Shown here: positions 1 through 64,000 of the stretch, piece by piece
Position numbering within the stretch: the stretch's first letter is position 1
Layout of the letters: each line of letters begins with the position of its first letter
DNA from: Alcaligenaceae bacterium
GTDB lineage: Bacteria; Pseudomonadota; Gammaproteobacteria; Burkholderiales; Burkholderiaceae_B
Direction of reading: 5' to 3'
NCBI GenBank assembly: GCA_013205565.1
Contig: JABMMM010000174.1
Span: 2,290 to 66,289 of the forward strand
DNA: 64,000 bases
Made by a program: the position numbers and the translations under genes
Notes under the pieces: generated by a model
Seen by the model: only the letters and a program-made list of their open reading frames with translations
Databases searched by the model: none
Told to the model about the DNA's origin: nothing

Positions 1-509
1 TCGCAGGGTTGTTTCTCTGCAGCGAGCCAGCGCAGCGTCTGCAGTCGTGAGGCCAAACGAATCAAGACAATCCGTAAATCAACGGCCATCGCCAGCAACA
101 TTTTGCGCAGCATTTCTTTTTGGTCAAGCGAATCCAGTGCGCCGTCGGTCGCCCCGCTCGCCAGCGAGCCCAGCCGCGATAAGGCGCGCGTGCCTTGCAC
201 TAGCTGGCTAATCTCAGTGCCAAACTGCTCATCGATCGGGTCGGGCGTCGGTGCCTTGGCGCTGCCGGTGCTAGCAACTTCGGGGGTCAACATCAGCAAG
301 GCCGCGACACGCGTGGCCACATCAGCTTGGAGCCCGGCCAAAATATTGGCCGTTTCGAAGGCATGGGCCAACAGGGTTTCGCCACCGCCCGTGAGCTGGT
401 CGGCCAACTTGGGCGCGACCCACTCAAGCGCCTGCTGCACGGTCAACTGATCAGCAGCTCCAAGGCCACCGATCAGTGTGTCAAGATCAAAACGCGAGGC
501 GTTTGACAA
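1..509 (-). CDS. relA: RelA/SpoT (p)ppGpp synthetase, 5' part (runs off window start)
   Basis: Not in the ORF track. My translation of the minus strand gives ...QKEMLRKMLLAMAVDLRIVLIRLASRLQTLRWLAAEKQPC, the RelA N-terminal motif. TTG start at 509 is tentative. Confidence 0.8.
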   Translation of the reverse strand, partial: MSNASRFDLDTLIGGLGAADQLTVQQALEWVAPKLADQLTGGGETLLAHAFETANILAGLQADVATRVAALLMLTPEVASTGSAKAPTPDPIDEQFGTEISQLVQGTRALSRLGSLASGATDGALDSLDQKEMLRKMLLAMAVDLRIVLIRLASRLQTLRWLAAEKQPC

Positions 510-516
510 CCTGACA

Positions 517-867
517 TCAAACCGCTGCAGTCACAACGATTTCTACCTTGTAGTCGGCACTGGCCAGGCGGGCTTCAATGGTCGCGCGGGGCGGCGCGTT
601 ACCCTCGGCCACCCACGCATCCCACGCCTTGTTCATGCCGTCGAATTCTTTCATGTTGGCGACAAAAATCTGTGCCATCAAAATACGCGTTTTATCGGTA
701 CCTGCTACCGCCAAAAGTTTGTCGATCACGGCAAGAATCTGACCCGTTTGTCCGGTGATGTCTTGCGCGGTGTCATCGGCGACCTGGCCGGCCAGATAAG
801 CCACCCCATTATGGACAGCCATGTCAGACAGACGCTTACCAACGTTTATACGATTAATGTTACTCAT
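517..867 (-). CDS. RidA/YjgF/UK114 family protein
   Basis: 116 aa; AYLAGQVA, WDAWV...PPRAT and KVEIVVTA motifs. Confidence 0.9.
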   Translation of the reverse strand: MSNINRINVGKRLSDMAVHNGVAYLAGQVADDTAQDITGQTGQILAVIDKLLAVAGTDKTRILMAQIFVANMKEFDGMNKAWDAWVAEGNAPPRATIEARLASADYKVEIVVTAAV

Positions 868-884
868 AACAATCCTTGAATCAA

Positions 885-2060
885 TCAGGCGGGAGGAAGT
901 TCAAACACTTGGCGCAAGTAGGCCAGGTACGCTTTATCGTCACACATCGTTTTTTCGGGTGCATCTGACACTTTCGCAACAGGCTGCTCGTTGCAGCGAA
1001 TCATTTTCATGACGATCTGCAGCGGTTCGTGTCCTAAATCGTTGGTCAGATTCGTACCAATACCAAAGGCGGTTTTACAACGCCCCGAAAACCGACGCGT
1101 TAACTCAATCGCGCGTGGAAATGTTAACGCATCTGAAAAAACCAGCGTCTTGGTACGGGCATCGACCCGATTAAACGCGTAATGCGCAAGCATTCGCTCA
1201 CCCCAGTCAAACGGGTCGCCAGAGTCGTGGCGCGCGCCATCAAATAATTTACAAAAATACATATCAAAGTCACGCAAAAAAGCGGCCAATCCATACACGT
1301 CTGACAAGGCGATGCCTAAATCGCCCCGATACTCTTTGGCCCAGGTTTCTAGGGCAAAGACTTGCGAATCACGCAAACGCGGTCCCAACGCCTGGCAGGC
1401 CTGTAAATATTCGTGAGCCATCGTACCGAGGGGCAAAACACCATGCTTCATGGCAAACCAAACGTTACTCGTGCCCGCAAAATGCTCGCCCATTTGCGCT
1501 TTCATGGTAAGCACAACCTCTTCGTGCCAAGCGTGCGAAAAGCGCCGCCGGGTACCGTATTCGGCCACCCGAAACTCTGCCAGATCGGTGGCGTCTAGCA
1601 CCAGTTTCATCTTGGTTTGCAGCCGGCTGCGCCCTTCTTCCCAATCCAGACCTTTGAAGACGTTACGGAAATACACCTCGTTGACGATCGCAAGCACCGG
1701 GATCTCAAACAAAATCGTATGCAGCCACGAGCCCTTCACCGAGATTGCGATTTCGCCTGGTAACGCGCCCTCAGTGACCTCGATGCACTTTTCGGGCAGG
1801 TGAAACAAGCCTAAAAAGTCAATGAAATCACTTTTAATAAAGCGCAAGCTCCCTAAATAAGCGAGCTCAGCGGGCACAAAGCGCAGTTGGCATAACGCGT
1901 GAATTTCTTGACGGATTTCGTCAAGATAGGGACGCAAGTTGACCCCTGGGGTGCGGCATTTGTAGCGATATTCAACCTGCGCAGCCGGAAAATGATGCAA
2001 CACCACCTGCATCATGGTGAATTTATACAAATCCGTGTCGAGCAGCGATTGAATAACCAT
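885..2060 (-). CDS. pncB: Nicotinate phosphoribosyltransferase
   Basis: [41 protein letters not shown]; start moved to ATG at 2060. Confidence 0.95.
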
Positions 2061-2180
2061 GACGTGTCCCAAACTTTTCAAAACCTTAGCACAGACAACG
2101 CTGCACGCGCGGGTATCCCGACACAAGCAGGTCGGTTTGGGTAAAATACTGTCTTAATCTCACGCAGCTTGGTAAACGAC

Positions 2181-2501
2181 ATGACTCACGTAGTGACTGA
2201 AAACTGTATCAAATGCAAATTTACAGACTGTGTCGATGTCTGCCCCGTTGATTGCTTTCGCGAAGGTCCCAACTTTTTAGTGATCGACCCCCAGTGTATT
2301 GACTGCGCGGTCTGTATTCCAGAATGCCCAGCTAACGCCATTTTTGCCGAAGAAGATGTTCACCAGGATCAAATGAAATTTATCGCGCTAAACGCCGAAC
2401 TTTCACCTTTGTTCGAAAGCATCAGTCGCAGTAAGGGTGGCTTGCCTGACGCCGATGCCTGGCTCGATGTGCCAGACAAACTCAAGCACCTCGAGCGTTA
2501 A
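2181..2501 (+). CDS. fdxA: 7Fe ferredoxin (FdxA type)
   Basis: [26 protein letters not shown]...[12 protein letters not shown]...LER. Confidence 0.93.
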
Positions 2502-2536
2502 ATGGCGAGCGTCTGCCGCGCGAAGCGCTGCTTGTC

Positions 2537-3361
2537 ATGACCCAGGCCCCTGCGGCCACGGTTGCGCCCGCGCGTTACACCAAACAGACGGTGCTTAATC
2601 AAACCGTTTGGGTCAAAGACAAACTCTTCTCACTCACCCTGACACGCCCACCCGGTTTTAGTTTTATACCGGGGCAGTTTGCCCGACTCGGTCTGTCCAC
2701 CGACCACGCCTCCCCTGACGTCCCCAATGAATGGCGTGCCTACTCGATGGTGTCGGCCCCTGAAGCAAACGAACTCGAGTTTTTTTCGGTGGTGGTGCCA
2801 GACGGCCAATTCAGCCCGCCCCTGGCGCGCTTGCGCGTGGGCGATGCACTTTGGCTAAATAAAAACGTGTTTGGCTTTTTAACCCTCGAGGCGTTTGCCG
2901 ACGGCCAAGACTTATGGTTGCTGGCCACTGGCACGGGTCTATCAGCCTACCTGTCCATGCTGCGCGATCCTGCTACGTTTAAGCGCTTCAAGCACGTGAT
3001 CGTTGTGCATGGCGTGCGTCACGTAAGCGAACTCGCCTACCGCGACCAGCTTCTGTCTTTGCTTGACCGTCACGCTGGAAAGTTGCGTTATTTGCCCGTC
3101 ACCACCCAAGAAGCACTCACCCAAGATTTATCGCCAACGCTCAGCGCTCGAGCGCTCGCGCCTGCCCGCCTGACAACGTTGCTCAGTTCCGGCGAGCTTG
3201 AGCAGCGCGTCGGGCTGCCCCTGGACCCCTTGGGGTCTCGCGTGATGCTTTGCGGAAACCCTGCCATGGTCACTGACATGCGCGCGCTGCTGGCACAGCG
3301 CGGTTTTGCAGCAGGCAGGCGTGGTGTAGCCGGAAACCTCGCCGTTGAAAACTACTGGTAG
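2537..3361 (+). CDS. fpr: Ferredoxin-NADP+ reductase
   Basis: RAYSMVS, ATGTG, MLCGNPAM, C-terminal ENYW; next to the ferredoxin. Confidence 0.92.
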   Translation: MTQAPAATVAPARYTKQTVLNQTVWVKDKLFSLTLTRPPGFSFIPGQFARLGLSTDHASPDVPNEWRAYSMVSAPEANELEFFSVVVPDGQFSPPLARLRVGDALWLNKNVFGFLTLEAFADGQDLWLLATGTGLSAYLSMLRDPATFKRFKHVIVVHGVRHVSELAYRDQLLSLLDRHAGKLRYLPVTTQEALTQDLSPTLSARALAPARLTTLLSSGELEQRVGLPLDPLGSRVMLCGNPAMVTDMRALLAQRGFAAGRRGVAGNLAVENYW

Positions 3362-3463
3362 GCTCTCGGGCGGGTTCAAGCCACAACCACTGGTGTAATA
3401 ACTTAGCAAACACACTATATTTTGTTGTTGAACAGGTCAACCCGTGGCACGAGAACGACATTT

Positions 3464-3480
3464 TGTTGCGATGCAGCACA
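3464..3480 (+). promoter_or_regulatory. Possible PhaR/PhbF operator upstream of phaZ
   Basis: TGTTGCGATGCAG matches the TG-N-TGC-N3-GCA pattern described for PHB regulators; ~80 nt upstream of phaZ. Confidence 0.35.
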
Positions 3481-3557
3481 AAAAAGTGTCAAATCGAGCG
3501 TGTCGCACCCAGATCGGGTGATAATCGTCATCATCTGTTCATAACCGGATTCGCTTA

Positions 3558-4784
3558 ATGCTCTATCAAATGCATGAAATGCAGCGCGCGCTCATGGCTC
3601 CGCTCACTGAGTTTAGCGAGCTAAGTTCAAAGCTCTTTACCCACGCTGCAAGCCCCTTTGCGTACACTCCGCTGGCGCGTCAGGTGGCCGCGAGCTACGA
3701 ACTGATTTATCGACTCGGCAAGGCCTACGAAAAACCAGCTTGGGGGCTTCCAACCACCGAGATCGACGGCCAAGCCGTCGCGGTAAACCCAGAAACCGTT
3801 CTAGCCCTGCCTTTTTGCCACCTGTTGCACTTTAAGCGTGACTTGCCCGCAAAGACTCGCAAAGCCGACCCCAAGATCTTACTGGTCGCGCCGATGTCAG
3901 GCCATCACGCCACGTTGCTGCGCGACACCGTACGTGCGCTATTGCCCAATCACGAAATCTACCTCACCGACTGGATCGACGCCCGTATGGTACCGGTCGC
4001 AGACGGCGCCTTTAGCCTAAACGACTATGTGCGCTACCTGCAGCAGTTTTTGCGACACCTAGGCCCTGGGGTACACCTAATGTCGGTGTGCCAGCCCACG
4101 GTGCCTGCCCTCGCGGCGGTCTCTTTGATGGCAACGAATAACGATCCCTGTCTGCCACGCAGCATGACAATGATGGGCGGCCCGATTGATCCGCGCTGCT
4201 CACCGACGCAAGTGAATCGTTTGGCGACCACCAAACCGTTTGAATGGTTTGAACAAAAACTTATTCATACGGTGCCCCCACAGTACCCAGGCGCAGGACG
4301 CCGTGTCTATCCCGGCTTTTTGCAACATGCCGGCTTTTTGTCGATGAACCCCGACCGTCACGTTAAATCTCATTACGACTTTTATCTTGATTTGTTGCGT
4401 GGCGACGAAGAAGACGCCGAGGCGCATCGCCGTTTTTATAACGAGTACAACGCCGTGCTCGATATGTCCGAAGAGTTTTATCTTGACACGATTCGGACGG
4501 TGTTTCAAGAATTTGCTTTGCCAAACGGCACTTGGGAGATCGACGGGCAGCTCGTTGCGCCGCGCGACATTCAAACGGTTGCGCTGTTCACCATCGAAGG
4601 CGAGCTAGACGATATTTCAGGCGAGGGTCAAACCCGTGCCGCACAAGATCTCTGCTCGGGGATCCCGACCGAGCGCAAACAACACTACACAGCACCTGAG
4701 TGTGGCCACTATGGGATTTTTGCCGGACGCCGGTGGCGCACGACGATTTGCCCTCAAATTGCCGAGTTCATCCGAAAATCTTGA
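3558..4784 (+). CDS. phaZ: Intracellular polyhydroxyalkanoate depolymerase
   Basis: MLYQMHEMQR start, VAPMSGHHATLLR, SVCQP catalytic Cys motif, EGELDDISG, GHYGIF. Confidence 0.95.
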   Translation: MLYQMHEMQRALMAPLTEFSELSSKLFTHAASPFAYTPLARQVAASYELIYRLGKAYEKPAWGLPTTEIDGQAVAVNPETVLALPFCHLLHFKRDLPAKTRKADPKILLVAPMSGHHATLLRDTVRALLPNHEIYLTDWIDARMVPVADGAFSLNDYVRYLQQFLRHLGPGVHLMSVCQPTVPALAAVSLMATNNDPCLPRSMTMMGGPIDPRCSPTQVNRLATTKPFEWFEQKLIHTVPPQYPGAGRRVYPGFLQHAGFLSMNPDRHVKSHYDFYLDLLRGDEEDAEAHRRFYNEYNAVLDMSEEFYLDTIRTVFQEFALPNGTWEIDGQLVAPRDIQTVALFTIEGELDDISGEGQTRAAQDLCSGIPTERKQHYTAPECGHYGIFAGRRWRTTICPQIAEFIRKS

Positions 4785-4849
4785 CGTGGCTCTAAACTGC
4801 TCCAACACAGGTCGCCCGCTTGGCGACCTAAAAACCTGCGCGCTTTGCC

Positions 4850-5548
4850 ATGCTTGCTGAACGCCTGAACGACCTTTTGCCGCAAACGCAGTGCACCAAG
4901 TGCGGCTATCAGGGCTGCAAGCCTTACGCACAGGCGCTTGCCACCGAAGGCGAGGCACTTAATCGCTGCCCGCCCGGTGGTCGCGCAGGAATCGCCGCGC
5001 TCGCCGCGCTGTTGCAACAACCTCTTCTAGAGCCAGACCAAAGCTGCGGGGTACTTCGTCCTTTGCACGTTGCCCTGATTGATGAGCAGTTTTGTATTGG
5101 CTGCACGCTTTGTATTCAGGCCTGCCCGGTAGACGCGATTGTGGGCGCCTCGAAGTTGATGCATACCGTTGTGCCCGAGCAATGTACGGGTTGCGATTTA
5201 TGTGTAGCCCCCTGTCCGGTTGATTGCATCACCATGGTTCCGGTCAGCCCCGAGCGCGCCTGGACCCCGCTGGATGCCAGCCTCGCTCGCGCGCGTTTTG
5301 AAAGCCGTCAAGTCCGCTTGGCGCAAGAGCCAGAGTCCCTCAGGCAGTCGACACCCGCCAGAGCACCGGTCGCGATGACGGATCCACTGGCGGCGACCCA
5401 GGGGGCCACTCAGGCGATGACTCAGGCGACTGGCAACGACCAAGCAGCAGGCTTAGCCCAGACGGCTAAGCAAGCCGCGATTGCACAAGCTTTAACGCAA
5501 GCTTTGGCACGCGCCCGCGCACGTCGCGCGACCCACCCCGTCCGTTGA
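4850..5548 (+). CDS. rnfB: Stand-alone RnfB/RsxB-like Fe-S protein
   Basis: [14 protein letters not shown] FeS domain plus 2x CxxCxxCxxxCP; Ala/Gln-rich tail. Confidence 0.85.
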
Positions 5549-5575
5549 GCGCCTGAGCGCGCAAAGGCTAAAACG

Positions 5576-6211
5576 TTGAACGCAAGCAAACGCCACGAGA
5601 TTTTTAGCCGCATGCGCGCGGCCAACCCTGAGCCCACTACCGAACTCGAATACCACAGCGACTTTCAGTTATTGATCGCCGTCTTGCTTTCGGCGCAAAC
5701 GACCGACAAGGCCGTGAATTTGGCAACGCGCAAGTTTTTTCCCAAACACGGCACCCCAAAAGGTTTGTTAGCGCTAGGTGAGGCCAAACTCAGCGATCAC
5801 CTCAAGACGCTTGGGCTTTACAAAACCAAAACCAAAAATGCCCTGGCTACCTGTACGCTTTTGCTCGAGCAGCACGCGGGCAAAGTGCCGCAAAACCGCG
5901 AGGCGCTTGAAGCCCTGCCAGGGGTGGGTCGCAAAACAGCCAATGTTGTCTTAAACACCGCCTTTGGCCAACCCACCATTGCCGTCGACACCCATATTTT
6001 TAGGGTCTCAAACCGCACAAAGATCGCACCTGGCAAAGATGTCGTGGCGGTCGAAAAAGGTCTTGAAAAATTTGTCGCGCCAGAATTCAAGCTCAATGTC
6101 CACCATTGGCTCATTTTGCATGGGCGTTACATTTGCGTCGCACGCACTCCCAAGTGTCCGCAGTGCGGCATTGCTGATTTGTGCGAGTACCGGCCAAAAA
6201 CCAAGGCCTGA
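5576..6211 (+). CDS. nth: Endonuclease III
   Basis: HhH LPGVGRKTANVV, AVDTH, CxxxxPxCxxCxxxxxC cluster. Confidence 0.96.
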   Translation: MNASKRHEIFSRMRAANPEPTTELEYHSDFQLLIAVLLSAQTTDKAVNLATRKFFPKHGTPKGLLALGEAKLSDHLKTLGLYKTKTKNALATCTLLLEQHAGKVPQNREALEALPGVGRKTANVVLNTAFGQPTIAVDTHIFRVSNRTKIAPGKDVVAVEKGLEKFVAPEFKLNVHHWLILHGRYICVARTPKCPQCGIADLCEYRPKTKA

Positions 6212-6368
6212 ACAACAGAACCTGCCCTGGCGGTGAAACGCGCACGCCCCCCCTAAGGCGTGCTTGCCAAACGTCAGACTACCTATGACAAACCCGAATG
6301 TTGTTTTTGCTGCACTTGCGTCATAATGCCCCCTCGCATTTAAAAATACTCCACTCGCAAAGATACGC

Positions 6369-7142
6369 ATGAAAGACATCATCCTTGAGACGTCAAATCT
6401 CACCAAGGAATTCAAAGGTTTTGTGGCCGTTAACGACGTTTCGTTAAGCGTGCAACGCGGTCAAATTCACGCCTTAATTGGCCCTAACGGCGCCGGTAAA
6501 ACCACCTGTTTTAACCTCCTGACTAAGTTTCTGCCACCCACTCGCGGCAAAATCACCTTTAACGGTCTAGACATCACGGGCGATCGCCCCGCACAAATTG
6601 CACGGCGCGGCATCATTCGCTCGTTTCAAATCTCAGCGGTGTTTCCGCATTTAACGGTGCTCGAAAACGTGCGCATCGGTCTGCAGCGCCAAACGGGTAT
6701 CTCTTTTCATTTCTGGAGAAGCGAAAACCGCCTGAATCAACTCAATGAGCGCGCGCAAGCGCTACTTGAACAAGTCGATCTGGGCGACTTTGCGAAAGAA
6801 CTCACTGGCAGCCTGCCCTATGGACGCAAGCGTGCACTCGAAATTGCCACCACTCTGGCAATGGAACCCGAGTTGATGCTGCTTGACGAACCCACGCAGG
6901 GCATGGGACACGAAGACGTCGATCGCGTCACGCAATTGATCAAACGCGTCAGCGTTGGACGCACCATTTTGATGGTCGAGCACAACATGAACGTCGTAGC
7001 CTCGATAGCCGACACCATCACCGTGCTCGCGCGTGGTGCCGTTTTGGCTGAAGGCAATTATGCACACGTCTCAAAAGACCCCTTAGTCATGGAAGCCTAC
7101 ATGGGAACGACCGAAGGCGAACTCGAGGGGGCACACGCATGA
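6369..7142 (+). CDS. livG: Liv-family ABC transporter ATPase (LivG-like)
   Basis: GPNGAGKTT, LPYG, LLDEP. Confidence 0.88.
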   Translation: MKDIILETSNLTKEFKGFVAVNDVSLSVQRGQIHALIGPNGAGKTTCFNLLTKFLPPTRGKITFNGLDITGDRPAQIARRGIIRSFQISAVFPHLTVLENVRIGLQRQTGISFHFWRSENRLNQLNERAQALLEQVDLGDFAKELTGSLPYGRKRALEIATTLAMEPELMLLDEPTQGMGHEDVDRVTQLIKRVSVGRTILMVEHNMNVVASIADTITVLARGAVLAEGNYAHVSKDPLVMEAYMGTTEGELEGAHA

Positions 7143-7846
7143 CCGCCGCACTCGAAATCAAAGGCCTGAACGCCTGGTATGGTGAATCACATATCTTGCA
7201 CGGCATTGACTTAACCGTAAACCAAGGCGAAGTCGTCACTTTGCTTGGGCGCAACGGCGCCGGGCGCACCACCACGCTGCGCGCGATCCTAGGCTTGACC
7301 GGCGCGCGCACGGGCTCGGTGCGCATCGGCGGTACGGAAGCTATCGACCTACCGACCTTTAAAATTGCGAAGCTTGGCGTGGGCTATTGCCCCGAAGAGC
7401 GCGGCATCTTTGCGAGCTTGTCTTGTGAAGAAAACTTGCTGCTACCGCCGCCCGTGGGCGGACTGGGCGGCGGAATGTCGCTGTCAGAAATCTACGAGAT
7501 GTTTCCGAACTTGCTTGAGCGTCGCAACTCGCCCGGCACGCGTTTGTCGGGTGGCGAACAGCAAATGTTAGCGGTTGCCAGAATCTTGCGCACTGGTGCA
7601 AACCTGTTGCTGCTTGACGAAATCTCAGAGGGTCTGGCCCCGGTCATTATGCAAGCGCTGGGTCGGATGATCAAGACGCTGAAGACCAAGGGCTATACCA
7701 TTGTGATGGTCGAACAGAATTTTCGGTTCGCCGCACCGCTTGCCGACCGCTTTTATGTCGTAGAGCACGGCCAGATTGTTGAACACTTTGACGCCAAAGA
7801 GCTTGGGGCCAAGCAGGCTGTATTAACAGAGCTATTAGGCGTCTAA
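7139..7846 (+). CDS. livF: Liv-family ABC transporter ATPase (LivF-like)
   Basis: GRNGAGRTT, LSGGEQQ, LLDE, VEQN. Confidence 0.88.
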   Translation: MTAALEIKGLNAWYGESHILHGIDLTVNQGEVVTLLGRNGAGRTTTLRAILGLTGARTGSVRIGGTEAIDLPTFKIAKLGVGYCPEERGIFASLSCEENLLLPPPVGGLGGGMSLSEIYEMFPNLLERRNSPGTRLSGGEQQMLAVARILRTGANLLLLDEISEGLAPVIMQALGRMIKTLKTKGYTIVMVEQNFRFAAPLADRFYVVEHGQIVEHFDAKELGAKQAVLTELLGV

Positions 7847-7931
7847 CCCTTTGTTTGAATTGTATGATGGCGTCTGCGCAACCAGACGTTCATTTTTTAT
7901 TGTTGCGTTTTGCATTTTTTCGGAGAACCAC

Positions 7932-9143
7932 ATGAAACTTCGTACCCTAAGTGCCTCGCTGATGTTGGCTGGTTTTGGCCTCGTCTCACGTTCCGCTTTA
8001 GCAAACATATCTGACGACGTTATCCGTATTGGCTTTATCACCGACATGGCGAGCGTGTATTCAGACATCGACGGCCCTGGCGGCATCGAAGCCGCGCGCA
8101 TGGCAATCGCCGATGCAGGCGGCATGATCAACGGCAAAAAGATTGAATTGATTTTTGCCGATCACCAGAACAAGGCCGACGTGGCTGCGGCAAAAGCACG
8201 CGAATGGTTTGACCAACAAAAAATCGACATGTTGATTGGTGGTACCAATTCTGGTGTCAATCTGGCCTTAGCCGGTATCGCCGCCGAAAAGAAAAAAGTC
8301 TTTATGGCGATTGGTGCGGCAGCGTCAGACCTGACCGGCGCACAATGCACAGCCTACACCGTTCACTGGGCCTATGACACCGTGGCACTTGCGCGCGGCA
8401 CCGGTTCGGCGATTGTGAAAGCCGGCGGCAAATCATGGTATTTTTTGACAGCTGATTATGCTTTTGGTCATGCGCTTGAGCGTGACACTGCAAACGTGGT
8501 GAGAGCCGCAGGCGGTGAAATCAAAGGCCAAGTGCGCGCCCCCTTGAATTCTTCTGACTTTTCATCGTTTTTATTGCAAGCACAAAGCTCAAAGGCTCAA
8601 ATTTTGGGCTTAGCAAACGCGGGTGGCGACACGATCAATTCGATCAAAGCGGCAAACGAATTCGGTATCGGCAAAACCATGAAGCTCGCCGGCTTGTTGA
8701 TTTTTATTAACGATATTCACTCACTCGGCCTAGGTGTTACCCAAGGCATGCAGTTTACTGACGGCTGGTATTGGGATCAAAACGACGAAACCCGTGCGTG
8801 GTCGACTAAGTTTGAAGCCAAGCTTAAGCGCAAACCTTCGATGATTCAGGCGGGCGACTACTCGGCCGTTTCGTTTTATTTAAATGCAGTCAAAGCGACC
8901 GGTAGCGATGACGGCGATACTGTCATGAAGTGGATGAAGTCCAACAAGGTCAACGACATGTTTGCCAAAAATGGCTACGTGCGCGAGGACGGCCGTATGG
9001 TTCACGACATGTTCTTGATGGAAGTCAAGAAACCGTCTGAATCCAAAGGCCCTTGGGACTACTATAAAACAATCGCGGTTTTGCCTGGTGAGTCGGTTTT
9101 CACCACGCTTGCTGAATCTACCTGCAAACTTATTAAGAAGTAA
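7932..9143 (+). CDS. Liv-family periplasmic binding protein (branched-chain amino acid/organic acid)
   Basis: Signal peptide after ATG at 7932 (RBS GGAG); ADHQNKAD, ADYAFG, REDGRMVHDM motifs. Confidence 0.88.
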   Translation: MKLRTLSASLMLAGFGLVSRSALANISDDVIRIGFITDMASVYSDIDGPGGIEAARMAIADAGGMINGKKIELIFADHQNKADVAAAKAREWFDQQKIDMLIGGTNSGVNLALAGIAAEKKKVFMAIGAAASDLTGAQCTAYTVHWAYDTVALARGTGSAIVKAGGKSWYFLTADYAFGHALERDTANVVRAAGGEIKGQVRAPLNSSDFSSFLLQAQSSKAQILGLANAGGDTINSIKAANEFGIGKTMKLAGLLIFINDIHSLGLGVTQGMQFTDGWYWDQNDETRAWSTKFEAKLKRKPSMIQAGDYSAVSFYLNAVKATGSDDGDTVMKWMKSNKVNDMFAKNGYVREDGRMVHDMFLMEVKKPSESKGPWDYYKTIAVLPGESVFTTLAESTCKLIKK

Positions 9144-9154
9144 GCATAAGCTAG

Positions 9155-9190
9155 GCTTCGGTACGCGCCCGCGTATCGAAGCTGGTTTTT
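9155..9190 (+). terminator. Stem-loop after the binding-protein gene
   Basis: GCTTCGGTACGCG-CC-CGCGTATCGAAGC followed by TGGTTTTT. Confidence 0.6.
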
Positions 9191-9223
9191 GCTGACTCTG
9201 CATCTTTGGCGTTCTGATTCACA

Positions 9224-10111
9224 ATGATCACTATTTTTGGTATTCCCTTACAAGCCTTCTTAGGCCAGCTTTTGCTGGGCTTAGTCAACGGCTCTTTTTA
9301 CGCCATTTTGTCGTTGGGCTTAGCGGTGATTTTTGGCTTGCTCAATGTCATTAACTTTGCGCATGGTGCGCTTTACATGTTTGGCGCGTTTCTGGCCTGG
9401 ATGGGTTTAGCCTATTTTGACCTGAATTATTGGGTCATGCTGGCGCTTGCTCCGCTCATCGTTGGCTTTTTTGGCATTTTGATTGAAAAATTTTTGCTCA
9501 AGCATCTTTATAAGCTTGATCATTTATACGGCCTGTTGCTCACCTTCGGCATCACGCTGTTAATGGAAGGTCTTTTTCGCAGCTTTTATGGCGTGTCAGG
9601 TCAACCCTACTCGACGCCCGAGGCACTGCGTAGCGCCACCAATCTTGGCTTCATGGTCTTGCCTAACTACCGTGCCTGGGTGGTGGTGGCCTCAGTCGTG
9701 GTCTGTTTGCTGACCTGGTTTGTGATTGAACGTACACGCTTAGGTGCCGTGCTACGGGCGGGCACTGAAAACCCACGTTTGGTCGAGGCCTTTGGTGTGA
9801 ACGTGCCGCTGATGATCACCCTCACGTACGGCTTTGGAGTCGCACTCGCCGGCTTTGCAGGTGTTCTAGCAGCACCGATCTTGCAGATTTCACCCCTCAT
9901 GGGTTCAAACCTGATCATCGTCGTGTTTGCTGTGGTCGTGATCGGGGGGATGGGGTCGATTTTGGGCGCCATTGTCACGGGCCTTGGTCTGGGACTCATC
10001 GAAGGCTTGACCAAAGTGTTTTGGCCTGAGGCCTCAAGTACGGTCGTGTTCATCATCATGGCGATCGTCTTATTACTGCGCCCGGCAGGTCTGTTTGGAA
10101 AAGAAAAATGA
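9224..10111 (+). CDS. livH: Liv-family permease (LivH-like)
   Basis: LGLAVIFGLLNVINFAHG, VVIGGMGS; hydrophobic. Confidence 0.88.
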   Translation: MITIFGIPLQAFLGQLLLGLVNGSFYAILSLGLAVIFGLLNVINFAHGALYMFGAFLAWMGLAYFDLNYWVMLALAPLIVGFFGILIEKFLLKHLYKLDHLYGLLLTFGITLLMEGLFRSFYGVSGQPYSTPEALRSATNLGFMVLPNYRAWVVVASVVVCLLTWFVIERTRLGAVLRAGTENPRLVEAFGVNVPLMITLTYGFGVALAGFAGVLAAPILQISPLMGSNLIIVVFAVVVIGGMGSILGAIVTGLGLGLIEGLTKVFWPEASSTVVFIIMAIVLLLRPAGLFGKEK

Positions 10112-11097
10112 ATCGTCAAGTGTTTGGATATCTTTTATTTACCATTTTTTTGTTGGCGATTCCGTTGCTGGGCATCTATCCCATCTTCGCCATGAAAATC
10201 ATGTGCTACGCCTTGTTTGCCTGCGCGTTTAATTTATTGCTTGGTTTCACTGGTTTGCTCTCGTTTGGTCATGCCGCCTTTTTGGGCACTGCCGCTTACG
10301 CTTCCGGTCACGCAATGAAGGTCTGGGGCTTTTCGACTGAGCTCGGGATTCTCTACGGCGTTGCGATGGCCGGTGTTTTAGGGCTTGCGATGGGTGCCGT
10401 GGCGATTCGGCGCAGCGGCATCTATTTTGCGATGATCACTCTGGCGCTTTCACAGATGGTTTATTTCTTTTTTCTGCAAGCCAAGTTCACCGGCGGCGAA
10501 GACGGCTTACAAGGCGTGCCGCGAGGAACGCTTTTTGGGCTCATTGATCTCAAAAACGACCTTAACCTTTACTACCTGATCGTTGCCATTTTTATGTTTG
10601 GCTACTTTCTGATTTGGCGAATCGTACATTCGCCTTTTGGTCAGGTCCTTAAAGCGATTCGTGAAAACGAACCGCGGGCGATTTCTCTGGGCTATGACGT
10701 CGAGCGCTTCAAACTACTGGCGTTTGTTTTGTCAGCCATGCTCGCCGGTCTGGCGGGTTCAGCAAAAATGTTGATTTTTGTGTCGGCAACCTTGTCTGAC
10801 GCAACCTGGCAGATGTCGGGCCTAGTGATCTTAATGACTTTGATTGGCGGCTTAGGCACCTTAGTCGGCCCCGTGATTGGCGCTTTTATCATCGTGCTTC
10901 TTGAAAACAAAGTCGGTGATTTTGGGGCGGCTCTTGCAAACGCCACCGGTATAGAATGGTTTACGCGCCTAGGTGAATCAGTCACAATCGTCATCGGTTT
11001 GATTTTTGTCATTTGTGTCTTGTCCTTCAGACGCGGTTTAGTGGGCGAAGCCAACGCCTGGCTTGAAAAGCGTAGGGGCTCGCCAGCGCAGAGCTAA
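10108..11097 (+). CDS. livM: Liv-family permease (LivM-like)
   Basis: GLLSFGHAAF, YFAMITLA, TGGEDG, AIRENE. Confidence 0.88.
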   Translation: MNRQVFGYLLFTIFLLAIPLLGIYPIFAMKIMCYALFACAFNLLLGFTGLLSFGHAAFLGTAAYASGHAMKVWGFSTELGILYGVAMAGVLGLAMGAVAIRRSGIYFAMITLALSQMVYFFFLQAKFTGGEDGLQGVPRGTLFGLIDLKNDLNLYYLIVAIFMFGYFLIWRIVHSPFGQVLKAIRENEPRAISLGYDVERFKLLAFVLSAMLAGLAGSAKMLIFVSATLSDATWQMSGLVILMTLIGGLGTLVGPVIGAFIIVLLENKVGDFGAALANATGIEWFTRLGESVTIVIGLIFVICVLSFRRGLVGEANAWLEKRRGSPAQS

Positions 11098-11166
11098 CTT
11101 CTGCGCTGTTGTTTGAACAGCCTCTGAAACAAAAAAAATATTCAGAGGCTGAAGTTCGGAGACAAG

Positions 11167-12027
11167 ATGACTTTGATCGATATGCACTCGCATTGGGGGA
11201 CGCAGCGCGGTTACGTGCTGCGCACGCCCCAAGAACTTGCTCAGCAAAAGAAAACCTGGAACTCAGAGACGCAGTACGAAACCGAAGCGCAAATGGTCGC
11301 TTACTTTCGGGCGTCTCAAGCACGCGTGATCTTAGACTTGGGTTTTACAAAGTTTGCCCCACTGCACGAAGTCCTTGCTTTGCACGACTATTCTTTCGAG
11401 ATGCAACGTCAACATCCCGAAGCGATCCTTGGCAACTGGTTTCATTTAGACCCAGCCTTGCATGGCATCGACGGCCTAAAAGAGCTGCGCCGTTGCATCG
11501 ACGCGCGGGCAGGCTTTGTCGGTTTGGCGGTGAATGGTTCGGGTTCTGTCCCCGCGAGCGACCCGTTGTACGAGCCCTATTACAAGCTTTGTATTGAAGC
11601 TCAGATACCGGTGTTGATTTTTGTGGGTACCACCGGTCTAGGGGCTGGCCTGCCGGGCGGCAACGGTATTTTGCTTGACAGTTGTCATCCCCGCCATCTT
11701 GATTGGGTTGCCGCCAAAAATCCCTTACTGAAGATCGTTGCGGCACGACCTGGCTGGCCGTGGCAAGCTGAAACCATTGCCGTGTTGATGCACAAGCGCA
11801 ATATTTGGTATGAATTACACGGGTGGTCGCCCAAGTACTTTACGCCCGATCTCAAACACGACATTGCGCGTCGCCTGCAAGACCGCATCATGTTTGGCGG
11901 CGATTACCCTTTATACAAATACGAAAGACTCACCACTGAGTGGAAAGCCGAAGGCTATTCAGAAGCAGTGTTGGATAAAGTATTTTATAAAAATGCTGAA
12001 GCCTTTTTAGCCGGAGAACAACGCTAA
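11167..12027 (+). CDS. Amidohydrolase_2 family metallohydrolase
   Basis: IDMHSH N-terminal metal motif, GWSPKYF, IMFGGDYP. Confidence 0.8.
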   Translation: MTLIDMHSHWGTQRGYVLRTPQELAQQKKTWNSETQYETEAQMVAYFRASQARVILDLGFTKFAPLHEVLALHDYSFEMQRQHPEAILGNWFHLDPALHGIDGLKELRRCIDARAGFVGLAVNGSGSVPASDPLYEPYYKLCIEAQIPVLIFVGTTGLGAGLPGGNGILLDSCHPRHLDWVAAKNPLLKIVAARPGWPWQAETIAVLMHKRNIWYELHGWSPKYFTPDLKHDIARRLQDRIMFGGDYPLYKYERLTTEWKAEGYSEAVLDKVFYKNAEAFLAGEQR

Positions 12028-12806
12028 TGGATTTAGGACTCAAGGGTAAAGTCGCGATCGTAGGCGGCGCGAGTATGGGGATTGGTTTGGGCATCGCCAA
12101 CCAGCTGGCGCACGAAGGCGCGGATCTGGTGATCTTCGCGCGCCGACTGCCCAAGCTCGAGCAAGCAGCGGCAGAGATCGTGCGCAAGTACGACGTTCGG
12201 GTGTTGCCGGTGGCTGCTGATATTCGCGACAAGGACGATAGCGTGCGCATCGTGCAAGCCGCCATCGATGCGTTTGGCAGACTAGACATCTTAGTCAACA
12301 ACGATGGCGCGCCGCCACTCGGCGCGATCGACTCTTTTGACGACGTCGCCTGGCAAAAAGCGATTGAACAAAACCTGTTTAGCGTAATTCGGATGGTGCG
12401 CTCGGCCCTGCCTCACTTAACAGCAGCGGGCGGGGGCAGTATTTTAAATATCTCTGCGATTTCTGCGATTCAGCCCATCGCAGGTTTTGCACTTTCGGTT
12501 GCCACGTGGGCAGGCGTAATCGGCTATGCAAAGACCTTATCAATAGAAATCGCACGACACGGAATCAACGTCAACACCATCTGCCCTGGCTACATCGATA
12601 CCGATCGTCTACAAAAAGTTTTTGCGTCTGGCACTGAAAGCCCCGAGGCCGTACGCGCGAAGCTCATCACAGAGATTCCGCTGGGTCGCATCGGTTCAAC
12701 GGCCGATATTGCGAACCTCGTGGCTTTGTTGGTTTCGCCTGCGGGCTCATACATTACCGGCTGCACGATTCCGGTCGATGGCGGTCTGTTACGCGCGCTA
12801 CGCTAA
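12027..12806 (+). CDS. Short-chain dehydrogenase/reductase (3-oxoacyl reductase-like)
   Basis: GASMGIG, DILVNN, INVNTICPG, ITGCTIPVDGG. Confidence 0.88.
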   Translation: MDLGLKGKVAIVGGASMGIGLGIANQLAHEGADLVIFARRLPKLEQAAAEIVRKYDVRVLPVAADIRDKDDSVRIVQAAIDAFGRLDILVNNDGAPPLGAIDSFDDVAWQKAIEQNLFSVIRMVRSALPHLTAAGGGSILNISAISAIQPIAGFALSVATWAGVIGYAKTLSIEIARHGINVNTICPGYIDTDRLQKVFASGTESPEAVRAKLITEIPLGRIGSTADIANLVALLVSPAGSYITGCTIPVDGGLLRALR

Positions 12807-12810
12807 AAAA

Positions 12811-14499
12811 ATGACCGATTCCAAACATTCAACCAGCGCACAGCCGGCCTTGTACACCACGCCACAATATCAAACGCGACTCACCCCCGCCTTGCGCGAG
12901 CGCTACATCGCCAGCAAAGGTTGGCACGACGTCACGTTTTATGATTTTATCGTGCAACGCGCTGCAGAACACCCAGAGCGCGTAGTCTTTAGCGACGAAA
13001 CGCGAAGCCTGACCTACGGTCAACTCAAAGAGCAGGTCGAACGCTGCGCCGCTTTTTTTAAGAGCATCGGGATCGGCGCAGGTGATGTCGTCACGCTGCA
13101 GTTTCCAAATCGTGTTGAGTTTCCGATTGTGTTTTTTTCGCTCGAACTGCTTGGCGCCATCGCCAATAAAATCAGCCCAGATTTTAGACGTCGCGAAGTC
13201 GAATACATTTTGCGTTTTTCAAAGAGCAAAGCGTTTGTATGCGCGTCAAACTTTAAAGGCTTTGACTACGCGGCCATGATTGACGACTTGCGTCCAAGCT
13301 TGCCGGGCTTAACAACCGTGATCGTATCGGGGCCCACTTCGGTGGCAAATGTTCATTCGCTTGAGCAAGGCCTAGCCGCTTCTGCGCCCTTAAGTGCCAC
13401 TGACCGCGTACACATGAGCCCCGATGCAGTGATGCGCATGGCCTTTACCTCAGGAACAACGGGCGATCCCAAGGGCGTGATGCATAGCTTTAACAGCACT
13501 TTATACGCCGCTGAAGTCCTCAATACCGAAATGCACGTCACAGCTGCTGAAGTGCTACTGATCTGGTTACCCGTGGGTTTGAACTGGGGCTACTTAAGTT
13601 TGCTGCAAACGGTCATGAGCGGCGCGCGGGCAGTCTTGATGGAACGCTTTGAGGCAAAGCGGGCGCTCGCCTTGATCGAGCAGCAGCGGGCTAGCTTTAT
13701 TCCGACCGCGCCCGCTTCGTTATTGGCAATCATGAATGTGCCTGATTTTAAAAAATATGATTGCTCGTCCTTACGTGTGGTGATCACGGGTGGCGCCTCG
13801 GCAGCGATCGAAACGATTCGTGACTATCAAACGCATATGAAGGGTCACTTGCTTGAACTGTATGGCATGCTCGAGACTGGCTTTCACACCTTCACTCGCT
13901 TTGAAGACGACCCCGAAAAAGTGAACGGTACGATTGGTCGCATCGTTGGGCAAATGGAACTTCGTCTGATCGACGAAGCCGGCAACGATGTGCCGTATGG
14001 TGCCGAAGGCGAAATTGCGGCTTTTGGGCCATCGGTGCATTTGGGTTATTTCGATAACCCTACCGCCAATAAAGAGCTCTTTACCGAGGATGACTGGTTC
14101 AGAACCGGCGACCTTGGTAAATATGTCGATCAGGTCGGTAACGTCATGATTGTCGGGCGTCGCAAAGAAATGATTAACCGCGGGGGTAAAAAGTATTTTC
14201 CGCGTGAAATCGAAGAATTTCTTTACGCCCTGCCCGCGGTGTTACATGCTGCGATCGTTGGGGTAAACGATCAACGCCTGGGCGAAAAAAATTGTCTTTG
14301 CATTGTATTAAAGCCCGGTGCACAATTGACCCTGGTTGAAGTTATTGCTTCGCTCAAGGGTCAGGTGGCCGACTACAAACTGCCCGAGATGCTCGAATTT
14401 TATGATGAACTACCGTTTACTCCGACAGGCAAGATTCGCAGGCATGTGTTAACTGCAGATGTGCTTGCACGCATACAAGCTCGCTCCCTCTCACGTTAA
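12811..14499 (+). CDS. AMP-dependent acyl-CoA ligase (cyclohexanecarboxylate/aryl-CoA ligase-like)
   Basis: FTSGTTGDPKG, YGMLE, WFRTGDLG, RGGKK, PTGKI; start moved to ATG at 12811. Confidence 0.88.
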   Translation: MTDSKHSTSAQPALYTTPQYQTRLTPALRERYIASKGWHDVTFYDFIVQRAAEHPERVVFSDETRSLTYGQLKEQVERCAAFFKSIGIGAGDVVTLQFPNRVEFPIVFFSLELLGAIANKISPDFRRREVEYILRFSKSKAFVCASNFKGFDYAAMIDDLRPSLPGLTTVIVSGPTSVANVHSLEQGLAASAPLSATDRVHMSPDAVMRMAFTSGTTGDPKGVMHSFNSTLYAAEVLNTEMHVTAAEVLLIWLPVGLNWGYLSLLQTVMSGARAVLMERFEAKRALALIEQQRASFIPTAPASLLAIMNVPDFKKYDCSSLRVVITGGASAAIETIRDYQTHMKGHLLELYGMLETGFHTFTRFEDDPEKVNGTIGRIVGQMELRLIDEAGNDVPYGAEGEIAAFGPSVHLGYFDNPTANKELFTEDDWFRTGDLGKYVDQVGNVMIVGRRKEMINRGGKKYFPREIEEFLYALPAVLHAAIVGVNDQRLGEKNCLCIVLKPGAQLTLVEVIASLKGQVADYKLPEMLEFYDELPFTPTGKIRRHVLTADVLARIQARSLSR

Positions 14500-14510
14500 A
14501 AGAGTATTTT

Positions 14511-15377
14511 ATGAAGATTCAAAAAAAATTTAAAATTTCCTGTGCCATTGCTGCGACGACCTTATCACTCTTAACCAGCTCGCTTGCGATTGCACAGACT
14601 GCTGCACCCACAACGACAACAGCTGCGGCTTCAAAAGTCGAAATGCAATGGCTGGGGCAGGCTGGCTTTCGTATCGTGTCCCCAGGCGGCAAACTGATTG
14701 TGGTTGACCCTTGGATTAAAGGGGGTCCTAAAGCGCCAGCTAACTACAAAGCTGACCTAGCGGCGTTAGGCAAGATTGATATCTTACTGGTCACGCACGC
14801 GCACGTTGATCATTTAGGTGACGCTCCAGCGCTGGCGATTTTGAATAAGACCAAACTGTATGGCCCCGCTGATATGGTGACGCCGCTCATTACGCTTGGC
14901 ATGATTCCTGCAGACTTGGGTCACCGTTTTAATAAGTCGGGTAACGTCAAACCGTCGCCTGGTATCAAGGTGACCGCGGTTAAGGCCGAGCATTCTTCTT
15001 TAATTGTCTGGAACAATCCGCTCACGAGCAAGAATGAATCGCATCCCGCTGGTGAAGCAATGGGTTACATCATTGAACTCGAAAACGGCTTCAAGATTTG
15101 GCACATGGGTGATACGGGCCTGTTTGGTGATATGCAGTTCATCGCTGAGTACTACAAGCCTGATCTGGTGTTAATTCCAATCGGTGGCAACTTCACGATG
15201 GATCCTGAGGACGCTGCGTTTGCGTTGAATACTTGGATCAAGCCCAAGATGGTGATCCCGATGCATTACAACTCAAATCCTTTGACACCCGGCACGCTGG
15301 CTGAGTTTCAGGCGGCGATGAAGGGTAGCTCGGTCAAGATTGTTCCGATGACTGAAGGGCAGACGCTGTCGTTCTAA
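14511..15377 (+). CDS. Secreted metallo-beta-lactamase-fold hydrolase (UPF0173-like)
   Basis: Signal peptide; THAHVDH, HMGDT, IPIGG, PMHY. Confidence 0.82.
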   Translation: MKIQKKFKISCAIAATTLSLLTSSLAIAQTAAPTTTTAAASKVEMQWLGQAGFRIVSPGGKLIVVDPWIKGGPKAPANYKADLAALGKIDILLVTHAHVDHLGDAPALAILNKTKLYGPADMVTPLITLGMIPADLGHRFNKSGNVKPSPGIKVTAVKAEHSSLIVWNNPLTSKNESHPAGEAMGYIIELENGFKIWHMGDTGLFGDMQFIAEYYKPDLVLIPIGGNFTMDPEDAAFALNTWIKPKMVIPMHYNSNPLTPGTLAEFQAAMKGSSVKIVPMTEGQTLSF

Positions 15378-15378
15378 G

Positions 15379-16203
15379 TTAGTCGATCAGTTTGCCGCCG
15401 TCATGAAAGGGGTAAGGCCCTTCGAAGGTGCCGCAGGGCATTTGGTGGCTGACGACGCCACGCTCGGGGTCCCAAGCGTAGACCTTGACGCCACCGGGCT
15501 CGAGTATCCATTGCGAGGCGGCTTCAGGGTCGAGATCTAAGGCAACTTGATGAGCGGGCGCTGGTGAGGTTGACGCGATTGTTGCGCCAAACCGTACGTC
15601 GATCGCGCGGTGCAAATGACCGCAAATGACGCGTTCGATGTTTGAATACTTTGCGACGAGCGTTTCAAGTTCTACCGCACCCTGCAAGAGACCAATCTTA
15701 TCCATATGGCCAATTAGGGTCTTGAACGGTGGATGATGCATCGCAATCACGACTGGCATATCTTTTGAGTCGTTCAGTGTGTCTTCGAGCCAAGCCAAAC
15801 GTTTCGCGCAGAGGGCTCCGTGACTTTGTTGGGTAACAGTGGTGTCTAGTGTAATCAGTCGCACCGGACCGAGTTGCACGGTGTACTGCACAAAGCCCGA
15901 CTCGCCTAAGTATGTGTGCTCAGGAAAAGCCGCACGCATCTGTGTCGCGTCGTCATGGTTACCTGGCAGCAAGTAATACGGCACGGTTAGAGGTGCAAGG
16001 CACTCACGCAAATGCGCGTATTCTGCAGGTCGTCCAAAATCGGTTAGATCACCAGTCAACACTACCGCTTGAGGTTTTTGGCGCAAGTGTTCAATGGTCT
16101 GTACCGCACGATGCAAATAGGGTGCAGTATCGAGACGTCCATACGCCAAGCGGCCAGGTTCGCGAATATGCAGATCGGTCAACTGAATAAAGAGTGTGCT
16201 CAT
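15379..16203 (-). CDS. GpdQ/Icc-like metallophosphoesterase (phosphodiesterase)
   Basis: TDLH, TGDLTD, PGNHD, MHHPP, CGHLH; start moved to ATG at 16203. Confidence 0.88.
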   Translation of the reverse strand: MSTLFIQLTDLHIREPGRLAYGRLDTAPYLHRAVQTIEHLRQKPQAVVLTGDLTDFGRPAEYAHLRECLAPLTVPYYLLPGNHDDATQMRAAFPEHTYLGESGFVQYTVQLGPVRLITLDTTVTQQSHGALCAKRLAWLEDTLNDSKDMPVVIAMHHPPFKTLIGHMDKIGLLQGAVELETLVAKYSNIERVICGHLHRAIDVRFGATIASTSPAPAHQVALDLDPEAASQWILEPGGVKVYAWDPERGVVSHQMPCGTFEGPYPFHDGGKLID

Positions 16204-17252
16204 TAGTCGCTCTCGCAAGGCATGAAATGTTGGGTGGAAATAGTGAAAGAGACGCGCTCGCCGACAAGGTACGGACTATCGCGATGCGCTTCGGCAGCTA
16301 GCGTCGCCTGTCCTATCACCTCTAAGCGGTAATGAATGCGGTCCCCTAAAAAACTCCGTTGGGTAATGAGCCCTATGGGTTGATTCAAGGCTAACGGTTG
16401 CAATTGAATATCCTCTGGGCGTACAAATAGTTCAGGCCAAGGCCCATGAGGGCACGGCATGGCTGCCTGAGCAACGGTGACAGTGTCCTTGACGATATCT
16501 TCGGGCGTACGCTGCAGGCGATTAATGCGCCCCAGAAACTCAGCCACAAACATGTGTTTAGGATTTCGATAGAGCTCCTCGCCCAGCCCCACTTGAATGA
16601 TTTTTCCACTTCGCATCACCGCTAGGCGATCAGCAATTGCCAACGCCTCTTGCTGGTCATGCGTGACATGAATCGTTGTCACACCAAGACGGCGCAGCAA
16701 GTCTGCTAACTCATCGCGTAGCGTCACTTTTAGCTTGGCGTCTAACGCAGTGAGTGGCTCATCGAGCAATAAAACTTTTGGACGTACCGCCACGGCACGT
16801 GCGAGCGCAACGCGTTGGCGCTGGCCACCAGACAGTTCTGCGGGTCGCTTATGCTCTAGCCCCTTGAGTTGCACTAAGTCAATCAATTCACCCACAGTCT
16901 GCTTGAGCTGCTGTGCGCTAGTGCCCCTGAGCCGCAACCCATACCCAATATTGGCCTGAACGGTCATTTGTGGAAAAAGTGCGTAATGCTGAAACACCAT
17001 CCCGATCTGGCGTCGCTCAACGGGCACATGCGTCACCTCTTGCACACCAAACCGTATCACGCCCCCTTGATCAACCCGTTCAAGGCCAGCGACGAGTCTT
17101 AACAGCGTCGTTTTACCGCAACCAGAAGGCCCGAGCAATGCCAAGACCTCGCCAGGATACACGTCAAGCGAGGACGGCAATAAGCCCTGTGTGCCGTCAG
17201 GATAAGTCTTGGCGCACTGACTAATTTGTACTGCAGTGCGTTCAAGTTCCAT
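16203..17252 (-). CDS. ABC ATPase (PotA/AfuC/PhnT class)
   Basis: GPSGCGKTT, LSGGQRQ, LLDEP, VTHDQ. Confidence 0.9.
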   Translation of the reverse strand: MELERTAVQISQCAKTYPDGTQGLLPSSLDVYPGEVLALLGPSGCGKTTLLRLVAGLERVDQGGVIRFGVQEVTHVPVERRQIGMVFQHYALFPQMTVQANIGYGLRLRGTSAQQLKQTVGELIDLVQLKGLEHKRPAELSGGQRQRVALARAVAVRPKVLLLDEPLTALDAKLKVTLRDELADLLRRLGVTTIHVTHDQQEALAIADRLAVMRSGKIIQVGLGEELYRNPKHMFVAEFLGRINRLQRTPEDIVKDTVTVAQAAMPCPHGPWPELFVRPEDIQLQPLALNQPIGLITQRSFLGDRIHYRLEVIGQATLAAEAHRDSPYLVGERVSFTISTQHFMPCESD

Positions 17253-18048
17253 AGCGCTTTTGAACCTCGTTGGCGATCACTTGTAAGCCCCACAAGAGAG
17301 GCAGCACAACAATAAAAAAAATGAGGGTGTAGGCGGAGCCCACCTCGATACGCATCGACGCATAGCTGTCGGCCAAGCCAACCGGCAAGGTACGCGTTAA
17401 GGGTGTGTGCAACATCCACGTCAAGTTGAACTCGCCCACGGACAAGGTAAAAACCATTAAAGCACTGGCGATGATGGCTGGCATCACTGCGGGGATCAAC
17501 ACGCCTAACAAGCGACGCGAAAATCCAGCGCCCAACGTACGCGCCGCCTCTTCAATCGCAACAAGTTCTCGATTTGCGAAAGCTGACGATACCGTGCGCA
17601 CCACAAATGGCAAAGTGAACACGACGTGGCCGACTAGAATAAATAAAAAGCTTTGCCGAAAACTACGAAACTGACCGTACACCAGAATCAGAGCCAAGCC
17701 CGTCGCCAAGCCAGGTACCGCCACGGGCAAAATCAAGAGCTCTTCAAACAAACGCGCCCAGCGCGAGCGGGTTCTGGCCAAGGCGTACGCGCAAGGAACA
17801 CCAACGATGGTGGTAATCAACGCACACGAACTCGCGATCGCCAACGACCACAGTACCGTGTCGCCATAGCCTTCCCACACTTGTTCAAGCCAGCGAGTCG
17901 TCAGCCCACTGGCCAAACCTTGTGAATAATTGTTCACCAAACCAGCCGTGATGGATAAAACCATTGGAGTGAGCATAAACAGCGTCACAAGAGCCGTTAG
18001 CAGCGCTAAGGTCACAGGAAATCGATGAGGCGAGCGCGTCTGTGCCAT
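17242..18048 (-). CDS. ABC permease
   Basis: EEAARTLGA (EAA motif); hydrophobic. Confidence 0.88.
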   Translation of the reverse strand: MAQTRSPHRFPVTLALLTALVTLFMLTPMVLSITAGLVNNYSQGLASGLTTRWLEQVWEGYGDTVLWSLAIASSCALITTIVGVPCAYALARTRSRWARLFEELLILPVAVPGLATGLALILVYGQFRSFRQSFLFILVGHVVFTLPFVVRTVSSAFANRELVAIEEAARTLGAGFSRRLLGVLIPAVMPAIIASALMVFTLSVGEFNLTWMLHTPLTRTLPVGLADSYASMRIEVGSAYTLIFFIVVLPLLWGLQVIANEVQKRYGT

Positions 18049-18051
18049 CCC

Positions 18052-18861
18052 TTACCCTAACACCGTCGCAGGATCTGAATAACGCCTTGCCACATACATC
18101 ACCACCCACGTTACCAAGCCTAGCGCGATCGAAAGCGACGCAGCTAACGCAAAGTTAGCGTAATTTGTAAACTCAGAATAGATCGTGATCGGCAATACTT
18201 CAAATTTGGTCGCCAGTGTAAAGGCCGTGCCAAAGGCACCCATCGAGGTTGCAAAAACAATTGCGGCGCAAGCCAGCGTTGTTGGTGCTAATTCTGGCAG
18301 CCAAACATCACGCACGATTGCATAACGTGTGGCGCCTAAGGTTCTGGCAGCCTCTTCAAGAGCCAGATCCATTTTCTCAGCGGCCGCCGTATAGGTGGCG
18401 ATTGCACGCGGTAACGAAAAATACAAATACGCTAGAAAGAGGCCCAAGAAGCCATAAGCAAGTGTCAGGCGACCTGCCCCCAAGGCTTCAGACAGGTCAG
18501 CGATCAACCCCTGACGCCCGCCCAACAGAATCATAAAAAAACCAATAATCACTCCGGGAAAAGACAAGGGCAGGGTTAAAAGTGAAAGTAATATGCCGCG
18601 CCCCGCAAACTTGTGACGCGCTAAAAAAATTCCAACTGCACTACCAAGAACAAGTGTCAAGACAGTGACTAGCAGCGACAGCCAAACGGTGTTCAACAGA
18701 CTCAACCAATAGCGAGGGTGAGTAAAAATAGCAAAGTAAGTTTCCCAGCCTTTTTGAGCAGGCAAAGCTACGAGCCACGCCATGGGCAATAACCAACACG
18801 CAAAAAAAATCACAACGACTGGCATCAAACACGCCAGCCGTTGTGCAGAGAGAGTTACCAC
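18052..18861 (-). CDS. ABC permease
   Basis: LEEAARTLGA (EAA motif). Confidence 0.88.
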   Translation of the reverse strand: MVTLSAQRLACLMPVVVIFFACWLLPMAWLVALPAQKGWETYFAIFTHPRYWLSLLNTVWLSLLVTVLTLVLGSAVGIFLARHKFAGRGILLSLLTLPLSFPGVIIGFFMILLGGRQGLIADLSEALGAGRLTLAYGFLGLFLAYLYFSLPRAIATYTAAAEKMDLALEEAARTLGATRYAIVRDVWLPELAPTTLACAAIVFATSMGAFGTAFTLATKFEVLPITIYSEFTNYANFALAASLSIALGLVTWVVMYVARRYSDPATVLG

Positions 18862-18892
18862 CTCGTACTTACGGTATCAGCGGCAAGCGAAC

Positions 18893-19903
18893 TTATTGCA
18901 CGTCTTTCAAATACCGTTCTGAAAACATCTTTTGCACTTTAGCCATTTGACCGTAATCGACGGTCTTGGCACGTGCATAGTCTGCTGCGGGCAAGAAACG
19001 GGCTTGTACCTCTGCAGGGACAGCCGAGGCTCTCACAGGGCGCAGATAAGCGTTTGCCCACAGTGCTTGCCCCTCGTCAGACAGCACAAAATCAAGAACT
19101 TTTTTACCATTCTCGGCATTTGGGCCTTTGTTCACGAGGCTCATCACGTACGGCACCACCAAGGTGCCCTCAGCGGGAATCACAAAGGCTACGTTCGCCT
19201 TGTCTTTATACTTTGCGCGATAGGCATTGAAATCGTAATCCAACAAGATCGCAATTTCGCCCGACAACACACGCGCGTAAGACGTTTGCTTAGGCACGAT
19301 TGGCTCGTTCTTTTTCAGTGCTTTGAAATACTCAATCGCTGGACCAAAGTTATCAAGCGAACCGCCCCGCGCTTGATTGATCGCCACTGCCCCCACATAG
19401 CCAACAAACGCCGAGGCTGGGTCTAAATAGCCAATCAAGCCTTTGTATTCAGGCTTAAGTAAGTCAGCCCATGACTTAGGAATAGCCTTGCCTTTTAGGG
19501 CGTCAACATTGACCATCAATCCTAAGGTGCCCGAATGAATCGTAAACCAATTACCCGCGGGGTCTTTCAATGCATCTGGAATGTCATTCCAGGCCGCAGG
19601 CTTAAAGGGTGTGACGACCCCGTCCGCCGCCGCCTGAATACCAAAGGTGACCCCCAGATATGTGACGTCTGCAACTGGGCTAGCCTTTTCAGCGACAAGT
19701 TGCGCCAGAGACTGACCAGAGTTTTTATTATCAGGGGGGACGGTGATTCCCGTTTTAGCCTTGATAGCCTTGAGTTGTGATCCCCAGTCTGCCCACTCAG
19801 GTGGGCAGTTGTAACAGATCGCAGACTGTGCCATCGCAACACTTGAAGACAACGCAATACCTAACAGACCCACACGCAATATCTTATTTATTAGAGCTTT
19901 CAT
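18893..19903 (-). CDS. Periplasmic binding protein (AfuA/PhnS/thiamine-like class), ligand unknown
   Basis: Signal peptide MKALINKILRVGLLGIALSSSVAMA; PKSWADLLKPEYKG, IPAEGT; start moved to 19903. Confidence 0.85.
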   Translation of the reverse strand: MKALINKILRVGLLGIALSSSVAMAQSAICYNCPPEWADWGSQLKAIKAKTGITVPPDNKNSGQSLAQLVAEKASPVADVTYLGVTFGIQAAADGVVTPFKPAAWNDIPDALKDPAGNWFTIHSGTLGLMVNVDALKGKAIPKSWADLLKPEYKGLIGYLDPASAFVGYVGAVAINQARGGSLDNFGPAIEYFKALKKNEPIVPKQTSYARVLSGEIAILLDYDFNAYRAKYKDKANVAFVIPAEGTLVVPYVMSLVNKGPNAENGKKVLDFVLSDEGQALWANAYLRPVRASAVPAEVQARFLPAADYARAKTVDYGQMAKVQKMFSERYLKDVQ

Positions 19904-19969
19904 GGTCAGTACCCTCAGTAATGTCGAACACAAAACAATGCTGCAATGCCGCCAGCGAAATGAATCTTC

Positions 19970-20003
19970 AGTTTGCCTCAGAACCGTGACAAGCATATGA
20001 ATC
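19970..20003 (-). promoter_or_regulatory. Pho-box promoter of the ABC-phosphodiesterase operon
   Basis: GATTCAT-ATGC-TTGTCAC (20003-19986), 10 nt, CAAACT (19975-19970). Confidence 0.65.
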
Positions 20004-20069
20004 TGTTGTTGCAAAACTTCAATTTCTCAAAAAGTTAGCTTGTGCAGCATCATTTGGCGAAATGAGGCT

Positions 20070-20103
20070 TTGTCATCAAAATCGAATATTCACAAAGTAC
20101 TCT
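20070..20103 (+). promoter_or_regulatory. Pho-box promoter of the 86-aa ORF
   Basis: TTGTCAT-CAAA-ATCGAAT (20070-20087), 10 nt, TACTCT (20098-20103). Confidence 0.55.
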
Positions 20104-20169
20104 ATTACGCGAGATTTAGGTATTGCGCCGCAGCATCTAAGTCTCGCAATATGATGCCAGGGGTATAAG

Positions 20170-20430
20170 ATGAATGTAAAGAAACGTTGGGTGGCTTACT
20201 GCTCGGGCAATACCCGCGATGCGACTGAAGACGATTGGAACAATTTTGTCTTAAAGACCTATTTGAACTGGCGCAAGCAGGCGCTCGACCTTGATACGAA
20301 CACAGCCACAGAAGCAGGAAAAACGCTGACTGAATATGCACAGGCTCACTACAGTTTTACGAAGTTCACTGAGGGCGCAGAGATTTATCAAGAGCTTGTA
20401 GACCTTGAAGAGAAACGTCATCACGCATGA
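20170..20430 (+). CDS. Hypothetical 86-aa soluble protein
   Basis: Fills the intergenic space with no overlap of real genes; natural composition; GGGG purine tract before ATG; candidate promoter upstream. Confidence 0.65.
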   Translation: MNVKKRWVAYCSGNTRDATEDDWNNFVLKTYLNWRKQALDLDTNTATEAGKTLTEYAQAHYSFTKFTEGAEIYQELVDLEEKRHHA

Positions 20431-20465
20431 GGCGCGCGTCGTCCACCGGCCGTGCTGATCACGCG

Positions 20466-20499
20466 TTGTCATGACCCTGTCACATGAAAGGATGAATAT
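20466..20499 (+). promoter_or_regulatory. Pho-box promoter of the GT28 gene
   Basis: TTGTCAT-GACC-CTGTCAC (20466-20483, near consensus), 10 nt, GAATAT. Confidence 0.75.
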
Positions 20500-20507
20500 A
20501 CCTTTCA

Positions 20508-21659
20508 ATGGATAAAACTATTGACTTCATTTACTTCAATGCGGGCGGCGGTCATCGCGCGACGGCGCTGGCGCTGCAGCAGGCCATTGAATTTGAGCGG
20601 CGCCCCTGGAACGTGCGCTTGGTGAATCTGTTTGAAGTGTTAGACCCGAAGGCGAGCTTTAACAAAGTGATGCGCTGCGCGCCAGAAGACCTGTACAACT
20701 TTAGATTGCGCCATGGCCTCACACTCGGGCTCTCGACAGAGCTCAAACTGTTTCAGGCGATGATTAAAATGGGGCATAACGCCATGGTTCGCAAGCTTGA
20801 GCAGCACTGGCTGGATACTAAGCCCGATCATGTCGTTTCATTAGTACCAAATTTCAACAAAGCGTTATACGAAAGCGTGACAAACGCCTTGCCGATGGCA
20901 CCCTTTGTCACGGTCTTAACCGACATGGCGGATTATCCGCCGCATTTTTGGATCGAACCCAATCAGGCACAGCACCTCGTTTGTGGCACCGCGCACGCCG
21001 CAGAACAAGCGCGCGCTGCGGGTTATCGAGATGAGCAGATTTCGCTGACGTCGGGGATGATCTTACGGCCTGCCTTCTACGATCAGCCTGAGCTTGATCG
21101 TGAGACAGAGTGTCTCGAGCTCGGACTAGACCCCGACAAGCCAACAGGGATTGTGATGTTTGGTGGCCATGGCTCGAGCGATATGCTTCGCATCGCGAAG
21201 GCGTTACCTGACATTCAACTCATTTTTATTTGCGGCATGAATGCGACGCTGAGCAAAAAAATCTCTTTACTCAAACCAAGCTGCAGACATGTCGTGATCG
21301 GCTTCACACAGAAAATCAATCACTACATGCGCTTAGGCGATTTTTTTATTGGTAAGCCCGGGCCGAGCAGCTTAAGTGAGGCCGTCCATATGGGCTTACC
21401 CGTTATCACGTTTGGCAACGCCTGGACGATGCCCCAAGAGCGTTACAACACCAACTGGGTGCGCGAGCAAGGCGTAGGCCTTGTGATCCCCTCTTTGCGC
21501 GCCATTCGAAAGGGCGTGTTAGCGCTCTTGGAGAACCTTCCCGCATATAAAGACACCGTCTCAACCATCGAAAATCGAGCGGTGTTTGAAGTGACCGATA
21601 TTCTTGCGCAATTGATGTCGGCCGCAGATACAGAACGAGCAACAGTCGAATTGCCCTAA
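20508..21659 (+). CDS. GT28 diacylglycerol glycosyltransferase (MGDG synthase/UgtP-like)
   Basis: NAGGGH, TVLTD, GKPGPSSLSEA, PQERYN motifs. Confidence 0.85.
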   Translation: MDKTIDFIYFNAGGGHRATALALQQAIEFERRPWNVRLVNLFEVLDPKASFNKVMRCAPEDLYNFRLRHGLTLGLSTELKLFQAMIKMGHNAMVRKLEQHWLDTKPDHVVSLVPNFNKALYESVTNALPMAPFVTVLTDMADYPPHFWIEPNQAQHLVCGTAHAAEQARAAGYRDEQISLTSGMILRPAFYDQPELDRETECLELGLDPDKPTGIVMFGGHGSSDMLRIAKALPDIQLIFICGMNATLSKKISLLKPSCRHVVIGFTQKINHYMRLGDFFIGKPGPSSLSEAVHMGLPVITFGNAWTMPQERYNTNWVREQGVGLVIPSLRAIRKGVLALLENLPAYKDTVSTIENRAVFEVTDILAQLMSAADTERATVELP

Positions 21660-22471
21660 GCTGGTACGATCAGATCCTCTTGTTCGTCGAGCGTCTCGCT
21701 GGTTCGATACGGCCAGTGTACAACTTTCAAAACGCCCTCTGACGTCTCAACAATCGCAGAAAGGCTCTCGACCCAGTCACCATCGTTACAGTACAAAATA
21801 CCATCGATATCGCGAATCTCGGCTTTATGGATATGACCACACAAAACACCATCGTAGCCGCGACGCCTTGCCTCGTCAGTGACAATATTCTCGAATTGAG
21901 TAATAAACGAGACTGCGTTTTTAACCTTGTGCTTGAGGTACTGTGACAATGACCAATACGACAAACCCATTTTGTGCCGAAAGTGATTGAACCAGTTGTT
22001 CAGCTTGAGTATTAGCGTGTACATACTGTCGCCTAAATAGGCAAGCCACTTTGCATGCTGGATGATTCCATCAAACAAATCGCCGTGAGTGACCCAAATC
22101 CGTCGACCGTCTAAAAGTTGGTGAGTCGTTTCGTCAACAATCTTTATGTCACCAAACGCCATTCCCAAGAACTGCCTGATGACCTCGTCGTGATTGCCGG
22201 CAATATAGGTCACGTGCGTACCCTTGCGCGCTTTGCGAAGGATCTTCTGAATCACATCGTTATGACTTTGGCGCCAGTACCAACCCTTCTTGAGTTGCCA
22301 ACCATCGATAATGTCGCCCACCAGATACAAATGATCAGAGTCATTCCATTTTAAAAAATCTAATAGGTATTCGGCTTTGCAACCCGGCGTACCAAGGTGA
22401 ATGTCCGAAATCCATATCGCCCGATGACGCTGTGGCCGTTGCTCTGGAACATCATATTCAGCTGGTTTCAT
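21656..22471 (-). CDS. plcP: PlcP-type intracellular phospholipase C (LpxH-like metallophosphoesterase)
   Basis: ISDIHLG, VGDIIDGW, HNDVIQKILRKARKG, GNHD, HGD, CGHIH, NDGDWVES, matching recalled PlcP/SMc00171-type sequences; Pho boxes upstream. Confidence 0.8.
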   Translation of the reverse strand: MKPAEYDVPEQRPQRHRAIWISDIHLGTPGCKAEYLLDFLKWNDSDHLYLVGDIIDGWQLKKGWYWRQSHNDVIQKILRKARKGTHVTYIAGNHDEVIRQFLGMAFGDIKIVDETTHQLLDGRRIWVTHGDLFDGIIQHAKWLAYLGDSMYTLILKLNNWFNHFRHKMGLSYWSLSQYLKHKVKNAVSFITQFENIVTDEARRRGYDGVLCGHIHKAEIRDIDGILYCNDGDWVESLSAIVETSEGVLKVVHWPYRTSETLDEQEDLIVPA

Positions 22472-22479
22472 GGATAGTT

Positions 22480-22535
22480 ATGATGCTCTAGTGGTTTGAC
22501 AATTTGATGGCTGCCGAGTGACAAGACTGTGACAA
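22480..22535 (-). promoter_or_regulatory. Four-repeat Pho box array upstream of plcP
   Basis: TTGTCAC-AGTC-TTGTCAC-TCGG-CAGCCAT-CAAA-TTGTCAA (22535-22496, 11-bp period), 10 nt, CATCAT. Confidence 0.8.
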
Positions 22536-22566
22536 GCAAATCGCGGCTCGGAAGCAATCTGTCGTT

Positions 22567-23322
22567 TCACGCGCCGCCCAGCAGCGGCCATTGCTCAAGC
22601 AGCACAAAATCGGCACCACGCGTAGGTTCAACAAAAATTGCCAAGGACTCGACTACGCAGGGCGGCAATTGCTCAAAATGTTGATGCGCGGCTTCAGTCA
22701 AGGCACTTAGCTCGTGCGGCGAGGCTGTTGCCAGCGAACCCGTCAGTGAGCAATGAAATCGAAAGCGATCAAGAACATAGGGGTAGCCCCAACGTACCAA
22801 CAGTGAGTCTTCGTGCGAGGACAAGCCCGCACTTCTGCGTCTGCGCAGCTCGTCTGGCCCAAGAGGCGCGGCATAGTCGTTTAGCTCTTTCACACATTGC
22901 TCTTCGAGCAGCGTCAACTGCACCGCGTCACGCTCTGGCACCAGAGCTAGAAAATGATCTAAGAGCTTGACCTGCAGACGTGGCAAGACAAAGGGCTTTA
23001 AGTTTTGACACAAGCGACTGACGCAGTCACTCAGATCCCTCGGCTGATACTGGCTGGCCAACACAAAAGGAGCCCTCAAGGTGGCATGAAAACCATAGCG
23101 TCTTGGGTGTTCTGTTAGCTCCGCGAACCTCTGTGCAGAAACCCCAGACACCGAAGGCTGAGGGTTCAATTGCTGACTGAGCGCGCACCGCCCCAACCAG
23201 AGACTACCTTGCGCCCACCACTGCTGTTCGACATTGGGTGCAAAGTAAACAGCGTAACGGTGAGCCCGTTGCGCCGTGTACCTTGACGCCTCTAGCGCCG
23301 CCCTCAAATCACTGATTGTCAT
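22567..23322 (-). CDS. DUF1045 phn-associated protein (2H-phosphoesterase-like)
   Basis: RYAVYFAP, PRRYGFHATL, YPYV...RFHCSLTG; divergent from phnG. Confidence 0.85.
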   Translation of the reverse strand: MTISDLRAALEASRYTAQRAHRYAVYFAPNVEQQWWAQGSLWLGRCALSQQLNPQPSVSGVSAQRFAELTEHPRRYGFHATLRAPFVLASQYQPRDLSDCVSRLCQNLKPFVLPRLQVKLLDHFLALVPERDAVQLTLLEEQCVKELNDYAAPLGPDELRRRRSAGLSSHEDSLLVRWGYPYVLDRFRFHCSLTGSLATASPHELSALTEAAHQHFEQLPPCVVESLAIFVEPTRGADFVLLEQWPLLGGA

Positions 23323-23371
23323 AAAACGTTAATGTCTTCGTCATCAAAACACAATATTGACCGCCTAAACT
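23316..23371 (+). promoter_or_regulatory. Pho box array and -10 of the phnG-M operon
   Basis: TTGTCAT-AAAA-CGTTAAT-GTCT-TCGTCAT-CAAA-ACACAAT (23316-23355), 10 nt, TAAACT. Confidence 0.75.
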
Positions 23372-23434
23372 TGGCTATTACCTCGTATAAACAGCTCTCG
23401 CGATGCGACTCTGTGCTAAGAAAGTAACAAGTGA

Positions 23435-23944
23435 ATGTTGCAACCATCTGACAGTCGGCTTTCTACAACAAACACCGCACGAGCACAGTGGCTTGCTTTG
23501 CTGGCACGCGCGCCACTAGCGCTGCTCGAAGATGCTCTGCAGGAACATGTTCAGGCAACTCCGCATTGGTTACGCAAACCTGAAACTGGGCTCATGATGG
23601 TCGAAGCCCGTGCAGGTGGTAGTGGCGAGCGCTTTAATCTAGGCGAAATGACCGTGACACGCTGTGCCTTACGCCTATCGAATGCCCCGACACACCGTCA
23701 CGTAGGGATCTCCTACATTGTCGGCCGTTCGCATCGCCATGCTTACTTGGCTGCCGTCGCAGACGCCTTGTTACTAGACGACTCTGAGCACGCGGCGCTT
23801 GAACAAGCTCTGCTCACCCCTGTGAGGCAGTTACTGGCTGCAAATAAAAAAATTCGCCAGGCGCAGGCTGATACCAGCAAGGTCGATTTTTTTACGGTCG
23901 CACGTGAAAGTGGCTCGGATTCAACCGATGAGGAGCAGTCGTGA
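23435..23944 (+). CDS. phnG: C-P lyase subunit PhnG
   Basis: PETGLMMV...GGSGERFNLGEMTVTRC, SKVDFFT. Confidence 0.95.
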   Translation: MLQPSDSRLSTTNTARAQWLALLARAPLALLEDALQEHVQATPHWLRKPETGLMMVEARAGGSGERFNLGEMTVTRCALRLSNAPTHRHVGISYIVGRSHRHAYLAAVADALLLDDSEHAALEQALLTPVRQLLAANKKIRQAQADTSKVDFFTVARESGSDSTDEEQS

Positions 23945-24573
23945 CTACCATTGAACTCTCTGAGCTTGCTGCGGGCTTTAGCGACATTTCACTGGGCAGC
24001 CAAAGCGTCTTCAGAGCAGCTCTAGAGGCTCTGTCTTACCCGGGACGTCCTGTCCTGCTTGAAGTGACGTTTGAAGCGCCCAAGGCTGCACACGCCAGTT
24101 CAAGTGGCTTGCTACTCGCGCTACTAGAGCCTGGCTCGCTGCTTTGGCTTTCACCTAGTCTCGCAGACACCGACGCTGCGACCTGGATTGTGTTTCACAC
24201 GGATTGCAAACTCACACCACATCCGCACGAGGCAGACTTCGCGTGGATCAAACACTGGGATGAACTCCCCGCGTTAGAGTGTTTCGCTTTAGGAACAGAC
24301 GAATATCCAGACCACTCCACAACCTGTGTCATCGATATCGCGGCCCCGAGCACCCAGACAGTCACAGCGCCTTCGCTCACGTTGACGGGCCCCGGCATTG
24401 CGGTGACCTCAACCATTGAGCAGTTGTCGGCCACACCACTTCAAGTGGAAGGCTTCGTTGAGCAATGGGCAAACAATCAAGCTAGCTTTCCGAGGGGAGT
24501 TGACGTCTTTTTTACGACGAGCACGGGTCTGATCGGCCTGCCAAGAACAACCCGTATTCAAGTTTCAGGTTAG
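23941..24573 (+). CDS. phnH: C-P lyase subunit PhnH
   Basis: SQSVFR..L.ALSYPG, GTDEYPD.STT, LTGPGI, FPRGVD, GLPRTT. Confidence 0.95.
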   Translation: MTTIELSELAAGFSDISLGSQSVFRAALEALSYPGRPVLLEVTFEAPKAAHASSSGLLLALLEPGSLLWLSPSLADTDAATWIVFHTDCKLTPHPHEADFAWIKHWDELPALECFALGTDEYPDHSTTCVIDIAAPSTQTVTAPSLTLTGPGIAVTSTIEQLSATPLQVEGFVEQWANNQASFPRGVDVFFTTSTGLIGLPRTTRIQVSG

Positions 24574-24581
24574 GGCATCTT

Positions 24582-25715
24582 ATGTATGTAGCCGTTAAAG
24601 GTGGAGAACAAGCCATCTTGAGTAGTTACCAACTACTCGATCAACAACGTCGTGGCGACCTAAGCGTTCCAGAGTTATCGATCGCACAAATTCGTCAACA
24701 GATGAAACTCGCGGTCGATCGGGTGATGACGGAAGGCTCGGTCTTTGATCCAGAGCTTGCAGCGCTTGCCATCAAACAAGCTTGTGGCGATCTGGTTGAG
24801 GCCATTTTTCTTTTACGCGCCTACCGGGCGACTTTACCCAGACTTGGTTCTACACAACCGCTTGATACAAGCAAGATGGTGCTAGATCGTCGGATCTCTG
24901 CCACGTTTAAGGATTTGCCTGGCGGGCAAGTGCTTGGACCAACCTACGACTATACCCAGCGACTGTTAGATTTCTCGTTGCTGGCAACCAGTGAGCCGGC
25001 CAATCTCAACCCAAGCCACGATGATCATAACAATCGCGCCCAGCTTGAAGATGCGCATTTGTCCCCCCGCGTGATTGATCTGTTAAACCGCGAAGGATTA
25101 ATCGAAACCCATCCGGCCAAGCAAAATGATCCAACGCCTTTCGACCTGACACGCCAGCCCGTGCGCTTCCCGGCTGATCGCAGTACCCGTCTGCAAAATC
25201 TTGCACGTGGTGACGAAGGCTTTTTACTTGCGATGGCCTATTCCACACAACGTGGCTATGCCAACAGCCATCCCTTCGTTGGTGAAATTCGTTTGGGTTC
25301 AGTAGAAATCGAGTTGATACCAGAAGAGCTGGGCTTTGCCATTTCAATCGGCGATATTGAAATCACAGAATGTCAGATGATCAATCAGTTTGCAGGTAGC
25401 AAAACCGAGCCACCTCAGTTCACGCGCGGCTATGGCTTAGCGTTTGGTCATAGCGAGCGTAAGGTAATGGCGATGAGTTTAGTGGATCGCGCTTTGCGTG
25501 CGTCTGAGTTAGGCGAATTGGTGCAATCACCCGCGCAGATGCCCGAGTTCGTCCTTTCGCACAGCGATAGCCTTGAAGCCTCTGGCTTTGTGCAACATCT
25601 TAAGCTGCCTCACTACGTTGACTTTCAATCAGAGCTTGAGCTCGTTAGAAAGATGCGTGCCTCACCCATCCAAACGTCGACCTTGACTGAGGATGTTGGA
25701 GATGAACATGCTTAA
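24582..25715 (+). CDS. phnI: C-P lyase subunit PhnI
   Basis: MYVAVKGGE, RRISATFKDLPGGQ, GFVQHLKLPHYVDFQ. Confidence 0.97.
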   Translation: MYVAVKGGEQAILSSYQLLDQQRRGDLSVPELSIAQIRQQMKLAVDRVMTEGSVFDPELAALAIKQACGDLVEAIFLLRAYRATLPRLGSTQPLDTSKMVLDRRISATFKDLPGGQVLGPTYDYTQRLLDFSLLATSEPANLNPSHDDHNNRAQLEDAHLSPRVIDLLNREGLIETHPAKQNDPTPFDLTRQPVRFPADRSTRLQNLARGDEGFLLAMAYSTQRGYANSHPFVGEIRLGSVEIELIPEELGFAISIGDIEITECQMINQFAGSKTEPPQFTRGYGLAFGHSERKVMAMSLVDRALRASELGELVQSPAQMPEFVLSHSDSLEASGFVQHLKLPHYVDFQSELELVRKMRASPIQTSTLTEDVGDEHA

Positions 25716-26652
25716 AGAGAATGCAACCCGCGCAGCAGCGGGCGCGGCAGTCGCCTCTCACGAAAATCAAGCTGTTGATCAGCATTTTAATTTTGCGTAT
25801 CTCGACGAACGTACCAAGCGCATGATCCGTCGGGCAATTTTAAAAGCCGTTGCCATCCCAGGCTATCAAGTGCCCTTTGGTTCTCGGGAGATGCCTTTGC
25901 CCTATGGCTGGGGCACAGGCGGTATCCAAGTCACAGCCTCGGTGATTGGACCTCACGATGTGCTTAAAGTGATCGATCAAGGCTCCGACGATACCGTCAA
26001 TGCAGTCAATATTCGTCGCTTTTTTCAACGCACGACGAACGTTGAGATTACGACGCAAACGCAAGCCGCTACCCTCATTCAGACGCGTCATCGCATTCCT
26101 GAAATGGCGCTCACAGAAGATCAGATCATCATTTATCAAGTGCCGGTACCCGAACCGATGCAGCGCCTTGAGCCACGCGAACGCGAAACGCGCAGTCTGC
26201 ATGGCTTAGCCGAGTATGGCCTGATGCACGTCAAACTTTATGAAGATATCGCCCGCTATGGTCATATCGCAACGACCTACGACTATCCCGTGCTCGTCAA
26301 TTATCGTTATGTGATGGCACCCTCGCCGATTCCAAAATTTGACAATCCAAAGATGCACATGAATCCCGCGCTCCAACTGTTTGGCGCGGGTCGCGAAAAG
26401 CGTATTTATGCAGTACCTCCGTACACCGCCGTTGAAAGTCTTGGGTTTGAAGACTATCCCTTTGAAATCCAGCGCTGGGACGCCCCCTGTGAACTGTGCG
26501 GCTCAAAAGATAGCTTTCTGGATGAAGTGATTACCGATGATCAAGGTGGCCGGATTTTCGTCTGCTCTGACTCTGATTACTGTGAGACTCAGCAAAACAA
26601 AGTCGAGCAAACGACAGTGACCGCGGCGCAGCCGGTGTTGAAGGATGTTTAA
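25708..26652 (+). CDS. phnJ: C-P lyase radical-SAM subunit PhnJ
   Basis: KAVAIPGYQVPF.SREMP, GWGTGG, C-X2-C...FVCSDSDYC; start placed at 25708, overlapping the phnI stop. Confidence 0.97.
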   Translation: MLKENATRAAAGAAVASHENQAVDQHFNFAYLDERTKRMIRRAILKAVAIPGYQVPFGSREMPLPYGWGTGGIQVTASVIGPHDVLKVIDQGSDDTVNAVNIRRFFQRTTNVEITTQTQAATLIQTRHRIPEMALTEDQIIIYQVPVPEPMQRLEPRERETRSLHGLAEYGLMHVKLYEDIARYGHIATTYDYPVLVNYRYVMAPSPIPKFDNPKMHMNPALQLFGAGREKRIYAVPPYTAVESLGFEDYPFEIQRWDAPCELCGSKDSFLDEVITDDQGGRIFVCSDSDYCETQQNKVEQTTVTAAQPVLKDV

Positions 26653-27442
26653 TTCAATGCCTGTCGACAAACAGTCACCCATCTTACGTGCAACCGGTCT
26701 GAACAAAAGCTACGGCGACCGAGCCGCGCTAATTGACGCAAGCTTTGAGCTTTGGCCGGGCGAAGTTCTTGCCATTGTGGGTGAGTCCGGCTCAGGTAAA
26801 ACCACACTGCTCAATGCACTGGCAGCGCGTGACCAACCCGACTCAGGTTCGGTCGAGTTTCAGTTAAAAGACGGTGCACTCACTGACATCTTCAAGATGA
26901 CTGAGGCACAGCGACGTCTGCTCGCACGCACCGACTGGGGGTTCGTACATCAAAATTCAGCAGACGGCCTAAGAATGGAAGTGTCGGCCGGTGCCAATGT
27001 GGGAGAGCGCTTGATGGCCTTGGGCCAGCGTCATTACGGAAAGCTGCGCGCCACCGCCTGCGACTGGCTTGTGCGCGTTGAAATTGACCCTGCCAGAATC
27101 GATGACTTACCTCGGCATTTTTCAGGTGGTATGCGCCAACGCCTACAGATTGCCCGCAACTTAGTCACTCAGCCCAGACTGGTCTTTATGGATGAGCCGA
27201 CCTCAGGGCTAGACGTCTCAGTGCAAGCCAAATTACTCGATCTCTTGCGCCAGTTGACTCAGCACTTAGGGCTGGCCTCGGTCATTGTCACCCATGATCT
27301 TGCAGTGGCCCGTTTATTAGCCCATCGCATGATTGTGATGCGCCGTGGCCGCATCGTAGAAACAGGCCTGACAGATCAAGTGCTTGACGACCCACAACAT
27401 CCTTACACCCAACTTTTAGTGTCCTCGGTGCTGCAGCCATGA
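26645..27442 (+). CDS. phnK: C-P lyase ATPase PhnK
   Basis: GESGSGKTT, LARTDWGFVHQ, FSGGMRQR, DDPQHPYTQLLVSS. Confidence 0.96.
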   Translation: MFNSMPVDKQSPILRATGLNKSYGDRAALIDASFELWPGEVLAIVGESGSGKTTLLNALAARDQPDSGSVEFQLKDGALTDIFKMTEAQRRLLARTDWGFVHQNSADGLRMEVSAGANVGERLMALGQRHYGKLRATACDWLVRVEIDPARIDDLPRHFSGGMRQRLQIARNLVTQPRLVFMDEPTSGLDVSVQAKLLDLLRQLTQHLGLASVIVTHDLAVARLLAHRMIVMRRGRIVETGLTDQVLDDPQHPYTQLLVSSVLQP

Positions 27443-28164
27443 CCACGCCCGTTTTACGACTCACCAACGTGAGCAAGCAGTTCACTTTGCATCACCAGGG
27501 GATGACGTTACCCGTGTTGCAAAACGTCAGCTTTGAGGTCGCTGCGGGCGAATGCGTGGTGTTGGACGGCACGTCAGGAATGGGCAAGAGCACCTTACTC
27601 AAACTCATTTATTCAAACTATCGGGTAAGTGCGGGTTCGATCCACTACGCACAGGCAGGTCACGCCCCTCTTGAATTAACCACGGCGAGTCCGCGCGTGC
27701 TGATCGATGTCCGTCGCCACCATATTGGATACGTGAGTCAGTTTTTGCGCGTGATCCCAAGGATTTCAACACTTGATCTGGTAGCCGAGCCACTTTTGGC
27801 TGAACTTGGGCATGACGAGCACGCGCTTAAGCAGGCACGTGAACTTGCAGGCTTATGGCTCACGCGTCTACGCATTCCTGAGCGGCTGTGGAGCTTAGCA
27901 CCCGCAACGTTCTCGGGCGGTGAGCAGCAACGCGTCAATATCGCACGCAGCATGATCAAACCGCGCTCGTTACTCCTTCTGGATGAGCCCACTGCCTCAC
28001 TCGATGCCCTCAATACGCAAACAGTGGTGACACTCATCCAAGAAGCGATTGCAGCCGGTGCTGCTGCCGTCGGAATCTTTCACGACCAGGCGGTCGGTAA
28101 TCAACTTGCCACGCGCCGTCTCGACATGACCAATTTTCGGAGCATCACATGCGCGGCTCAGTAG
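27439..28164 (+). CDS. phnL: PhnL ATPase
   Basis: KQFTLH, GYVSQFLRVIPR, APATFSGGEQQR, GIFHD. Confidence 0.96.
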   Translation: MTTPVLRLTNVSKQFTLHHQGMTLPVLQNVSFEVAAGECVVLDGTSGMGKSTLLKLIYSNYRVSAGSIHYAQAGHAPLELTTASPRVLIDVRRHHIGYVSQFLRVIPRISTLDLVAEPLLAELGHDEHALKQARELAGLWLTRLRIPERLWSLAPATFSGGEQQRVNIARSMIKPRSLLLLDEPTASLDALNTQTVVTLIQEAIAAGAAAVGIFHDQAVGNQLATRRLDMTNFRSITCAAQ

Positions 28165-29306
28165 TCATTACTAACGCTCGATTGATTATGAATCACGAGG
28201 TTATCCACGGCTCAATCTCAGTGGTAAACGGTCGTATCGACTCAATCGATTCTGGCCTGAGCACAACCCCAGGTGCGATCGACTTTGAGGGCGACTTTCT
28301 AATGCCGGGCATGATTGAAATTCATACCGATAACTTTGAACGTCACTTGATGCCACGACCAAAGGTCATGTGGGCCGAAAAACCTGCGCTGATTGCGCAT
28401 GATGCCGAGATTGCCTGCGCGGGCATCACAACTGTGTTTGATGCACTCGGCGTAGGCGAGGCAGACACCGAAAGCGTTCGAGGTCAAACTTGGGGGCATG
28501 TACTCTCGGCTCTTGATCAATACACCAAAGACAAACTTCTGCGTGCCGATCACTATATTCATGTGCGCTGTGAACTACCGGCACCAAATACGATTGAACT
28601 TTTTAAACCTTTTGATGGCCACTCGCGTCTCGGCCTCATCTCGTTGATGGACCATACTCCGGGTCAACGCCAATGGGAGGACATTGAGCAAGCGCGCGTG
28701 TACTTTATCGGCAAAAAGGGCTGGAGCCAAGAAAAATTCGAAGACAAGGTCAGCCACGCGACCATGCTGCAAGATCAATTTAGTGCCCCGCACCGACAGT
28801 ATTTCGTTGACTATACAAAACGAACCGGTATCCATCTAGCCAGTCACGATGACACCACCGAGGCACACGTACAGCAGGCCTTTGCTGAAGGTGCCAGCAT
28901 GTCTGAATTCCCGACCACCATCGCCGCTGCGCGATGTGCAAAAAATTTAGGGTTGCTCACCGTGATGGGCGGCCCCAACGTGGTGCGTGGCGGTTCGCAC
29001 TCTGGCAATGTGTCTGCCACTGAATTGGCTAAGCAGGGTCTACTCGACGTGCTGTCCTCCGATTATGTGCCGGGTAGCTTGCTCAGCGCCGTAGCACGTT
29101 TAGTGCAAGAGGGTGTGATGACTTTGCCAGAGGCCGTTGCCACCGTCACACGCCATCCCGCACAAGCAACAGGGCTAAATGATCGCGGTGCGTTAGAAAT
29201 TGGCTTCAGAGCCGACCTCGTTCGCATGCGTCTGCACGAATCGGCAGGTCAACCCAGCCATGCTTTCGCACGCTCAGTGTGGCGCGAGGGTCGCCAGGTT
29301 GTTTGA
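28149..29306 (+). CDS. phnM: alpha-D-ribose 1-methylphosphonate 5-triphosphate diphosphatase
   Basis: PGMIEIHTDN, MDHTPGQRQ, ASHDD, EFPTT, GGSHSGN, LSSDY. Confidence 0.96.
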   Translation: MRGSVVITNARLIMNHEVIHGSISVVNGRIDSIDSGLSTTPGAIDFEGDFLMPGMIEIHTDNFERHLMPRPKVMWAEKPALIAHDAEIACAGITTVFDALGVGEADTESVRGQTWGHVLSALDQYTKDKLLRADHYIHVRCELPAPNTIELFKPFDGHSRLGLISLMDHTPGQRQWEDIEQARVYFIGKKGWSQEKFEDKVSHATMLQDQFSAPHRQYFVDYTKRTGIHLASHDDTTEAHVQQAFAEGASMSEFPTTIAAARCAKNLGLLTVMGGPNVVRGGSHSGNVSATELAKQGLLDVLSSDYVPGSLLSAVARLVQEGVMTLPEAVATVTRHPAQATGLNDRGALEIGFRADLVRMRLHESAGQPSHAFARSVWREGRQVV

Positions 29307-29336
29307 TTTTTTTCTATCGCCCACTTCTGATTTTAA

Positions 29337-29381
29337 TATTCACATAACTGTAAGCCGTTTGTCATGTCAGACGGCCATACT
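29337..29381 (+). promoter_or_regulatory. Pho-box promoter of the phnZ-ABC-PMH operon
   Basis: TATTCAC-ATAA-CTGTAAG-CCGT-TTGTCAT (29337-29365), 10 nt, CATACT. Confidence 0.7.
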
Positions 29382-29637
29382 AATCAGGAACGAAATACGG
29401 ATTTTCTTTAAGACTGCCGCGCGCCACATGACCACTCTGCACAAACGCCTTCACCCCAAAAACCAAGCACTGTGCGACCTTAATCTAAGTTCCAAAAAGA
29501 CGGTCCGATCGCGTCTCACATTCGTGTGTCATGTACAAGTGTTGAACATTGTTTTGAACAACTTTAGTGCCCTAGTGACCGGTCGCGATGTTCTGTCTGC
29601 GCGAATTCGCCGCGCGCTTGTTTAACAAAGGTTTGAA

Positions 29638-30192
29638 ATGGCTTTAACTTTAAATGATGTGACGCAACTACTCACCGTTGAAGGTAACAATCAATACGGC
29701 GGCGAAGCCGTCAGTCAACTTGAGCATGCCCTTCAATGCGCCGCGCTGGCCGAGCAAGCAGGCGAAACACCGCATACGATCACCGCAGCCTTATTGCACG
29801 ATATCGGACATTTGTTAGCCAAAACCGGGCGCGTTCAAGCAAGTGCCAGTAACGGGAGTGGTGACGACTTGCATCAGTATGTTGCCTTGCCTTTTTTGCG
29901 AGGCCTGTTTTCGAACGCGGTCCTTGAACCTATTCGCTTACATGTCGATGCTAAACGCTACCTCTGTGCAACAGACCAGTCGTACTGGACCACCCTTTCG
30001 ACGGCCTCCAAACATAGCCTCATTATGCAAGGCGGTACGTACACCCCACCACAGGCGGCAGAATTTGAAGCGCAATCGTTTGCCCAAGAGGCCGTGCGGC
30101 TTCGTCGCTATGACGATTTGGCCAAAATGCCTGAGGCTGTCACGCCAGCTTTGCCATACTTTTTAAAAATTATACATAGCGTCGCACTTTGA
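29638..30192 (+). CDS. phnZ: PhnZ-like HD-domain di-iron phosphonate oxygenase
   Basis: YGGEAVSQLEHALQ, LLHDIGH, HVDAKRYL, SKHSL.MQGG, RRYDDLAK. Confidence 0.8.
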   Translation: MALTLNDVTQLLTVEGNNQYGGEAVSQLEHALQCAALAEQAGETPHTITAALLHDIGHLLAKTGRVQASASNGSGDDLHQYVALPFLRGLFSNAVLEPIRLHVDAKRYLCATDQSYWTTLSTASKHSLIMQGGTYTPPQAAEFEAQSFAQEAVRLRRYDDLAKMPEAVTPALPYFLKIIHSVAL

Positions 30193-30231
30193 CTCGCTAG
30201 CACATTCACCCGATCTACCTACAGGATTCAC

Positions 30232-31899
30232 ATGCAACTGCTTCACTCTAAACGTTGGTTTCTGAAACTCACTGCGCTCGGGCTGTGTGCGTTAGCGTTG
30301 CCAAGCGCCTTTTCGCAACCCGCAGACACTCGCCCTGTGGTGCGCGTGGCAGTACAGCAATTACTCACCAGCGGTGCGCTAGACCCCTTGCGCGAGCAAA
30401 GTAACGTTGGCACGCGCATTTTGCCGATGATTTATGCCGGTCTGATCCAACTAGATACCGTTGGAGATCTTTCGCCGCGGCCTTCACTTGCTGAATCGTG
30501 GAAGCGCATTGACGCCCAGACCATCGAATTTAAGTTGCGCCCCGGTGTTAAGTTTCACAACGGCGATGAGGTGACCGCTGAAGATGTTGCGTTTAGCTTT
30601 GGCGCTGAGCGCATGTTCGGTACCTCTGCGCCCCGTCAACTCAATCAAGACAGTAAAACGATTGCGGTAGACATCGGTCGCAAGACCACAAGTTCAACAG
30701 CCGGTAGCATGGAATTACCCCCACCTGAGATTACTGCGATCGCACGTAATTTATGGCCCTCTTTGCAAAGCGTCGAGATCGTCGATCGCTACACCGTGCG
30801 CCTGGTCAACGCCATGCCGGACCTCACCCTCGAAGGGCGCATCGCGCGTTTAGGCTCTGAGATCGTTTCAAAGAAAGCCTATATGGCCTCAAAAGACTGG
30901 GCGAGTTGGGCTCAGGCGCCGGTAAGCGCAGGCCCATACAAAGTTAAAGAGATGAAATTAGATCAGTATCTGGTCTTAACTGCGCATGATGACTATTTTG
31001 GCGGAAAGCCTTTAGTCAAAGAAATTCGCTACATGGTGGTGCCTGAAGTCTCTTCACGTATTAACGGCTTGTTATCTGGTCAATACGACTTTGTGACCGA
31101 TATCCCGCCAGATCAGTTCAAAACGATACAAGGCAATGCCAAGCTCGAGGTGGTCGGTGGCCCAGTGCTGAATCACCGTCTGATTACGTTCGACAAAAAT
31201 CACCCAGTCCTTGCAAACCCAAAAGTGCGACAGGCCATGACGCATGCGATTGATCGCAACGCCATCGTCGAAGCAATCTGGGGTGGTCAAACTCGCGTGC
31301 CCGCTGGTCTGCAATTTGAGTTCTACGGCGATATGTTCGTGAAAGGCTGGACAGTACCGAAGTATGACGTGGCGCTTGCCAAAAAGCTTCTGACTGAGGC
31401 TGGCTACAAGGGCGAAGTGATTCACTTCAGAGGCTTGAACAATTACTACACCAATCAGACACAAACTGACCAAATCATGCTCGAGATGTGGCGCGCTGCC
31501 GGCCTGAACGTTCAAATGTCGATGAAAGAAAACTGGGCACAAATTTTTGAGAAAGGGCCAACGCGCGGTGTCCGTGGCTGGTCAAATTCAGCGCCCTTTA
31601 GTGATCCAGTGAGCTCACTGGTTAACCAACATGGACCAAATGGTCAACAACAACAGACCGGCGAATGGACAAACGTTGAGTTCAATAAATTGTCTGACAT
31701 ACTTTCGACCTCAGTTGATCCGGTTGAGCGGCAACAGACCTTTAAACGCATGCTAGAGATTGCCGAACGTGAAGACCCTGCCTACACAGTTCTACATCAG
31801 AGTGCAGTGTTCTATGCCAAACGTAAAGACTTTGTCTGGAAGCCCTCAAAGACCTTCGTCATGGATTTTCGTGCCACAAACCTCACCCCGCCAAAATAA
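30232..31899 (+). CDS. Family-5 periplasmic binding protein, AccA (agrocinopine)-like
   Basis: LAESW..ID, GVKFHNG, GPY; C-terminal half (NNYY...MLEMWR, RGWSN, GPNGQ, KRKDFVWKP...MDFR) resembles A. tumefaciens AccA as I recall it. Confidence 0.8.
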   Translation: MQLLHSKRWFLKLTALGLCALALPSAFSQPADTRPVVRVAVQQLLTSGALDPLREQSNVGTRILPMIYAGLIQLDTVGDLSPRPSLAESWKRIDAQTIEFKLRPGVKFHNGDEVTAEDVAFSFGAERMFGTSAPRQLNQDSKTIAVDIGRKTTSSTAGSMELPPPEITAIARNLWPSLQSVEIVDRYTVRLVNAMPDLTLEGRIARLGSEIVSKKAYMASKDWASWAQAPVSAGPYKVKEMKLDQYLVLTAHDDYFGGKPLVKEIRYMVVPEVSSRINGLLSGQYDFVTDIPPDQFKTIQGNAKLEVVGGPVLNHRLITFDKNHPVLANPKVRQAMTHAIDRNAIVEAIWGGQTRVPAGLQFEFYGDMFVKGWTVPKYDVALAKKLLTEAGYKGEVIHFRGLNNYYTNQTQTDQIMLEMWRAAGLNVQMSMKENWAQIFEKGPTRGVRGWSNSAPFSDPVSSLVNQHGPNGQQQQTGEWTNVEFNKLSDILSTSVDPVERQQTFKRMLEIAEREDPAYTVLHQSAVFYAKRKDFVWKPSKTFVMDFRATNLTPPK

Positions 31900-32881
31900 T
31901 GAACTCGACTGTAGTTGATTCTCACCCGCTACTAAATATCAGCGAACTACGGATCGCGTTCGACCAACGCGGACACACCTCTGAAGTGTTGCATGGCGTC
32001 GATCTGCAAATCGCGCGCGGCGAATCAATTGGTCTGGTGGGTGAGTCGGGCTGCGGCAAGAGCGTCACTTGGTTAGGCGTGCTCGGCTTATTAGGTCAGC
32101 AAGCGCAGGTGACGGGTTCGGTCAAGTTTCAAGGCCGCGAACTTCTCGGTTTATCGGATGCAGAACTTTCGCAGATACGCGGTCGAAAGATCGCGATGAT
32201 TTTTCAAGATCCGAGTTCATCGCTCAATCCAGCCCAGCGCATTGGTGCGCAAATTGCAGAGAGTTTGTCCCTGCATCGAGGCTTGCGCGGCGCGCAGGCA
32301 AAAGCGGAGGTACTTGCCTTATTGGATCACGTTGAGATTCCCGATGCCAAGAGGCGCATCAACGCTTATCCGCATGAACTTTCGGGCGGCATGAATCAAC
32401 GCGTCATGATTGCCATGGCTTTAGCCGGACAACCCGATTTACTCATCGCCGATGAACCCACCACCGCCTTAGATGCGACAGTACAAGCACAAATCTTGGT
32501 GTTGCTGGATACCATCCGGCGCGAGAGCGGTATGGCGCTTGTGACCATTTCGCACGACCTTGGCGTGATCTCAGAGATTAGCGATCGCGTGCTAGTGATG
32601 TATGCAGGCTCTATTGTCGAAAGCGCCCCAAGCCAGACATTATTCAGCGAGGCGCAACATCCTTACAGTCTTGGCCTCTTAGCAGCGATGCCACTGTTGA
32701 ACGCTGAGGTTAACCGTCTGACGACCATACGAGGCAGTCTTCCGCAAACAGGGCAACTCATGCAAGGGTGTCGTTTTGAGCCCCGTTGCGATTTTGCACA
32801 AGAGAACTGTCGCGCCAGCGCCCCTGCGCTCAAGACCATCGCAGTCGGTCACGTCTTAGCCTGCAACCGCAAACTGGCAGC

Positions 32882-32885
<4 letters not shown>
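31899..32885 (+). CDS. Opp/Dpp-type ABC ATPase
   Basis: GESGCGKS, YPHELSGGMNQR, DEPTTALD, C-terminal CRFEPRC. Confidence 0.92.
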
Positions 32886-33883
<998 letters not shown>

Positions 33884-33885
33884 AC

Positions 33886-34815
33886 ATGGGTCGATACCTG
33901 TTGTCTCGCAGTTTGCGCGCATTGCTGACCATTTTCTTAGTGGTTGGTTTTGCTTTCACGATCTTGCGTTTGTCGGGCGACCCAGCGATGATGATTTTAT
34001 CGGCCGATGCCCCACCCGAGGCCATCGCCGCTTTTCGCGCAAGCTGGGGCCTTGACGCACCCCTTTGGCAACAGTTTTGGGGTTACTTAATGAATATTCT
34101 GCAGGGAAACTTCGGGGTGTCAATGCGCGATGCCAGCCCTGCGATGGGGCTTGTGCTTGAAGCGATCCCGGCCACGCTGGCCCTCGCGCTCCCTGCGTTT
34201 GCTCTGAATCTGTTAATTGGCATCCCCGCAGGAATTTTCGCAGCCCTGCACCGAAACTCGTGGATGGATCGTGTCGTGATGAGTTTCTCTGTTGCTGGAC
34301 ACACCTTGCCAAGCTTCGTTCTAGGTCTGTTGTTGGTATTAATTTTCGCAGTGAGTTTGGGTTGGTTACCCAGCGGAGGGTTCAGTGGCGTTGAGCACGC
34401 GGTGTTGCCGATTTTGACCTTGACCGTGGGTGGCGCTGCTGTTTTGGCGCGTTACACACGATCGTCGATGTTAGAAGTCTTAGGCCAACCCTATATTCGG
34501 GCCGCCTCTGCTAAAGGCTTACGTTGGTCGCAAGTCGTGATTCGCCATGCTCTGCCCAACGCAGCATTGCCAATCATCACAATCGCTGGGCTTATGTTCG
34601 GAGGTCTGATCGCAGGCGCGGTTGTTGTCGAAAGCGTATTTTCATGGCCGGGTGTCGGCCGACTCACCGTTTCTGCCGTCGGTAATCGTGATCTGGCCGT
34701 GGTGCAAGCGGCCTTGTTACTTATCACAGTCAGTATGGTCGCAACCAACTTGCTCGTCGATGCGATCTACTGCTTGTTTGATCCGCGCTTACGCACCAGC
34801 GCTGGCGCGCATTAA
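33886..34815 (+). CDS. Opp/Dpp-type permease (B)
   Basis: RLSGDP, YIRAASAKGL, VESVFSWPGVG; start moved to 33886. Confidence 0.92.
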   Translation: MGRYLLSRSLRALLTIFLVVGFAFTILRLSGDPAMMILSADAPPEAIAAFRASWGLDAPLWQQFWGYLMNILQGNFGVSMRDASPAMGLVLEAIPATLALALPAFALNLLIGIPAGIFAALHRNSWMDRVVMSFSVAGHTLPSFVLGLLLVLIFAVSLGWLPSGGFSGVEHAVLPILTLTVGGAAVLARYTRSSMLEVLGQPYIRAASAKGLRWSQVVIRHALPNAALPIITIAGLMFGGLIAGAVVVESVFSWPGVGRLTVSAVGNRDLAVVQAALLLITVSMVATNLLVDAIYCLFDPRLRTSAGAH

Positions 34816-34869
34816 TAGGCGCCAGAAAAAATTGATCCTCGCAGCCTTCACTCTAAAAAGTTATCCGCC

Positions 34870-35742
34870 ATGGCAGTCCTAGCGCCTTCACTTCCAACTA
34901 CCTCGCGTCATTATTTTTGGCAAGAGTACCCACCCCTCGTGATGATCGCAATCGCTTGGATTTTAGGGATATTCATCATCGCCGCATTGGCGGATCTAAT
35001 TGCACCGTACACCTATACAGCGCTTGATCTTAAAGCACGGCTGCAACCACCACTTGGGCTGGGCGGTACGACACGCCATTTGCTTGGCACCGATGAGCTG
35101 GGTCGGGACGTTCTTTCTAGACTATTGATCTCGGTGCAAGTGAGCCTGTTGATCGCCTTTGCCAGCACCTTGATTTCAGCTTTTATTGGACTCGCCTTAG
35201 GATTTTTATCCGCACACTTCAAGGGTTGGCTTGAACAGGTCGTGCTCACCTTGATTGATTTTCAAGCATCAATCCCATTCATGATCATTGCCTTGGCAGT
35301 GTTAGCTTTCTTTGGCAACACGCTGGTACTGTTTATTTGTTTAATGGGCTGCCACGGTTGGGAGCGTAGCGCGCGCATCACACGCAGCCTCACAATCGCG
35401 GCCAATGAACAAGGCTATGCCAACGCTGTGCATGCACTGGGCGCCAGTTCTTGGCGGGTCTACTTTCGGCATATTTTGCCCAATATCGCGAGCACGCTGA
35501 TCGTTAGCATGACGCTCACCTTTCCTGAGGTTATTTTGCTTGAATCAGGCCTGTCTTTTTTAGGCTTAGGTGTGCAACCCCCACTGACTAGCTTAGGCAA
35601 TATGGTGGGTTATGGTCGTGAATATTTACAAACGGCCCCTTGGATTTTGCTCGCTCCGAGCTGCGTCATTGTGTTGACCACCTTCTCGATCAGTCTGACC
35701 GGCGACTGGTTGCGTGACCGGCTAGATCCAACTCTGCGCTGA
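34870..35742 (+). CDS. Opp/Dpp-type permease (C)
   Basis: HLLGTDELGRD, HILPN, ESGLSFLGLG. Confidence 0.92.
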   Translation: MAVLAPSLPTTSRHYFWQEYPPLVMIAIAWILGIFIIAALADLIAPYTYTALDLKARLQPPLGLGGTTRHLLGTDELGRDVLSRLLISVQVSLLIAFASTLISAFIGLALGFLSAHFKGWLEQVVLTLIDFQASIPFMIIALAVLAFFGNTLVLFICLMGCHGWERSARITRSLTIAANEQGYANAVHALGASSWRVYFRHILPNIASTLIVSMTLTFPEVILLESGLSFLGLGVQPPLTSLGNMVGYGREYLQTAPWILLAPSCVIVLTTFSISLTGDWLRDRLDPTLR

Positions 35743-35765
35743 CTTATTTCTTACGGATTCATCTC

Positions 35766-37310
35766 ATGACAACTAAACAAAAGAATGTCTTACTCATTGT
35801 CGTCGATCAGTGGCGCGGCGATACGCTCAAAAATCTTGGGCATCCCGTCATTCAAACCCCCAACATCGAGTCCTTAGCGAGCGAAGGTGTGACCTTTGCC
35901 AAGCATTACACGCAAGCCGTACCATGCGGCCCTGGTCGTGCCTCAATGCTGACCGGTCTTTACATGATGAACCACCGTGCGGTTCAAAACACAATCCCAC
36001 TCGATTCACGGCACACGAATATCGCAAAAGAAGTACGCAAGGCTGGCTATGAACCCGCCTTAGTCGGCTACACCACCACCACTCCCGACCCGCGCGAAAC
36101 AGACGCTCAAGACCCACGCTTTAAAGTCTTAGGGGCAGACATGGAGGGCTGGCGCCCAGTCGGCTCATGGGGGCTAAAAATGGAGGCCTACTTTGCCTGG
36201 CTTGCCTCACAGGGCTTTGCCATGCCAAAAGTGCCTACCGACATCTGGTTGCCACAAGGCGGTACCGAAGCTGATATTGGCGCAACAGCTAAGCCAAGCA
36301 TGGTCCCTGCGCATTTATCCGACACCACTTGGTTTACAGACCGTGCGCTCGAATACCTGCAAGGGACAGAGAACAAGCCATGGTTCTTGCATCTTGGCTA
36401 CTACCGCCCTCACCCGCCCTTTAGCGCTGCGGCACCTTACCACGAGATGTATGACCCAAAAGACTGCCCACCGCCGATTCGGGCCGCAAGCAAAGGCCTT
36501 GAAGCTGAGCAACATCCCCTTCTAGACTTTTATCTTCAGTCCATCGAGCGTCGTCGCTTCTTTGAAAACGGCCAGGGACTTGGCGCAGACATGCAAGAAG
36601 CTGAAGTCCGTCAAATGCGTGCCACGTACTACGGCTTGATGTCTGAGGTGGATCATCACATTGGGCGCGTCTTTGAGTACTTAAAAAAGACAGGCCAGTG
36701 GGAGAACACTTTAATCGTGCTAACAAGCGATCATGGCGAACAATTGGGCGATCATCATTTGTTGGGTAAGCTTGGCTATTTTGATCAGAGCTTTCATATC
36801 CCAATGATTGTTCGTGACCCAAACCCCGAGGCGAATGCCACGCGCGGCAATATTGTTCGGAACTTTACCGAAACGATTGACACCATGCCCACGATCTTGA
36901 GCTGGCTCGAGCGGCCAATTCCCAGAACGTGCGACGGGCATTCACTGTTGCCCTTTATACAAACTGGCATCGCGCCTGCAGACTGGCGTACTGAAGTGCA
37001 TTATGAATTTGACTTTAGAAATATCTTCTACTCAAAACCCGAAGATTTTCTGGGCTTGTCAATGGATCAGTGCGCACTTTCAGTGATTCAAAATCACGAC
37101 TATAAATATGTACACTTTGCCGCGCTGCCGCCACTATTTTTTGATTTGACAAAAGATCCATCACAACTTCACAACGTTGCGCAAGATCCAAGCTACGCTC
37201 TCGCGTTATTAAAAATGACTCAAAAAATGCTTGACTGGAAGCTTTTGCACGCCGACCGCACGTTGACAGGCTATGCGGCCACGCCGGCTGGGTTGGTATC
37301 CAGGCTATGA
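35766..37310 (+). CDS. Phosphonate monoester hydrolase / phosphodiesterase (PMH, alkaline phosphatase superfamily)
   Basis: NVLLIVVDQWR, PCGPGRASMLTG (CxPxR formylglycine site), MNHRAVQNT, GYTTTTPDPR, HLGYYRPHPP, YVHFAALPPLFFDL, closely matching the recalled B. caryophylli/R. leguminosarum PMH. Confidence 0.88.
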   Translation: MTTKQKNVLLIVVDQWRGDTLKNLGHPVIQTPNIESLASEGVTFAKHYTQAVPCGPGRASMLTGLYMMNHRAVQNTIPLDSRHTNIAKEVRKAGYEPALVGYTTTTPDPRETDAQDPRFKVLGADMEGWRPVGSWGLKMEAYFAWLASQGFAMPKVPTDIWLPQGGTEADIGATAKPSMVPAHLSDTTWFTDRALEYLQGTENKPWFLHLGYYRPHPPFSAAAPYHEMYDPKDCPPPIRAASKGLEAEQHPLLDFYLQSIERRRFFENGQGLGADMQEAEVRQMRATYYGLMSEVDHHIGRVFEYLKKTGQWENTLIVLTSDHGEQLGDHHLLGKLGYFDQSFHIPMIVRDPNPEANATRGNIVRNFTETIDTMPTILSWLERPIPRTCDGHSLLPFIQTGIAPADWRTEVHYEFDFRNIFYSKPEDFLGLSMDQCALSVIQNHDYKYVHFAALPPLFFDLTKDPSQLHNVAQDPSYALALLKMTQKMLDWKLLHADRTLTGYAATPAGLVSRL

Positions 37311-37972
37311 AGACAGCCAAAGACTTTGTCGATGGCTGTTCGGCCATCGTCTTTGACCTTGATGGCACGCTCATGCATACCGAGCCCGATATTCGGCGTG
37401 CAGCAAACCAAGCGCTGATTGACTGTGGTTTTCAGACACTGGCGCCTGAACAAGTGATCCCAAACTTATATGGCCCGCTGCCCGACATTTTGGCCTCAGT
37501 GATGGCGCTCGTGCAGGCACCCGCGGTGGCCGCCGAGGAAATTCAACAGGCATACCTAACGCACTACGCGCGCCAAGCGCACGACCATTCGTTTCTATAT
37601 CCAAACGCCTTGGCTTTGCTCGAGCAATTACTTTCGCAAGGTCACCACTTAGCCGTATGCACCAATAAGATTGAGAAGTCGGCTAAGCAGGCGCTTGAAC
37701 GACACGGATTGTCCTCGTACTTTACGGTTGTAACGGGTGGCGATACGACCGCGCATCCCAAGCCTCACCCGTTGCCCTTACTCACGACAATTGACGCGTT
37801 GCAAGCCAAGGCTAGCAACTGCCTGTTGATTGGAGATACACACGTCGACGCGCTCTGTGCAAGCAACTGCGGCATACCCTTTGTTTTTCATTGCAGTGGC
37901 TATGGCGATGACTCAGTGCGACAGTATCCAGTTGCAGCGAGCTTTGCAAACTACGCAGAGATCTGTCGTTAG
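37307..37972 (+). CDS. HAD-family phosphatase (Gph-like)
   Basis: FDLDGTL, CTNK, KPHP, IGDTHVD; overlaps the PMH stop (ATGA). Confidence 0.85.
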   Translation: MKTAKDFVDGCSAIVFDLDGTLMHTEPDIRRAANQALIDCGFQTLAPEQVIPNLYGPLPDILASVMALVQAPAVAAEEIQQAYLTHYARQAHDHSFLYPNALALLEQLLSQGHHLAVCTNKIEKSAKQALERHGLSSYFTVVTGGDTTAHPKPHPLPLLTTIDALQAKASNCLLIGDTHVDALCASNCGIPFVFHCSGYGDDSVRQYPVAASFANYAEICR

Positions 37973-38006
37973 CGTCGCGCGTGCGCTCGCAAGACAGCGG
38001 TTTTCG

Positions 38007-39257
38007 TTAGCTCAGCGCCTCAGGTAAAACTGTTGTCTTAGCCTTCGAGGTTGCCAGAACTGCACTGGGATCCTCATTCGCGATCAATGATCTAAAAATG
38101 CCCTCGGTACGCGTGATCACCGAACTCCAATCGCGATCCACCGCAGTTTGACGCGCTGCGACTTGTATTTGAGTGCGTAAGGCGGGGTCTTCAACGACTT
38201 GTCGGGCGGCCTCGAAAAGCTGCTCTTCTTGATTAGGCGCAAGGACCATGCCGTTGCGCTTATGTTCGATTAACTGCCCCGCTGCGGCATGGTTGTAAGC
38301 CACTACCGCCAAGCCACTTGCCATCGCCTCAATCGTGACGTTACCAAAGGTCTCTGTCAGACTCGGAAAGATAAACAAATCTGCGCTAGCGTAGTGCTTC
38401 GCCAGATCCTGGCCAGTACGCGTACCCGCAAAGATCGCTTCAGGGATACTGCGTTCGAGGGCGTGACGCAGTGGGCCGTCTCCGACGATGACTAGTTTTA
38501 CTGGTAGCCCCTGCGCTTGCAAGGATTTAAAACAGCGAACAACAATATCCAGATTTTTTTCAACCGCTAGACGGCCAACGGAGAGCAGCACTTGTGTGTC
38601 TGCTGTCGCGCCCCAGCTCTGACGCAGGGACTCGTCTCGTTTTGCGGGCGAAAAGTTTTCTGTGTCCACACCACGCGGTACAACCATCAAGCGATCAAAA
38701 CCAATCTTTGAAAGCTCGGCCATCAAGCCTTGGGTCGGCACCATTGTGCAGTGCGTCGCATTATGGAATTTGCGCATATAGGCCACAATTGCGCCCTTTA
38801 GCCAGCCAAAGCCATAGAACTGACTGTAAGCATGAAAGTTTGTTCTGAAATCTGAACTCGTTGGTATTTTGAGCTTACGCGCTGCCCGCGAAGCAGACCA
38901 ACCTAAGGGACCCTCTGTCGCGATATGCACAAGATCAGGTCGCTGCTTGAGCCATAATTTTTGCAACGCGCCTTGCGCTGGTAACCCCATACGCAGTTGT
39001 TTGTACATTGGAATCGGCGCGCCACGCACCAATACCTCTTGGTAGCGCGAATCAACCGCTGCCTCGTGATCACTATGATTCCTAGGCCTGACCAGCATGA
39101 GTTCATGCCCACGCGCACGCAAGCCCTCTACGATCTTTGAAACAGTGTGTGCGACCCCATTAATATCTGGCGGATAGGTTTCTGTCACCAACGCTATTCT
39201 AAGACTAGGTTTGTCAGGGTAGATGCGATCGACTTGAATGGGGGCGTATTCGGTCAT
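38007..39257 (-). CDS. GT4 glycosyltransferase (Agt-like diacylglycerol glycosyltransferase candidate)
   Basis: VTETYPPDINGV, HIATEGPLG, SVGRLAVEKN, FPSLTETFG..EAMASG; start moved to ATG at 39257 because the promoter overlaps the track's TTG. Confidence 0.85.
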   Translation of the reverse strand: MTEYAPIQVDRIYPDKPSLRIALVTETYPPDINGVAHTVSKIVEGLRARGHELMLVRPRNHSDHEAAVDSRYQEVLVRGAPIPMYKQLRMGLPAQGALQKLWLKQRPDLVHIATEGPLGWSASRAARKLKIPTSSDFRTNFHAYSQFYGFGWLKGAIVAYMRKFHNATHCTMVPTQGLMAELSKIGFDRLMVVPRGVDTENFSPAKRDESLRQSWGATADTQVLLSVGRLAVEKNLDIVVRCFKSLQAQGLPVKLVIVGDGPLRHALERSIPEAIFAGTRTGQDLAKHYASADLFIFPSLTETFGNVTIEAMASGLAVVAYNHAAAGQLIEHKRNGMVLAPNQEEQLFEAARQVVEDPALRTQIQVAARQTAVDRDWSSVITRTEGIFRSLIANEDPSAVLATSKAKTTVLPEALS

Positions 39258-39297
39258 CTGAGCTCTTTCATACCAAGCAGTTTCTAGTATGTTTATC

Positions 39298-39331
39298 ACT
39301 GTACTCAAATTATGTAACCGTTCGATGACAG
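39298..39331 (-). promoter_or_regulatory. Pho-box promoter of the GT4 gene
   Basis: CTGTCAT-CGAA-CGGTTAC (39331-39314), 10 nt, TACAGT. Confidence 0.75.
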
Positions 39332-39349
39332 CAAGCTCTTGAAAATAAA

Positions 39350-39378
39350 CTGCAACACGATTGTCATCAAAAATTCAT
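39350..39378 (+). promoter_or_regulatory. Possible Pho box upstream of the Mpo1-like gene
   Basis: CTGCAAC-ACGA-TTGTCAT-CAAA-AATTCAT; no -10 at the 10-nt spacing. Confidence 0.5.
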
Positions 39379-39467
39379 CTTTTGGCGCGGCGCTTCTGAA
39401 ATAATCTGTTCTAAGACATCGCCCAAAATCTATTTGATTTGCGATACAGACAATCCAAGGGATCACA

Positions 39468-40076
39468 ATGAAAGAATTGCTCAACACCTTAAAAATACAG
39501 CGCTGGGATGATCACCGCTATTATCACCACAGTCGCATTAACCAAAGTTTGCACTTAGTCAGCGCGCTTTCGTTTTTAGTATCTTATGTGCTCCTGTTCA
39601 TTAATCCAGTCGCAGCATCGCTTGTTGCTTGGCTAGTTGCCATGACAACACGTCAATCAGGCCACTTCTTTTTTGAACCCAAGGGCTACGATCACGTCAA
39701 CCAAGCGACACACGAGCATAAAGAAGAAATCAAGGTTGGCTATAACTTACATCGTAAGATTGTGTTGCTGTCGATCTGGGCGGCGATCCCTGTGTTGGCC
39801 TACCTTCAGCCCTCTCTGATCACCTGGGCGGTCCCTGAGGCCTATGAAGATACCACCGTGCGCATCGTGGGCATGGCTTGGCTCTTTTTGGGCGTTGCTG
39901 GTTTGTTGTTTAGGGTCACTCAACTGTGTGTCAAAGAGAGCTTCAAAGCGGCGTTTGCCTGGGCTATAAAAATCTTAACTGACCCTGTGCATGATGTCAT
40001 GCTGTACCGTCGCTCACCGCTTTATTTAATGCGTGGTGAGTTGATTGATCCCATGCCACATATTCAGTCGCATTAA
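39468..40076 (+). CDS. Mpo1/DUF962-like membrane protein
   Basis: YYHHSRINQSLH and RQSGHFFFE resemble the Y..H...N...H and Q..GH..FE histidine motifs of DUF962/Mpo1; hydrophobic segments. Confidence 0.6.
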   Translation: MKELLNTLKIQRWDDHRYYHHSRINQSLHLVSALSFLVSYVLLFINPVAASLVAWLVAMTTRQSGHFFFEPKGYDHVNQATHEHKEEIKVGYNLHRKIVLLSIWAAIPVLAYLQPSLITWAVPEAYEDTTVRIVGMAWLFLGVAGLLFRVTQLCVKESFKAAFAWAIKILTDPVHDVMLYRRSPLYLMRGELIDPMPHIQSH

Positions 40077-40088
40077 GTCGGATCCAAA

Positions 40089-40162
40089 CAGAGACTTCAA
40101 CTCGGACACCCGACGCTAGAAGTCTCTGATTGCCCTCATCATCGTGCTAGAAGTCTCTGATT
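40089..40162. repeat. One inverted plus two direct copies of a GAAGTCTCTG core between convergent genes
   Basis: CAGAGACTTC at 40089-40098; GCTAGAAGTCTCTGATT at 40115-40131 and 40146-40162 (31-bp period); can form a hairpin. Confidence 0.75.
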
Positions 40163-40181
40163 ACCACCAACCAGCAGACCT

Positions 40182-41846
40182 TCACAGCTTAGTTTGCTGC
40201 ACCATCTCTAACAACATACGGCGTCGAATTTGTTTGTTTGTCTGCCCTTGCGGCGTCCACCACCAAGCGCCCGCAGCCATCTGATGCGCAGCACGTACAA
40301 AACGTTGGCAGAAATCATCAAAATCTGCATCTGTAAAGTTCAGACTAAAGATCAGTCTGCCGGTACCGACCCAACTCAGGGCAATCCCCTCGCGACGCAG
40401 GTAAAACTGCAACAGCCAGTTAAAGCGGCTTGGCACGTCATACAGCACGGTCCACACGGTCGACATGGCCTCGACACGCAGTGGCAGCCCTTCGCGCTTG
40501 AGCAGGTCGTTCAGCCGAGTCTTGCGCATGTCCCAGGTTGTTTCAAGCTCTGCATAAAGCTTTTGAACTGCAGGGGTGTCTTGGCGATGCAAGAACACAT
40601 TCATAGCACCCATGACATAGGGGTGAGCATTGAAGGTGCCTCGGGCAAAGCAGATATCGGCCGGGTGCTCGGCATAGAAACGCGTCATCAGCTTTTTCTT
40701 ACCGCACAGAATACCAATCGGCAAACCACCGCCCAGTGTCTTGCCATACGTGACCATGTCAGCATCGATACCGAAATACTCTTGGGCGCCACCTGGGGCA
40801 AGCCTGAAGCCCAAAAAGACTTCATCCAAAATAAAGATGATGCCTCGCTCGGCACACACCTGACGCAGCTCTTTGAGCCACGCGGTATACGCTTCGCGGT
40901 CGTAATTCGCCCGACGCCCGCCATCGACCAGTGTCGAGTCGGTTGGAGCCGCTTGGTTGGGGTGCATGGCTTGTATCGGGTTGACCAACACGCAAGCAAT
41001 GTCGCGACGATTGCGCAGCACCCGCAGCGTGTTCTCATGCATTTCACGCAGCGTCAGCGTGTGCTTAGACGGTGGCATCGGGTTACCAGGCCCTGGCTGT
41101 ACATCATCCCACCAGCCATGGTACGCGCTGGTAAAGCGAACAATTTTTTGGCGTCCAGTTTGATAGCGTGCCAAGCGCACGGCTTGCATCACCGCCTCGG
41201 TGCCAGACATATGAAACGAGACCTCATCCTTGCCCGAAATCGCGCACAGGCGTCGAACATTGTCGAGTACGCAAGGATGGTACGAACCCAAGACCGGGCC
41301 CAGATCGCGCACCATCTTGCTGCCCTCTTCGATACAAGACTTGTAAAAATCCAAGCCAAACAAGTTCACGCCGTACGAGCCCGTCACATCGATCAAGCGG
41401 TTGCCATCCATATCGGTCAGCCAGACGCCATCACTGCTCGTCCAGAAGCTACCCATTTGAATGTGCTGTTGCAAGACTTCGCGAAACTGATAGGGCACCC
41501 GATAGTTGCTGATGAACTGCAAGTCAGAAATCATCGGTTTGCTAGCGGCTGTATGCGCCAGGGTCAACGCGCTGCGCGACCGCAGATCATTGCCCAGCGA
41601 GGCAAGCGCCTGACGCCGTTGCAGTACGACCTCTTGCGGCGCGCTATCTGCGTCAAACCATTTGTCATCAGAGTACGAGTAGCCAGGCAACCAACGGGTA
41701 ATGCGCTTAGCCCAACGCAGGTGTCCCCCCAAAGACGGGTATTTCGCCACCGACAATTGCAGACGTTGCTTGATGCGCAACAACAGCCAAAGACCCACAG
41801 CAGTTGCAGCAGCGTATTGCATAACACTCAAAATTTGATCAGTCAT
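40182..41846 (-). CDS. Class III PLP aminotransferase (GSA-aminomutase-like) with N-terminal membrane anchor
   Basis: DVTGSYG, SGTEA, AYHGW, LDEVFLGFR, YGKTLGGGLP; 554 aa, hydrophobic N-terminus. Confidence 0.85.
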   Translation of the reverse strand: MTDQILSVMQYAAATAVGLWLLLRIKQRLQLSVAKYPSLGGHLRWAKRITRWLPGYSYSDDKWFDADSAPQEVVLQRRQALASLGNDLRSRSALTLAHTAASKPMISDLQFISNYRVPYQFREVLQQHIQMGSFWTSSDGVWLTDMDGNRLIDVTGSYGVNLFGLDFYKSCIEEGSKMVRDLGPVLGSYHPCVLDNVRRLCAISGKDEVSFHMSGTEAVMQAVRLARYQTGRQKIVRFTSAYHGWWDDVQPGPGNPMPPSKHTLTLREMHENTLRVLRNRRDIACVLVNPIQAMHPNQAAPTDSTLVDGGRRANYDREAYTAWLKELRQVCAERGIIFILDEVFLGFRLAPGGAQEYFGIDADMVTYGKTLGGGLPIGILCGKKKLMTRFYAEHPADICFARGTFNAHPYVMGAMNVFLHRQDTPAVQKLYAELETTWDMRKTRLNDLLKREGLPLRVEAMSTVWTVLYDVPSRFNWLLQFYLRREGIALSWVGTGRLIFSLNFTDADFDDFCQRFVRAAHQMAAGAWWWTPQGQTNKQIRRRMLLEMVQQTKL

Positions 41847-41890
41847 AGTTTTGCCTCGAAAACTCCTTTTTATGACTTTAAAGTGACGAA

Positions 41891-42814
41891 ATGATGAACA
41901 TCAGTAAAGCCGTACGTAATGTCTTTGCCAATGAAGACCTCAATTTTTTGGTGACTAACCGAATTCCTAGGCTTGCTGTCACGCATTTCATGGGTTGGTT
42001 CAGCAAAATCAAGGTGGGCTGGGTACGAGACGCCTCGATCGGCACCTGGAAACTATTTACTGATCTTGATTTAAGCGAAGCTAAAAAACAACGTTTTGAA
42101 AGTCTTCACGATTGCTTTGTTCGGGAACTGCGTGAAGGTGCTCGGGTCATCGATCACCACCCAGAGGTGATGACGAGTCCTTGTGACGCCATCGTAGGCG
42201 CCTGTGGCAAGATCATTAATGGGCAAGTGTTTCAGGCGAAGGGGTTTCCTTATACCCTCACTGACCTCTTTGGCGCTCAAACCGACACTAGTGCTTGGGC
42301 CAACGGCCAGTACATCACCTTACGTTTAACCTCTGCGATGTACCACCGCTTTCATGCCCCTTATACCGGTGCGATGACAGCCGTACATTATCTTGCAGGC
42401 GATACCTGGAACGTAAACCCGATTGCCTTAAAGCGTGTCGAGAAACTATTTTGTAAAAATGAACGCGCAGTACTTTCGCTCGAACTAGGCGCACAAAAGC
42501 ACAAGGTGGCGCTGGTTCCCGTCGCTGCGATCTTGGTGGCCAGCATCCGCTTACACGGCTTGAATACGCTATTTCATACACGCTACAGAGGACAGACTGA
42601 TTTTGCTTGCAACGTAGCCTTTGAAAAAGGGCAAGAGCTTGGCTGGTTTGAGCACGGCTCGACCATTATTGTGTTCGCCCCAGAAGGGTTTTCCTTAGCT
42701 GACCAAATCTTGCCCGGTGCGCAGATCAAAATGGGGAGCCCGCTGATGCAGTTGCCACCCGAGCAGCAGGCGATGAGAACGACAAACCACGCTGCCCAAG
42801 CGAGCGCGCCGTGA
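41891..42814 (+). CDS. psd: Phosphatidylserine decarboxylase-family proenzyme
   Basis: DCFVRELR, SPCDA, YHRFHAP, NER, HGST self-cleavage site. Confidence 0.85.
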   Translation: MMNISKAVRNVFANEDLNFLVTNRIPRLAVTHFMGWFSKIKVGWVRDASIGTWKLFTDLDLSEAKKQRFESLHDCFVRELREGARVIDHHPEVMTSPCDAIVGACGKIINGQVFQAKGFPYTLTDLFGAQTDTSAWANGQYITLRLTSAMYHRFHAPYTGAMTAVHYLAGDTWNVNPIALKRVEKLFCKNERAVLSLELGAQKHKVALVPVAAILVASIRLHGLNTLFHTRYRGQTDFACNVAFEKGQELGWFEHGSTIIVFAPEGFSLADQILPGAQIKMGSPLMQLPPEQQAMRTTNHAAQASAP

Positions 42815-44112
42815 GTCGTGGCTTCTATGTCGTCATCCTCGCGCAAACCTTTTCCTCGCTAGCGGATAACGCACTGTTCATTGCTGCGATCGCACTGATT
42901 CATCAATTAGAAGGACCGGTGTGGGTACCCCCTCTGATCAAATGGGGCGTTGCCGCCAGCTATGTATTGCTGGCACCATTCGTTGGCGCAATCGCCGACG
43001 CTTATCCGAAAGGCAAGGTGATGTTCACCACAAATGCCTTCAAAGTCATAGGATGCATCTTGATGTTTAGCTACGGCTTTTTTGGCTTGACGGCATCTGA
43101 GCAAATCATCTTAATCTGCGCGGCCTATGCAGTTGTCGGTACAGGTGCCGCCGCGTATTCGCCCGCCAAGTACGGCATCATCACTGAAATGTTGCCCCCC
43201 GAGAAACTGGTCGTCGGCAACAGCTGGATCGAAGGCATGACGGTCGTTTCTATCATTATGGGATCCGTTGTGGGCGGTTTGCTGGTATCGCCCGCAGTAT
43301 CAGGTTGGTTACTGTCACACGACACTCTCAAGAAAATGGCCAATACACCTGCTGAAGTTGCGATCTTGATGATTGGTCTGTTGTACATCGCCGCCGCGCT
43401 GACCAATTTATTGATTCCAAAAACAAACGCCCAGTACCCGAAGCAGCATCAGCACCCCATTCGCCTCATCAGAGCCTTTGCTGTTTACACCAAGGTGCTG
43501 TGGACCGATAAGCTAGGTCAGATTTCACTAGGGGTCACAACCCTCTTTTGGGGGGCGGGCGCAACACTGCAACTGATTGTGATCGAATGGGGTCGCAGTC
43601 AACTAGGCTATCGCTTAGATCAAGCCTCAATCTTGATGGGCATCGCCGCCTTAGGTACCGTGCTGGGTTCGATTGCAGCGGCTCGCGTGCCGCTCAAGCA
43701 ATCGCTTCGTGTCCTGCCGGTTGGGGCACTCATGGGGTTAGTCGTGCTCGTCATGCCGCTCATTTACAACGAGTGGGCCGTGTATGGGCTGTTGCTGGTC
43801 ATAGGGATTTTGTCTGGCTTTTTTGTCGTGCCCATGAACGCTCTGCTGCAGCATCGTGGCCATCTTTTGCTGTCAGCGGGCCATTCAATTGCTGTGCAAA
43901 ACTTCAATGAACAACTCAATATTTTATTGATGGTCTCGCTTTACAGCTTAATGTTGTGGCTAGGGATTTCAATCAACACCATCATCGTGATGTTTGGACT
44001 CTCGGTTGCGATCTTAATGCTTGTGTTGATCCGGTGGCATCAGACAAACCTTCGTAAGGATCCGAACCTACTCTCGCGTATTGGTGAACACGGCCAGGGT
44101 CAGGCGCTTTAG
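42811..44112 (+). CDS. lplT: Lysophospholipid transporter LplT (MFS), copy 1
   Basis: SSLADNALF, YSPAKYG, VPMNALLQHRG, SIAVQNFNE. Confidence 0.88.
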   Translation: MSRGFYVVILAQTFSSLADNALFIAAIALIHQLEGPVWVPPLIKWGVAASYVLLAPFVGAIADAYPKGKVMFTTNAFKVIGCILMFSYGFFGLTASEQIILICAAYAVVGTGAAAYSPAKYGIITEMLPPEKLVVGNSWIEGMTVVSIIMGSVVGGLLVSPAVSGWLLSHDTLKKMANTPAEVAILMIGLLYIAAALTNLLIPKTNAQYPKQHQHPIRLIRAFAVYTKVLWTDKLGQISLGVTTLFWGAGATLQLIVIEWGRSQLGYRLDQASILMGIAALGTVLGSIAAARVPLKQSLRVLPVGALMGLVVLVMPLIYNEWAVYGLLLVIGILSGFFVVPMNALLQHRGHLLLSAGHSIAVQNFNEQLNILLMVSLYSLMLWLGISINTIIVMFGLSVAILMLVLIRWHQTNLRKDPNLLSRIGEHGQGQAL

Positions 44113-44172
44113 CTCTAACAACAGCAAACTTAAGCTGAGTCAGGGAGCCGGGGCGCTATTGACGCAAACACC

Positions 44173-45039
44173 CTAATCAAACCGGTAGGTTACACCCACC
44201 TGCACACGGCTGACATACTCGCCAGAACCGCCCCAAGCCGTTCCAATTGAACTGGCGTTGCGCTGGTAAGACAACCCAAAGCTCAGATCCTTGGTGGGCG
44301 AATACATCAAGGCGACAAGCCCATAGCGCGTCATTGATGGATCAGACTCACTCGGATTGGTGGTGATCCCGCCATCAAGCGCGATTTTCCATTCGGGTGA
44401 GATGTTCCAGACCGGTGCGAGCGAAACCGAATAAAGGTTGGTGCGATTTGCATCTTCGCTGAAGCCGACGGTGTACGCCTTGTTATACGGTGCGCGCAAA
44501 TAGCCTGCGTTGAAATGCAACTCGTAGTTCTCACTAAATTGCGAAGCAACTAAGGTTAACCCGTAGTTCCAGGCTGCGTTACCGATGCCATATACTTGTT
44601 GCGAAGTACTTGAGGGCGCAATCAATTGAGGCCGCAGCGTCAGGTTCAAACCCGTCTCACCGTCGCCCATAAAGCGCCACTTCAAGTTCAAGGTGTAATT
44701 TCCAACGCGCGAAAAAGAGCCCAGTGGCTGCAAATAATAGGTAGACGTGAACTGCAGGTCAATGTTGTCAGTCAAGCCGCCTGAAAACGCGAACGGAAAC
44801 GCTTTCGCGTTACCAGAACCCTCATAGTCTTGCCCTGAGCTCACACTGCCCGAGTCAGTCGAATTCTGCCCAACCTGCAACACCCTGTAAAAATATTGCT
44901 CGACCTGGTAGCCACCCTTGGCTGTGGTGCCAGCATCCTCGGTATTTAAGGGCATGTAGGCGTAAGCGGGAAGACACGCCAGAAACAGAGTCAGAGCAAA
45001 ATATCTATCGCTGGCCAAACCACTTTTTTTTGTAAGCAT
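44173..45039 (-). CDS. Putative outer-membrane beta-barrel ('transporter' family)
   Basis: Signal peptide, PLNTEDAGT start motif, alternating aromatic strands, C-terminal VGVTYRFD. Confidence 0.65.
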   Translation of the reverse strand: MLTKKSGLASDRYFALTLFLACLPAYAYMPLNTEDAGTTAKGGYQVEQYFYRVLQVGQNSTDSGSVSSGQDYEGSGNAKAFPFAFSGGLTDNIDLQFTSTYYLQPLGSFSRVGNYTLNLKWRFMGDGETGLNLTLRPQLIAPSSTSQQVYGIGNAAWNYGLTLVASQFSENYELHFNAGYLRAPYNKAYTVGFSEDANRTNLYSVSLAPVWNISPEWKIALDGGITTNPSESDPSMTRYGLVALMYSPTKDLSFGLSYQRNASSIGTAWGGSGEYVSRVQVGVTYRFD

Positions 45040-45143
45040 TTATTTTTATTAAATAAAATTTTTTGATGTACTTTATTAACAGGATTGATGTACTAGTTCG
45101 ATAGTAGTTGGGTTGCTTCCTTGTGTCAACTACAAAGCAACAC

Positions 45144-45953
45144 TCAGACCGCTTGCGGTATCTGCCCACCAAGCGAAAACTTCAAACTTTGATCCAGAAA
45201 GTCGTGGGTGTGAACGAGTACCGTCTCGCCACTTATCAGTACCACACTATAGGCCGGTGGTTCGTGGCTGCCGGGAATATCGCCTTTGGCCTCAAAATCC
45301 AGCCAAACCTGATGGTTTGTGCCGCGCAGTGTCGAAAACGGTACCCCATGCCAACTACCCGAAATCGGACGATGCACGTGACCAAAAAATAGATGGCGCA
45401 CTGAACCTAGATACGGGCGAAGCACCTGCAAAAACTCATCGCGTTGCACCAGTCCAATTCGATCCATCGGCTCTAGTGCCACCTCAAACGGCGGATGATG
45501 CATAAAAATATATTTTGGCGTGTCAGGCGAACGTGCAAGTTGTTCACGTAACCAATGCAAGCGGTTCGCACAATACCAGCCCGAATGTGTGCCCGGTTGA
45601 TTGGTATCTAAAAACAAAAACTGTCCAACGGCGGTCTCTTGCACACCTTGCACAAAACCGTTTTCGTCTTCTAAGGCATCGCTAAACACACCACGAAACA
45701 ATTCGCGGTTGTCATGATTACCCAAAATCAGCGTGTATGCAGGCTTAAGCTCAGCAAGGCTCGCATGCAGGGCGTGATACGCACCCAGTTGTCCCCAGTG
45801 GGTCAGGTCGCCAGTGATCACCACTTGATCTGCATCGGCGTGCAGGCTATTGATACTTGCCACAGCAAGGTTCAACCGCTCAAGGGGATTCAACCCATAC
45901 AAGATTTGGCCAGGTTCGACTAAATGGGTATCTGTTAAGTGTATGAGTTTCAT
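45144..45953 (-). CDS. GpdQ-like metallophosphoesterase (glycerophosphodiesterase)
   Basis: TDTH, TGDLTH, LGNHD, MHHPP, FGHVH. Confidence 0.88.
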   Translation of the reverse strand: MKLIHLTDTHLVEPGQILYGLNPLERLNLAVASINSLHADADQVVITGDLTHWGQLGAYHALHASLAELKPAYTLILGNHDNRELFRGVFSDALEDENGFVQGVQETAVGQFLFLDTNQPGTHSGWYCANRLHWLREQLARSPDTPKYIFMHHPPFEVALEPMDRIGLVQRDEFLQVLRPYLGSVRHLFFGHVHRPISGSWHGVPFSTLRGTNHQVWLDFEAKGDIPGSHEPPAYSVVLISGETVLVHTHDFLDQSLKFSLGGQIPQAV

Positions 45954-46008
45954 CTTGATCCTTGAGCGGGTGAGTCGGTTTACTGCCTGAACAACTCAGG
46001 CGTTTAGT

Positions 46009-47274
46009 CTATTGACGCGGTAAAAGTTTCTGGACTGAAGCGGTCATGTCATCCAACACCTTCTGCGGCTCTTTCGCACGGGTTCCCGAAACGATTGATT
46101 GCAAATGATCGTTAATGACATCCGTAATTTTCAAGCCGTTTTCACCCGGAAACGCATACCAGCCTGTCAGGTAAGGTAATTGCTTGACTGCCGTAAAGTG
46201 GTTAGGATTTTGCACATAAAAATCCTTCAGATATACGTCATTCGCAATCTTATTGGGTGGAATGTAACCAGTCGTTTTTGCCATAATTGCCGCACCCTCT
46301 GGGCCTGTTGCAAACTTTACGAACGCCCACGACGCGCTCTGTTTTTCAGGCGTCTTCGCGACGATCACAACAAGGTTGCCGCCAGCCGGAAGATTGCCGT
46401 TTGGCAAGACACTGGGATAGACCTGGGTCTTGAGTTCAAACTTGCTACCGATCATTTGCGTGATCTTGGTCAGGTCTGAGGTTGAGGTGAAGTGAATACC
46501 CGTCTTGCCCGCCACAAAGGCGCTTCGTGCATCAGGTTGCGCCAAGTTAGGCATACCGCCTTCATTGACTAAACTCGCGATCATATTGATCGCAAATTTT
46601 CCGGCATCGCTATTAAACGCAACCTTTGACTCGTCAGCATTAAGCATGGTGCCACCCTGACTAAACACTGGCGCCTGCCAAAGCCAGTTGCCTGTGATAT
46701 CCCAAGAATAGGTCACGCCATGATGGCCACCCTCTAACGCTTTAATTTTTTTGGCTAAAACCAGCACTTCTGGCCAAGTTGTTGGCAAATTCGCGGCGTC
46801 ACCACCAGCTTTTTTAACGAGGTCGAGATTGTAATACGAAATTGGCAACGAAATCGCAAACGGCAAACCGTAGACTTTACCTTGCGACGTGCCAATATCA
46901 AACATGGCTTTATGAAAACCTTGCTCGTTGAAATTCTTTTCAGCCGCGATAAATGCATCAAGTGGGACGGCGATTTTGCGATCGACTAGCACCCGCAAGC
47001 GATTTAAGCCTTGAAAGGTGACGTCAGGCAGTTGGTTGGTGACCGCCTCACGTAGAATTTTTTGTGTGCCTTCTTCGTAGCTTGCATAAGGCGCGCGGTA
47101 AACCAAAGTGATATCAGGGCGCACTTTAGAGAAAGCTTCTTTCAGCTGCTTGTGTGTTTCTTCAAATAACTCAGGGTAAGGATATTGAACAACAACCTCA
47201 GTGGCGGCAAAAGACAAAAGAGGCACGGCCAACAATGCAGTTTTGGCTGTCAGCGATAGCATTTTTAAAATCAT
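46009..47274 (-). CDS. UgpB-like periplasmic binding protein
   Basis: Signal peptide, LPFAIS.P..YYNLD, TTGYIP; start moved to 47274 (RBS GGAG). Confidence 0.82.
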   Translation of the reverse strand: MILKMLSLTAKTALLAVPLLSFAATEVVVQYPYPELFEETHKQLKEAFSKVRPDITLVYRAPYASYEEGTQKILREAVTNQLPDVTFQGLNRLRVLVDRKIAVPLDAFIAAEKNFNEQGFHKAMFDIGTSQGKVYGLPFAISLPISYYNLDLVKKAGGDAANLPTTWPEVLVLAKKIKALEGGHHGVTYSWDITGNWLWQAPVFSQGGTMLNADESKVAFNSDAGKFAINMIASLVNEGGMPNLAQPDARSAFVAGKTGIHFTSTSDLTKITQMIGSKFELKTQVYPSVLPNGNLPAGGNLVVIVAKTPEKQSASWAFVKFATGPEGAAIMAKTTGYIPPNKIANDVYLKDFYVQNPNHFTAVKQLPYLTGWYAFPGENGLKITDVINDHLQSIVSGTRAKEPQKVLDDMTASVQKLLPRQ

Positions 47275-47339
47275 AAAAACTCCAAAGAAAACGACTAAAA
47301 AAAAGAAGGTCCAACCGACTGCGACCCTGCACAAAAAAC

Positions 47340-48155
47340 TTACTTCATACCCGTCATGGTGATACCTTGCACAAACCGGCGTTGCAGAAAGACAAATGCC
47401 ACAAGCAAAGGAGTAATAATCACGGTTGCAGCAGCCATCAACGCACCAAAATCAGTGCCAGCATCATCGTTCCGAAAATGCACAACACCGAGCGGTGGCG
47501 TAAAAAGCGCCTGCTCATTCACGGCAATCAAAGGCCAAAAATAATCATTCCAGTGGGCGACCAACGAAAAAATTCCAAACGCTGTCAAGGCTGGATACGC
47601 CACCGGCAACATCACCCGCCATACAATGCCAAGCTCTGAGATGCCATCCATGCGAGCCGCATCCACCAAGTCGTCAGGCACAGTCATAAAAAACTGTCGC
47701 ATCAGAAAAATGCCAAACACAGAGATCGTCCAAGGCAAAATTAACGATGCATAACTATTCAACAAGCCCAACTGATGTAGCAGCAAAAACACTGGAATCG
47801 CAACAGCGTGTGGTGGGATTAACAAACAGGCGAGCACCAAGCCAAAGACAAACTCTCGACCCTTCCAGCGCAGCTTGGACAAAGCGTAGGCCGCAGGCAG
47901 GTTCACAACCACTTGCAACAAAAAAATCGCAAGTGTGACAATCACGCCGTTGAGCAGATACTGGGCAAGCGGTGCCTTGGTAAAGGCCCTCGTATAGTTC
48001 TCGAGCCAAAACATTCGATCGGGCAGCCAGCGGATATGATCCACATAGATCTCTTCAGGCGGTTTGAGCGAGGTCAGCACCATCCAGACAAACGGAAATA
48101 AAACGACCGCGGCCAACAACAGCAGCACCACATGACGCAAGGCTCGACTAAGCAT
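47340..48155 (-). CDS. CUT1 permease (UgpE-like)
   Basis: PFVWMVLTSLK, DAARMDG; start moved to 48155. Confidence 0.88.
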   Translation of the reverse strand: MLSRALRHVVLLLLAAVVLFPFVWMVLTSLKPPEEIYVDHIRWLPDRMFWLENYTRAFTKAPLAQYLLNGVIVTLAIFLLQVVVNLPAAYALSKLRWKGREFVFGLVLACLLIPPHAVAIPVFLLLHQLGLLNSYASLILPWTISVFGIFLMRQFFMTVPDDLVDAARMDGISELGIVWRVMLPVAYPALTAFGIFSLVAHWNDYFWPLIAVNEQALFTPPLGVVHFRNDDAGTDFGALMAAATVIITPLLVAFVFLQRRFVQGITMTGMK

Positions 48156-49065
48156 AGTGAACCTTCTTTTCAAGGTAACGGGTTTTAATCAGCGTCAGCG
48201 CTAAGACAATTGCCAAGAACACAATCGTCACTGCAGAGGCATAACCCGACTTAAAAAATTCAAACCCTTCGGCATACATGGTGTAAAGCAGCACCTCGGT
48301 TGACTTGCTCGGCCCCCCTTTTGTCAGGATCGCAACCGTGTCAAAGACCTGAAAAGAGCGGATCGCCGTGATCACCACCACGAAGAGCGTGACTGGCCCT
48401 AGTAACGGCCAGGTGACGAGACGAAAACGCTCAAGCGCAGTTGAGGCGCCGTCCATCGCCGCTGCATCATAGAGATGTCGCGGAATCGAGACCAGCCCAG
48501 CCAAAAACAAGACCATATTGAAACCAAACTGATTCCAGATCCCAATCGCCGCGAGCACCCACAAAGCAAGCCCTTCAGTGCGCAACCAATTATGGCCAGG
48601 CAAACCAAACTCTTTTAACAACAGATTTAAAAAGCCGAAGGTAGGGTGCAAAATGAATTGCCACGAGATCGCCATGGCAATCAGTGTTGCCATGACTGGC
48701 AAGAAAAAGATTGTGCGGTAAAAATCCTTAAAGCTTTTTTGCGCTTCAATCAGCAGTGCGACCCCTAACCCAAGCAACACAGAGGTCGGCACCACCACCA
48801 CGCTATAAAGCGCGGTATTGCGCAACGAGCGCCAAAAATTTTTATCTTGATAGAGCTCGATAAAATTTTCAACGCCGATCCAGTTGAATGATTTTGCACC
48901 TAATTGATAGTCAGTAAACGACAAGCCCAACACTGCAAGCAGTGGGCCCAACAAAAACATTGCCATCAACAACAAGGCTGGGCCCAGTAAATAGAAGGGC
49001 GCCCAATTCATTTTGCCTCTTTGCTTAGACGCAAGCGGCTTGAACGTCTTCCTGTTCACGTTCAC
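48148..49065 (-). CDS. CUT1 permease (UgpA-like)
   Basis: LYDAAAMDGA, TKGGP. Confidence 0.88.
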   Translation of the reverse strand: MNVNRKTFKPLASKQRGKMNWAPFYLLGPALLLMAMFLLGPLLAVLGLSFTDYQLGAKSFNWIGVENFIELYQDKNFWRSLRNTALYSVVVVPTSVLLGLGVALLIEAQKSFKDFYRTIFFLPVMATLIAMAISWQFILHPTFGFLNLLLKEFGLPGHNWLRTEGLALWVLAAIGIWNQFGFNMVLFLAGLVSIPRHLYDAAAMDGASTALERFRLVTWPLLGPVTLFVVVITAIRSFQVFDTVAILTKGGPSKSTEVLLYTMYAEGFEFFKSGYASAVTIVFLAIVLALTLIKTRYLEKKVHYA

Positions 49066-49067
49066 CT

Positions 49068-50264
49068 TTACGCCGTTTCGAGCGCTGGCGCTTCAGTCGC
49101 CACCGCGGCATCTTGCCAAGCTGGCTTCACCGTCAAGCGCGGCCCCTGCTCAGAGAACACCAGTGGCAGCATCAACAAAGAGACGCCGACGAAAGCACCG
49201 AGCTGGGCTCGAGGTGCCTGCGCCGCAAGACGCACGATGATTGGATCCTTTGCTTGTTTAGTTCGCACATGCACAAGCGTTTCAGAGCCTAAGTTCTCAA
49301 GATGCGAGACCACACCTTGCAGAGCAGCTTGCTCGACCGAAACCAGTGAACACTGCTCGCTTCTAAAGGCAATCACAACCCCTAGCCCATGCGGTGCATC
49401 CACATTCAGATCCAAATAACTTTGGGCCAAGGTCTCGTGTTCAGTCTCTGAGATTTCGAGCTTACCGTCGCGCACCCAGCCCTCAAGCATGTTGATCCGA
49501 GGGCTACCCACAAACTCAGCCACACGTAAATCACTAGGATTGCGATAAATTTCGTCAGGTGTGTCGTACTGAAGAATTGAGCCTTCGATCATCACTGCGA
49601 TACGATCTGACATCGTCAGTGCTTCGGCCTGATCGTGCGTGACATACAAAAACGTCGCACCAAGCGTGCGATGCAGCTGCGAGAGTTCGCTACGCATGTG
49701 CACGCGTAATTTCGCGTCAAGATTGGATAAGGGTTCATCCATCAAAAATGCCTCAGGCTTGCGCACCATGGCGCGCCCGAGCGCAACGCGTTGACGCTGA
49801 CCACCTGACAACTGGGCAGGCTTGCGGGGCAATAACGCTTGAATGCCAAGCGTGGCCGCAACTTCATGGATATCTTCGCGAATCTCTCGCTCAATCTTTT
49901 GCTGCAGGCGACTAAACAGACGCACACCGGGCAAACGCTGCCAAGCATTCAAACGGCGCATCCGCAGAGGGACAGCGATGTTGTCGTAGACGCTCAAATG
50001 CGGATAGAGCGCGTAAGACTGAAACACCATCGCAAGATCACGATCTTTCGGGTGCAGACGCGTCACGTCGTGCTGGCCCACCACGATCGAGCCGCGCTCT
50101 GCGACATCAAGCCCTGCGATCAAACGCAACAGTGTTGACTTGCCACAGCCCGAGGGGCCTAGCAAGGAGACAAACTCGCCATCTTTGATGGTCAGCGATA
50201 TGTCTTGTAAGACAGAAGTCGAGCCAAAAGACTTTGAGATTTTTTGAATGACAATTGCGGACAT
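49068..50264 (-). CDS. CUT1 ATPase (UgpC/MalK-like)
   Basis: GPSGCGKS, VFQSYALYPH, LSGGQRQ, MDEPLSNLDAKLR. Confidence 0.92.
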   Translation of the reverse strand: MSAIVIQKISKSFGSTSVLQDISLTIKDGEFVSLLGPSGCGKSTLLRLIAGLDVAERGSIVVGQHDVTRLHPKDRDLAMVFQSYALYPHLSVYDNIAVPLRMRRLNAWQRLPGVRLFSRLQQKIEREIREDIHEVAATLGIQALLPRKPAQLSGGQRQRVALGRAMVRKPEAFLMDEPLSNLDAKLRVHMRSELSQLHRTLGATFLYVTHDQAEALTMSDRIAVMIEGSILQYDTPDEIYRNPSDLRVAEFVGSPRINMLEGWVRDGKLEISETEHETLAQSYLDLNVDAPHGLGVVIAFRSEQCSLVSVEQAALQGVVSHLENLGSETLVHVRTKQAKDPIIVRLAAQAPRAQLGAFVGVSLLMLPLVFSEQGPRLTVKPAWQDAAVATEAPALETA

Positions 50265-50293
50265 GGCTCACACCTAAAATTCAAAGTGTGCAA

Positions 50294-50327
50294 ACCATAG
50301 CAAGCGCATATGACCAACGCGTTGCAA
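50294..50327 (-). promoter_or_regulatory. Pho-box promoter of the ugp-like operon
   Basis: TTGCAAC-GCGT-TGGTCAT (50327-50310), 10 nt, TATGGT. Confidence 0.65.
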
Positions 50328-50403
50328 TGCAGCATATCTTTTGCGCGCAGCGCCGTCACAACGATGTCATCAAGCCCGTTTCACGCAAAGCATGTCTGAG
50401 TGA

Positions 50404-50991
50404 CTAAATCATATTCAAGCGACGAATGCGTTGCGCGACGACTGCGGCGACAAGCGCTTTGAGCAAATCGCCTGGTAAAAAAACTACCATCGCCCAGCAG
50501 GCTTTGATCAGACCCATTTTTGTCACCAGCGCCAACCAGGGGATTCCGATTGCGTAAACCAACACGATCCCGCCCGCCATCGCTGCCAACGAATAGCGCG
50601 CAATTTGCCACCACGGTGTTGGCTTAAGCGTATCGTGCGAACTTGAATCTGCTTTTGACTTGTCATTGTGATCCAGCACAAGCGCCAGCCACCCAGTCAC
50701 GACTGCGCCTGGGATCATACCCAACAAGAAGCCAGCAGTCGGGCCCGCCAACACGGCCAAGCCGGCTCGCCCGCCTGGCAATACCGGCAGACCTAACAAG
50801 GCAATCATCACATAGAGCAGCAACACGAGCCCAGCCCGTGTGGGCCCCAAGATTAAGCCTGCCAGCATGACACCAAAGGTTTGTAAGGTCAGGGGGACCG
50901 GCACAAGCGGCATCGGGATCGGAGGTACCAGACCCAAGGCAATGATGAGAGCAGTGAACAACGCAATCAATACAACATCTTTTGTTTTCAA
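50404..50991 (-). CDS. bioY: Biotin ECF S component
   Basis: VPLTLQTFGV, GLPVLPGG, GPTAGFL, FLPGDLLK. Confidence 0.92.
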   Translation of the reverse strand: MKTKDVVLIALFTALIIALGLVPPIPMPLVPVPLTLQTFGVMLAGLILGPTRAGLVLLLYVMIALLGLPVLPGGRAGLAVLAGPTAGFLLGMIPGAVVTGWLALVLDHNDKSKADSSSHDTLKPTPWWQIARYSLAAMAGGIVLVYAIGIPWLALVTKMGLIKACWAMVVFLPGDLLKALVAAVVAQRIRRLNMI

Positions 50992-51039
50992 ATCAGCCTC
51001 TACTTGTTATCCGCAAATCTTCTGTTTTCAAATCAACCG

Positions 51040-51636
51040 CTATTGGCCGCGCGCGTCAATCGCCTCAGCAATTTCATCGGCGCGTCGCAGGGTACGAAGC
51101 AGCATCGGCACACCCATTGTCAGCGGACTCGGCGTCAAGCCTCTCGCGAGTTGAGCCTCGCGAATATCCTGCCACTGCACACCAAGCTCAGGGATCAAAC
51201 GTAGTGTCAGCCCAAAGCCTAGTGCTACCTTTTCGGCATCGACCCAACCTAAACGTTGCAACGGCCCCAACAACCACACAACGACTTGCATCATTTGCGT
51301 CAGCGGCGTGGTCATCGAGACGACCAACGCTGCAAGCACCATCGTGAACAACCGCAAGACCATTTCAAAGGCTTGCAAGACGCCTTGAGACCAAACAGAC
51401 AATCCGCCTAGCACTAGCAACATCCAAACGAGCGGGCGCAGCTGCTGCCAAACCTGCCGCAGCGATGCACCTGCACAGCGCACCGATAAGCATACTAGCG
51501 CACACGCCACCAATAAAAGCAGAGGCGAAGGCTCCCACATGAGTGCGCTGCTGCTCAACGCCAACACCGCCAACTTTAGGCCGGCGGGCGCACGGTGCAA
51601 CCAGGTGTTACCTGGCAAATAAAGTGATCCAAGCAT
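51040..51636 (-). CDS. bioN: ECF transmembrane component
   Basis: HRAPAGLKL, AQLARG, ADEIAEAIDARG. Confidence 0.88.
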   Translation of the reverse strand: MLGSLYLPGNTWLHRAPAGLKLAVLALSSSALMWEPSPLLLLVACALVCLSVRCAGASLRQVWQQLRPLVWMLLVLGGLSVWSQGVLQAFEMVLRLFTMVLAALVVSMTTPLTQMMQVVVWLLGPLQRLGWVDAEKVALGFGLTLRLIPELGVQWQDIREAQLARGLTPSPLTMGVPMLLRTLRRADEIAEAIDARGQ

Positions 51637-51640
51637 TTTT

Positions 51641-51752
51641 CAGTATTCGGTATTCAGTGTTCGGTGCTCAGTGTTCGGTGTTCAGTGTTCGGTGTTCAGT
51701 GTTCGGTGTTCAGTGCTCGGTGCTCAGTGTACGGTGCTCAGTGTTCAGTGTT
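51641..51752. repeat. Tandem repeat, 16 x 7 bp C(A/G)GTGTT-like, alternating CAG/CGG
   Basis: Counted directly: cagtatt cggtatt cagtgtt cggtgct cagtgtt cggtgtt ... cagtgtt cagtgtt (112 bp). Confidence 0.95.
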
Positions 51753-51761
51753 GTGTGAACA

Positions 51762-52439
51762 TCAGGCACACTGCGCTTGATACCAGGCCAGCGCCTCAGG
51801 TGGCGCGCCATCAAATGCCAAGCGCCCTTGATCAATCACCAGCACACGATTCATTTTCTGCATCAAGGCCAGATCGTGACTCACGACCACGGCGGGTTGC
51901 GGCAACCCCGCTAAATGCTGTTCAAACCGGTTACGCAAACGCAAATCAAGCTGGGTCGTGGGTTCGTCAAACACCAGTAGCTCTGGCTCAGTGGCGAGCA
52001 CCGCGGCCAAGGCCACTAATTGACGCTCACCGCCCGAGAGCGTGTGTACGCTACGCTCGGTTAAGTGACCTACCCCCAACCGTTCTAACGCTTCTTGGGC
52101 CCGCAACGTGCGCCGTTTAGGGTCAGGTTCGCGCCGCTTAAGCCCAAATTCAATATCTTCATGCACCACTGGAAACACAATCTGATTATCGGGGTTTTGA
52201 AAGACAAACCCAACTTTACGGCGCACTGCCGCCACGTCGCGCCCGGTATCGAGCCCGTCCACGCAGACTTGACCCGTTTTAGGCAAAAGCAGGCCGTTAA
52301 TCAACCTGACCAAAGAGCTTTTACCCGAGCCATTGGGGCCAAGGACACCAATGCGTGCCTCAGACAGGGTCAGATTCAGGTCGGCTAACACTAACCGGCC
52401 CTCGCGCTCGACAGAAACGTTTTTAAACTCGATTAACAT
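51762..52439 (-). CDS. bioM: ECF ATPase
   Basis: GPNGSGKSS, VFQNPDNQI, LSGGE, FDEPTT. Confidence 0.9.
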   Translation of the reverse strand: MLIEFKNVSVEREGRLVLADLNLTLSEARIGVLGPNGSGKSSLVRLINGLLLPKTGQVCVDGLDTGRDVAAVRRKVGFVFQNPDNQIVFPVVHEDIEFGLKRREPDPKRRTLRAQEALERLGVGHLTERSVHTLSGGERQLVALAAVLATEPELLVFDEPTTQLDLRLRNRFEQHLAGLPQPAVVVSHDLALMQKMNRVLVIDQGRLAFDGAPPEALAWYQAQCA

Positions 52440-52624
52440 GGAGGTCGATTATGCCCGAGAACCCTCGGCAAACACCCGTTACATCGTAAAATGCACATTG
52501 GTGGCGGTCTGCAACCAGCACAACGGCGGGTTTTGCCCCGTTATTCCAAAGAGTGACCGAGCGGGATCGAACTTTTACCAATTTGCCTAGAACTTTTTTC
52601 AAACTCTGCACTCGAAGCATCAAC

Positions 52625-53023
52625 ATGAAAAAAATCATCAAAACCGACGCCGAATGGAAAGCCCAACTTTCCTCAGAAGAATATTACGTTGCGCGCCAAA
52701 AAGGCACTGAGCGGCCGTTTACAGGGCGTTATTGGGATCACAATGAATCTGGCGTTTATCGTTGCATAGGCTGTAGCACCGCACTGTTCGCTTCTGACAC
52801 CAAGTTTGATGCCGGCTGCGGCTGGCCAAGCTATTTTGTGGCTATCGACGGTGACAATGTGCGCGAAGAAACCGACAGCACGCACGGCATGCGTCGCACT
52901 GAAGTGTTATGCAATGTCTGCGACAGCCACCTTGGGCATGTGTTTCCGGATGGCCCGCCCCCAACCGGTTTGCGCTATTGCATTAACTCACTTTCACTGA
53001 CTTTTGAGCCTCTCAAGCCTTAA
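52625..53023 (+). CDS. msrB: Methionine-R-sulfoxide reductase
   Basis: [29 protein letters not shown]; start moved to 52625. Confidence 0.96.
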
Positions 53024-53065
53024 GGTCATCCTCGCCCCGCGCGGCGAGGTTTTACAAAGCAAACC

Positions 53066-53623
53066 ATGAAAAAATTCCTCTTTGACCTGTTTCCGCTGAT
53101 TTTATTTTTTGTGGCCTACAAGTTTGCCGATATCTATGTCGCCACGGGCGTTGCGATGTCCGCAGCGATTTTGCAGATTCTGTGGATCAAATTTACGGGC
53201 AAGCCAATCGAGGGGATGCACTGGATCAATCTTGGCGTGATCGTGGTGTTTGGCGGCGCCACCCTTTGGTTTAAGGACGACGCCTTCATCAAATGGAAGC
53301 CGACCATGCTGTATTGGCTCTTTGGTGGCGTGTTGTTAATCAGTCAGCTACTTTTGGGTCGTAACCTGATGCAAAAACTGCTTGGCGAAAAAATCTCAAT
53401 GGCCACGACGGCCTGGAACCGCCTGAACTTAAGCTGGGCGCTGTTCTTTATCGCCGCAGGTGCAATCAACCTCTTTGTTGCATTTTCGGGCTATTTCACC
53501 ACGGATCAATGGGTCAACTTTAAGGTATTCGGACTGATGGGATTGCTCATTGCCTTTGTGATCGGGCAGTCGGTCTGGCTCGGCAAACACATTGAAAACA
53601 AAGACAGCGAACCTAAGCCATGA
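53066..53623 (+). CDS. yciB: Inner membrane protein YciB/IspZ
   Basis: MKKFLFDLFP, FIKWKPT, WVNFKVFG. Confidence 0.94.
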   Translation: MKKFLFDLFPLILFFVAYKFADIYVATGVAMSAAILQILWIKFTGKPIEGMHWINLGVIVVFGGATLWFKDDAFIKWKPTMLYWLFGGVLLISQLLLGRNLMQKLLGEKISMATTAWNRLNLSWALFFIAAGAINLFVAFSGYFTTDQWVNFKVFGLMGLLIAFVIGQSVWLGKHIENKDSEPKP

Positions 53624-53928
53624 CCGTTTTGCCACCTCACTCAGGCACTGCTCGCAGCAATCCCCATCTGACGCTCCTGCAAGAGCGTCTGGCCGCGCTT
53701 AACGCCAGCGAACTCGATATTCAAGACGAGTCTCATCTACATGCCGGGCACGCCGGTAATCCAGGCGGGGCCAGCCATTTTCGGGCCACGATTGTGGCCG
53801 AATGCTTTTCTAACCGGCCGATGGTTGCGCAACATCGTCTGGTGTATGATCTTGTGCGCGATTTAATCCCACACCCGATTCACGCACTTGCGCTCACGAC
53901 TCGGGCGCCCTCCAAAGGAAATTCATGA
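53620..53928 (+). CDS. bolA: BolA family protein
   Basis: DESHLHAGH, SHF, HRLVY, IHALAL. Confidence 0.92.
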   Translation: MTVLPPHSGTARSNPHLTLLQERLAALNASELDIQDESHLHAGHAGNPGGASHFRATIVAECFSNRPMVAQHRLVYDLVRDLIPHPIHALALTTRAPSKGNS

Positions 53929-54704
53929 AACGTATCATCATGCTCGCCGCCTCACTGGCGCTTGCAGCACCACTTTATGCACAAAATGTGGCAACCGTAA
54001 ACGGCAAGCCAATTACCCAAGAAAGCGTCGATCAGTTTGTCAAACTCTTGGTCAGTCAAGGTCAGGGCGCTACCGACACGCCAGAGCTACGCGAGCAGGT
54101 CAAAGACGAACTCATTAATCGTCAAGTCATGGTGCAAGCCGCTGAAAAAGCTGGCATCGCCAAAGACCCCACCGTGGCGATTCAGCTCGAGCTCAGCCGT
54201 CAAGGGATTATGGTTCAGGCCTTAATGACTGATTACGTCAAAAAGAACCCTGTCACTGAAGCCACTGCAAAAGTCGAATACGACAAACTCAAAAAAGCCG
54301 AAGACGGTAAATTTGAATATAACGTGCGCCACATTTTGGTTGACGACGAAAAAGTCGCCAACGATATTCAAGCCAAACTCAAAGCCAAATCGGCGAAGTT
54401 TGAAGATCTTGCCAAGCAGTCAAAAGACACCGGCTCGGCTGAAAAAGGTGGTGATCTTGGTTGGGCGCCCAACACAAACTATGTTGAGCCCTTTGCTAAA
54501 GCAGTCGCCGCAACCAAAAAGGGTCAGCTCGCCACGGCACCGGTTCAGTCACAATACGGCTGGCACGTGATTGAAGTCATTGATGTTCGCGCCATTGAGT
54601 TTCCACCCTTTGAGCAAGTTCGCCCTCAGCTCGAAGAGATGATGAAGCAAACTGCCCTATCAACCTTTCAAGCCGAACTGCGCGGCAAGGCAACGATTAA
54701 GTAA
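53925..54704 (+). CDS. Periplasmic parvulin-type peptidyl-prolyl isomerase
   Basis: Signal peptide; HILV, SKD.GS...GGDLGW, YGWHVI. Confidence 0.9.
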   Translation: MKRIIMLAASLALAAPLYAQNVATVNGKPITQESVDQFVKLLVSQGQGATDTPELREQVKDELINRQVMVQAAEKAGIAKDPTVAIQLELSRQGIMVQALMTDYVKKNPVTEATAKVEYDKLKKAEDGKFEYNVRHILVDDEKVANDIQAKLKAKSAKFEDLAKQSKDTGSAEKGGDLGWAPNTNYVEPFAKAVAATKKGQLATAPVQSQYGWHVIEVIDVRAIEFPPFEQVRPQLEEMMKQTALSTFQAELRGKATIK

Positions 54705-54734
54705 GCTAAGGTTAGGCTAGCCACTGAGGTGATT

Positions 54735-54762
54735 AAAGGGCGTCTTCCAAAGACGCCCTTTT
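54735..54762. terminator. Bidirectional intrinsic terminator
   Basis: AAAGGGCGTCTT-CCA-AAGACGCCCTTT(T) between the convergent PPIase and ligA genes. Confidence 0.85.
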
Positions 54763-54768
54763 CTTTGT

Positions 54769-56817
<2,049 letters not shown>

Positions 56818-57864
56818 TTAAACAAATACGCGCAAGGCGCGCGCGCCACCAGCATGAAAGCCAGCGTGTTCAAGGTTGACGTAGACGGTTTTTAGTTGCT
56901 CGTCAATTAAAGACTCGGCGCCAGGCTGCAGCCCGCGATCTTGATCATCGACCAACTCAGCGCCCAAGCGTCGCGCGAGTTCTTGTCCGATTTCTGTCAT
57001 ACGGCCAAACGCACGCGTATCAACGGGGCTGCGCGGAACATCGAGCAACAGACTTAAACGATCTACGCCAGCCATCCCCGCATCAAACGACTCTTCGTCG
57101 GCGCGCGAAAGCGTAAAACAAACAAAGCCATGATCGCCCAGCCAGGCGAACCGACCTTGGTACGCCACGAAACCCATGGCCTGCGCGGCCTGAGTCACAT
57201 CGGCCACCGAACGCACGCCGGTCAACAGCAGCGTCAAGCCCACTTGCGTGTCGAGCCCTGCACAGACCTGATCCAGGCGCTGCGCCAGCGCAACCACTTG
57301 CTGCTGTTCGGGGGCCTCAAGCGTGCACTCAAACTGATCAGCTAAGGTTTGAGCACGTGTAAAAATTTGTGACCACTCAATCGCACTTAAGGGACCACTA
57401 CGATTGGCTAACAACACCGCTAACTGCACCGAGAGATACTGGCCTTGGGGGTCGATCTGTAACGCGTGCTGGCCCTCACTGTTTTCGACAAAAATTCTGA
57501 CCGCTTTGCGGCCAGCCACCCGCAGTGGCATGAGCAAGGGTGCAAGATCTTCGCCTGTCATGGGGCCTTGAAAACTTAACTCAATGACTGCCTCAGTGGC
57601 CGAGTCTGGCTCTTGCGCATCGGCATTTTGCGCGCTGGGCGTACCCCCGGTGAAGGGTAAGACCACGCCCCCGACGCCCAAGCCGGGCTCGCGGCGCACA
57701 CCGTCACTTGAACCGCCATCGCCAAAAAGAGGATCTTGCTCAATTTTTGGTAACTCGGCCTGCATGCGCCTGCGCACACGTAAATCTTGAAACCAATTAA
57801 AGCCCAGCAGCAACAAGATGACCGCTGCACCCAAGACAATCAAATAGAGTTGCAACTCGCTCAT
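56818..57864 (-). CDS. zipA: Cell division protein ZipA (betaproteobacterial type)
   Basis: N-terminal TM, RREP motif, LLLDVP, LVDD, ARALRVF; located between ligA and smc. Confidence 0.85.
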   Translation of the reverse strand: MSELQLYLIVLGAAVILLLLGFNWFQDLRVRRRMQAELPKIEQDPLFGDGGSSDGVRREPGLGVGGVVLPFTGGTPSAQNADAQEPDSATEAVIELSFQGPMTGEDLAPLLMPLRVAGRKAVRIFVENSEGQHALQIDPQGQYLSVQLAVLLANRSGPLSAIEWSQIFTRAQTLADQFECTLEAPEQQQVVALAQRLDQVCAGLDTQVGLTLLLTGVRSVADVTQAAQAMGFVAYQGRFAWLGDHGFVCFTLSRADEESFDAGMAGVDRLSLLLDVPRSPVDTRAFGRMTEIGQELARRLGAELVDDQDRGLQPGAESLIDEQLKTVYVNLEHAGFHAGGARALRVFV

Positions 57865-57879
57865 ATATAAGCCCTAGAA

Positions 57880-60800
57880 TTAAGCCGCTTCGGCTGCAAG
57901 TTGCAGTGCCGAATCGATATCAACTGCCACAATTCTTGAGACACCTTGCTCTTGCATGGTGACACCAATCAGTTGCCGTGCCATCTGCATGGCGATCTTG
58001 TTATGCGAGATAAACAGAAACTGCGTGTGCTCTGCCATACTGCCAACCAAATTAGCATACCGCTCAGTATTGGCGTCATCAAGCGGCGCGTCAACCTCAT
58101 CGAGCAAGCAAAACGGCGCTGGGTTGAGTTTAAACAACGCAAAGACCAGCGCTGTCGCGGTAAGCGCTTTTTCGCCCCCCGACAGCAGATGAATCGAGGT
58201 AGTGCGTTTTCCGGGTGGCTGAGCCATGACTTGCACACCGGCGTCTAAAATCTCGTCGCCCGTCATGATTAAGCGCGCCTCGCCTCCGCCAAAAAGCTTG
58301 GGAAACAACTCGCCAAAGTGCGTATTCACCTCGTTAAAGGTGTTTTGCAACAAATCACGGGTTTCACGATCAATCTTGTGGATTGCGTCTTCGAGGGTAT
58401 TGATGGCTGTTTGCAGATCCAAAAACTGCGCATCAAGATAGCTTTTACGTTCGCGCGACTCGTTGAGTTCGTCTAGCGCCGCCAAATTCACGGATCCCAG
58501 ACTTTCAATTTTTTTAGTGATGCGTTGAACTTCAGTTTGCAGCCAGGCCGGGCGCGACCACTCTTGGGGTTGGTCAGCCAGAGAGGCCTGCACGGCCGCG
58601 CGGTCGACCTGGCGCTCGTTGAGTTGCTCTGCAAATTGTTCGGCAGCCAAACGAGCCGCTTGCTCTTGTAACTGCAACTGCATAATACGTTCTCGACGCG
58701 GTTCGAGAGACCGTTCAAGCGTCAGACGCTCTTCGTCAGCCTCGCGTAGCTGGGCGGCCAACGTATCCATCTCGATGCGAGCCAGACCCAGAACCTCTTC
58801 GCGTTCCGCTCTCAATTCGAGGGTGTCTTGTAGACCCGCCTCGGCCGCGGCGGCATCCAGCGTGGTGAGCTCGGCCTCAAGGCTTAGCAGCTCTTGTTGT
58901 GCCCGTGTGTTTTGTTCGGTGGCGAGTTGCAAATTACGTTGCAGCTCAGCGATACGAGACCGAATCCCGCGTTCGTTAAATTCAGCCTCTTGCGCACCGC
59001 GTTCTTGATCACGCAGGAGATTGCGCGCGGTGTCGGCTTCGTCAGCCAGGGCTTCGCCCGCAAGCTCGGCCTCAGAGTAAACCTCTTGCAAGGTAGCGAT
59101 CTCGGTATCGAGTTCTTCGAAACGCGTCTCGGCCTCTAGCTTGGTGGCCGTTAATTCTTCTTGTTGCGAAGCCACCTCTGCCAGATCTTGTTCGAGTCGC
59201 CCCGAGCGATCACGGGTTTGCTCAAGCTGCTGCTGCAAGCGCGTGTGTTCAAGCTGTACATCATGCAGGCGACGGGTGATTTCACCCACCCGCTGGCGCA
59301 ACGGTGGCAAGGCCTGCGAAACCTGCTGCCAGGCGGACTCTGCCCGAGCAACTGCCGAACGCGACTGGTCAGCGATCAGCTGGCGTGCTTTGATTTCGCG
59401 CTGCAGGTTTTCGATCTCTTGCTGGCGCGCTAACAGACCCGCCTGCTCAGAATCTGCTGCATAAAAGCGCACGCTGTGTGCATCGACCAAATGTCCGCCC
59501 TGCACCACGAGCAAAGCGCCCGCTGCAAGCGAGGCGCGCTGCGCCAGGGCCTCGGTCATATCTTTAGCGATAAAGACGTGCCCCAGCCAAGACTGCAAGA
59601 GCGTGCGCAGTTCAGGGTCGCTGATGCGCAATAAGGTCGTCAACGGTGTGAACCCAGCGGGCGCGGGTGCAGCCGCGGCTGCCACAGGTAACTGATAAAA
59701 CGCCAAACGTGCGGGGGGTACATCGGCCGCGAAAGCGCGCACCCAATCTAAGCTACGCACCTCAAGACCGGTCATGCGTTCGTTGAGCACGGCTTCGATC
59801 GCGGTCTCCCAGCCGGGCTCGACCTGAATCTTTTGCCATAAACGACCCAGAGTCGTCAGTTCGTGCTTAGCCAGCCAGGGCTCAAGCGCACCCTTCTTTT
59901 GTACGTCTTCTTGCAGACGCACCAACGCCGATAAGCGAGCGTCTAAGCGCGCCAGGGCTTCGGCCTCGGCTAAGGCGGTTTGCTGCGCCTGATTGCGTTG
60001 GGTGTCGGCCTGCGGCAAACGATCTTCGAGTTCGACGAGTTTGGCTTGCGCCTCGTCGAGCAGCTCTTCAACAGACACTTTGTCGCCCGTGAGTTGCCCG
60101 AGTTTGGCTAAGTCTGGCGACTCAACGCCTTTGAGTTCTTGCGTTAAGCGCTCGCGGCGCAGTTCAAGTGCCTGCAGTTGCCGGTCAGCATCGCGCTGCG
60201 TTTGTGCGGCAAGTGCCAGACTTTGTTCAACCCGAGCAAGATTCACGCGTAACTCTTCGCGTGCAAAAGCCGCCTCGCGCACGCGCGACTCGATCTCGGG
60301 CAAACCGGCTTGAGCGACCAACGCTAGTTCTCGTGCTTGCTCAGCGCGCGCAGCGCTGGTCGCGAGTTCGTCTTCGCCATCCAGAATTTGCTGCTGACAA
60401 TGCTCGCGCTGAGATTCCCATTCGGTAGTTTGCACTTGCAATTGCGCGCGCCGTGTTTGCACCCGATTACGAGACTCGACCACGTGTCGGATCTCGGCCT
60501 CGAGGCTGCTGACTTTTGCGTTGGCTTCGTATAAAGCACCCTGCGCGGCATGCACCGCGTCACCTGCCGCATAGTGGGCTTGACGGCGTGACTCTAACGC
60601 GGCCTCGCTTGCCCTTAAAGCAGCGGTAGAGGCCTCGAGCTCGGTATGCGCGCGTTCGATATTTTGTTGAGTCGCCTCACGCTCTTTTTGAGCGGCGGCC
60701 TCTTTGAGAAACCAAAGGGCGGCTTGCTTGGCCTCACCTTCGCTTTGCAAGCCACGATATTCGCGTGCGACTTTGGCCTGACCCTCAAGTTTTTCGAGTT

Positions 60801-61410
60801 GCGAACCCAGTTCACGCAAAATATCTTCGACCCGGACTAGATTTTCGCGCGTGTCAGACAAGCGGTTTTCGGTTTCGCGACGGCGCTCTTTGTAGCGCGA
60901 CACGCCAGCGGCTTCTTCGAGATACACACGCAACTCTTCTGGCTTGGCCTCGATCAGGCGGTTGATCATGCCCTGACCAATGATGGCGTAGCCACGCGAG
61001 CCTAACCCGGTTCCCAGAAAAATATCGTGTACGTCGCGACGGCGCACTTGCTGATTATTAATAAAGTAACTACTGGTGCCATCACGGGTTAAAACTCGAC
61101 GCACGGCGATTTCGCCATAACTCGCCCACTGCCCGGTGGCGCGACCGTCGGCGTTATCAAATACCAATTCGACCGAGGCCCGCGCAGAGGCTTTGCGTTG
61201 GCTTGAACCGCTAAAAATCACGTCTTGCATCGACTCGCCACGCAGCTCAGAGGCGCGACTTTCGCCCATGACCCAGCGTACAGCATCAATGATGTTCGAT
61301 TTACCGCAACCATTGGGGCCCACGACGCCGACTAACTGGCTGGGGGTCGGGATCACGGTCGGATCGACAAAGGATTTGAAGCCGGCAAGTTTGATCTGAG
61401 TCAGGCGCAC
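57880..61410 (-). CDS. smc: Chromosome segregation ATPase SMC
   Basis: GFKSF, GPNGCGKSN, coiled coils, LSGGEK, LDEVDAPLD; GTG start at 61410. Confidence 0.97.
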   Translation of the reverse strand: MRLTQIKLAGFKSFVDPTVIPTPSQLVGVVGPNGCGKSNIIDAVRWVMGESRASELRGESMQDVIFSGSSQRKASARASVELVFDNADGRATGQWASYGEIAVRRVLTRDGTSSYFINNQQVRRRDVHDIFLGTGLGSRGYAIIGQGMINRLIEAKPEELRVYLEEAAGVSRYKERRRETENRLSDTRENLVRVEDILRELGSQLEKLEGQAKVAREYRGLQSEGEAKQAALWFLKEAAAQKEREATQQNIERAHTELEASTAALRASEAALESRRQAHYAAGDAVHAAQGALYEANAKVSSLEAEIRHVVESRNRVQTRRAQLQVQTTEWESQREHCQQQILDGEDELATSAARAEQARELALVAQAGLPEIESRVREAAFAREELRVNLARVEQSLALAAQTQRDADRQLQALELRRERLTQELKGVESPDLAKLGQLTGDKVSVEELLDEAQAKLVELEDRLPQADTQRNQAQQTALAEAEALARLDARLSALVRLQEDVQKKGALEPWLAKHELTTLGRLWQKIQVEPGWETAIEAVLNERMTGLEVRSLDWVRAFAADVPPARLAFYQLPVAAAAAPAPAGFTPLTTLLRISDPELRTLLQSWLGHVFIAKDMTEALAQRASLAAGALLVVQGGHLVDAHSVRFYAADSEQAGLLARQQEIENLQREIKARQLIADQSRSAVARAESAWQQVSQALPPLRQRVGEITRRLHDVQLEHTRLQQQLEQTRDRSGRLEQDLAEVASQQEELTATKLEAETRFEELDTEIATLQEVYSEAELAGEALADEADTARNLLRDQERGAQEAEFNERGIRSRIAELQRNLQLATEQNTRAQQELLSLEAELTTLDAAAAEAGLQDTLELRAEREEVLGLARIEMDTLAAQLREADEERLTLERSLEPRRERIMQLQLQEQAARLAAEQFAEQLNERQVDRAAVQASLADQPQEWSRPAWLQTEVQRITKKIESLGSVNLAALDELNESRERKSYLDAQFLDLQTAINTLEDAIHKIDRETRDLLQNTFNEVNTHFGELFPKLFGGGEARLIMTGDEILDAGVQVMAQPPGKRTTSIHLLSGGEKALTATALVFALFKLNPAPFCLLDEVDAPLDDANTERYANLVGSMAEHTQFLFISHNKIAMQMARQLIGVTMQEQGVSRIVAVDIDSALQLAAEAA

Positions 61411-61689
61411 AATAGATTGGACACAATAGGGAAGTTGAATACCCCTGATCATAACGCAGCCTGAGAGCAATTTAGCCTGATCCGGGGGGCGAAATTCTGC
61501 GTGACGGCTCCTGACTAACCAAGGGCAATCCCTCATTCACTTTTCTTGCAAAATCCCGCACAGTGACCTGCCCTCGCTGCGCCCAGATACCGACCACCAC
61601 TCGGTATACTTAGCACAGAGAGACAGGGCGAGTGCAGCCCTCAAACGCTCAGAATTCTCGATTGAACCCTTTTTAAAAGAAGCACCACT

Positions 61690-63024
61690 TTGAACAGAGG
61701 CTTTTATACGGTCATGGCGGCGCAGGCGCTATCTTCGCTTGCTGACAATGCGCTTTTTATCGCCGCAATCGCGCTGATTCAACAGCTTCAGGGGCCCGAC
61801 TGGATGGCGCCCATGATGAAGTGGTGGTTCGCAGCCTCTTACGTCTTGCTCGCCGCGTTTGTCGGGGCGATTTCGGACTCGTACCCAAAAGGCCGAGTCA
61901 TGTTTGTGACCAACGCCATCAAGGTCAGTGGCTGCGTGCTGATGTTTTGTTACGCCTTTTTGGGCTTGTCGGCGGGTGCGCAGGTCAACCTGGTGTGCGT
62001 GGCCTACGCGGTGGTCGGAATTGGCGCAGCCGCCTACTCGCCCGCCAAATACGGAATCGTCACTGAAATGCTGCCCCCCCTAGAGCTTGTTAAGGGCAAC
62101 AGCTGGATCGAGGGCCTGACAATCTTATCCATTATTTTGGGTACGCTGGTAGGGGGCGTGCTAGTTTCGCCAGGTGTATCGGCCTGGTTACTCTCGCATC
62201 CTTGGCTGCATAGCGTCGTGTCGACCCCCGCCGAGGCCGCTATTTTGGTCATCGGCCTGGTATACGCTGCAGCTGCGATTTGCACGCTGATGATTCCAAA
62301 AACCAATATCCAATATCCCAAACAGCAAAAGAATCCGCTTGCTCTTATGACTGCTTTTTGGGGCTATGTTCGCATTCTCTGGAAAGATAAACTCGGGCAA
62401 ATTTCGTTGGCAGTCACCACCTTATTTTGGGGTGCGGGTGCCACACTGCAATTATTGGTCATTGAATGGGGCCGCAGCCATCTGGGCTACCGGCTCGATC
62501 AGGCCTCGATCTTAATGGGGGTGACTGCCATTGGCACCATTTTTGGGGCCATGCTCGCTAGCCGAGTCACCCTGCCGCGCGCGTTAACGGTGCTGCCCTT
62601 AGGCGTGGGGATGGGATTTATCGTGCTCTTAATGCCCTTGGTGCAGTCGTCTTGGACGATCCATATTTTAGGGGTTGATTTGCCGTGGGCTGCCTATATT
62701 TTGCTGATCTTAATTGGCTTAACGTCGGGCTACTTTGTGGTGCCCATGAACGCGTTGCTACAGCACCGCGGCCATGTTTTACTTTCTGCAGGGCATTCAA
62801 TCGCAGTTCAAAACTTCAATGAACAGCTCAACATCTTGCTGATGGTGGCGATCTATACGCTACTGCTTTGGCTGAATTTTTCGATTAGCTTCATCATCGC
62901 AATCTTCGGAATGCTGGTGGCAAGCCTGATGCTGGTGCTAATGCGTTGGAATCAGCTCAACCTCAAACGCAACCCTGGCCTGTTAGACGAAATCGGTCAG
63001 GAAGGACACGGCAAAGCGCTTTGA
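61690..63024 (+). CDS. lplT: Lysophospholipid transporter LplT (MFS), copy 2
   Basis: SSLADNALF, YSPAKYG, VPMNALLQHRG. Confidence 0.9.
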   Translation: MNRGFYTVMAAQALSSLADNALFIAAIALIQQLQGPDWMAPMMKWWFAASYVLLAAFVGAISDSYPKGRVMFVTNAIKVSGCVLMFCYAFLGLSAGAQVNLVCVAYAVVGIGAAAYSPAKYGIVTEMLPPLELVKGNSWIEGLTILSIILGTLVGGVLVSPGVSAWLLSHPWLHSVVSTPAEAAILVIGLVYAAAAICTLMIPKTNIQYPKQQKNPLALMTAFWGYVRILWKDKLGQISLAVTTLFWGAGATLQLLVIEWGRSHLGYRLDQASILMGVTAIGTIFGAMLASRVTLPRALTVLPLGVGMGFIVLLMPLVQSSWTIHILGVDLPWAAYILLILIGLTSGYFVVPMNALLQHRGHVLLSAGHSIAVQNFNEQLNILLMVAIYTLLLWLNFSISFIIAIFGMLVASLMLVLMRWNQLNLKRNPGLLDEIGQEGHGKAL

Positions 63025-63112
63025 ATTCTGCGGGTAAGCGCTTTGAATTCTGCGGATAAGCGCTGTGCAGGCAAGCGCTTTACAGGCCCGCACGTAGCAG
63101 GCCCGCACGCAG
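63014..63112. repeat. Short tandem duplications across and after the lplT stop codon
   Basis: AAGCGCTTTGAATTCTGCGG(G/A)T x2 (22-bp period) plus partial copies, then CAGGCCCGCACG x2. Confidence 0.8.
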
Positions 63113-63117
63113 TGCGA

Positions 63118-64000
63118 CTAGCGCAGTGAACGCAGCAACTGCAGATCTTGCCAGGCTGCGGCTTTATCTGCAGGGTGATTCAGCAGGTGCCCGGTATGGT
63201 AACTCGCCACTAAGGCAATGCGTTGACCGCCCACTTCAAGGTGATGCACCCGTCCGCGCAAATTTTGCAAGGGCTCATCCTTGTTCAAAAGCGATTGCGC
63301 CACGTCGCGCCCCAGCGCCAAAATACTAAAGGGTCGCACTAACTCGAACTGGCGCAGCAAATAAGGTTTGCATGCCGCGAGTTCTTCGGGCTGTGGGCGC
63401 CGGTTACCCGGCGGACGGCATTTGACCAGATTGGCCAAATACACATCGCGAGTGCGAGCACGGCCAATCGCCGCTAACATTTGATCAAGCAGGGCACCAG
63501 ATTCAGTTAAAAACGGCAAGCCTTTGCGGTCTTCTTGTTCGCCCGGACCTTCACCAACCACCATCACAGCGGGTTGCGTCACGCCCTGACCCATCACAAT
63601 CTGTTCACGCTCACGGCACAGCCCGCAAGCCTGGCAAGCGCTGGCGGCTAACGTCAACGCTTGAAGGTCGGTTGCGGCACCGGCCGCTGCCGTCGTCAGC
63701 GCCGTCATTGCAGCGATCGCTACTGCGCTAACGGGGGCTGCGACCTGATGGCGTTGCGACGCCGCGCCACGAGGCGAGCCACGAACCAGTGCGGGTGCGG
63801 GTGCAGGTGCGGCTGCGGCTGTGGCTGTGGCTGTGGCTGTGGTCGCGGTTGCGGTCGCGGTCGCGCTGGTGGCGGCGCTGGTCGCTGCAGCAGGCGCAGC
63901 CGCCGGCTTGGGCTCGGGTAGAGGGTCCGCAGCCACCGGCGCGCTGGCTGCCACTGCCACGGCGGCTGCCGCTGAGGCGGCTGAGGCGGCTGAGGCCGCG
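63118..64000 (-). CDS. Family-4 uracil-DNA glycosylase-like protein with long Ala/Thr/Pro linker (5' end beyond window)
   Basis: CQACGLC, VVGEGPG, NLVKCRPPGNR.P...C; the frame stays open to base 64000. Confidence 0.82.
   Translation of the reverse strand, partial: AASAASAASAAAAVAVAASAPVAADPLPEPKPAAAPAAATSAATSATATATATTATATATAAAAPAPAPALVRGSPRGAASQRHQVAAPVSAVAIAAMTALTTAAAGAATDLQALTLAASACQACGLCREREQIVMGQGVTQPAVMVVGEGPGEQEDRKGLPFLTESGALLDQMLAAIGRARTRDVYLANLVKCRPPGNRRPQPEELAACKPYLLRQFELVRPFSILALGRDVAQSLLNKDEPLQNLRGRVHHLEVGGQRIALVASYHTGHLLNHPADKAAAWQDLQLLRSLR

Follow-up and report, generated by a model that had tools for sequence, protein, structure and literature searches.

A probable Pho-regulon cluster for phosphorus scavenging and lipid replacement, likely grown around an older lipid core, in a freshwater Burkholderiales genome

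The window, the whole 64-kb stretch of DNA analysed here, belongs to the genome of a freshwater Burkholderiales lineage and contains a 35-kb block (15379-50400) of roughly 35 genes for phosphorus (P) scavenging and phospholipid replacement, laid out in about 13 transcription units. Family scans assign about 27 of these genes to P-scavenging families, comprising an AEP-like ABC transporter, two GpdQ/SpdA-like diesterases, PhnGHIJKLM, a DUF1045 protein, a PhnZ-type oxygenase, an Opp-type ABC transporter, PehA, a HAD phosphatase and a Ugp-like ABC transporter. Three genes (PlcP-like, GT28 and GT4) fall in lipid-remodelling families, and four (Mpo1-like, aminotransferase, Psd and LplT) make up a putative lipid module. 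The first-pass annotation, made from the sequence, had held that nearly every gene here concerns P scavenging or P-sparing lipids, and the inventory agrees:

15379..19906, minus strand: operon of an aepS-like SBP, two permeases, a PhnT2-like ATPase and a GpdQ/SpdA-like metallophosphodiesterase (NCBIfam)
20170..20430, plus strand: conserved 86-aa ORF (ORF list; tblastn orthologues)
20508..21659, plus strand: GT28/MGDG-synthase-like glycosyltransferase, candidate glycolipid synthase (Pfam Glyco_tran_28_C, MGDG_synth)
21656..22471, minus strand: PlcP-like LpxH-family metallophosphoesterase, candidate phospholipase C (Pfam Metallophos; weak LpxH match)
22567..23322, minus strand: DUF1045/TIGR03223 phosphonate-operon protein (NCBIfam 238.7 bits, cut-off 248.95; Pfam DUF1045)
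23435..29306, plus strand: phnGHIJKLM C-P lyase core operon
29390..29625, plus strand: phnCDE deletion scar (phnC residues 2-30 and 70-95, last 18 residues of phnE)
29638..37972, plus strand: operon of a PhnZ-type HD oxygenase, an Opp/Dpp-type ABC importer (SBP, two ATPases, two permeases), PehA phosphonate-monoester hydrolase and a HAD phosphatase
38007..39260, minus strand: GT4 glycosyltransferase, Agt-like candidate glycolipid synthase (Pfam Glycos_transf_1, Glyco_transf_4)
39468..40076, plus strand: 202-aa membrane protein, weak Mpo1-like match (Pfam PF06127, 21.3 bits, cut-off 24)
40182..41846, minus strand: class-III aminotransferase with an N-terminal membrane segment (Pfam Aminotran_3)
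41891..44112, plus strand: psd-like decarboxylase and LplT lysophospholipid transporter
44173..45129, minus strand: 288-aa outer-membrane-type protein (OMP; gene 44173-45039) with its own promoter
45144..50264, minus strand: operon of a UgpC-, UgpA-, UgpE- and UgpB-like ABC importer and a second GpdQ/SpdA-like diesterase

PhnG, H, K, L and M exceed their NCBIfam equivalog cut-offs, as do TIGR03276 in the phnZ operon (227.6, cut-off 214.6), PehA (NF045661, 927.5, cut-off 900), Psd (TIGR00163, 152, cut-off 112) and LplT (NF008397, 537, cut-off 297); PhnI and PhnJ were assigned from Pfam. The aepS operon matches PhnT2 (346 bits), PhnS/PRK15046 (107-120) and SpdA (159), all below equivalog cut-offs, and the family of its transporter is clear. 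The Ugp-like operon matches the UgpC subfamily (377 bits, cut-off 432), UgpB (81 bits) and SpdA (252 bits). The substrates of the block's three ABC systems are presumptive because all three score below their equivalog cut-offs. Matches below cut-off were also obtained for GT28 (diglucosyl-DAG synthase, 81 bits), GT4 (lipid glycosyltransferase models, 119-151 bits) and the aminotransferase (GSA-aminomutase-like, 168 bits). The 86-aa ORF, for which a Pfam scan gave no match, has orthologues 64-70% identical in the related genomes G013, G024 and G014 (tblastn), with coding-type substitutions. Housekeeping genes flank the block, and on the left flank an MBL gene is present in some relatives and absent in others. 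As the first-pass annotation had stated, the window holds no phoBR, pst, integrase or tRNA; scans also yielded no transposase and no Rfam match.

That annotation had further described eight promoters, each a 7-4-7 box followed by an xAxxxT hexamer. All eight lie where it placed them (minus-strand hexamers being cited by their 5′, highest, base), with exactly 10 nt separating the second repeat from the hexamer downstream, but eight is an undercount. Three further Pho-type promoters (at the DUF1045 gene, the Mpo1-like gene and the class-III aminotransferase), in addition to distal boxes, raise the number to about 11, or around half of the strong PhoB promoters predicted in the genome:

box 19986-20003, −10 19970-19975, minus strand: site 1, aepS promoter, GATTCAT-ATGC-TTGTCAC, 10 nt, CAAACT
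box 20070-20087, −10 20098-20103, plus strand: site 2, TTGTCAT-CAAA-ATCGAAT, 10 nt, TACTCT
box 20466-20483, −10 20494-20499, plus strand: site 3, GT28 (agt) promoter, TTGTCAT-GACC-CTGTCAC, 10 nt, GAATAT (14/14 consensus)
22496-22535, −10 22480-22485, minus strand: site 4, plcP promoter, four 11-bp-phased repeats TTGTCAC, TTGTCAC, CAGCCAT and TTGTCAA, then 10 nt, CATCAT, 8 nt and the ATG
box 23316-23355, −10 23366-23371, plus strand: site 5, phnG promoter, four phased repeats TTGTCAT, CGTTAAT, TCGTCAT and ACACAAT, 10 nt, TAAACT
23421..23454, minus strand: additional DUF1045 promoter, CTGTCAG-ATGG-TTGCAAC, 10 nt, TACTTT (12.8 bits, moderate)
box 29337-29365, −10 29376-29381, plus strand: site 6, phnZ operon promoter, TATTCAC-ATAA-CTGTAAG-CCGT-TTGTCAT, 10 nt, CATACT
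box 39314-39331, −10 39298-39303, minus strand: site 7, GT4 promoter, CTGTCAT-CGAA-CGGTTAC, 10 nt, TACAGT
39361..39405, plus strand: additional promoter of the Mpo1-like gene, box TTGTCAT-CAAA-AATTCAT, 21 nt, AATAAT
41867..41900, minus strand: additional aminotransferase array, TGTTCAT-CATT-TCGTCAC, 10 nt, TAAAAA
box 50310-50327, −10 50294-50299, minus strand: site 8, ugpC promoter, weak box TTGCAAC-GCGT-TGGTCAT (11/14), 10 nt, TATGGT
50353-50370, plus strand: strong inverted distal box of ugpC, CCGTCAC-AACG-ATGTCAT

These layouts recur in sister species. G013, G024 and G014 share the aepS promoter, which stands 63 nt from the ATG in each and varies in its gap letters; site 2, which serves the 86-aa ORF and not the GT28 gene, retains TGTCAT and TACTCT unchanged across four species, its second repeat being weak. 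The GT28 promoter is kept in the same three genomes and in a 58%-identical homologue in G010, always with 8 nt between −10 and ATG, and the plcP array, its 10-nt gap and a −10-to-ATG distance of 7-8 nt are retained in 12 distinct orthologous promoters, with a gap-sequence conservation of only 0.58. Both genes look leaderless genus-wide from this arrangement. At phnG the second repeat matches poorly. The DUF1045 promoter, placed within the first codons of phnG on the opposite strand, has the same layout in G013, G024 and G014 and a different spacer and gap in G015 (CTGTCAG-CAGA-TTGCAAC, 10 nt, TATTGT). Nine species of the genus keep the GT4 promoter, in which TAnAnT and the 10-nt length of the gap do not vary (gap-sequence conservation 0.64). 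The promoter of the Mpo1-like gene is non-canonical, its 21-nt gap setting the box one helical turn further upstream; AATAAT is embedded in an invariant extended −10, TGAAATAAT, and six species share the box and CTGAAATAAT. The aminotransferase array overlaps the psd start codon and has a non-consensus −10 that lacks T6; its box, exact 10-nt gap and TAAAAA occur in all five distinct orthologues compared (gap conservation 0.62), and its action as a promoter is uncertain. The ugpC box is the weakest of the eight, and its conservation in seven related MAGs is uninformative as a footprint because almost nothing varies anywhere in the proximal region. For psd-lplT (41891..44112) no promoter was convincing, and the OMP gene is preceded by a TTGACA-17-TACTAT promoter of ordinary type (45101-45129) with no Pho box. 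A generic sigma-70 scan found no −35/−10 promoter at the Pho-box sites, as would be expected of activator-dependent promoters.

Because the block is syntenic in the independent MAGs G013, G024 and G014, it is not an assembly artefact. A lipid core (plcP, GT4, Mpo1-like, aminotransferase, psd and lplT) is adjacent in every sampled congener having it. In G010, G011, G005, G007 and G008 plcP directly adjoins GT4, whereas 15.5 kb separates the two in the window's clade. G015 has the lipid core and phn only; phnJ and pehA lie on contigs other than the lipid core's in G005, G007 and G008; in G011 pehA is on a separate contig and phnJ is absent; and in G010 phoR-phoB-phoU-phoX abut the core. Comparison among congeners found three states (core only, core with phn, and full block), and the term 'consolidated' used in the first-pass annotation is supported, as distant congeners have only the lipid core together. 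This distribution points to accretion around an older plcP-GT4-Mpo1-like-aminotransferase-psd-lplT core.

A recently acquired mobile island, taken up in one piece and not assembled locally, is unlikely. Species of the genus differ in gene content (G021, with 100% completeness, is without plcP, aminotransferase, phnJ and pehA), the left-flank MBL gene comes and goes, and P-related flexible islands are already known (PMC10734472). However, there was no sign of an integrase, transposase, tRNA or flanking repeat, the G+C content of 48-55% is that of the flanks with no composition break in the window, the flanking genes are housekeeping genes, and the intermediate states in congeners fit stepwise accretion. 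Searching the window by tblastn with PhnC and PhnE from G024 detects the phnCDE remnants (E = 4e-9 and 2e-4), an identical site 6 promoter stands before intact phnC in G024, and phnE is immediately upstream of phnZ in G024 and G015. Site 6 is, on this evidence, the old phnC promoter, left before phnZ by deletion of phnCDE, copies of which lie elsewhere in the genome.

Raw counts of consensus matches over the whole 64-kb window were not significant against shuffles: at most two mismatches gave 9 matches against 4.5 expected, a count reached in 6 of 100 shuffles, and three mismatches gave 54 against 43. The signal is carried by the location of the matches, seven of the nine best falling within the block's 1,850 intergenic bases (Poisson about 1e-10), and across the 3.4-Mb genome only two intergenic matches, at the GT28 and plcP promoters, are perfect (14/14). 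A PWM trained on seven promoters, all outside the window, placed 6 of 27 non-training intergenic hits (≥9 bits) in the block (binomial about 1e-8, taking the block as 0.6% of a crudely defined intergenic DNA). Orthologous promoters, compared in up to 12 sister species, retain the repeats, the length of the 10-nt gap and −10 A2/T6 but not the gap sequence, which drifts; mean column conservation is 0.87-0.92 for repeats and −10, 1.00 for the −10 anchors (A2, position 6) and 0.76 for the gap, falling to 0.58-0.64 in deep ortholog sets. It is distinctly improbable, then, that most boxes are chance matches chosen for a hexamer 10 nt away, with few (plcP, GT28, GT4) being real. The whole-window counts would suit that reading, as would the frequency of xAxxxT (about 5-6% of positions), the weak second repeats at sites 2, 5 and 8, and the noisy profile of a genome-wide box-only scan, which showed no clean peak of −10 hexamers at gap 10. 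Yet all eight sites lie within the intergenic 5% of the block, each facing a gene; in the orthologous promoters of each, box, gap length and −10 persist although the bases around them change (the ugpC region being near-invariant); and the outside-trained matrix independently recovers five of the block's promoter regions.

The block motifs are identical to those of the genome's own phoB, pstS and phoU promoters. The 7-4-7 box, 10 nt and xAxxxT occur on other contigs upstream of phoB (CTGTCAT-ATAC-ATGACAC/10/TACTAT, an autoregulation layout), pstS (CTGTCAT-AAAG-CCGTCAT/10/TATCAT), phoU and phnC, as well as of a PhnS-like SBP, a 780-aa alkaline-phosphatase-like gene and a gap-like gene; boxes also stand at phoX and a second phnC. 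Spacing agrees with the published E. coli layout, in which the Pho box lies 10 bp upstream of the −10 (PMC1906773), which supports the reading of the geometry as that of PhoB-activated sigma-70 promoters. PhoB itself scores 364 bits against TIGR02154 (cut-off 296). Its gene lies with phoR on contig C82, pstS on C163 and phoU on C225, consistent with the proposed control in trans; because the genome is a 337-contig MAG, a different contig says nothing about distance from the block. That another OmpR/PhoB-family regulator binds the repeats, and the block answers another signal, is highly improbable, for although at least four full-length PhoB paralogues are encoded (C13, C334, C324 and C6; 154-190 bits to the PhoB model) and 11-bp-phased direct repeats are the binding sites of all winged-helix regulators in the family, the defining PhoB targets phoB, pstS and phoU carry the same motif and spacing, the block consensus is the E. 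coli Pho box, and the gene content is P-specific.

We consider it very probable that the block is a chromosomal Pho-regulon cluster, driven by PhoB in trans and grown by accretion. From the motifs, their exact geometry and enrichment, their conservation in sister species and the gene families, we infer PhoB binding, low-phosphate induction and the transcription start sites. Under phosphate limitation, PhoR would phosphorylate PhoB (both encoded on another contig), and PhoB~P dimers would bind 11-bp-phased direct repeats that stand in for the −35 and lie 10 nt before a weak −10, bringing in sigma-70 RNA polymerase. About 11 promoters would therefore fire together. Their products would take up and break down organophosphorus compounds (phosphonates, phosphonate and phosphate esters, and glycerophosphodiesters), and membrane phospholipids would be exchanged for P-free glycolipids. 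The Pho-boxed lipid core would have come first, and the window's subclade would have gained, around and inside it, three operons (C-P lyase, phnZ-opp-pehA-HAD and Ugp-like) as well as the AEP-like transporter and the GT28 gene; phnCDE would have been lost later. The island is well supported, yet conceptually familiar, being of the kind already known from Pho regulons and P-related flexible islands.

As in E. coli PhoB sigma-70 promoters, at least two 7-bp CTGTCAT-type direct repeats with an 11-bp period replace the −35 and end 10 bp upstream of a TAnnnT-like −10 (PMC1906773), and phoB is autoregulated through the same box type. In contrast to E. coli, repeat position 1 is looser (C/T/G/A), some second repeats are degenerate, two block promoters have a −10 only 7-8 nt from the start codon, and in one an extra helical turn separates the box from an extended −10. 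Pho boxes have been reported at plcP/agt (PMC4796936, PMC8528852), and the block shares with the PlcP-Agt loci of Phaeobacter/SAR11, Pseudomonas aeruginosa (PA3219-PA3218 and PA0842) and Burkholderia cenocepacia (plcP-agt-dagK) a PlcP-like metallophosphoesterase adjoining a lipid glycosyltransferase with predicted Pho boxes upstream (PMC4796936, PMC8528852, PMC13691135). It differs from them in that plcP is monocistronic and convergent with the GT28 (MGDG-synthase-like) gene, GT4 is distant from plcP in this clade while adjacent in the distant congeners sampled, dagK is absent, and a putative Mpo1-like/aminotransferase/Psd/LplT module is attached. The HIMB59 flexible island likewise gathers P-acquisition genes at a single chromosomal region that differs in content from one close relative to the next (PMC10734472; see also PMC2151091), and phosphate-related flexible islands are also described for Prochlorococcus and SAR11. 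Unlike these marine oligotrophs, the host here is a freshwater lineage, pst and phoU lie outside the block, and lipid-remodelling genes form the conserved core. Relative to E. coli phnCDEFGHIJKLMNOP, the phnGHIJKLM core again stands behind a Pho-box promoter; phnCDE has been reduced to a scar, the block yielded no phnF, phnN, phnO or phnP, the DUF1045 gene is divergent from phnG, and a PhnZ-type oxygenase and PehA follow.

Each of the eight Pho-box promoters in the block (15379–50400) carries at least two CTGTCAT-like direct repeats with an 11-bp period, arranged as a 7-4-7 box that scores 11–14 out of 14 against the consensus. At all eight, the second repeat lies exactly 10 nt from the −10 hexamer, a layout that agrees with the published geometry of PhoB promoters (PMC1906773). 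The hexamers proposed by the first-pass annotation are placed exactly, with the minus-strand number denoting the 5′ base. The boxes of GT28 and plcP match YTGTCAY-N4-YTGTCAY at 14/14, and no other intergenic site in the 3.4-Mb genome matches it perfectly; the poorest elements are the second repeats at sites 2 (86-aa ORF) and 5 (phnG), together with the ugpC box (11/14). A generic −35/−10 promoter scan returned nothing at the eight sites. The identical layout (box, 10 nt, xAxxxT) recurs outside the window at phoB, pstS, phoU, a phnC, a PhnS-like binding protein, a 780-aa alkaline-phosphatase-like gene and a gap-like gene.

The analysis also yielded the following promoters and elements.

23421–23454, minus strand: DUF1045 promoter, CTGTCAG-ATGG-TTGCAAC, 10 nt, TACTTT, within the first phnG codons
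39361–39378: box of the Mpo1-like gene promoter, followed after 21 nt by AATAAT inside the invariant extended −10 TGAAATAAT
45-bp gap between the aminotransferase gene and psd: aminotransferase array, TGTTCAT-CATT-TCGTCAC, 10 nt, TAAAAA
Upstream of plcP and of phnG: distal repeats, four phased repeats each
50353–50370: strong, inverted distal box upstream of ugpC
20170–20430: conserved 86-aa ORF, the gene driven by site 2
Upstream of the OMP gene: ordinary promoter, TTGACA-17-TACTAT

The exceptions to the rule of a 10-nt gap and an xAxxxT hexamer are the Mpo1-like gene, in its gap, and the aminotransferase gene, in its non-consensus −10; the aminotransferase array is present in five of five distinct orthologous sequences compared. 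The DUF1045 promoter is kept in the congener G015 with its spacer and gap altered. GACATT was considered as a leaderless promoter for this gene, but it is not conserved in relatives, and the conserved box inside phnG is preferred. For psd–lplT, a canonical promoter was looked for and none was found.

The genome belongs to a lineage of freshwater-lake MAGs deposited as Alcaligenaceae or Burkholderiaceae, which originate from lakes in Switzerland, Sweden and Canada, and we compared the locus from nine of the 24 congeners in the set. All eight promoters are kept at orthologous positions, and the gap is 10 nt long in every orthologue. Within the −10 element, A2 and position 6 are invariant, the latter being T except in the aminotransferase set. 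Mean column conservation is 0.87–0.92 for the repeats and the −10 element versus 0.76 for the gap, and the deep sets (plcP, GT4 and aminotransferase) give 0.58–0.64 for the gap. The proximal region of ugpC is almost invariant throughout and is therefore uninformative as a footprint.

Across the whole window, consensus matches were not significantly enriched, either with up to two mismatches (9 versus 4.5 expected) or with three (54 versus 43 expected); these comparisons with shuffles are null because coding DNA swamps the signal. Location-aware tests were substituted for them. Seven of the nine best matches lie within the block's 1,850 intergenic bases (Poisson ~1e-10). The enrichment that the first-pass annotation proposed to seek with a PWM was recovered with a matrix trained solely on seven promoters outside the window: of the 27 intergenic hits beyond the training sites that reach 9 bits, 6 fall in the block (binomial 1e-8), whose share of the intergenic DNA, by a crude definition, is 0.6%. 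A PWM built from all sites gives good scores to about ten promoter regions in the block and to about as many elsewhere, the latter including phoX and a second phnC. When the frequency of xAxxxT was profiled against gap length in box-only scans, the profile had no clear maximum at 10 nt, since most hits are low-scoring; the case for the geometry therefore rests on the known Pho genes and on conservation among orthologues. Elsewhere in the genome, a glyceraldehyde-3-phosphate-dehydrogenase-like gene lies behind a very strong Pho box on contig C3 (3072–3105, minus strand; CAGTCAT-AAAA-ACGTCAT, 10 nt, TACTAT), and Bug-family (TctC) binding proteins on contigs C234 and C214 likewise carry boxes.

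Family scans back the first-pass description of the gene content as phosphorus scavenging and lipid remodelling. PhnG, PhnH, PhnK, PhnL and PhnM (NCBIfam equivalogs), a PhnZ-type oxygenase, PehA, Psd and LplT all score above curated cut-offs, and PhnI and PhnJ are Pfam matches, so that phnGHIJKLM of the C–P lyase operon are all present and intact. Three ABC importers, two GpdQ/SpdA-like diesterases, the PlcP-like esterase and both glycosyltransferases match below the equivalog level, and their substrates are therefore inferred. The PlcP-like protein has a Pfam Metallophos match and a weak LpxH match; its gene is convergent with the GT28 gene, and GT4 adjoins plcP in the distant congeners sampled. 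The PlcP remodelling pathway is recognized by an LpxH-like metallophosphoesterase beside a diacylglycerol glycosyltransferase, and a pair predicted to be of this kind is found here. The Pho boxes also flag several genes through guilt by association: the 86-aa protein, the module of Mpo1-like protein, aminotransferase, Psd and LplT, and an Opp-type importer linked to PehA and PhnZ.

In the window's C–P lyase operon a dedicated phnCDE importer is absent, and only fragments occur at 29390–29625, comprising N-terminal pieces of phnC and the C terminus of phnE ('LSARIRRALV*', last 18 residues kept). In the congener G024, the identical Pho promoter stands before an intact phnCDE set, with phnZ behind it. 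Judged by these remnants, the 260-nt 'leader' of phnZ is the scar of a phnCDE deletion. Intact phnC-type loci with Pho boxes are present on contigs C80 and C152.

At plcP and GT28 the −10 element is followed after 7–8 nt by an invariant ATG, without a Shine–Dalgarno sequence. Across the genus, all 12 distinct plcP and all five GT28 promoters compared, one of them from a 58%-identical homologue, share this arrangement, and in the window the distance is exactly 8 nt at both plcP (22471–22485) and GT28 (20494–20510). It predicts leaderless or near-leaderless mRNAs. That both genes are transcribed directly from PhoB-dependent promoters as leaderless messages, with leaders of 0–2 nt, is a tentative and rather doubtful proposal; if selected, such an arrangement would make the start of phospholipid replacement depend on Shine–Dalgarno-independent translation in phosphorus-starved, ribosome-poor cells. 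To our knowledge, leaderless translation has not been connected with the Pho regulon before.

Several other non-coding features were observed in the window. In the 63-nt leader (5′ UTR) of the aepS-like gene (19907–19960, minus strand), GCATTGTTTTGTGTTCGA is invariant in four species whereas the bases around it vary; no Rfam family matches it, and it may be a regulatory element. At the OMP gene (45040–45129, minus strand), the consensus promoter is followed by two copies of AGTACATCA in the leader, and TAGTACAT repeats also occur in the congener G013; these repeats may be an operator for a regulator. An inverted repeat at 50330–50352, between the distal and proximal ugpC boxes, has arms that co-vary among related MAGs (GCACTGCA...TGCAGTGC versus CAATAC...GTATTG) and may terminate the bioY operon that lies upstream. 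For a hairpin between the ATG of the aminotransferase gene and its promoter (41847–41875), RNAalifold gives no consensus; the window's own fold is weak (−2.3 kcal/mol, z = −0.06), and the hairpin was dropped as a feature of the window. G007 lacks it; single folds in four relatives reach −8 to −12 kcal/mol, with arms that differ between species, and on the plus strand TTTTTAT follows it, just upstream of psd.

Marks of a mobile island (integrase or transposase, tRNA, deviant composition) were not found in the window. As the first-pass annotation had stated, there is no tRNA or integrase; there is no transposase either, and an Rfam scan of the window gave no hits; the block borders show no G+C break and the flanks are housekeeping genes. 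The proposed control in trans also holds up, with phoB–phoR on contig C82, phoU on contig C225 and pstS outside the window. Across relatives, the phosphorus-gene content is the core only, the core with phn, the full block, or none. In G010, G011, G005, G007 and G008, plcP lies directly beside GT4 in a core that also has the Mpo1-like gene, the aminotransferase gene and psd; lplT was found in G008 and G010. Of these, G005, G007 and G008 have phnJ and pehA on contigs apart from the core, and G011 has pehA on another contig and lacks phnJ. G015 combines the core with the phn operon, and the full block occurs only in the window's subclade (G013, G024, G014 and others). G021, which is 100% complete, lacks plcP, the aminotransferase gene, phnJ and pehA.

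A secreted MBL-fold hydrolase gene (14511–15377) converges on the first gene of the block. Because its presence varies among congeners, it could not anchor the left side of an empty site in block-less species. It is absent from G013, which carries the entire block, so the flexible region may extend further to the left. In the distant congener G010 (L029–L031, 27704–48023 of the joined stretch), phoR–phoB–phoU–phoX and an OlsB-like acyltransferase gene adjoin the lipid core, which is followed by phnCDE, a PhnX-like hydrolase, a PhnZ-like gene and a GT28 gene; this is therefore a differently composed Pho cluster, regulators included.

The sequence of the block is best read as a set of classical PhoB-activated promoters. 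PhoB~P would occupy the phased repeats, which stand in for a −35 element, and would recruit sigma-70 polymerase, so that about 11 promoters would respond jointly to phosphate limitation, with regulators acting in trans in this genome. We infer PhoB binding, induction and start sites for an organism known solely as a MAG. At the level of sequence, the block maps nearly all of the phosphate-starvation response in an uncultured Burkholderiales lineage from freshwater, with about half of the genome's strong predicted PhoB promoters in one 35-kb stretch; it is useful for annotation and offers eleven promoters ready for testing. Sister genomes show intermediate stages of dispersed regulon members becoming neighbours, and the locus is therefore a usable case for regulon consolidation.

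Pho boxes at plcP/agt loci (PMC4796936, PMC8528852) and phosphorus-related flexible islands (PMC10734472) have been published. Pho-box promoters, PlcP–glycosyltransferase remodelling and such islands are thus all known, and the block is no new kind of system. It is a real and well-supported new example, clear and unusually dense, in a freshwater lineage in which the steps of consolidation are visible.

Follow-up and report, generated by a model that had tools for sequence, protein, structure and literature searches.

An operon for C-P lyase in the genome of a freshwater Alcaligenaceae bacterium (a 96%-complete MAG of 3.4 Mb) is followed on the same strand by phnZ, genes for an ABC importer, a phosphonate monoester hydrolase (PMH, here PehA) and a HAD phosphatase, which raises the question of what these downstream genes bring into the cell and cleave there. 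An earlier note on this stretch of DNA proposed that phosphonate esters are imported intact, de-esterified by PMH and passed on to C-P lyase or PhnZ. The whole stretch that was analysed, 64,000 nucleotides long, is referred to as the window.

Gene content and organization

The region from 22567 to 37972 consists of two units (Table 1), the first comprising phnGHIJKLM with a divergent DUF1045 gene, the second running from phnZ to the HAD gene. Profile matches confirm every gene that had been named (phnGHIJKLM, phnZ, the ABC system, PMH and HAD) in its place. Unit 1 corresponds to the ordinary core operon for C-P lyase, with all seven subunits from PhnG to PhnM present in order and E-values of 1e-44 to 5e-162 for the Pfam matches of PhnG, PhnH, PhnI and PhnJ. 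The phn operon itself holds no phnCDE, phnF, phnN, phnO or phnP. The DUF1045 protein, which may be a stand-in for PhnP, scores 238.7 bits against TIGR03223, slightly below the cut-off of 248.95, and such a gene also adjoins phnG in three other loci (L089, L090 and L010). Around the downstream genes, the stretch carries genes of P-starvation type (plcP-like, GT28, GT4, and a PhnS-type ABC system with a GpdQ-like diesterase).

Table 1. Positions of genes and candidate regulatory elements in the window.
Feature	Position	Strand	Evidence
PhnS/T/U/V-like ABC system with phosphodiesterase, just upstream of phn genes	15379-20014	-	profile matches
DUF1045 / TIGR03223-like 'phosphonate metabolism protein', divergent from phnG	22567-23322	-	PF06299, 159.6 bits
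Candidate Pho-box-like motif upstream of phnG, TTCGTCATCAAAACACAATATTGAC	23337-23362	+	recurrence in promoter gaps
C-P lyase core operon phnGHIJKLM, seven subunits	23435-29306	+	Pfam and NCBIfam profile matches
phnG	23435-23944	+	Pfam PhnG
phnH	23941-24573	+	Pfam PhnH
phnI	24582-25715	+	Pfam PhnI
phnJ	25693-26652	+	Pfam PhnJ
phnK	26645-27442	+	
phnL	27439-28164	+	
phnM	28149-29306	+	NF011984, 523.9 bits
Terminator-like hairpin and T-run, end of phnM (stem 29279-29296)	29279-29313	+	
Pho-box-like site upstream of phnZ, three half-sites, 11-bp spacing	29337-29365	+	TATTCAC-N4-CTGTAAG-N4-TTGTCAT
PhnZ-type HD-domain diiron oxygenase	29638-30192	+	TIGR03276, 227.6 bits (cut-off 214.6)
AccA-like periplasmic binding protein, family 5, Sec signal peptide	30232-31899	+	PF00496 (SBP_bac_5)
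ABC ATPase 1, oligo_HPY type	31899-32885	+	PF00005, PF08352
ABC ATPase 2, oligo_HPY (ORF opens 32786, likely start ATG 32882)	32882-33883	+	PF00005, PF08352
ABC permease 1, DppB/OppB type (ORF opens 33766, likely start ATG 33886)	33886-34815	+	PF00528, PF19300
ABC permease 2, DppC/OppC type	34870-35742	+	PF00528, PF12911
PehA, phosphonate monoester hydrolase/phosphodiesterase, cytoplasmic	35766-37310	+	NF045661, 927.5 bits (equivalog cut-off 900)
HAD-IA phosphatase-like hydrolase, start overlaps pehA stop by 4 bp	37307-37972	+	PF13419, 122 bits

The locus had been described as lacking the phosphonate importer phnCDE. This is correct for the window, where none was found, but not for the genome: a PhnS-type ABC system lies upstream within the window, and a genome search found, on other contigs, five binding proteins of the PhnD family that have phnC/phnE genes as neighbours (two on C169, one each on C80, C152 and C85), together with a PhnN on C56 that is above cut-off and fused to another domain. 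The PhnD-family systems score above the subfamily cut-off but below the PhnD equivalog cut-off; a Pho box accompanies the C85 system. Since the genome has such ordinary importers, its C-P lyase probably does not depend on unit 2 for substrate.

Candidate promoters and Pho regulation

The candidate motif TGTCATCAAAA...AATATT[CG]AC upstream of phnG is found again at ~20074 and ~39362, in both cases in promoter gaps. Between phnM and phnZ there is a gap of 331 bp that contains the hairpin with its T-run as well as the Pho-box-like half-sites, and the hairpin and T-run ending phnM suggest two transcription units, phnG-M and phnZ-HAD. A second Pho promoter in front of phnZ, which had been taken as seen, is made plausible by these candidate elements, and phosphate starvation probably induces unit 2. 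The strict two-half-site Pho pattern has only four matches in the 3.4 Mb genome, three of them in promoters of P-related genes; the raw number of Pho-box-like sites in the window is compatible with chance (8 vs 4.6 expected). Upstream of the binding protein (SBP) gene, Pho-box-like sites occur in 7 of 78 loci compared with 1.4 expected (Poisson p = 6e-4). Pho control may nevertheless not be general, since the strict scan finds no Pho box upstream of the Rhizobium pehA operon (on pRL9), nor at most of the other loci.

The binding protein and its transporter

The best solved relative of the binding protein is AccA (290 bits, E 2.6e-85, 34% identity). The next solved structure reaches 120 bits, and peptide, nickel and haem binders reach at most 110, so that the importer is rightly called AccA-like. 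Phosphate in AccA is held by Asn54, Ser419, Tyr375 and Tyr376 (PMC4526662). All four residues are kept in the window protein, as N58, S451, Y405 and Y406, and are invariant across 12 orthologs (alignment A1). Among the AccA residues for pyranose-2-phosphate recognition (Glu510, Asn284, Glu434) and for the gate (Trp178/Trp423), only Asn284 is retained (N314), the others being changed to F542 (Glu510), Q466 (Glu434), L207 (Trp178) and P455 (Trp423). The pocket is unable to tell a phosphodiester from a phosphonate monoester. The position of ABC ATPase 1 next to the SBP is a conserved arrangement. In public records the ABC system is annotated as 'peptide/nickel transport system'.

PehA, the HAD phosphatase and PhnZ

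RlPMH and BcPMH/PehA have been studied as models of catalytic promiscuity, and in the literature on these two enzymes no description of an importer, of regulation or of a native substrate was found. PehA of the window is ~68% identical to the crystallised enzymes and scores 712 bits against RlPMH (2vqr) and 693 against BcPMH (2w8s). Its CGPGR aligns to the nucleophile position, the formylglycine motif Cys-x-Pro-x-Arg, and FGE-family genes, candidates for its maturation, are present elsewhere in the genome. PehA is predicted to hydrolyse phosphonate monoesters and phosphodiesters, both of which are described as substrates of PMHs (PMC5649143). The HAD protein is nearest to phosphoglycolate-phosphatase models, under their cut-off, and its place after PehA is conserved in 14 loci outside the window's clade.

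The PhnZ-type protein matches TmpB (6npa) and PhnZ (4mlm), keeps the HD motif and, in an alignment to both, conserves Tyr24, Glu27 and His34 (PhnZ numbering). No PhnY, PhnY* or TmpA partner is present in the window, and of four PhyH-family genes elsewhere in the 96%-complete MAG none reaches the cut-off of a PhnY or TmpA model, all falling far below those of PhnY* and other models; PhnZ appears to be an orphan with no recognisable PhnY partner. Its gene, downstream of the Pho-like site, is separated from the SBP gene by only 39 bp. As PhnZ, PehA and the HAD protein all lack a signal peptide, the earlier proposal of intact import followed by de-esterification in the cytoplasm is well founded.

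Conservation of the importer-PehA module

Orthologs of the SBP, at 56-97% identity, were surveyed at 80 genome loci; 64 loci lie outside the subclade of at least 90% identity that contains the window (the non-clade loci). SBP, ABC system and PehA are kept together, as a module, in 38 of the 64, in both Beta- and Alphaproteobacteria, and 49 show linkage of SBP-ABC to a diesterase (PehA or GDPD). A GDPD phosphodiesterase occupies the PehA slot in 11 loci from several alphaproteobacterial lineages, and this exchange requires at least four changes on the SBP tree. At least five distinct genomes, one of them a complete chromosome, carry the module and HAD with no PhnJ, PhnZ or PhnX above cut-off. 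On pRL9, the gene for RlPMH (pRL90232) itself immediately precedes an orthologous set of SBP and ABC genes; pehA is first there, and last before HAD in the window. A PehA-anchored search also found a Ugp-type ABC system in which one PehA ortholog takes the place after the ABC set that UgpQ has in E. coli. The operon is widely conserved yet unstudied; most likely it takes up small esters of phosphate or phosphonate that are then cleaved within the cell, and it gives PMH/PehA, an enzyme of long-puzzling role, a probable natural function.

Association with phosphonate genes

Conserved linkage to phn genes, the lack of which the earlier note had named as refuting its proposal, is largely missing at the level of adjacency: among the 64 non-clade loci, C-P lyase lies within 10 kb in only 3 and PhnZ in 1, about the same rate as for plcP, an unrelated Pho gene (2 of 64). 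At the level of whole genomes, however, the module and PhnJ are associated after control for family and genus. Within the family, 20 of the 29 genomes with the module have PhnJ, as do 144 of the 372 others (odds ratio 3.5, p = 0.003); within the genus, the proportions are 13 of 16 with the module and 5 of 13 without it (odds ratio 6.9, p = 0.027). About one third of the module carriers in the family have no C-P lyase. Where the module does lie beside phn genes, it shows four independent geometries: that of the window clade, a convergent one (L039, L054), a divergent one (L046), and one with PhnZ directly after PehA (L037). Pairs of PehA and PhnZ recur with three different importers, two of which are not that of the module. 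In genus g22, PehA homologs and PhnZ occur with MFS and phnCDDE genes beside phnG-M, and in G326 a PehA homolog and PhnZ accompany another family-5 ABC system. Neither these recurring pairs nor the co-occurrence with C-P lyase would be expected if phosphodiesters were the only substrates.

Function of unit 2

Unit 2 is probably an acc-like module that would scavenge organophosphate esters by import and cytoplasmic hydrolysis. The GDPD exchange, the conservation of the module and the genomes lacking PhnJ, PhnZ and PhnX point to a core function in the import and hydrolysis of diester-type organophosphates, not specifically in phosphonate-ester salvage. The AccA-like periplasmic protein would bind the phosphoryl group of a small anionic ester, R-O-P(O2-)-X, and the ABC transporter would carry this ester to the cytoplasm; there, PehA would cut the ester bond and the HAD phosphatase would free phosphate from the phosphomonoester product. 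Phosphodiesters, probably of sugars or polyols, most likely make up the substrate class that is ancestral and most widespread. Phosphonate esters may be additional substrates in this lineage, where an orphan PhnZ stands first in the unit and C-P lyase ahead of it.

A system dedicated to phosphonate esters seems unlikely. Methyl-, hydroxyethyl- or 1-hydroxy-aminoethyl-phosphonate esters of a sugar or polyol would be taken up intact; once PehA had freed the phosphonate, its C-P bond would be cleaved by PhnZ or by C-P lyase, the latter with methane or ethylene as product. Such a system would account for the PhnJ odds ratios in family and genus, the four geometries, the PehA-PhnZ pairs with two other importers, and the closeness of phnZ to the SBP gene behind a Pho-like site. 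It would also agree with the dual activity of PMHs and with the report that pmh-annotated genes adjoin phnWX clusters in marine isolates (PMC13608971). Sosa et al. 2017 (PMC5649143) had earlier suggested that phosphonates in DOM are de-esterified by a PMH before C-P lyase acts on them. Against such a dedicated system, phn adjacency is limited to one subclade of at least 90% identity and 4 of the 64 other loci, near the plcP rate; about a third of the carriers in the family are without C-P lyase, and at least five carriers are without PhnJ, PhnZ and PhnX; and GDPD phosphodiesterases have repeatedly replaced PehA. A free phosphonate as product would leave the HAD phosphatase without a role, the genome has PhnD-type importers, and shared selection for P scavenging could produce the co-occurrence.

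As a lineage-specific extension, a phosphonate-ester route is plausible, if doubtful. The acc-like PehA module and the orphan PhnZ could conceivably have been recruited to phosphonate catabolism here, and independently in a few other lineages, as an entry for naturally esterified phosphonates, though we lean against it. In that case, small methyl-, 2-hydroxyethyl- or 1-hydroxy-2-aminoethyl-phosphonate esters of a sugar or polyol would be imported whole and de-esterified by cytoplasmic PehA, and the freed phosphonate would pass to C-P lyase or PhnZ. PhnZ would need no PhnY, since its substrate would be already hydroxylated on arrival. If this is true, the C-P lyase branch would yield methane in oxic lake water.

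It is improbable that unit 2 serves carbon or signal catabolism of an opine-like sugar phosphodiester, as acc does in Agrobacterium, outside the P-starvation response and with an incidental phn neighbourhood. The collinearity with the acc operon fits this, as do the missing strict Pho boxes on pRL9 and at most loci, and the neighbours of the pRL9 module (sugar ABC transporters, a sugar-phosphate isomerase and a LacI regulator). However, no AccR/DeoR or other dedicated regulator lies beside the window module, the SBP gene has an excess of Pho-like sites in front of it, the module stands among P-starvation genes in the window, L039, L056 and Zwartia-type loci, and the sugar-specific residues of AccA are not kept. 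A role of the ABC system in the ordinary import of peptides, nickel or metallophores, with PehA and HAD as unrelated neighbours, is very hard to believe, for although the system has the family-5 SBP fold, Opp/Dpp-type permeases and ATPases, and nickel and oligopeptide SBP models as best NCBIfam matches (all far under their cut-offs), the AccA score far exceeds those of such binders, the phosphate-binding tetrad is conserved, and 49 of the 64 loci have a linked PehA or GDPD.

Comparison with known systems

The phn operon of the window shares the core phnGHIJKLM with E. coli phnC-P type operons but is without phnCDE, phnF, phnN, phnO and phnP; compared with known C-P lyase operons, it has DUF1045 divergent from phnG, and phnN and the PhnD-type transporters lie elsewhere. 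Relative to the PhnY/PhnZ oxidative pathways, its PhnZ is above the family cut-off but has no recognisable PhnY. The CxPxR nucleophile motif of PehA is common to RlPMH (pRL90232, 2vqr) and BcPMH/PehA (2w8s).

Unit 2 reads as a variant of the acc/ugp-type scavenging system. The E. coli ugpBAECQ operon belongs to the Pho regulon and encodes ABC uptake of glycerophosphodiesters, which the cytoplasmic GDPD UgpQ hydrolyses. Unit 2 would likewise import a phosphodiester by an ABC system and hydrolyse it in the cytoplasm, but its SBP is of family 5 rather than family 1 and its diesterase has another fold. The agrocinopine operon of Ti plasmids, accR-accABCDEFG (AccA 4ra1, 4zeb, 8c6u), has in AccA a protein whose nearest uncharacterised class of relatives is that of the window SBP; as annotated on pTiC58, the operon encodes an SBP, two ATPases, two permeases, a GDPD and an IMPase, and unit 2 is collinear with it. 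Both would follow the logic of intact import and then cleavage inside the cell, and the SBPs share the four phosphate-binding residues, while the pyranose-binding and Trp-gate residues of AccA are replaced. The acc diesterase is the GDPD-family AccF and that of the window a formylglycine PMH (PehA) of sulfatase fold; the phosphatases are the IMPase-family AccG and a HAD, respectively. Where acc has the AccR (DeoR) repressor, no regulator gene adjoins the window module, and Pho-like boxes are found instead. Unlike acc, the module is unconnected to crown gall; it is chromosomal and widespread in free-living Beta- and Alphaproteobacteria.

Gene content and surroundings

Every gene listed in the earlier note was borne out by ORF listing and profile searches (see table). 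A gap of 331 bp separates phnM from phnZ. The solute-binding protein (SBP) carries a signal peptide, while PhnZ, PehA and the HAD hydrolase have none. PehA, a phosphonate monoester hydrolase/phosphodiesterase (PMH), shares ~68% identity with each of the two crystallised PMHs, and its CxPxR motif reads CGPGR. The neighbouring genes have the look of a phosphate-starvation block; among them are the PhnS/T/U/V-like system, a GT28 glycosyltransferase, a PlcP-like metallophosphoesterase and a GT4 glycosyltransferase. The PhnS/T/U/V-like unit is a second 'importer plus cytoplasmic diesterase' arrangement; the best solved relatives of its metallophosphodiesterase are PDB 2dxl and 3d03 (GpdQ). A unit of this make-up also lies just downstream of PehA-HAD in five Zwartia-type loci of other genomes (L026, L029-L031, L034). 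Neither the 141-aa nor the 86-aa ORF has a Pfam match, and an Rfam scan of 15000-40000 returned no RNA family.

Features of the window and of two other contigs (prefix C) of the same genome
Feature	Position	Strand	Basis
PhnS/T/U/V-like ABC system (PhnS-like SBP, two permeases, PhnT2-like ATPase) ending in a metallophosphodiesterase	15379-20014	-	
86-aa ORF	20170-20430	+	
DUF1045, divergent from phnG	22567-23322		
phnG, H, I, J, K, L, M	23435-29306	+	ORF listing and profile searches
141-aa ORF	29200-29625		
Three Pho-box-like half-sites, 11-bp spacing	29337-29365		
PhnZ-type HD oxygenase	29638-30192	+	TIGR03276, 227.6 bits (cut-off 214.6)
Family-5 solute-binding protein	30232-31899	+	profile search
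Two Opp-type ATPases and two permeases	31899-35742	+	profile search
PehA	35766-37310	+	NF045661, 927.5 bits (cut-off 900)
HAD-IA hydrolase	37307-37972	+	profile search
phnN, N-terminal part of a 591-aa protein	C56:13490-15265	-	187 bits, above cut-off
ptx-like operon	C80:5060-10899		

Phosphonate genes elsewhere in the genome

The source MAG (3.4 Mb, 96% complete), of which the window is contig C149, is most closely related to lake MAGs of Alcaligenaceae/Burkholderiaceae and, among cultured bacteria, to the genera Jezberella, Zwartia and Advenella, with Jezberella montanilacus closest. The system had been described as lacking phnCDE, which is true of the window but not of the genome, where contigs C169 (two), C80, C152 and C85 encode five PhnD-family binding proteins, each with phnC and phnE close by; all exceed the cut-off of the phosphate/phosphite/phosphonate subfamily, though not that of the PhnD equivalog. 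With these PhnD-type systems present, the C-P lyase probably does not need the family-5 system to supply its substrate. A search for phnN found it fused to a second domain; the C-terminal two thirds of the fusion resemble a thymidine-phosphorylase/glycosyltransferase-3 domain. In the ptx-like operon on C80, genes of phnC, phnD and phnE type precede one for a D-2-hydroxyacid (PtxD-like) dehydrogenase and an isocitrate/isopropylmalate-dehydrogenase-like gene, and a divergent PhyH-family dioxygenase gene adjoins the operon, which may serve to oxidise phosphite or hypophosphite.

Promoter regions

The 3' end of phnM has a hairpin and T-run, and the gap before phnZ contains the three half-sites. 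Similar Pho-like motifs occur upstream of phnG, plcP, GT28, the small ORF at 20170 and an Mpo1-like gene; a motif of the form TGTCATCAAAA...AATATTCAC precedes the 86-aa ORF, and also phnG and the Mpo1-like gene. Boxes of the E. coli consensus number 8 across the whole window against 4.6 expected, a count reached in 8 of 100 shuffles and not above chance, so weight is placed only on box placement and on the strict genome-wide pattern. The strict two-half-site pattern has four matches in the genome, three of them in promoters of phosphorus-related genes, one of which is the PhnD-type transporter on C85. Among orthologous SBP genes of other genomes, 7 of 78 loci have an upstream Pho box (1.4 expected), and the Rhizobium pehA operon has no strict box upstream. 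Judged from these motifs, Pho control of the window unit is likely, and it may not be universal among carriers of the module (SBP, ATPases, permeases and PehA, with or without HAD).

The binding protein

Compared with solved structures, the SBP matches AccA first (290 bits, E 2.6e-85), the next protein scoring 120 bits. AccA is the binding protein for agrocinopine and agrocin-84. Its phosphate ligands are Asn54, Ser419, Tyr375 and Tyr376 (PMC4526662), which align to N58, S451, Y405 and Y406 of the window SBP and are invariant in 12 orthologs, whereas the pyranose-reading residues and the two-tryptophan gate of AccA are replaced. This pattern indicates that the pocket most likely takes a phosphoryl group whose organic moiety differs from that bound by AccA. 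The pocket is unable to separate a phosphodiester from a phosphonate monoester.

Conservation of the module

Scanning genomes with aligned SBP orthologs gave 80 loci, taken with 10-kb flanks. Each was scored for every window gene, and ORFs were clustered in the 64 loci outside the window's clade. Among these 64, PehA lies within 10 kb in 38, a GDPD-family phosphodiesterase takes the PehA position in 11, and HAD is present in 14. Within the same distance, C-P lyase genes are found in three (L039, L046, L054), PhnZ in one (L037), and the functionally unrelated plcP in two (L039, L056). On the SBP tree, the proteins partnered with GDPD are spread over at least three distinct subclades, with PehA-partnered proteins in between, and well-supported branches force at least four changes between the two enzymes. 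By their placement on this tree, PehA and GDPD seem able to stand in for one another beside a binding protein that hardly changes; this speaks for a phosphodiester as the shared ligand.

A PehA-anchored search gave one locus with the canonical module, two without a transporter, and one where PehA follows a Ugp-type ABC system, the position held by UgpQ in E. coli. The gene for the crystallised Rhizobium enzyme (RlPMH, 2vqr) is carried by pRL9 of Rhizobium johnstonii 3841, a strain with C-P lyase, and the genes directly downstream of it encode an orthologous SBP, two ATPases and two permeases; a literature search found no paper mentioning this location, and a search on the neighbouring pRL9 locus tags gave nothing relevant. 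The context in Enhydrobacter aerosaccus (L095) does not fit an importer module: the PehA ortholog is directly upstream of protocatechuate-dioxygenase-type genes, with PhoD nearby and no adjacent transporter.

Some public records seem mistitled. Lake MAGs under the name 'Bordetella parapertussis' (L009, L010, L015, L017, L021, L024, L026, L030, L062) group with Zwartia/Jezberella-type Alcaligenaceae, and L069, titled 'Bacillus subtilis strain SK6B4', is a Pseudochrobactrum-type locus nested inside the Pseudochrobactrum-type clade on the SBP tree.

Association with phosphonate catabolism

PhnJ occurs in 44 of 50 module-bearing genomes and in 32 of the 401 genomes sampled evenly across the order, a contrast rejected as evidence since it is phylogenetically confounded, PhnJ being present in 41% of the window's own family. 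Tables within the family and genus were used instead. In the family, PhnJ is found in 20/29 genomes with the module against 144/372 without (odds ratio 3.5, p 0.003), and in the window's genus in 13/16 against 5/13 (odds ratio 6.9, p 0.027). The co-occurrence suggested earlier is thus positive at both levels. Adjacency to phn genes is largely not conserved: outside the clade it is as rare as counted above, and phnJ is a neighbour only in the subclade whose SBPs share at least 90% identity with the window's. Where the module does lie beside phn genes, it does so in four different geometries. Five or more distinct genomes, one being the complete chromosome of Parapusillimonas sp. JC17, have SBP-ABC-PehA-HAD with PhnJ and PhnZ absent and PhnX not above cut-off, which counts against a required phosphonate link. 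Module carriers without PhnJ include Zwartia panacis KCTC 42751.

Homologs of PehA occur together with PhnZ in two further contexts. Genus g22, which belongs to a different family, has an MFS-phnC-phnD-phnD-phnE operon that closes with a PehA of 46% identity; the operon is convergent with phnG-M, and PhnZ is close by. Genome G326 lacks C-P lyase, and there a PehA of 51% identity is transcribed divergently from a phnZ-SBP-ABC operon with an SBP unlike AccA. These pairings and the four geometries favour some phosphonate link. G326 (also the source of L050, L091 and L092) carries PehA-family paralogs scoring 907, 684 and 580 bits, and the three differ in context. In Zwartia panacis (L093, G403:C54), an operon plcP-phnC-phnD-phnE-Fe-ADH-FAD oxidoreductase-HAD-phnZ gives PhnZ a partner set different from that in the window, again without a PhyH-type PhnY.

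Proposed function

In the best-supported reading, held with moderate confidence, the AccA-like system would import a small diester-type organophosphate, cytoplasmic PehA would cleave it, and HAD would free phosphate from the monoester product, the unit being probably under Pho control. The core module has no need of C-P cleavage.

The earlier note had proposed that phosphonate esters are imported intact and de-esterified by PMH, the free phosphonate passing to C-P lyase or PhnZ. As a lineage-specific extension this is live, though rather unlikely. PMH/PehA has served as a model of catalytic promiscuity from 1996-2008 on, and its enzymology includes hydrolysis of phosphonate monoesters. This activity is also reported in PMC5649143 and, together with the orphan PhnZ that heads the operon directly behind C-P lyase in the window's lineage, keeps the route alive. 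The absence of a recognisable PhnY is also in its favour, none of the four PhyH-family genes in the genome being recognisable as PhnY, PhnY* or TmpA. An opine-like carbon-catabolic role is improbable, and a peptide or nickel role extremely so; peptide, nickel and haem binders all score 110 bits or less against the SBP.

A PMH-type enzyme was proposed by Sosa et al. 2017 (PMC5649143) to de-esterify DOM phosphonates, and pmh next to phnWX was noted in a 2026 paper (PMC13608971). A 2023 review of phosphonate degradation mentions neither phosphonate monoesters nor a step that takes up and de-esterifies them. Literature searches found no paper on the natural substrate, importer or regulation of PMH/PehA, and nothing relevant on PehA with phosphodiester. 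The module supplies a physiological context for PMH, placing PehA, crystallised RlPMH included, in a conserved import-then-hydrolyse unit of hundreds of proteobacterial genomes, and as a consequence its role is directly testable in cultured strains. Should the ligands include phosphonate monoesters, the module would supply the uptake and de-esterification so far missing between esterified DOM phosphonates and C-P lyase, with a bearing on methane production in oxic waters, here lakes. Should they be phosphodiesters alone, the module would still be a widespread and undescribed means of scavenging diester phosphorus.

Comparison with known systems

The novelty lies in how the parts are combined: an importer of AccA type goes with PehA and HAD and with putative Pho-type promoters, and in some lineages PhnZ or C-P lyase is added. 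The parts themselves belong to known families. As annotated, the acc operon of pTiC58 (agrocinopine import and catabolism) consists of a regulator, SBP, two ATPases, two permeases, a GDPD phosphodiesterase and an IMPase-type phosphatase. The window unit is collinear with it, PehA occupying the diesterase slot and HAD the phosphatase slot, and its scavenging logic is that of acc and of ugp, the glycerophosphodiester uptake system.

Follow-up and report, generated by a model that had tools for sequence, protein, structure and literature searches.

A formylglycine-type PehA gene beside an AccA-like importer and C-P lyase genes in an Alcaligenaceae bacterium, and its possible role in the use of organophosphorus esters

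Results

A 64,000-nucleotide stretch of DNA from an Alcaligenaceae bacterium (GenBank assembly GCA_013205565.1, contig JABMMM010000174.1, positions 2,290 to 66,289), hereafter the window, contains at 35766..37310 (+) an open reading frame of 514 amino acids that we name pehA, for a phosphonate monoester hydrolase (PMH)/phosphodiesterase of the formylglycine type. The product carries a Pfam Sulfatase domain (E 1.6e-56) and passes the NCBIfam equivalog NF045661, "phosphoric/sulfuric ester hydrolase PehA", with 927.5 bits against a cut-off of 900. The top solved structures were RlPMH of Rhizobium leguminosarum (2vqr, E 4.9e-213) and BcPMH of Burkholderia caryophylli (2w8s, E 2.7e-207), members of the same family that share the formylglycine cysteine; residues 3-513 of PehA align to both from end to end, a full-length architecture that includes the C-terminal oligomerisation tail. 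Global identity to RlPMH, whose gene comes from plasmid pRL9, is 60%. The formylglycine motif is intact, reading A-V-P-C54-G-P-G-R58 (C-x-P-x-R type). For the active site we used a list of RlPMH residues that we take to derive in part from Jonas et al. 2008, and all 11 positions checked are identical: D14, Q15, C54, R58, N75, Y102, T104, H216, D322, H323, and K335 of PehA correspond to D12, Q13, C57, R61, N78, Y105, T107, H218, D324, H325, and K337 of RlPMH. Of these, K337 and Q13 are confirmed as active-site residues of RlPMH (PMC5870055).

In the alignment, the N-terminus of PehA lies 2 residues ahead of the RlPMH start, and the start of the open reading frame is the first start codon past an upstream in-frame stop, which makes an upstream extension impossible. 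Because the start is so placed and leaves no room upstream, PehA is predicted to have no leader peptide and to be cytoplasmic. Against five close relatives, pehA has a dN/dS of 0.04-0.05, which indicates purifying selection. At the level of sequence, these data confirm the open reading frame as a genuine PehA/PMH and as an ordinary, readily annotated member of a known family. The preliminary description of this DNA had claimed a near-continuous motif match to characterized PMHs, an intact CGPGR site, and the lack of a signal peptide, and each of these points was borne out.

Cys54 would be converted to formylglycine by a formylglycine-generating enzyme (FGE) encoded elsewhere in the genome. A profile search of the genome found no FGE in the window, as had been noted before, and placed every FGE-sulfatase-domain match on other contigs, at four loci. 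One of these, on contig C296, encodes a true FGE with the two-cysteine motif RGGSFLCHESYCNRYR, in which both catalytic cysteines are present; the gene is cut by the contig end, and its product matches bacterial and human FGE structures at E 5e-61. The remaining loci were rejected as maturases, C194 because it is SenA/EgtB-like and C332 and C21 because they are cysteine-less and pFGE-like. The preliminary description had named both FGE and anSME as maturases to look for; the first is present on C296, and the second was not found in a search of the 96%-complete assembly.

The gene pehA sits in a block of same-strand genes that begins directly 3' of the C-P lyase core genes phnGHIJKLM (23435..29306, +). 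Among the latter, phnG (23435-23944), phnH (23941-24573), phnK (26645-27442), phnL (27439-28164), and phnM (28149-29306) were identified by NCBIfam equivalogs and phnJ (25693-26652) by a PF06007 match at 25783-26598, with phnI (24582-25715) named by position and tblastn to relatives only. The block opens with a PhnZ-family HD-domain oxygenase (Phn-HD; 29638..30192, +) that passes TIGR03276 (227.6 bits against a cut-off of 214.6), falls below the cut-offs of both the PhnZ1 and the TmpB equivalogs, and matches the structures of TmpB (E 1.9e-28) and PhnZ (E 4e-24). The ten genes that run from phnM through the GT4 gene (28149-39308) include no PhnY-type 2OG dioxygenase. Following the oxygenase are a gene for an AccA-like periplasmic substrate-binding protein (SBP; SBP_bac_5, 30232..31899, +), assigned by Pfam and PDB matches and bearing a signal peptide, two Opp-type ABC ATPase genes (31899-32885 and 32882-33883, +, each with ABC_tran and oligo_HPY domains), and two ABC permease genes (33886-34815 and 34870-35742, +, BPD_transp_1). 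The probable ATG of the second ATPase gene, at 32882, overlaps the stop of the first. After pehA, the seventh and last-but-one gene of the block, comes a gene for a HAD-IA phosphatase resembling phosphoglycolate phosphatase (37307..37972, +; HAD_2 E 3.6e-35), whose start overlaps the pehA stop in an ATGA. Its product scores 148.7 bits against PGP_bact, under the cut-off of 180, and its PDB matches are phosphoglycolate phosphatases (E 5e-24).

The eight genes from the HD oxygenase to HAD are separated by 39, -1, -4, 2, 54, 23, and -4 nt, and a glycosyltransferase gene converges on their 3' end. Scans for sigma-70 promoters and terminators inside the block returned nothing above shuffled expectation, and no regulator gene lies within it. 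We infer that HD-SBP-ATPase-ATPase-permease-permease-pehA-HAD forms one transcription unit. The preliminary description had grouped the PMH gene, a PhnZ-like gene, and an importer into one transcription unit beside C-P lyase, and the eight same-strand genes, the gaps of -4 to 54 nt, and a conserved Pho-box-like promoter support that placement.

The 330-bp stretch after phnM is a deletion scar rather than a simple intergenic region. At 29428..29625 (+) lies a pseudogene remnant of the phosphonate importer genes phnCDE (phnC'-'phnE). What is left are two PhnC fragments in different frames, covering residues ~2-30 and ~70-95 (tblastn E 4e-9), and the final ~12 codons of phnE. The gene order of relatives agrees with this reading: in six close relatives phnC-phnD-phnE (~2.7 kb) lies between phnM and the HD gene, and four others, including one complete chromosome, show a scar that is shorter still and shares the same phnE end. 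This suggests that phnCDE in the same unit is the ancestral arrangement. Since at least five PhnD-family binding proteins are encoded elsewhere in the genome, the loss of phnCDE is local.

A Pho-box-like promoter element (29339..29381, +; pattern match at 29348-29365) follows the phnM stop and precedes the start of phnC or what is left of it. It reads TTCACATAA-CTGTAAG-ccgt-TTGTCAT, with CATACT 10 nt further on, and the block TTCACATAA-CTGTAAG-N4-TTGTCAT shows no variation across the seven related lineages aligned, whether or not they have phnCDE. Its shape is that of a Pho box replacing the -35 element, and it may function as one. Pho-box-like repeats also occur 5' of phnG. Outside the near clade, 8 of 29 lineages had a match of at least 11/14 ahead of the SBP gene, against a background of 2.7% among 3000 random 450-bp windows. 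Among alphaproteobacteria, the stretch 5' of Rhizobium pehA scored a weak 10/14, L007 scored 11/14, and L068 had no match. Pho control of the operon is suggested by the conserved element and by the enrichment of such sites ahead of orthologous operons.

All top PDB matches of the SBP were AccA, the agrocinopine/agrocin-84 binding protein (about E 1e-85 to 2.6e-85, the next family being at 8.5e-34), and its identity to AccA of pTiC58 is 36%. AccA holds the phosphate through N54, S419, Y375, and Y376 (PMC4526662). These four residues and N284 are invariant across 33 PehA-linked SBPs. The AccA pyranose contacts are replaced (Y145->L, W178->L or variable, E434->Q, and E510->F), the last two substitutions being invariant in the 33 orthologues, and the SBP does not fit the AccA pyranose-2-phosphate template of N54, N284, S419, E510, and Y375/Y376. 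The comparison indicates a binding protein that has retained the phosphate clamp and lost the sugar anchor. Loss of the pyranose contacts argues that the ligand is not an agrocinopine-type sugar-2-phosphate; the pocket is also less polar and more hydrophobic than that of AccA. We left out "Glu504", given as a pocket residue in the AccA paper, as it maps to Trp in the PDB chain and in the pTiC58 record. Transport by this system is presumably inward.

AccA belongs to the operon accR-accABCDEFG of Agrobacterium Ti plasmids, whose SBP and ABC components are homologous to those of the window operon and share with it the order A-B-C-D-E. The acc order of SBP, two ATPases, two permeases, phosphodiesterase AccF, and phosphatase AccG equals the window order from SBP to HAD; the acc gene order was taken from a PLSDB table, which is without accF, and accF from the literature. 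The two operons would also have a logic in common, namely phosphodiester import, cytoplasmic cleavage, and dephosphorylation, as read for the window from its genes alone. However, acc employs a GDPD (AccF), an IMPase (AccG), and the repressor AccR, whereas the window has the sulfatase-fold PehA, a HAD phosphatase, no AccR, and the Pho-box-like promoter. By this comparison, the window locus would work like acc, yet it is not an acc member. Given the homology and the matching gene order, a sugar phosphodiester might be imported as a carbon source or a cue, as in the acc operon, and not for phosphorus. The versions of the module in Rhizobium, Sinorhizobium, and Agrobacterium are indeed flanked by sugar-type regulators and sugar genes, but the window locus has neither a sugar regulator nor sugar-catabolic genes and carries the Pho-box-like promoter instead. 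Together with the loss of the pyranose contacts, this leads us to regard carbon or signal use as very unlikely here.

Conservation was assessed in 80 loci encoding PehA homologues of 63-96% identity by tblastn of the window proteins. In some high-GC loci, among them L006, L007, L054, L057, and L063, our crude ORF caller predicted antisense ORFs that were spurious, and these loci were read by tblastn and from the annotation in their records. The SBP-ATPase-ATPase-permease-permease-PehA block was present in 39 of 44 informative beta- and alphaproteobacterial loci, a ratio that, like the others given here, overstates independence because the genomes compared are related. An orthologous importer lies directly 5' of pehA in 11/11 near relatives, 25/30 other betaproteobacteria, and 3/3 alphaproteobacteria; the corresponding figures for HAD directly 3' are 13/15, 23/39, and 0/4. 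A Reyranella-like clade, in which pehA sits beside protocatechuate genes, has neither the importer (0/13) nor HAD (0/19). HAD is the commonest partner, following pehA in 36 of the 54 betaproteobacterial loci, and the HD oxygenase is the first operon gene throughout the near clade. The order is inverted in Pseudoroseomonas and on pRL9 of R. johnstonii 3841, from which RlPMH comes: there pehA precedes the five transporter genes. The RlPMH gene, too, is joined to the orthologous AccA-type importer. In Rhizobium, pehA is in first position and has sugar and sulfur neighbors, whereas in the window it is the seventh gene, with an HD oxygenase at the head, HAD at the end, and C-P lyase before it. These patterns point to importer and PehA, often with HAD, as the conserved core. 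The wider flanks of the module are mostly lineage-specific and include porin, integrase, Bug-family TctC, LysR, EamA, and LpxC genes, among others; apart from the P-related cassettes they were not informative. That the importer-PehA pairing is kept far beyond the source genome agrees with the earlier suggestion that operon context is a lead to the native role of PMH.

The same survey bears on whether the promiscuous sulfatase activity of PehA could be the selected one, in the service of sulfur scavenging. The sulfatase fold, the formylglycine site, and the sulfuric ester in the NCBI name would fit, and SfnB/LLM-type sulfur-scavenging genes lie within 10 kb of pehA in two alphaproteobacteria, Rhizobium and Pseudoroseomonas. 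No sulfur-assimilation gene was found near pehA, however, in the window or in the betaproteobacterial loci sampled, and the partner SBP retains its phosphate clamp. As partner enzymes, PehA has a phosphatase and C-P cleaving enzymes, and three other CxPxR sulfatase-family genes in the genome are available for sulfur. We therefore consider selection for sulfatase activity extremely improbable.

What stands behind related importers is informative about the activity that was selected. In R. etli, S. meliloti, and A. larrymoorei, the importer is followed by a GDPD phosphodiesterase in the place of PehA, and the GDPD-linked SBP is 65% identical to the PehA-linked SBP of R. leguminosarum, with the same pocket residues. 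This exchange behind near-orthologous importers is a clean non-orthologous DISPLACEMENT, which argues that phosphodiesterase activity is physiological. A more distant importer family member is paired with an NPP-type enzyme in Bradyrhizobium, and in Mesorhizobium the importer and a calcineurin-like phosphodiesterase lie inside the C-P lyase operon, between phnL and DUF1045-phnN. The importer family is therefore found with four unrelated phosphodiester-cleaving families (GDPD, PehA, NPP-type, and calcineurin-like), and this is the strongest argument that the P-ester activity of PehA is the selected one.

Physical linkage of the module to C-P lyase or PhnZ was found in few lineages only, and in most the importer-PehA-HAD set has no nearby phn genes. 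Given a conserved core with such rare phn linkage, phosphodiesters would be at least as likely as phosphonate monoesters to have been the ancestral substrate. Beyond the near clade, the module abuts phnG-M and a PlcP-like gene at L039, an HD oxygenase in Lautropia (L057), and a metallophosphoesterase with a PhnSTUV-like ABC cassette in the Zwartia group (L027-L030, L033). A different family of the order has a PMH-like gene (46-47% identity) flanked by an HD oxygenase on one side and phnG-M on the other. The juxtapositions with C-P lyase (L039; L097-L099), with the HD oxygenase (L057), and with the PDE and PhnSTUV-like cassette (L027-L030) are independent. The window itself has an orthologue of the PDE and PhnSTUV-like cassette at 15379-20014, and its other putative P-stress genes include a PlcP-like gene and glycosyltransferases.

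Two rival accounts of the substrate divide on this evidence. In one, PehA acts on phosphodiesters only, and its adjacency to C-P lyase reflects the clustering of Pho-regulon genes in a phosphorus-stress island, with no metabolic hand-over to C-P lyase or PhnZ. A window rich in other putative P-stress genes, the importer-PehA-HAD sets without phn neighbors in most lineages, and the GDPD displacement, which suggests diesters, would all agree with it. We nevertheless judge it unlikely, as the HD oxygenase heads the same operon across the near clade and unrelated arrangements repeat the juxtaposition with C-P lyase or HD. In the other account, a narrower form of the reading that we favor, the operon is dedicated to phosphonate-ester salvage: the native substrates would be phosphonate monoesters, and the operon would feed C-P lyase and PhnZ. 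Here pehA shares its strand and a Pho-box-like promoter with the PhnZ-like gene directly after phnGHIJKLM, the ancestral unit would have included phnCDE, and the SBP pocket is more hydrophobic than that of AccA. PMH-like genes, the HD oxygenase, and C-P lyase are recurrently adjacent in other families, and an AccA-family importer lies within the Mesorhizobium C-P lyase operon. Moreover, PhnJ is encoded in 39 of 49 PehA-bearing genomes as opposed to 32 of the 401 genomes sampled evenly across the order, a difference that overstates independence because the genomes are related; this background was used for comparison as only 2 of the 401 sampled genomes passed the PehA cut-off. Such an enzyme has also been postulated, for a protein of 31-34% similarity and with no analysis of context, to release phosphonates from esters in marine dissolved organic matter (DOM) (Sosa et al. 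2017, PMC5649143). On the other hand, the commonest partner is a HAD phosphatase, an enzyme of no use on a phosphonate product, the classical phosphodiesterase GDPD stands behind near-orthologous importers, and PhnJ was not found in 10 of the 49 PehA genomes, although many of these are incomplete MAGs. Restriction to phosphonate monoesters is accordingly rather unlikely.

Discussion

We think it probable that the operon serves a broader function: under Pho control, phosphodiesters and/or phosphonate monoesters would be imported and cleaved in the cytoplasm, and the products would be passed on to the HAD phosphatase, to C-P lyase, and to the PhnZ-like oxygenase. The operon resembles the agrocinopine (acc) operon in its build and would act under phosphate starvation, when the AccA-family SBP and the Opp-type ABC components would import an anionic organophosphorus diester R-O-P(O2-)-X, with either O-R' (a phosphodiester) or alkyl (a phosphonate monoester) as X. 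PehA would then hydrolyze the P-O ester bond in the cytoplasm. If the product is a phosphomonoester, the translationally coupled HAD phosphatase would remove its phosphate; if it is a phosphonate, the adjacent C-P lyase would receive it, or the PhnZ-like oxygenase in the case of a 1-hydroxylated phosphonate. As to the substrate class, phosphodiesters are favored by the HAD partner and by the GDPD displacement, phosphonate monoesters by the links to C-P lyase and PhnZ and by the less polar SBP pocket.

Two better known arrangements resemble this proposal in part. The Ugp/GlpQ-UgpQ system of the Pho regulon scavenges glycerophosphodiesters by ABC import and a phosphodiesterase for phosphorus. 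The proposed window operon would likewise combine Pho-controlled phosphodiester import with a phosphodiesterase, but the SBP (family 1), the transporter, and the hydrolase fold of Ugp/GlpQ-UgpQ are not known to be related to those of the window. With operons that combine PhnY/PhnZ, C-P lyase, and phnCDE, the window has a PhnZ-family oxygenase and phnGHIJKLM in common, and its relatives keep phnCDE in place. The window operon differs from these in that PhnY is missing, phnCDE is a scar, and an ester hydrolase and an AccA-type importer have been added. What appears to be new at this locus, judged from its genes, is an acc-type import-and-cleave design in which PehA replaces AccF, which is probably under Pho control, and which is joined to C-P lyase.

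PMH/PehA has been a model of catalytic promiscuity for almost two decades, and we know of no agreed natural substrate. The work of Jonas (2008) and Dotson (1996) is said to have shown that characterized PMHs act on phosphodiesters and phosphonate monoesters. A large share of the phosphonate and organic phosphorus in nature occurs as esters, on which C-P lyase is not known to act. PehA and the AccA-type importer might, as a tentative possibility, supply the missing de-esterification step of phosphonate cycling. The imported compounds would then be glyceryl or sugar esters of methylphosphonate, 2-AEP, or 1-hydroxy-2-AEP, drawn from phosphonolipids, phosphonoglycans, and dissolved organic matter. 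PehA would free the phosphonate, and either C-P lyase, which forms methane from methylphosphonate, or the PhnZ-like oxygenase would release phosphate. If true, this would tie PehA to aerobic methane formation in lakes by these freshwater Burkholderiales.

Published accounts touch on parts of this picture. Characterized PMHs are described as acting on phosphodiesters and phosphonate monoesters alike (PMC5649143), a 2026 paper reports pmh adjoining phnWX and phnWYA genes, and ester hydrolysis goes unmentioned in a 2023 review of how microbes degrade phosphonates (PMC10574752). Of the 37 papers found to mention PMH, none was also retrieved for AccA or agrocinopine. For an enzyme long studied without an agreed natural role, the locus offers a concrete and testable job, the opening of imported phosphorus diesters inside the cell, with one binding protein, one enzyme, and one promoter as handles. 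Cultured carriers of the module include Pollutimonas nitritireducens, Jezberella montanilacus, Advenella sp. RU8, and Rhizobium johnstonii 3841.

Reduction of phnCDE, and AccA-family importers in other genomes

At window positions 29307-29637, phnCDE has been reduced by deletion to a remnant of ∼200 bp, made up of two PhnC fragments and the 3′ end of phnE. All three genes (phnC, phnD, and phnE) are retained in six close relatives, and a shorter phnCDE scar is common to four other relatives. Elsewhere in the window's genome, we found at least five PhnD-family binding proteins.

AccA-family importers were also present in other genomes. On plasmid pMspAR02c of Mesorhizobium sp. AR02 (locus L106, 493-14259), a C-P lyase operon includes an SBP of the AccA family together with a metallophosphoesterase and an Opp-type ABC transporter; all of these lie between phnL and DUF1045-phnN, at the expected phnCDE position. 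The phosphodiesterase that accompanies the importer inside this operon is 37% identical to a calcineurin-like (SpdA/CpdA-like) enzyme of the window, which forms a cassette with a PhnS/T/U/V-like ABC importer (15379-20014, minus strand). In Zwartia-group loci (L027-L030 and L033), an orthologue of this cassette lies directly 3′ of pehA and the HAD phosphatase gene. A plasmid of Bradyrhizobium sp. 183 (L101, 6373-14920) has an NPP-type (PF01663) hydrolase after the genes of an AccA-family importer, and a divergent PEP-mutase-family gene upstream is possibly a further phosphonate link.

PehA homologues in other gene neighborhoods

A Reyranella-like PehA clade (L069-L087, 64% identity) was found without the importer, its pehA genes being flanked instead by a 2-hydroxyacid dehydrogenase gene and the protocatechuate genes pcaH and pcaB. 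This implies that linkage to the transport module varies within the PehA family. In another family, two genomes have a PMH-like gene next to C-P lyase (G328:C62:14171-15661 and G015:C28:233034-234515). Each of these genes contains one in-frame TGA inside the match, a possible sign of sequencing error, of a pseudogene, or of recoding.

Pho-box-like sites and the FGE gene

Two further Pho-box-like matches were located around the operon, one (20466-20483) immediately 5′ of a GT28-like gene (20508, plus strand) and the other (39314-39331) immediately 5′ of a GT4 gene (39308, minus strand). Both are consistent with a phosphorus-stress island around the operon.

The sole true FGE of the assembly is encoded on contig C296 (4552-5145, L001). 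The gene is cut off at the contig end, which removes its N-terminus and neighbors from view. Three more CxPxR sulfatase-family genes are present in the assembly, on contigs C155, C187, and C30. A selenoneine synthase SenA-like gene on contig C194 (L004:122-1252, minus strand) has the EgtB-related signature domain and scores 416.9 bits, narrowly below the 420-bit equivalog cut-off.

Among the freshwater-lake MAG records nearest the window (L008, L009, L016, L018, L020, L022, L028, L030, and L033), several are titled "Bordetella parapertussis". Other records of the clade are labeled Alcaligenaceae, Burkholderiaceae, and even Methylopumilus; given such mixed labels within one clade, the names look like mis-assignments.

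Follow-up and report, generated by a model that had tools for sequence, protein, structure and literature searches.

The question raised by this locus is what a set of adjacent, putatively lipid-acting genes contributes to the Pho island in which it lies, in the MAG of an uncultured freshwater member of the Burkholderiales. Phospholipid replacement is a major means by which bacteria of lakes, soils and oceans survive when phosphorus is scarce, and it also alters antibiotic and phage susceptibility. To our knowledge, the known substitutes, i.e., glycolipids, ornithine lipids, betaine lipids and sulfolipids, are made without the enzymes described below. The initial annotation of the window, by which the whole analysed stretch of 64,000 nucleotides is meant, had proposed four adjacent and linked lipid-acting genes, encoding an Mpo1-like protein, a PLP enzyme, a Psd-like decarboxylase and LplT, under Pho-type control and with a phosphorus-free amino-lipid as product.

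Open reading frames and profile searches place all four genes at positions 39468-44112, as annotated. The first encodes an Mpo1-like/DUF962-like polytopic membrane protein of 202 aa (39468-40076, plus strand; PF06127, 21.3 bits), the second a membrane-anchored class-III PLP aminotransferase of 554 aa (PF00202, 123 bits), the third a specialised PSD-family pyruvoyl decarboxylase paralogue of 307 aa (41891-42814, plus strand; PF02666, 183 bits) and the fourth an LplT lysophospholipid flippase paralogue (42811-44112, plus strand). The placement of the PLP gene had to be corrected, as it lies on the minus strand at 40182-41846. With the Mpo1-like gene on the plus strand, the PLP gene on the minus strand and psd-LplT on the plus strand, the genes form three transcription units and not one operon. 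An inverted repeat with 14-nt arms and a duplicated 20-nt arm (40085-40165), a possible bidirectional terminator, sits where the Mpo1-like and PLP genes converge. A plus-strand open reading frame as long as the PLP gene (40230-41894) has no family match and was rejected as a shadow ORF. On the other side of the Mpo1-like gene lies an Agt-like GT4 lipid glycosyltransferase gene (38007-39308, minus strand; Pfam Glycos_transf_1 and Glyco_transf_4 matches), the true start of which is probably an ATG near 39257. The best NCBIfam matches of GT4 are the lipid glycosyltransferases GlcNAc-PG synthase (151 bits) and monoglucosyl-DAG synthase (119 bits). The same Pho island encodes a PlcP-like metallophosphoesterase (21656-22471, minus strand; Metallophos matches), and with Pho boxes at 20466 and 39314 the window thus holds the components of a PlcP-Agt system.

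Comparison of related loci redraws the limits of the module. The arrangement in which GT4 diverges from the Mpo1-like gene, which converges on the PLP gene, which in turn diverges from psd, is kept in about 100 loci with identities as low as 50%, and in nearly all of 80 loci with 63-97% identity. It is found in 18 of 20 diverse Burkholderiales genomes, likewise in Sphingomonas and in further orders of Pseudomonadota, and the divergent Psd/PLP pairing with its spacer of 44-100 bp is preserved across orders and classes. Functional linkage and a lipid-directed role of the annotated genes are supported, but the conserved unit consists of GT4, Mpo1-like, PLP and Psd and does not include LplT. The PLP and Mpo1-like proteins are even fused in P0129, P0157 and P0180. 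One such fusion shares an operon with GT4 next to phosphonate genes, with no Psd nearby (L085), and another, in a distant cluster, occurs together with Psd, GT4, FAD oxidases, lipid-building genes and a fatty-acyl-AMP ligase/ACP/acyltransferase protein (L083). In L121 the genes for PLP, a GT4 fusion, Psd and Mpo1-like form a single operon with a Ugd-family gene. A census of neighbours in 114 loci, which were not dereplicated, found GT4 adjoining the Mpo1-like gene in 82, PlcP orthologues directly abutting the module in 49, OlsB-like genes in 25, Ugd (UDP-glucose dehydrogenase) in 20 and PhoX in 14. Six loci (L104, L105, L120, L123, L124 and L128) have no nearby GT4. In seven non-Burkholderiales loci a SAM methyltransferase adjoins the Mpo1-like gene, and in Alphaproteobacteria-like loci this enzyme is of the UbiE type.

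LplT itself is unambiguous as to family (NF008397, 537 bits versus a cut-off of 297) and its gene overlaps psd by 4 bp, i.e., the two are translationally coupled in the window. A second LplT gene (61690-63024) encodes a protein that is 67% identical, and only the close relatives of the window carry LplT beside the module. In Comamonadaceae a different MFS protein stands beside PlcP in its place, in L041 an LplT-like MFS gene is co-operonic with PlcP, and other loci are without LplT. The copy at 42811-44112 is thus a recent lineage-specific paralogue and an add-on, not a core component. E. coli LplT is partnered with the Aas acyltransferase (lplT-aas), and no aas-like gene adjoins either LplT copy in the window.

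Control by phosphate is indicated by the comparison of loci and not by the window. A Pho-box-like direct repeat facing GT4 (CTGTCATCGAACGGTTAC, 39314-39331, minus strand) matches in 11/14 positions, a further repeat read from the sequence upstream of the Mpo1-like gene (TTGTCATCAAAAATTCATC, 39351-39369, plus strand) may have a regulatory role, and a weak one (9/14; TCGTCACTTTAAAGTCAT, 41872-41889, minus strand) precedes the PLP gene in the 44-bp divergent Psd/PLP spacer. Any one box by itself is not above chance, as the window has eight Pho-box-like matches with 4.6 expected. Across orthologous loci, however, the Mpo1-like/GT4 intergenic region carries a match of at least 11/14 in 53 of 72 loci versus 5.7% of controls, and the Psd/PLP intergenic region one of at least 10/14 in 50 of 93 loci versus 9.4% of controls. 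This enrichment at both divergent promoters bears out the annotated Pho-type control.

At its N-terminus the PLP enzyme carries a hydrophobic helix (approximately residues 9-24) with basic residues behind it, and the fold is preceded by about 115 additional residues, in line with the excess of about 120 aa and the hydrophobic N-terminus annotated before. K369 in the motif YGKTLGGG aligns with the PLP lysine of MycA and D341 in ILDEV is the pyridine-nitrogen aspartate; both are invariant in 104 sequences, which identifies a class-III fold type I aminotransferase. In the PDB the MycA aminotransferase domain scores best (6kfm, E 3e-48, residues 117-508), ahead of the GSA aminomutases (1e-34); by sequence similarity, then, the beta-ketoacyl aminotransferase domain of mycosubtilin synthase is the nearest solved protein. 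HemL had been judged unlikely in the initial annotation, rightly: TIGR00713 gives 162-164 bits versus a cut-off of 527, the true hemL of the genome lies elsewhere (C131, 597 bits), and the PLP enzyme has an added transmembrane segment besides the extra residues. Solved relatives, i.e., MycA AMT, aminoglycoside C-6' aminotransferases and beta-transaminases, aminate carbonyls of bulky non-alpha substrates. The MycA domain of mycosubtilin/iturin synthases shares fold and PLP lysine with the module enzyme and has a lipidic substrate, as is proposed for the latter, but it aminates ACP-bound beta-ketoacyl chains within an assembly line (PMC3870968), whereas the window enzyme is free-standing and membrane-anchored. 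No ACP, KS or NRPS/PKS gene was found in the window or in Burkholderiales loci, which does not fit an assembly-line beta-ketoacyl enzyme.

The Psd paralogue is well above the family cut-offs (PF02666, 183 bits versus 22; TIGR00163, 152 bits versus 112), is of the long type and can be aligned with E. coli PSD over the N-terminal membrane helices as well. Its catalytic set D99, H152, H155 and S257, the latter in the cleavage motif G256-S257-T258, corresponds to D90, H144 (carboxylate-facing), H147 and S254 of E. coli PSD and is conserved across 94 family members. In the E. coli enzyme, Tyr137 and Ser166 hydrogen-bond the lipid phosphate (PMC7952604). Both are invariantly replaced in the paralogues, by Arg145 and Asn174, whereas the canonical long PSDs of the same genomes retain Tyr and Ser; Arg145 could still bind phosphate. 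The paralogues form a separate clade in the tree (support 95/91), with the exception of the Psd of L083, which is of canonical type and falls outside. At least two PSD genes are present in 25 of 25 genomes with a PLP orthologue and in 1 of 15 genomes without, the other 14 having a single one. In the genome analysed here the housekeeping copy, for which the initial annotation had suggested searching, was found as a psd-pssA pair on contig C198. The module Psd is thus a specialised extra copy and not the ordinary sole enzyme: it shares family, catalytic triad, GST motif and membrane-binding N-terminus with the canonical PS decarboxylase, but is not linked to pssA and is always additional. A further likeness to the canonical route from PS via PE to PC by PmtA is the UbiE-type methyltransferase that joins the module in Alphaproteobacteria-like loci.

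The Mpo1-like protein of the window stays below the Pfam cut-off (24 bits) and matches PF06127 at profile positions 11-66 of 95 only, while 25 of 26 orthologues match at E<=0.01 (best E 4.9e-10) and the fused domain of P0180 reaches 38.6 bits. Invariant residues are D15, H20, N25, Q26, H29, R62, Q63, G65, H66, E70, K97, W165, K168, D172 and P173. The AF2 model is helical (pLDDT 92); a comparison with the PDB gave no fold match and no solved structure was found. With yeast Mpo1, a 2-hydroxy fatty acid dioxygenase whose alpha-oxidation depends on Fe2+ and O2, it shares the N-terminal His/Asn/His motif, the transmembrane hairpin and the GH..FE motif; it differs in its extra conserved C-terminal half (W165, K168, D172-P173) and in being fused or linked to an aminotransferase.

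PlcP-Agt renovation under phosphate stress was described in Sinorhizobium, Agrobacterium, SAR11, P. aeruginosa, Methylosinus and B. cenocepacia (PMC8528852, PMC9239053, PMC13691135). It resembles the present system in its Pho control and in the PlcP-type enzyme and GT4, both of which the window encodes and many loci carry next to the module, and the Ugd neighbours indicate glucuronosyl lipids. However, an aminotransferase, an Mpo1-like protein and a PSD paralogue are all absent from the described PlcP-Agt systems, and their products MGDG and GADG are nitrogen-free. ArnA/ArnB (L-Ara4N on lipid A), NeoQ/NeoN and GenQ/GenB (aminoglycoside C-6') lead from a uronic acid or sugar via a carbonyl to an amine, as is proposed for the module, and sequence comparison detects the aminoglycoside C-6' aminotransferases as relatives of the PLP enzyme; yet the substrates of these routes are soluble nucleotide sugars or pseudo-oligosaccharides, and the routes work with NAD or FAD oxidases and lack a membrane anchor, an Mpo1-like partner and a pyruvoyl decarboxylase. 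BtaA/BtaB (DGTS) provides a Pho-controlled, phosphorus-free and nitrogen-containing PE/PC substitute from diacylglycerol, like the product proposed here, and a methyltransferase step is a further likeness in some lineages, but the enzyme families are wholly different and the module has no BtaA-like SAM:DAG 3-amino-3-carboxypropyl transferase. No match to olsBA/olsF, btaAB, sqd or spt had been annotated, and indeed no described phosphorus-free lipid pathway fits; a literature search found no publication describing the module.

The reading that we prefer, and to which we give about an even chance, is that of an accessory branch of the PlcP-Agt renovation of lipids, under control of the PhoB type, in which a lipid head group is oxidised, transaminated and decarboxylated to an amine. 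PlcP would free diacylglycerol, from which GT4 would form a glucosyl or glucuronosyl lipid. At the cytoplasmic leaflet, where the active sites of all three enzymes are predicted to lie, the His/Glu-rich Mpo1-like membrane protein would form a carbonyl from a hydroxyl or 2-hydroxy-acid function by oxidation, the membrane-anchored AMT-type aminotransferase would turn this into an amine or alpha-amino acid, and the PSD paralogue would strip the carboxyl group via pyruvoyl chemistry. This would yield a lipid with an amine head group that could take the place of PE and, to judge by the gene content, is probably phosphorus-free. In other lineages the SAM methyltransferase may N-methylate it, and in the window lineage the duplicated LplT may flip lyso-forms. 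Linkage and fusion of the genes, paralogy, the residue changes and the Pho-box enrichment are observed, while each chemical step, the sequence of these steps and the substrate of the trio are what we infer. In B. cenocepacia a lipid that depends on PlcP and Agt and has a mass 2 Da below that of GADG was tentatively assigned as keto-GADG, and Agt alone cannot make this type of lipid in E. coli (PMC13691135), which makes an on-lipid oxidation step by a further enzyme plausible. More tentatively, and with some doubt, the trio can be seen as an undescribed and widespread on-membrane route from hydroxy(acid) via oxo and amino(acid) to amine on a phosphorus-free lipid, which together with N-methylation in Alphaproteobacteria-type loci would yield PE/PC-mimicking glycolipids and supply the keto-GADG enzyme of phosphate-starved Burkholderia. 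Several points stand against the preferred reading. A pyruvoyl decarboxylase requires an alpha-amino acid, and oxidation and transamination of a pyranosyl glucuronate do not obviously give one. The sole Mpo1 activity known to us is the oxidative decarboxylation of free 2-hydroxy fatty acids and not alcohol oxidation, and the homology is partial. Furthermore, there are the six loci without a nearby GT4, L085 without a nearby Psd, L083 with its canonical Psd and the chance that Arg145 binds a phosphate after all.

A catabolic stripping of head groups appears unlikely. According to this explanation, the Psd paralogue turns PS, or lyso-PS imported by LplT, into PE, the PLP enzyme removes the ethanolamine amine by omega-transamination to an aldehyde or by phospho-lyase-type elimination, and the Mpo1-like oxygenase clears the aldehyde or keto product, while diacylglycerol or phosphatidate reaches GT4 and phosphorus and nitrogen are recovered without or alongside PlcP. 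The complete catalytic residues and membrane-binding helices of Psd, its coupling to LplT in the window, the LplT-like protein with PlcP in L041 and the P-scavenging role of the entire island are in favour, and omega-transaminases and ethanolamine-phosphate phospho-lyase do belong to the class-III enzymes. However, the PLP enzyme is nearest to carbonyl-aminating AMT and aminosugar enzymes and not to AGXT2-type lyases, both phosphate-contact residues of PSD are replaced, PE is already made by the housekeeping Psd, the methyltransferase found elsewhere suits biosynthesis better than degradation, and the operon of GT4 and the PLP::Mpo1-like fusion without Psd is hard to account for.

Still less probable is a route acting on acyl chains, in which a fatty acid with a 2-hydroxy or 2-oxo group, or an acid akin to it, becomes a 2-amino acid and then a long-chain amine or amino alcohol, to be finished by N-acylation (OlsB-like), glycosylation (GT4) or methylation as a sphingoid-like or alkylamine-type phosphorus-free lipid. 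It agrees with the sole characterised substrate of Mpo1, a free 2-hydroxy fatty acid (PMC10398889), with the fatty beta-ketoacyl chains on which the nearest solved aminotransferase works (PMC3870968), with the OlsB-like N-acyltransferases of the census and with the ligase/ACP/acyltransferase protein of L083. On the other hand, the window and most loci hold no ACP, ketosynthase or acyl-activating gene, the tight linkage to PlcP, Agt and Ugd suggests diacylglycerol glycolipids, and the OlsB-like genes are perhaps merely co-regulated genes of ornithine lipid synthesis. That Psd is a phosphate-stress isoenzyme for PS-to-PE conversion, linked to unrelated PLP and Mpo1-like genes via shared Pho regulation only, is very unlikely: every catalytic PSD residue is present and Pho islands do collect unrelated genes, but the preserved divergent pairing, the co-varying copy number, the distinct clade with changed substrate-contact residues and the single operon of L121 argue against it.

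If the preferred reading is true, a bacterial Mpo1/DUF962-like protein would for the first time have a function, the substrates of PSD-type pyruvoyl enzymes would extend to a new class, and the AMT aminotransferase would be known in a free-standing form at the membrane. Of the genomes sampled, about 10% in Burkholderiales and about 7% in Pseudomonadota carry the module. Many bacteria of fresh water, soil and sea are among the carriers, including the abundant freshwater groups Limnohabitans, Rhodoferax and Zwartia, and given this distribution the module could encode a common yet unseen lipid class. As Zwartia hollandica, Zwartia panacis and Sphingomonas parapaucimobilis are cultured carriers, the question is directly testable.

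The trio of genes encoding an Mpo1-like protein, a class-III PLP enzyme and a Psd-like decarboxylase forms, together with a GT4 lipid glycosyltransferase, a core module that is most plausibly interpreted as extending PlcP-Agt lipid renovation under Pho control. The window equals C149:2290-66289, a contig of a 3.4-Mb, 96%-complete MAG, and the closest genomes are freshwater Burkholderiales labeled as Alcaligenaceae, Burkholderiaceae and Zwartia. The initial annotation described four adjacent genes at 39468-44112, and ORF and profile searches showed that all four are real: an Mpo1-like membrane protein (39468-40076, + strand, 202 aa), the PLP enzyme (40182-41846, - strand, 554 aa, PF00202), a long-type PSD-family protein (41891-42814, + strand, 307 aa) and LplT (42811-44112, + strand), which overlaps psd by 4 bp. 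The GT4 gene (38007-39308, - strand) is divergent from the Mpo1-like gene, resulting in the layout GT4 <> Mpo1-like >< PLP <> Psd-LplT (<>, divergent; ><, convergent). An ORF at 40230-41894 (+ strand) was rejected as PLP gene, as it has no family match while the minus-strand frame has PF00202; this shadow ORF is antisense to the PLP gene and of equal length (554 aa), and could mislead strand assignment. A 14-nt inverted repeat (40085-40165), the second arm of which is duplicated 31 bp on (two 20-nt copies, 95% identical), separates the Mpo1-like gene from the convergent PLP gene and may be a bidirectional terminator. The module is surrounded by a phosphate-scavenging island with C-P lyase genes, PhnZ, PlcP and a GT28, PehA, a HAD phosphatase, a Ugp-like ABC system and an SpdA-like phosphodiesterase. 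The PlcP-like gene is convergent with the GT28/MGDG-synthase-like gene (20508-22471), at which a good Pho box with 2 mismatches is found (20466-20483). With the latter gene beside the GT4, the island contains two different lipid glycosyltransferases.

A one-genome-per-species scan revealed 375 relatives of the PLP enzyme. Among the best 80 of the 375 loci (63-97% identity), including Limnohabitans, Rhodoferax and Zwartia, nearly all have the genes arranged as Psd<>PLP><Mpo1-like<>GT4, which supports the linkage proposed initially. A PLP orthologue is present in 31/301 genomes (21/143 genera) of a Burkholderiales sample and in 28/401 genomes (14/212 genera) of a Pseudomonadota sample. In 20 regions from different Burkholderiales families the trio was found in all 20, with GT4 alongside in 18 and PlcP in nine, and it is also kept in other orders. 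In a neighbor census of 114 loci (±6 kb), for which redundant loci were retained and many contigs are incomplete, Psd was present in 93, the Mpo1-like gene in 89, GT4 in 82, PlcP-like genes in 49, LplT/MFS in 46, an OlsB-like GNAT in 25, Ugd (UDP-glucose dehydrogenase) in 20, and PhoX and PPK2 in 14 each. Small-genome lineages encode the module in one operon, in which the PLP gene is followed by a 938-aa protein ending in GT4 and then by Psd, the Mpo1-like protein and a Ugd-family dehydrogenase. At one such locus, L121 from small-genome Pseudomonadota, the 938-aa protein (9475-12291, + strand) is encoded between PLP and Psd in a one-strand operon, and its ~550 N-terminal residues before the GT4 domain have no Pfam match. 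In Sphingomonas parapaucimobilis the arrangement Psd<>PLP><Mpo1-like is preceded by a UbiE-type SAM methyltransferase (~207 aa; NZ_CP155753.1, 72974-73627). The same methyltransferase, noted for loci L118-L124 and L128, immediately precedes the Mpo1-like gene in another six regions from outside Burkholderiales (61-68% identity) and is absent from the window's genome.

The PSD-family protein is a paralogue of the housekeeping enzyme. The second, housekeeping psd that the initial annotation had proposed to look for is present as a psd-pssA pair on contig C198 of the same MAG, and at least two PSD genes were found in 25/25 genomes with a PLP orthologue vs. one in 14/15 genomes without; a housekeeping role of the module's Psd was rejected on these grounds. 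The alignment of the paralogue with E. coli PSD starts at the N-terminal, membrane-binding helices, and the paralogue retains D99, H152, H155 and the G-S-T motif. In E. coli PSD, the side chains of Tyr137 and Ser166 form hydrogen bonds with the lipid phosphate (PMC7952604). The paralogues carry invariant Arg145 and Asn174 in these places, with neighboring changes from LSP(K/R)D to LTSAM and from LFS to TWN, while the canonical long PSDs of these genomes retain the residues of E. coli. In the phylogenetic tree, 21 paralogues group in a single clade (95/91 support) that is well separated from the canonical enzymes. PSD-family enzymes that evolved non-PS substrates include PsiD and a fungal arginine decarboxylase (PMC11929908; PMC12904898).

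The PLP enzyme had been considered unlikely to be HemL, and this was borne out by a score of 162-164 bits vs. a cut-off of 527 and by the genuine hemL on contig C131 (597 bits), so that HemL identity was rejected. Sequence comparison shows that it retains the Schiff-base lysine K369 and D341. Of the solved structures, the best match is the aminotransferase domain of the mycosubtilin synthase MycA (E 3e-48), which aminates β-ketoacyl chains (PMC3870968), followed by GSA aminomutases (1e-34) and then by aminoglycoside C-6' aminotransferases, D-phenylglycine aminotransferase and β-transaminases. Many basic residues come after the N-terminal helix, and by the positive-inside rule they would place the catalytic domain in the cytoplasm.

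The Mpo1-like protein was modeled as a confident helical membrane protein (pLDDT 92). A fold search of this model against the PDB returned nothing at E<=0.001, and a sequence search for a solved relative found none. PF06127 is matched by 25/26 orthologues. Invariant residues make up two motifs, DDH..H...NQ..H at the N-terminus and RQ.GH...E, which lie on either side of a TM hairpin, with a predicted location on the cytoplasmic side, and the C-terminus has a conserved W..K...DP motif. A search of 1.8 billion representatives revealed three proteins, P0129, P0157 and P0180, in which the PLP enzyme has a C-terminal Mpo1-like domain that aligns to the whole Mpo1-like protein of the window (25-31% identity). 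P0129 is encoded at locus L085 downstream of GT4 in the same operon, adjoining phosphonate transport genes and phnGH. Taken with the conserved linkage, the fusion shows that PLP enzyme and Mpo1-like protein act jointly. P0180 originates from a distant organism (locus L083, a 12.6-kb Logan contig of SRR32818062), where it is encoded in one operon with a fatty-acyl-AMP ligase/ACP/acyltransferase protein, a HAD phosphatase, a GpsA-like (glycerol-3-phosphate) dehydrogenase, a canonical-type PSD and two FAD_binding_4 oxidases, one of which is ALO/DprE1-like, with GT4 opposite. L083 has the appearance of a self-contained cluster for lipid biosynthesis; as its PSD is canonical-like in the tree, it does not count as a straightforward orthologue of the complete module. 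Three long relatives (P0132, P0133 and P0134; 726-1189 aa) contain the same aminotransferase with large N-terminal fused parts that are polytopic or borderline GT2-like (22.9 bits, weak); their composition looks eukaryote-like, possibly of algal origin.

The Pho control proposed initially was supported. Pho-box-like repeats are present at 39314-39331, facing GT4, at 39351-39369 before the Mpo1-like gene and at 41872-41889 before the PLP gene. Their count within the window is no higher than chance, so that a single box was rejected as evidence and only cross-locus enrichment counts. In the Mpo1-like/GT4 spacer, matches of at least 11/14 occur in 74% of orthologous loci vs. 5.7% of random controls. 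For the Psd/PLP spacer, matches of at least 10/14 occur in 54% vs. 9.4%, the former figure being softer as some matches overlap start codons.

The reactions would proceed from oxidation via transamination to pyruvoyl decarboxylation, best read as the only order using all three chemistries sensibly. The methyltransferase of other lineages points to the amine as the product. The PSD paralogue's changed phosphate contacts and the links to GT4 and Ugd suggest a non-phosphate linker, and thereby a P-free amino-lipid as putative product. The main weakness of the proposed route is chemical, as a PSD-type enzyme requires an α-amino acid, which is not easily obtained from a pyranosyl glucuronate. Amination of pyranosyl GlcA itself with subsequent PSD-type decarboxylation was rejected as unsatisfactory chemistry, since this would not place the amine alpha to the carboxylate. 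The substrate could be glycerate-like, furanosyl, acyl-derived or even a phospholipid head group. Rival explanations are a catabolic pathway that strips PS/PE head groups, against which the changed phosphate contacts speak, a route to a fatty amine or sphingoid-like product, which recalls the substrate of MycA, and co-regulation alone of otherwise unrelated genes. For an extension of PlcP-Agt renovation, phosphate-starved B. cenocepacia offers a published observation: it forms a lipid, tentatively named keto-GADG, that depends on PlcP and Agt and has a mass 2 Da below that of GADG, and in E. coli this lipid is not made by Agt alone (PMC13691135). It would fit the proposed chemistry of the module.

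No description of the trio was found in the literature searched on DUF962/Mpo1, Psd-aminotransferase-Pho, keto-GADG, PlcP lipidomics and PhoB regulons, and its genes are unmentioned in those Pho-lipid papers and the Burkholderia proteome study that were checked for them. New are the copy-number test, the substitution of the phosphate-contact residues specific to the paralogues, the clade that these form, the second copy of LplT and the connection to the unexplained keto-GADG lipid.

LplT, initially counted as fourth member of the module, did not hold up as such and was ruled out as core member by its variability among related loci and by a second copy. Both LplT genes of the genome are in the window and are 67% identical; the second (61690-63024, + strand) is located among the housekeeping genes SMC, LigA and UDG, which argues that the cluster copy is a recent duplicate. 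Only the window's close relatives have LplT on the psd strand, Comamonadaceae instead encode an MFS protein (38-41%) on the opposite strand, and outside of these groups LplT/MFS is missing. At the Comamonadaceae locus L041 (2956-5081), a PlcP-like phosphoesterase and the LplT-like MFS gene overlap as an operon adjoining the module, which suggests that lysolipid flipping may be tied to PlcP-driven recycling. In close relatives LplT is adjoined by the final gene of the Ugp-like/SpdA-like operon (65-83%), which in the window (44173-45039, - strand) encodes a 288-aa protein with no match in Pfam or NCBIfam, a signal-peptide-like N-terminus and a C-terminus with beta-barrel-like alternation and the final residues YRFD.
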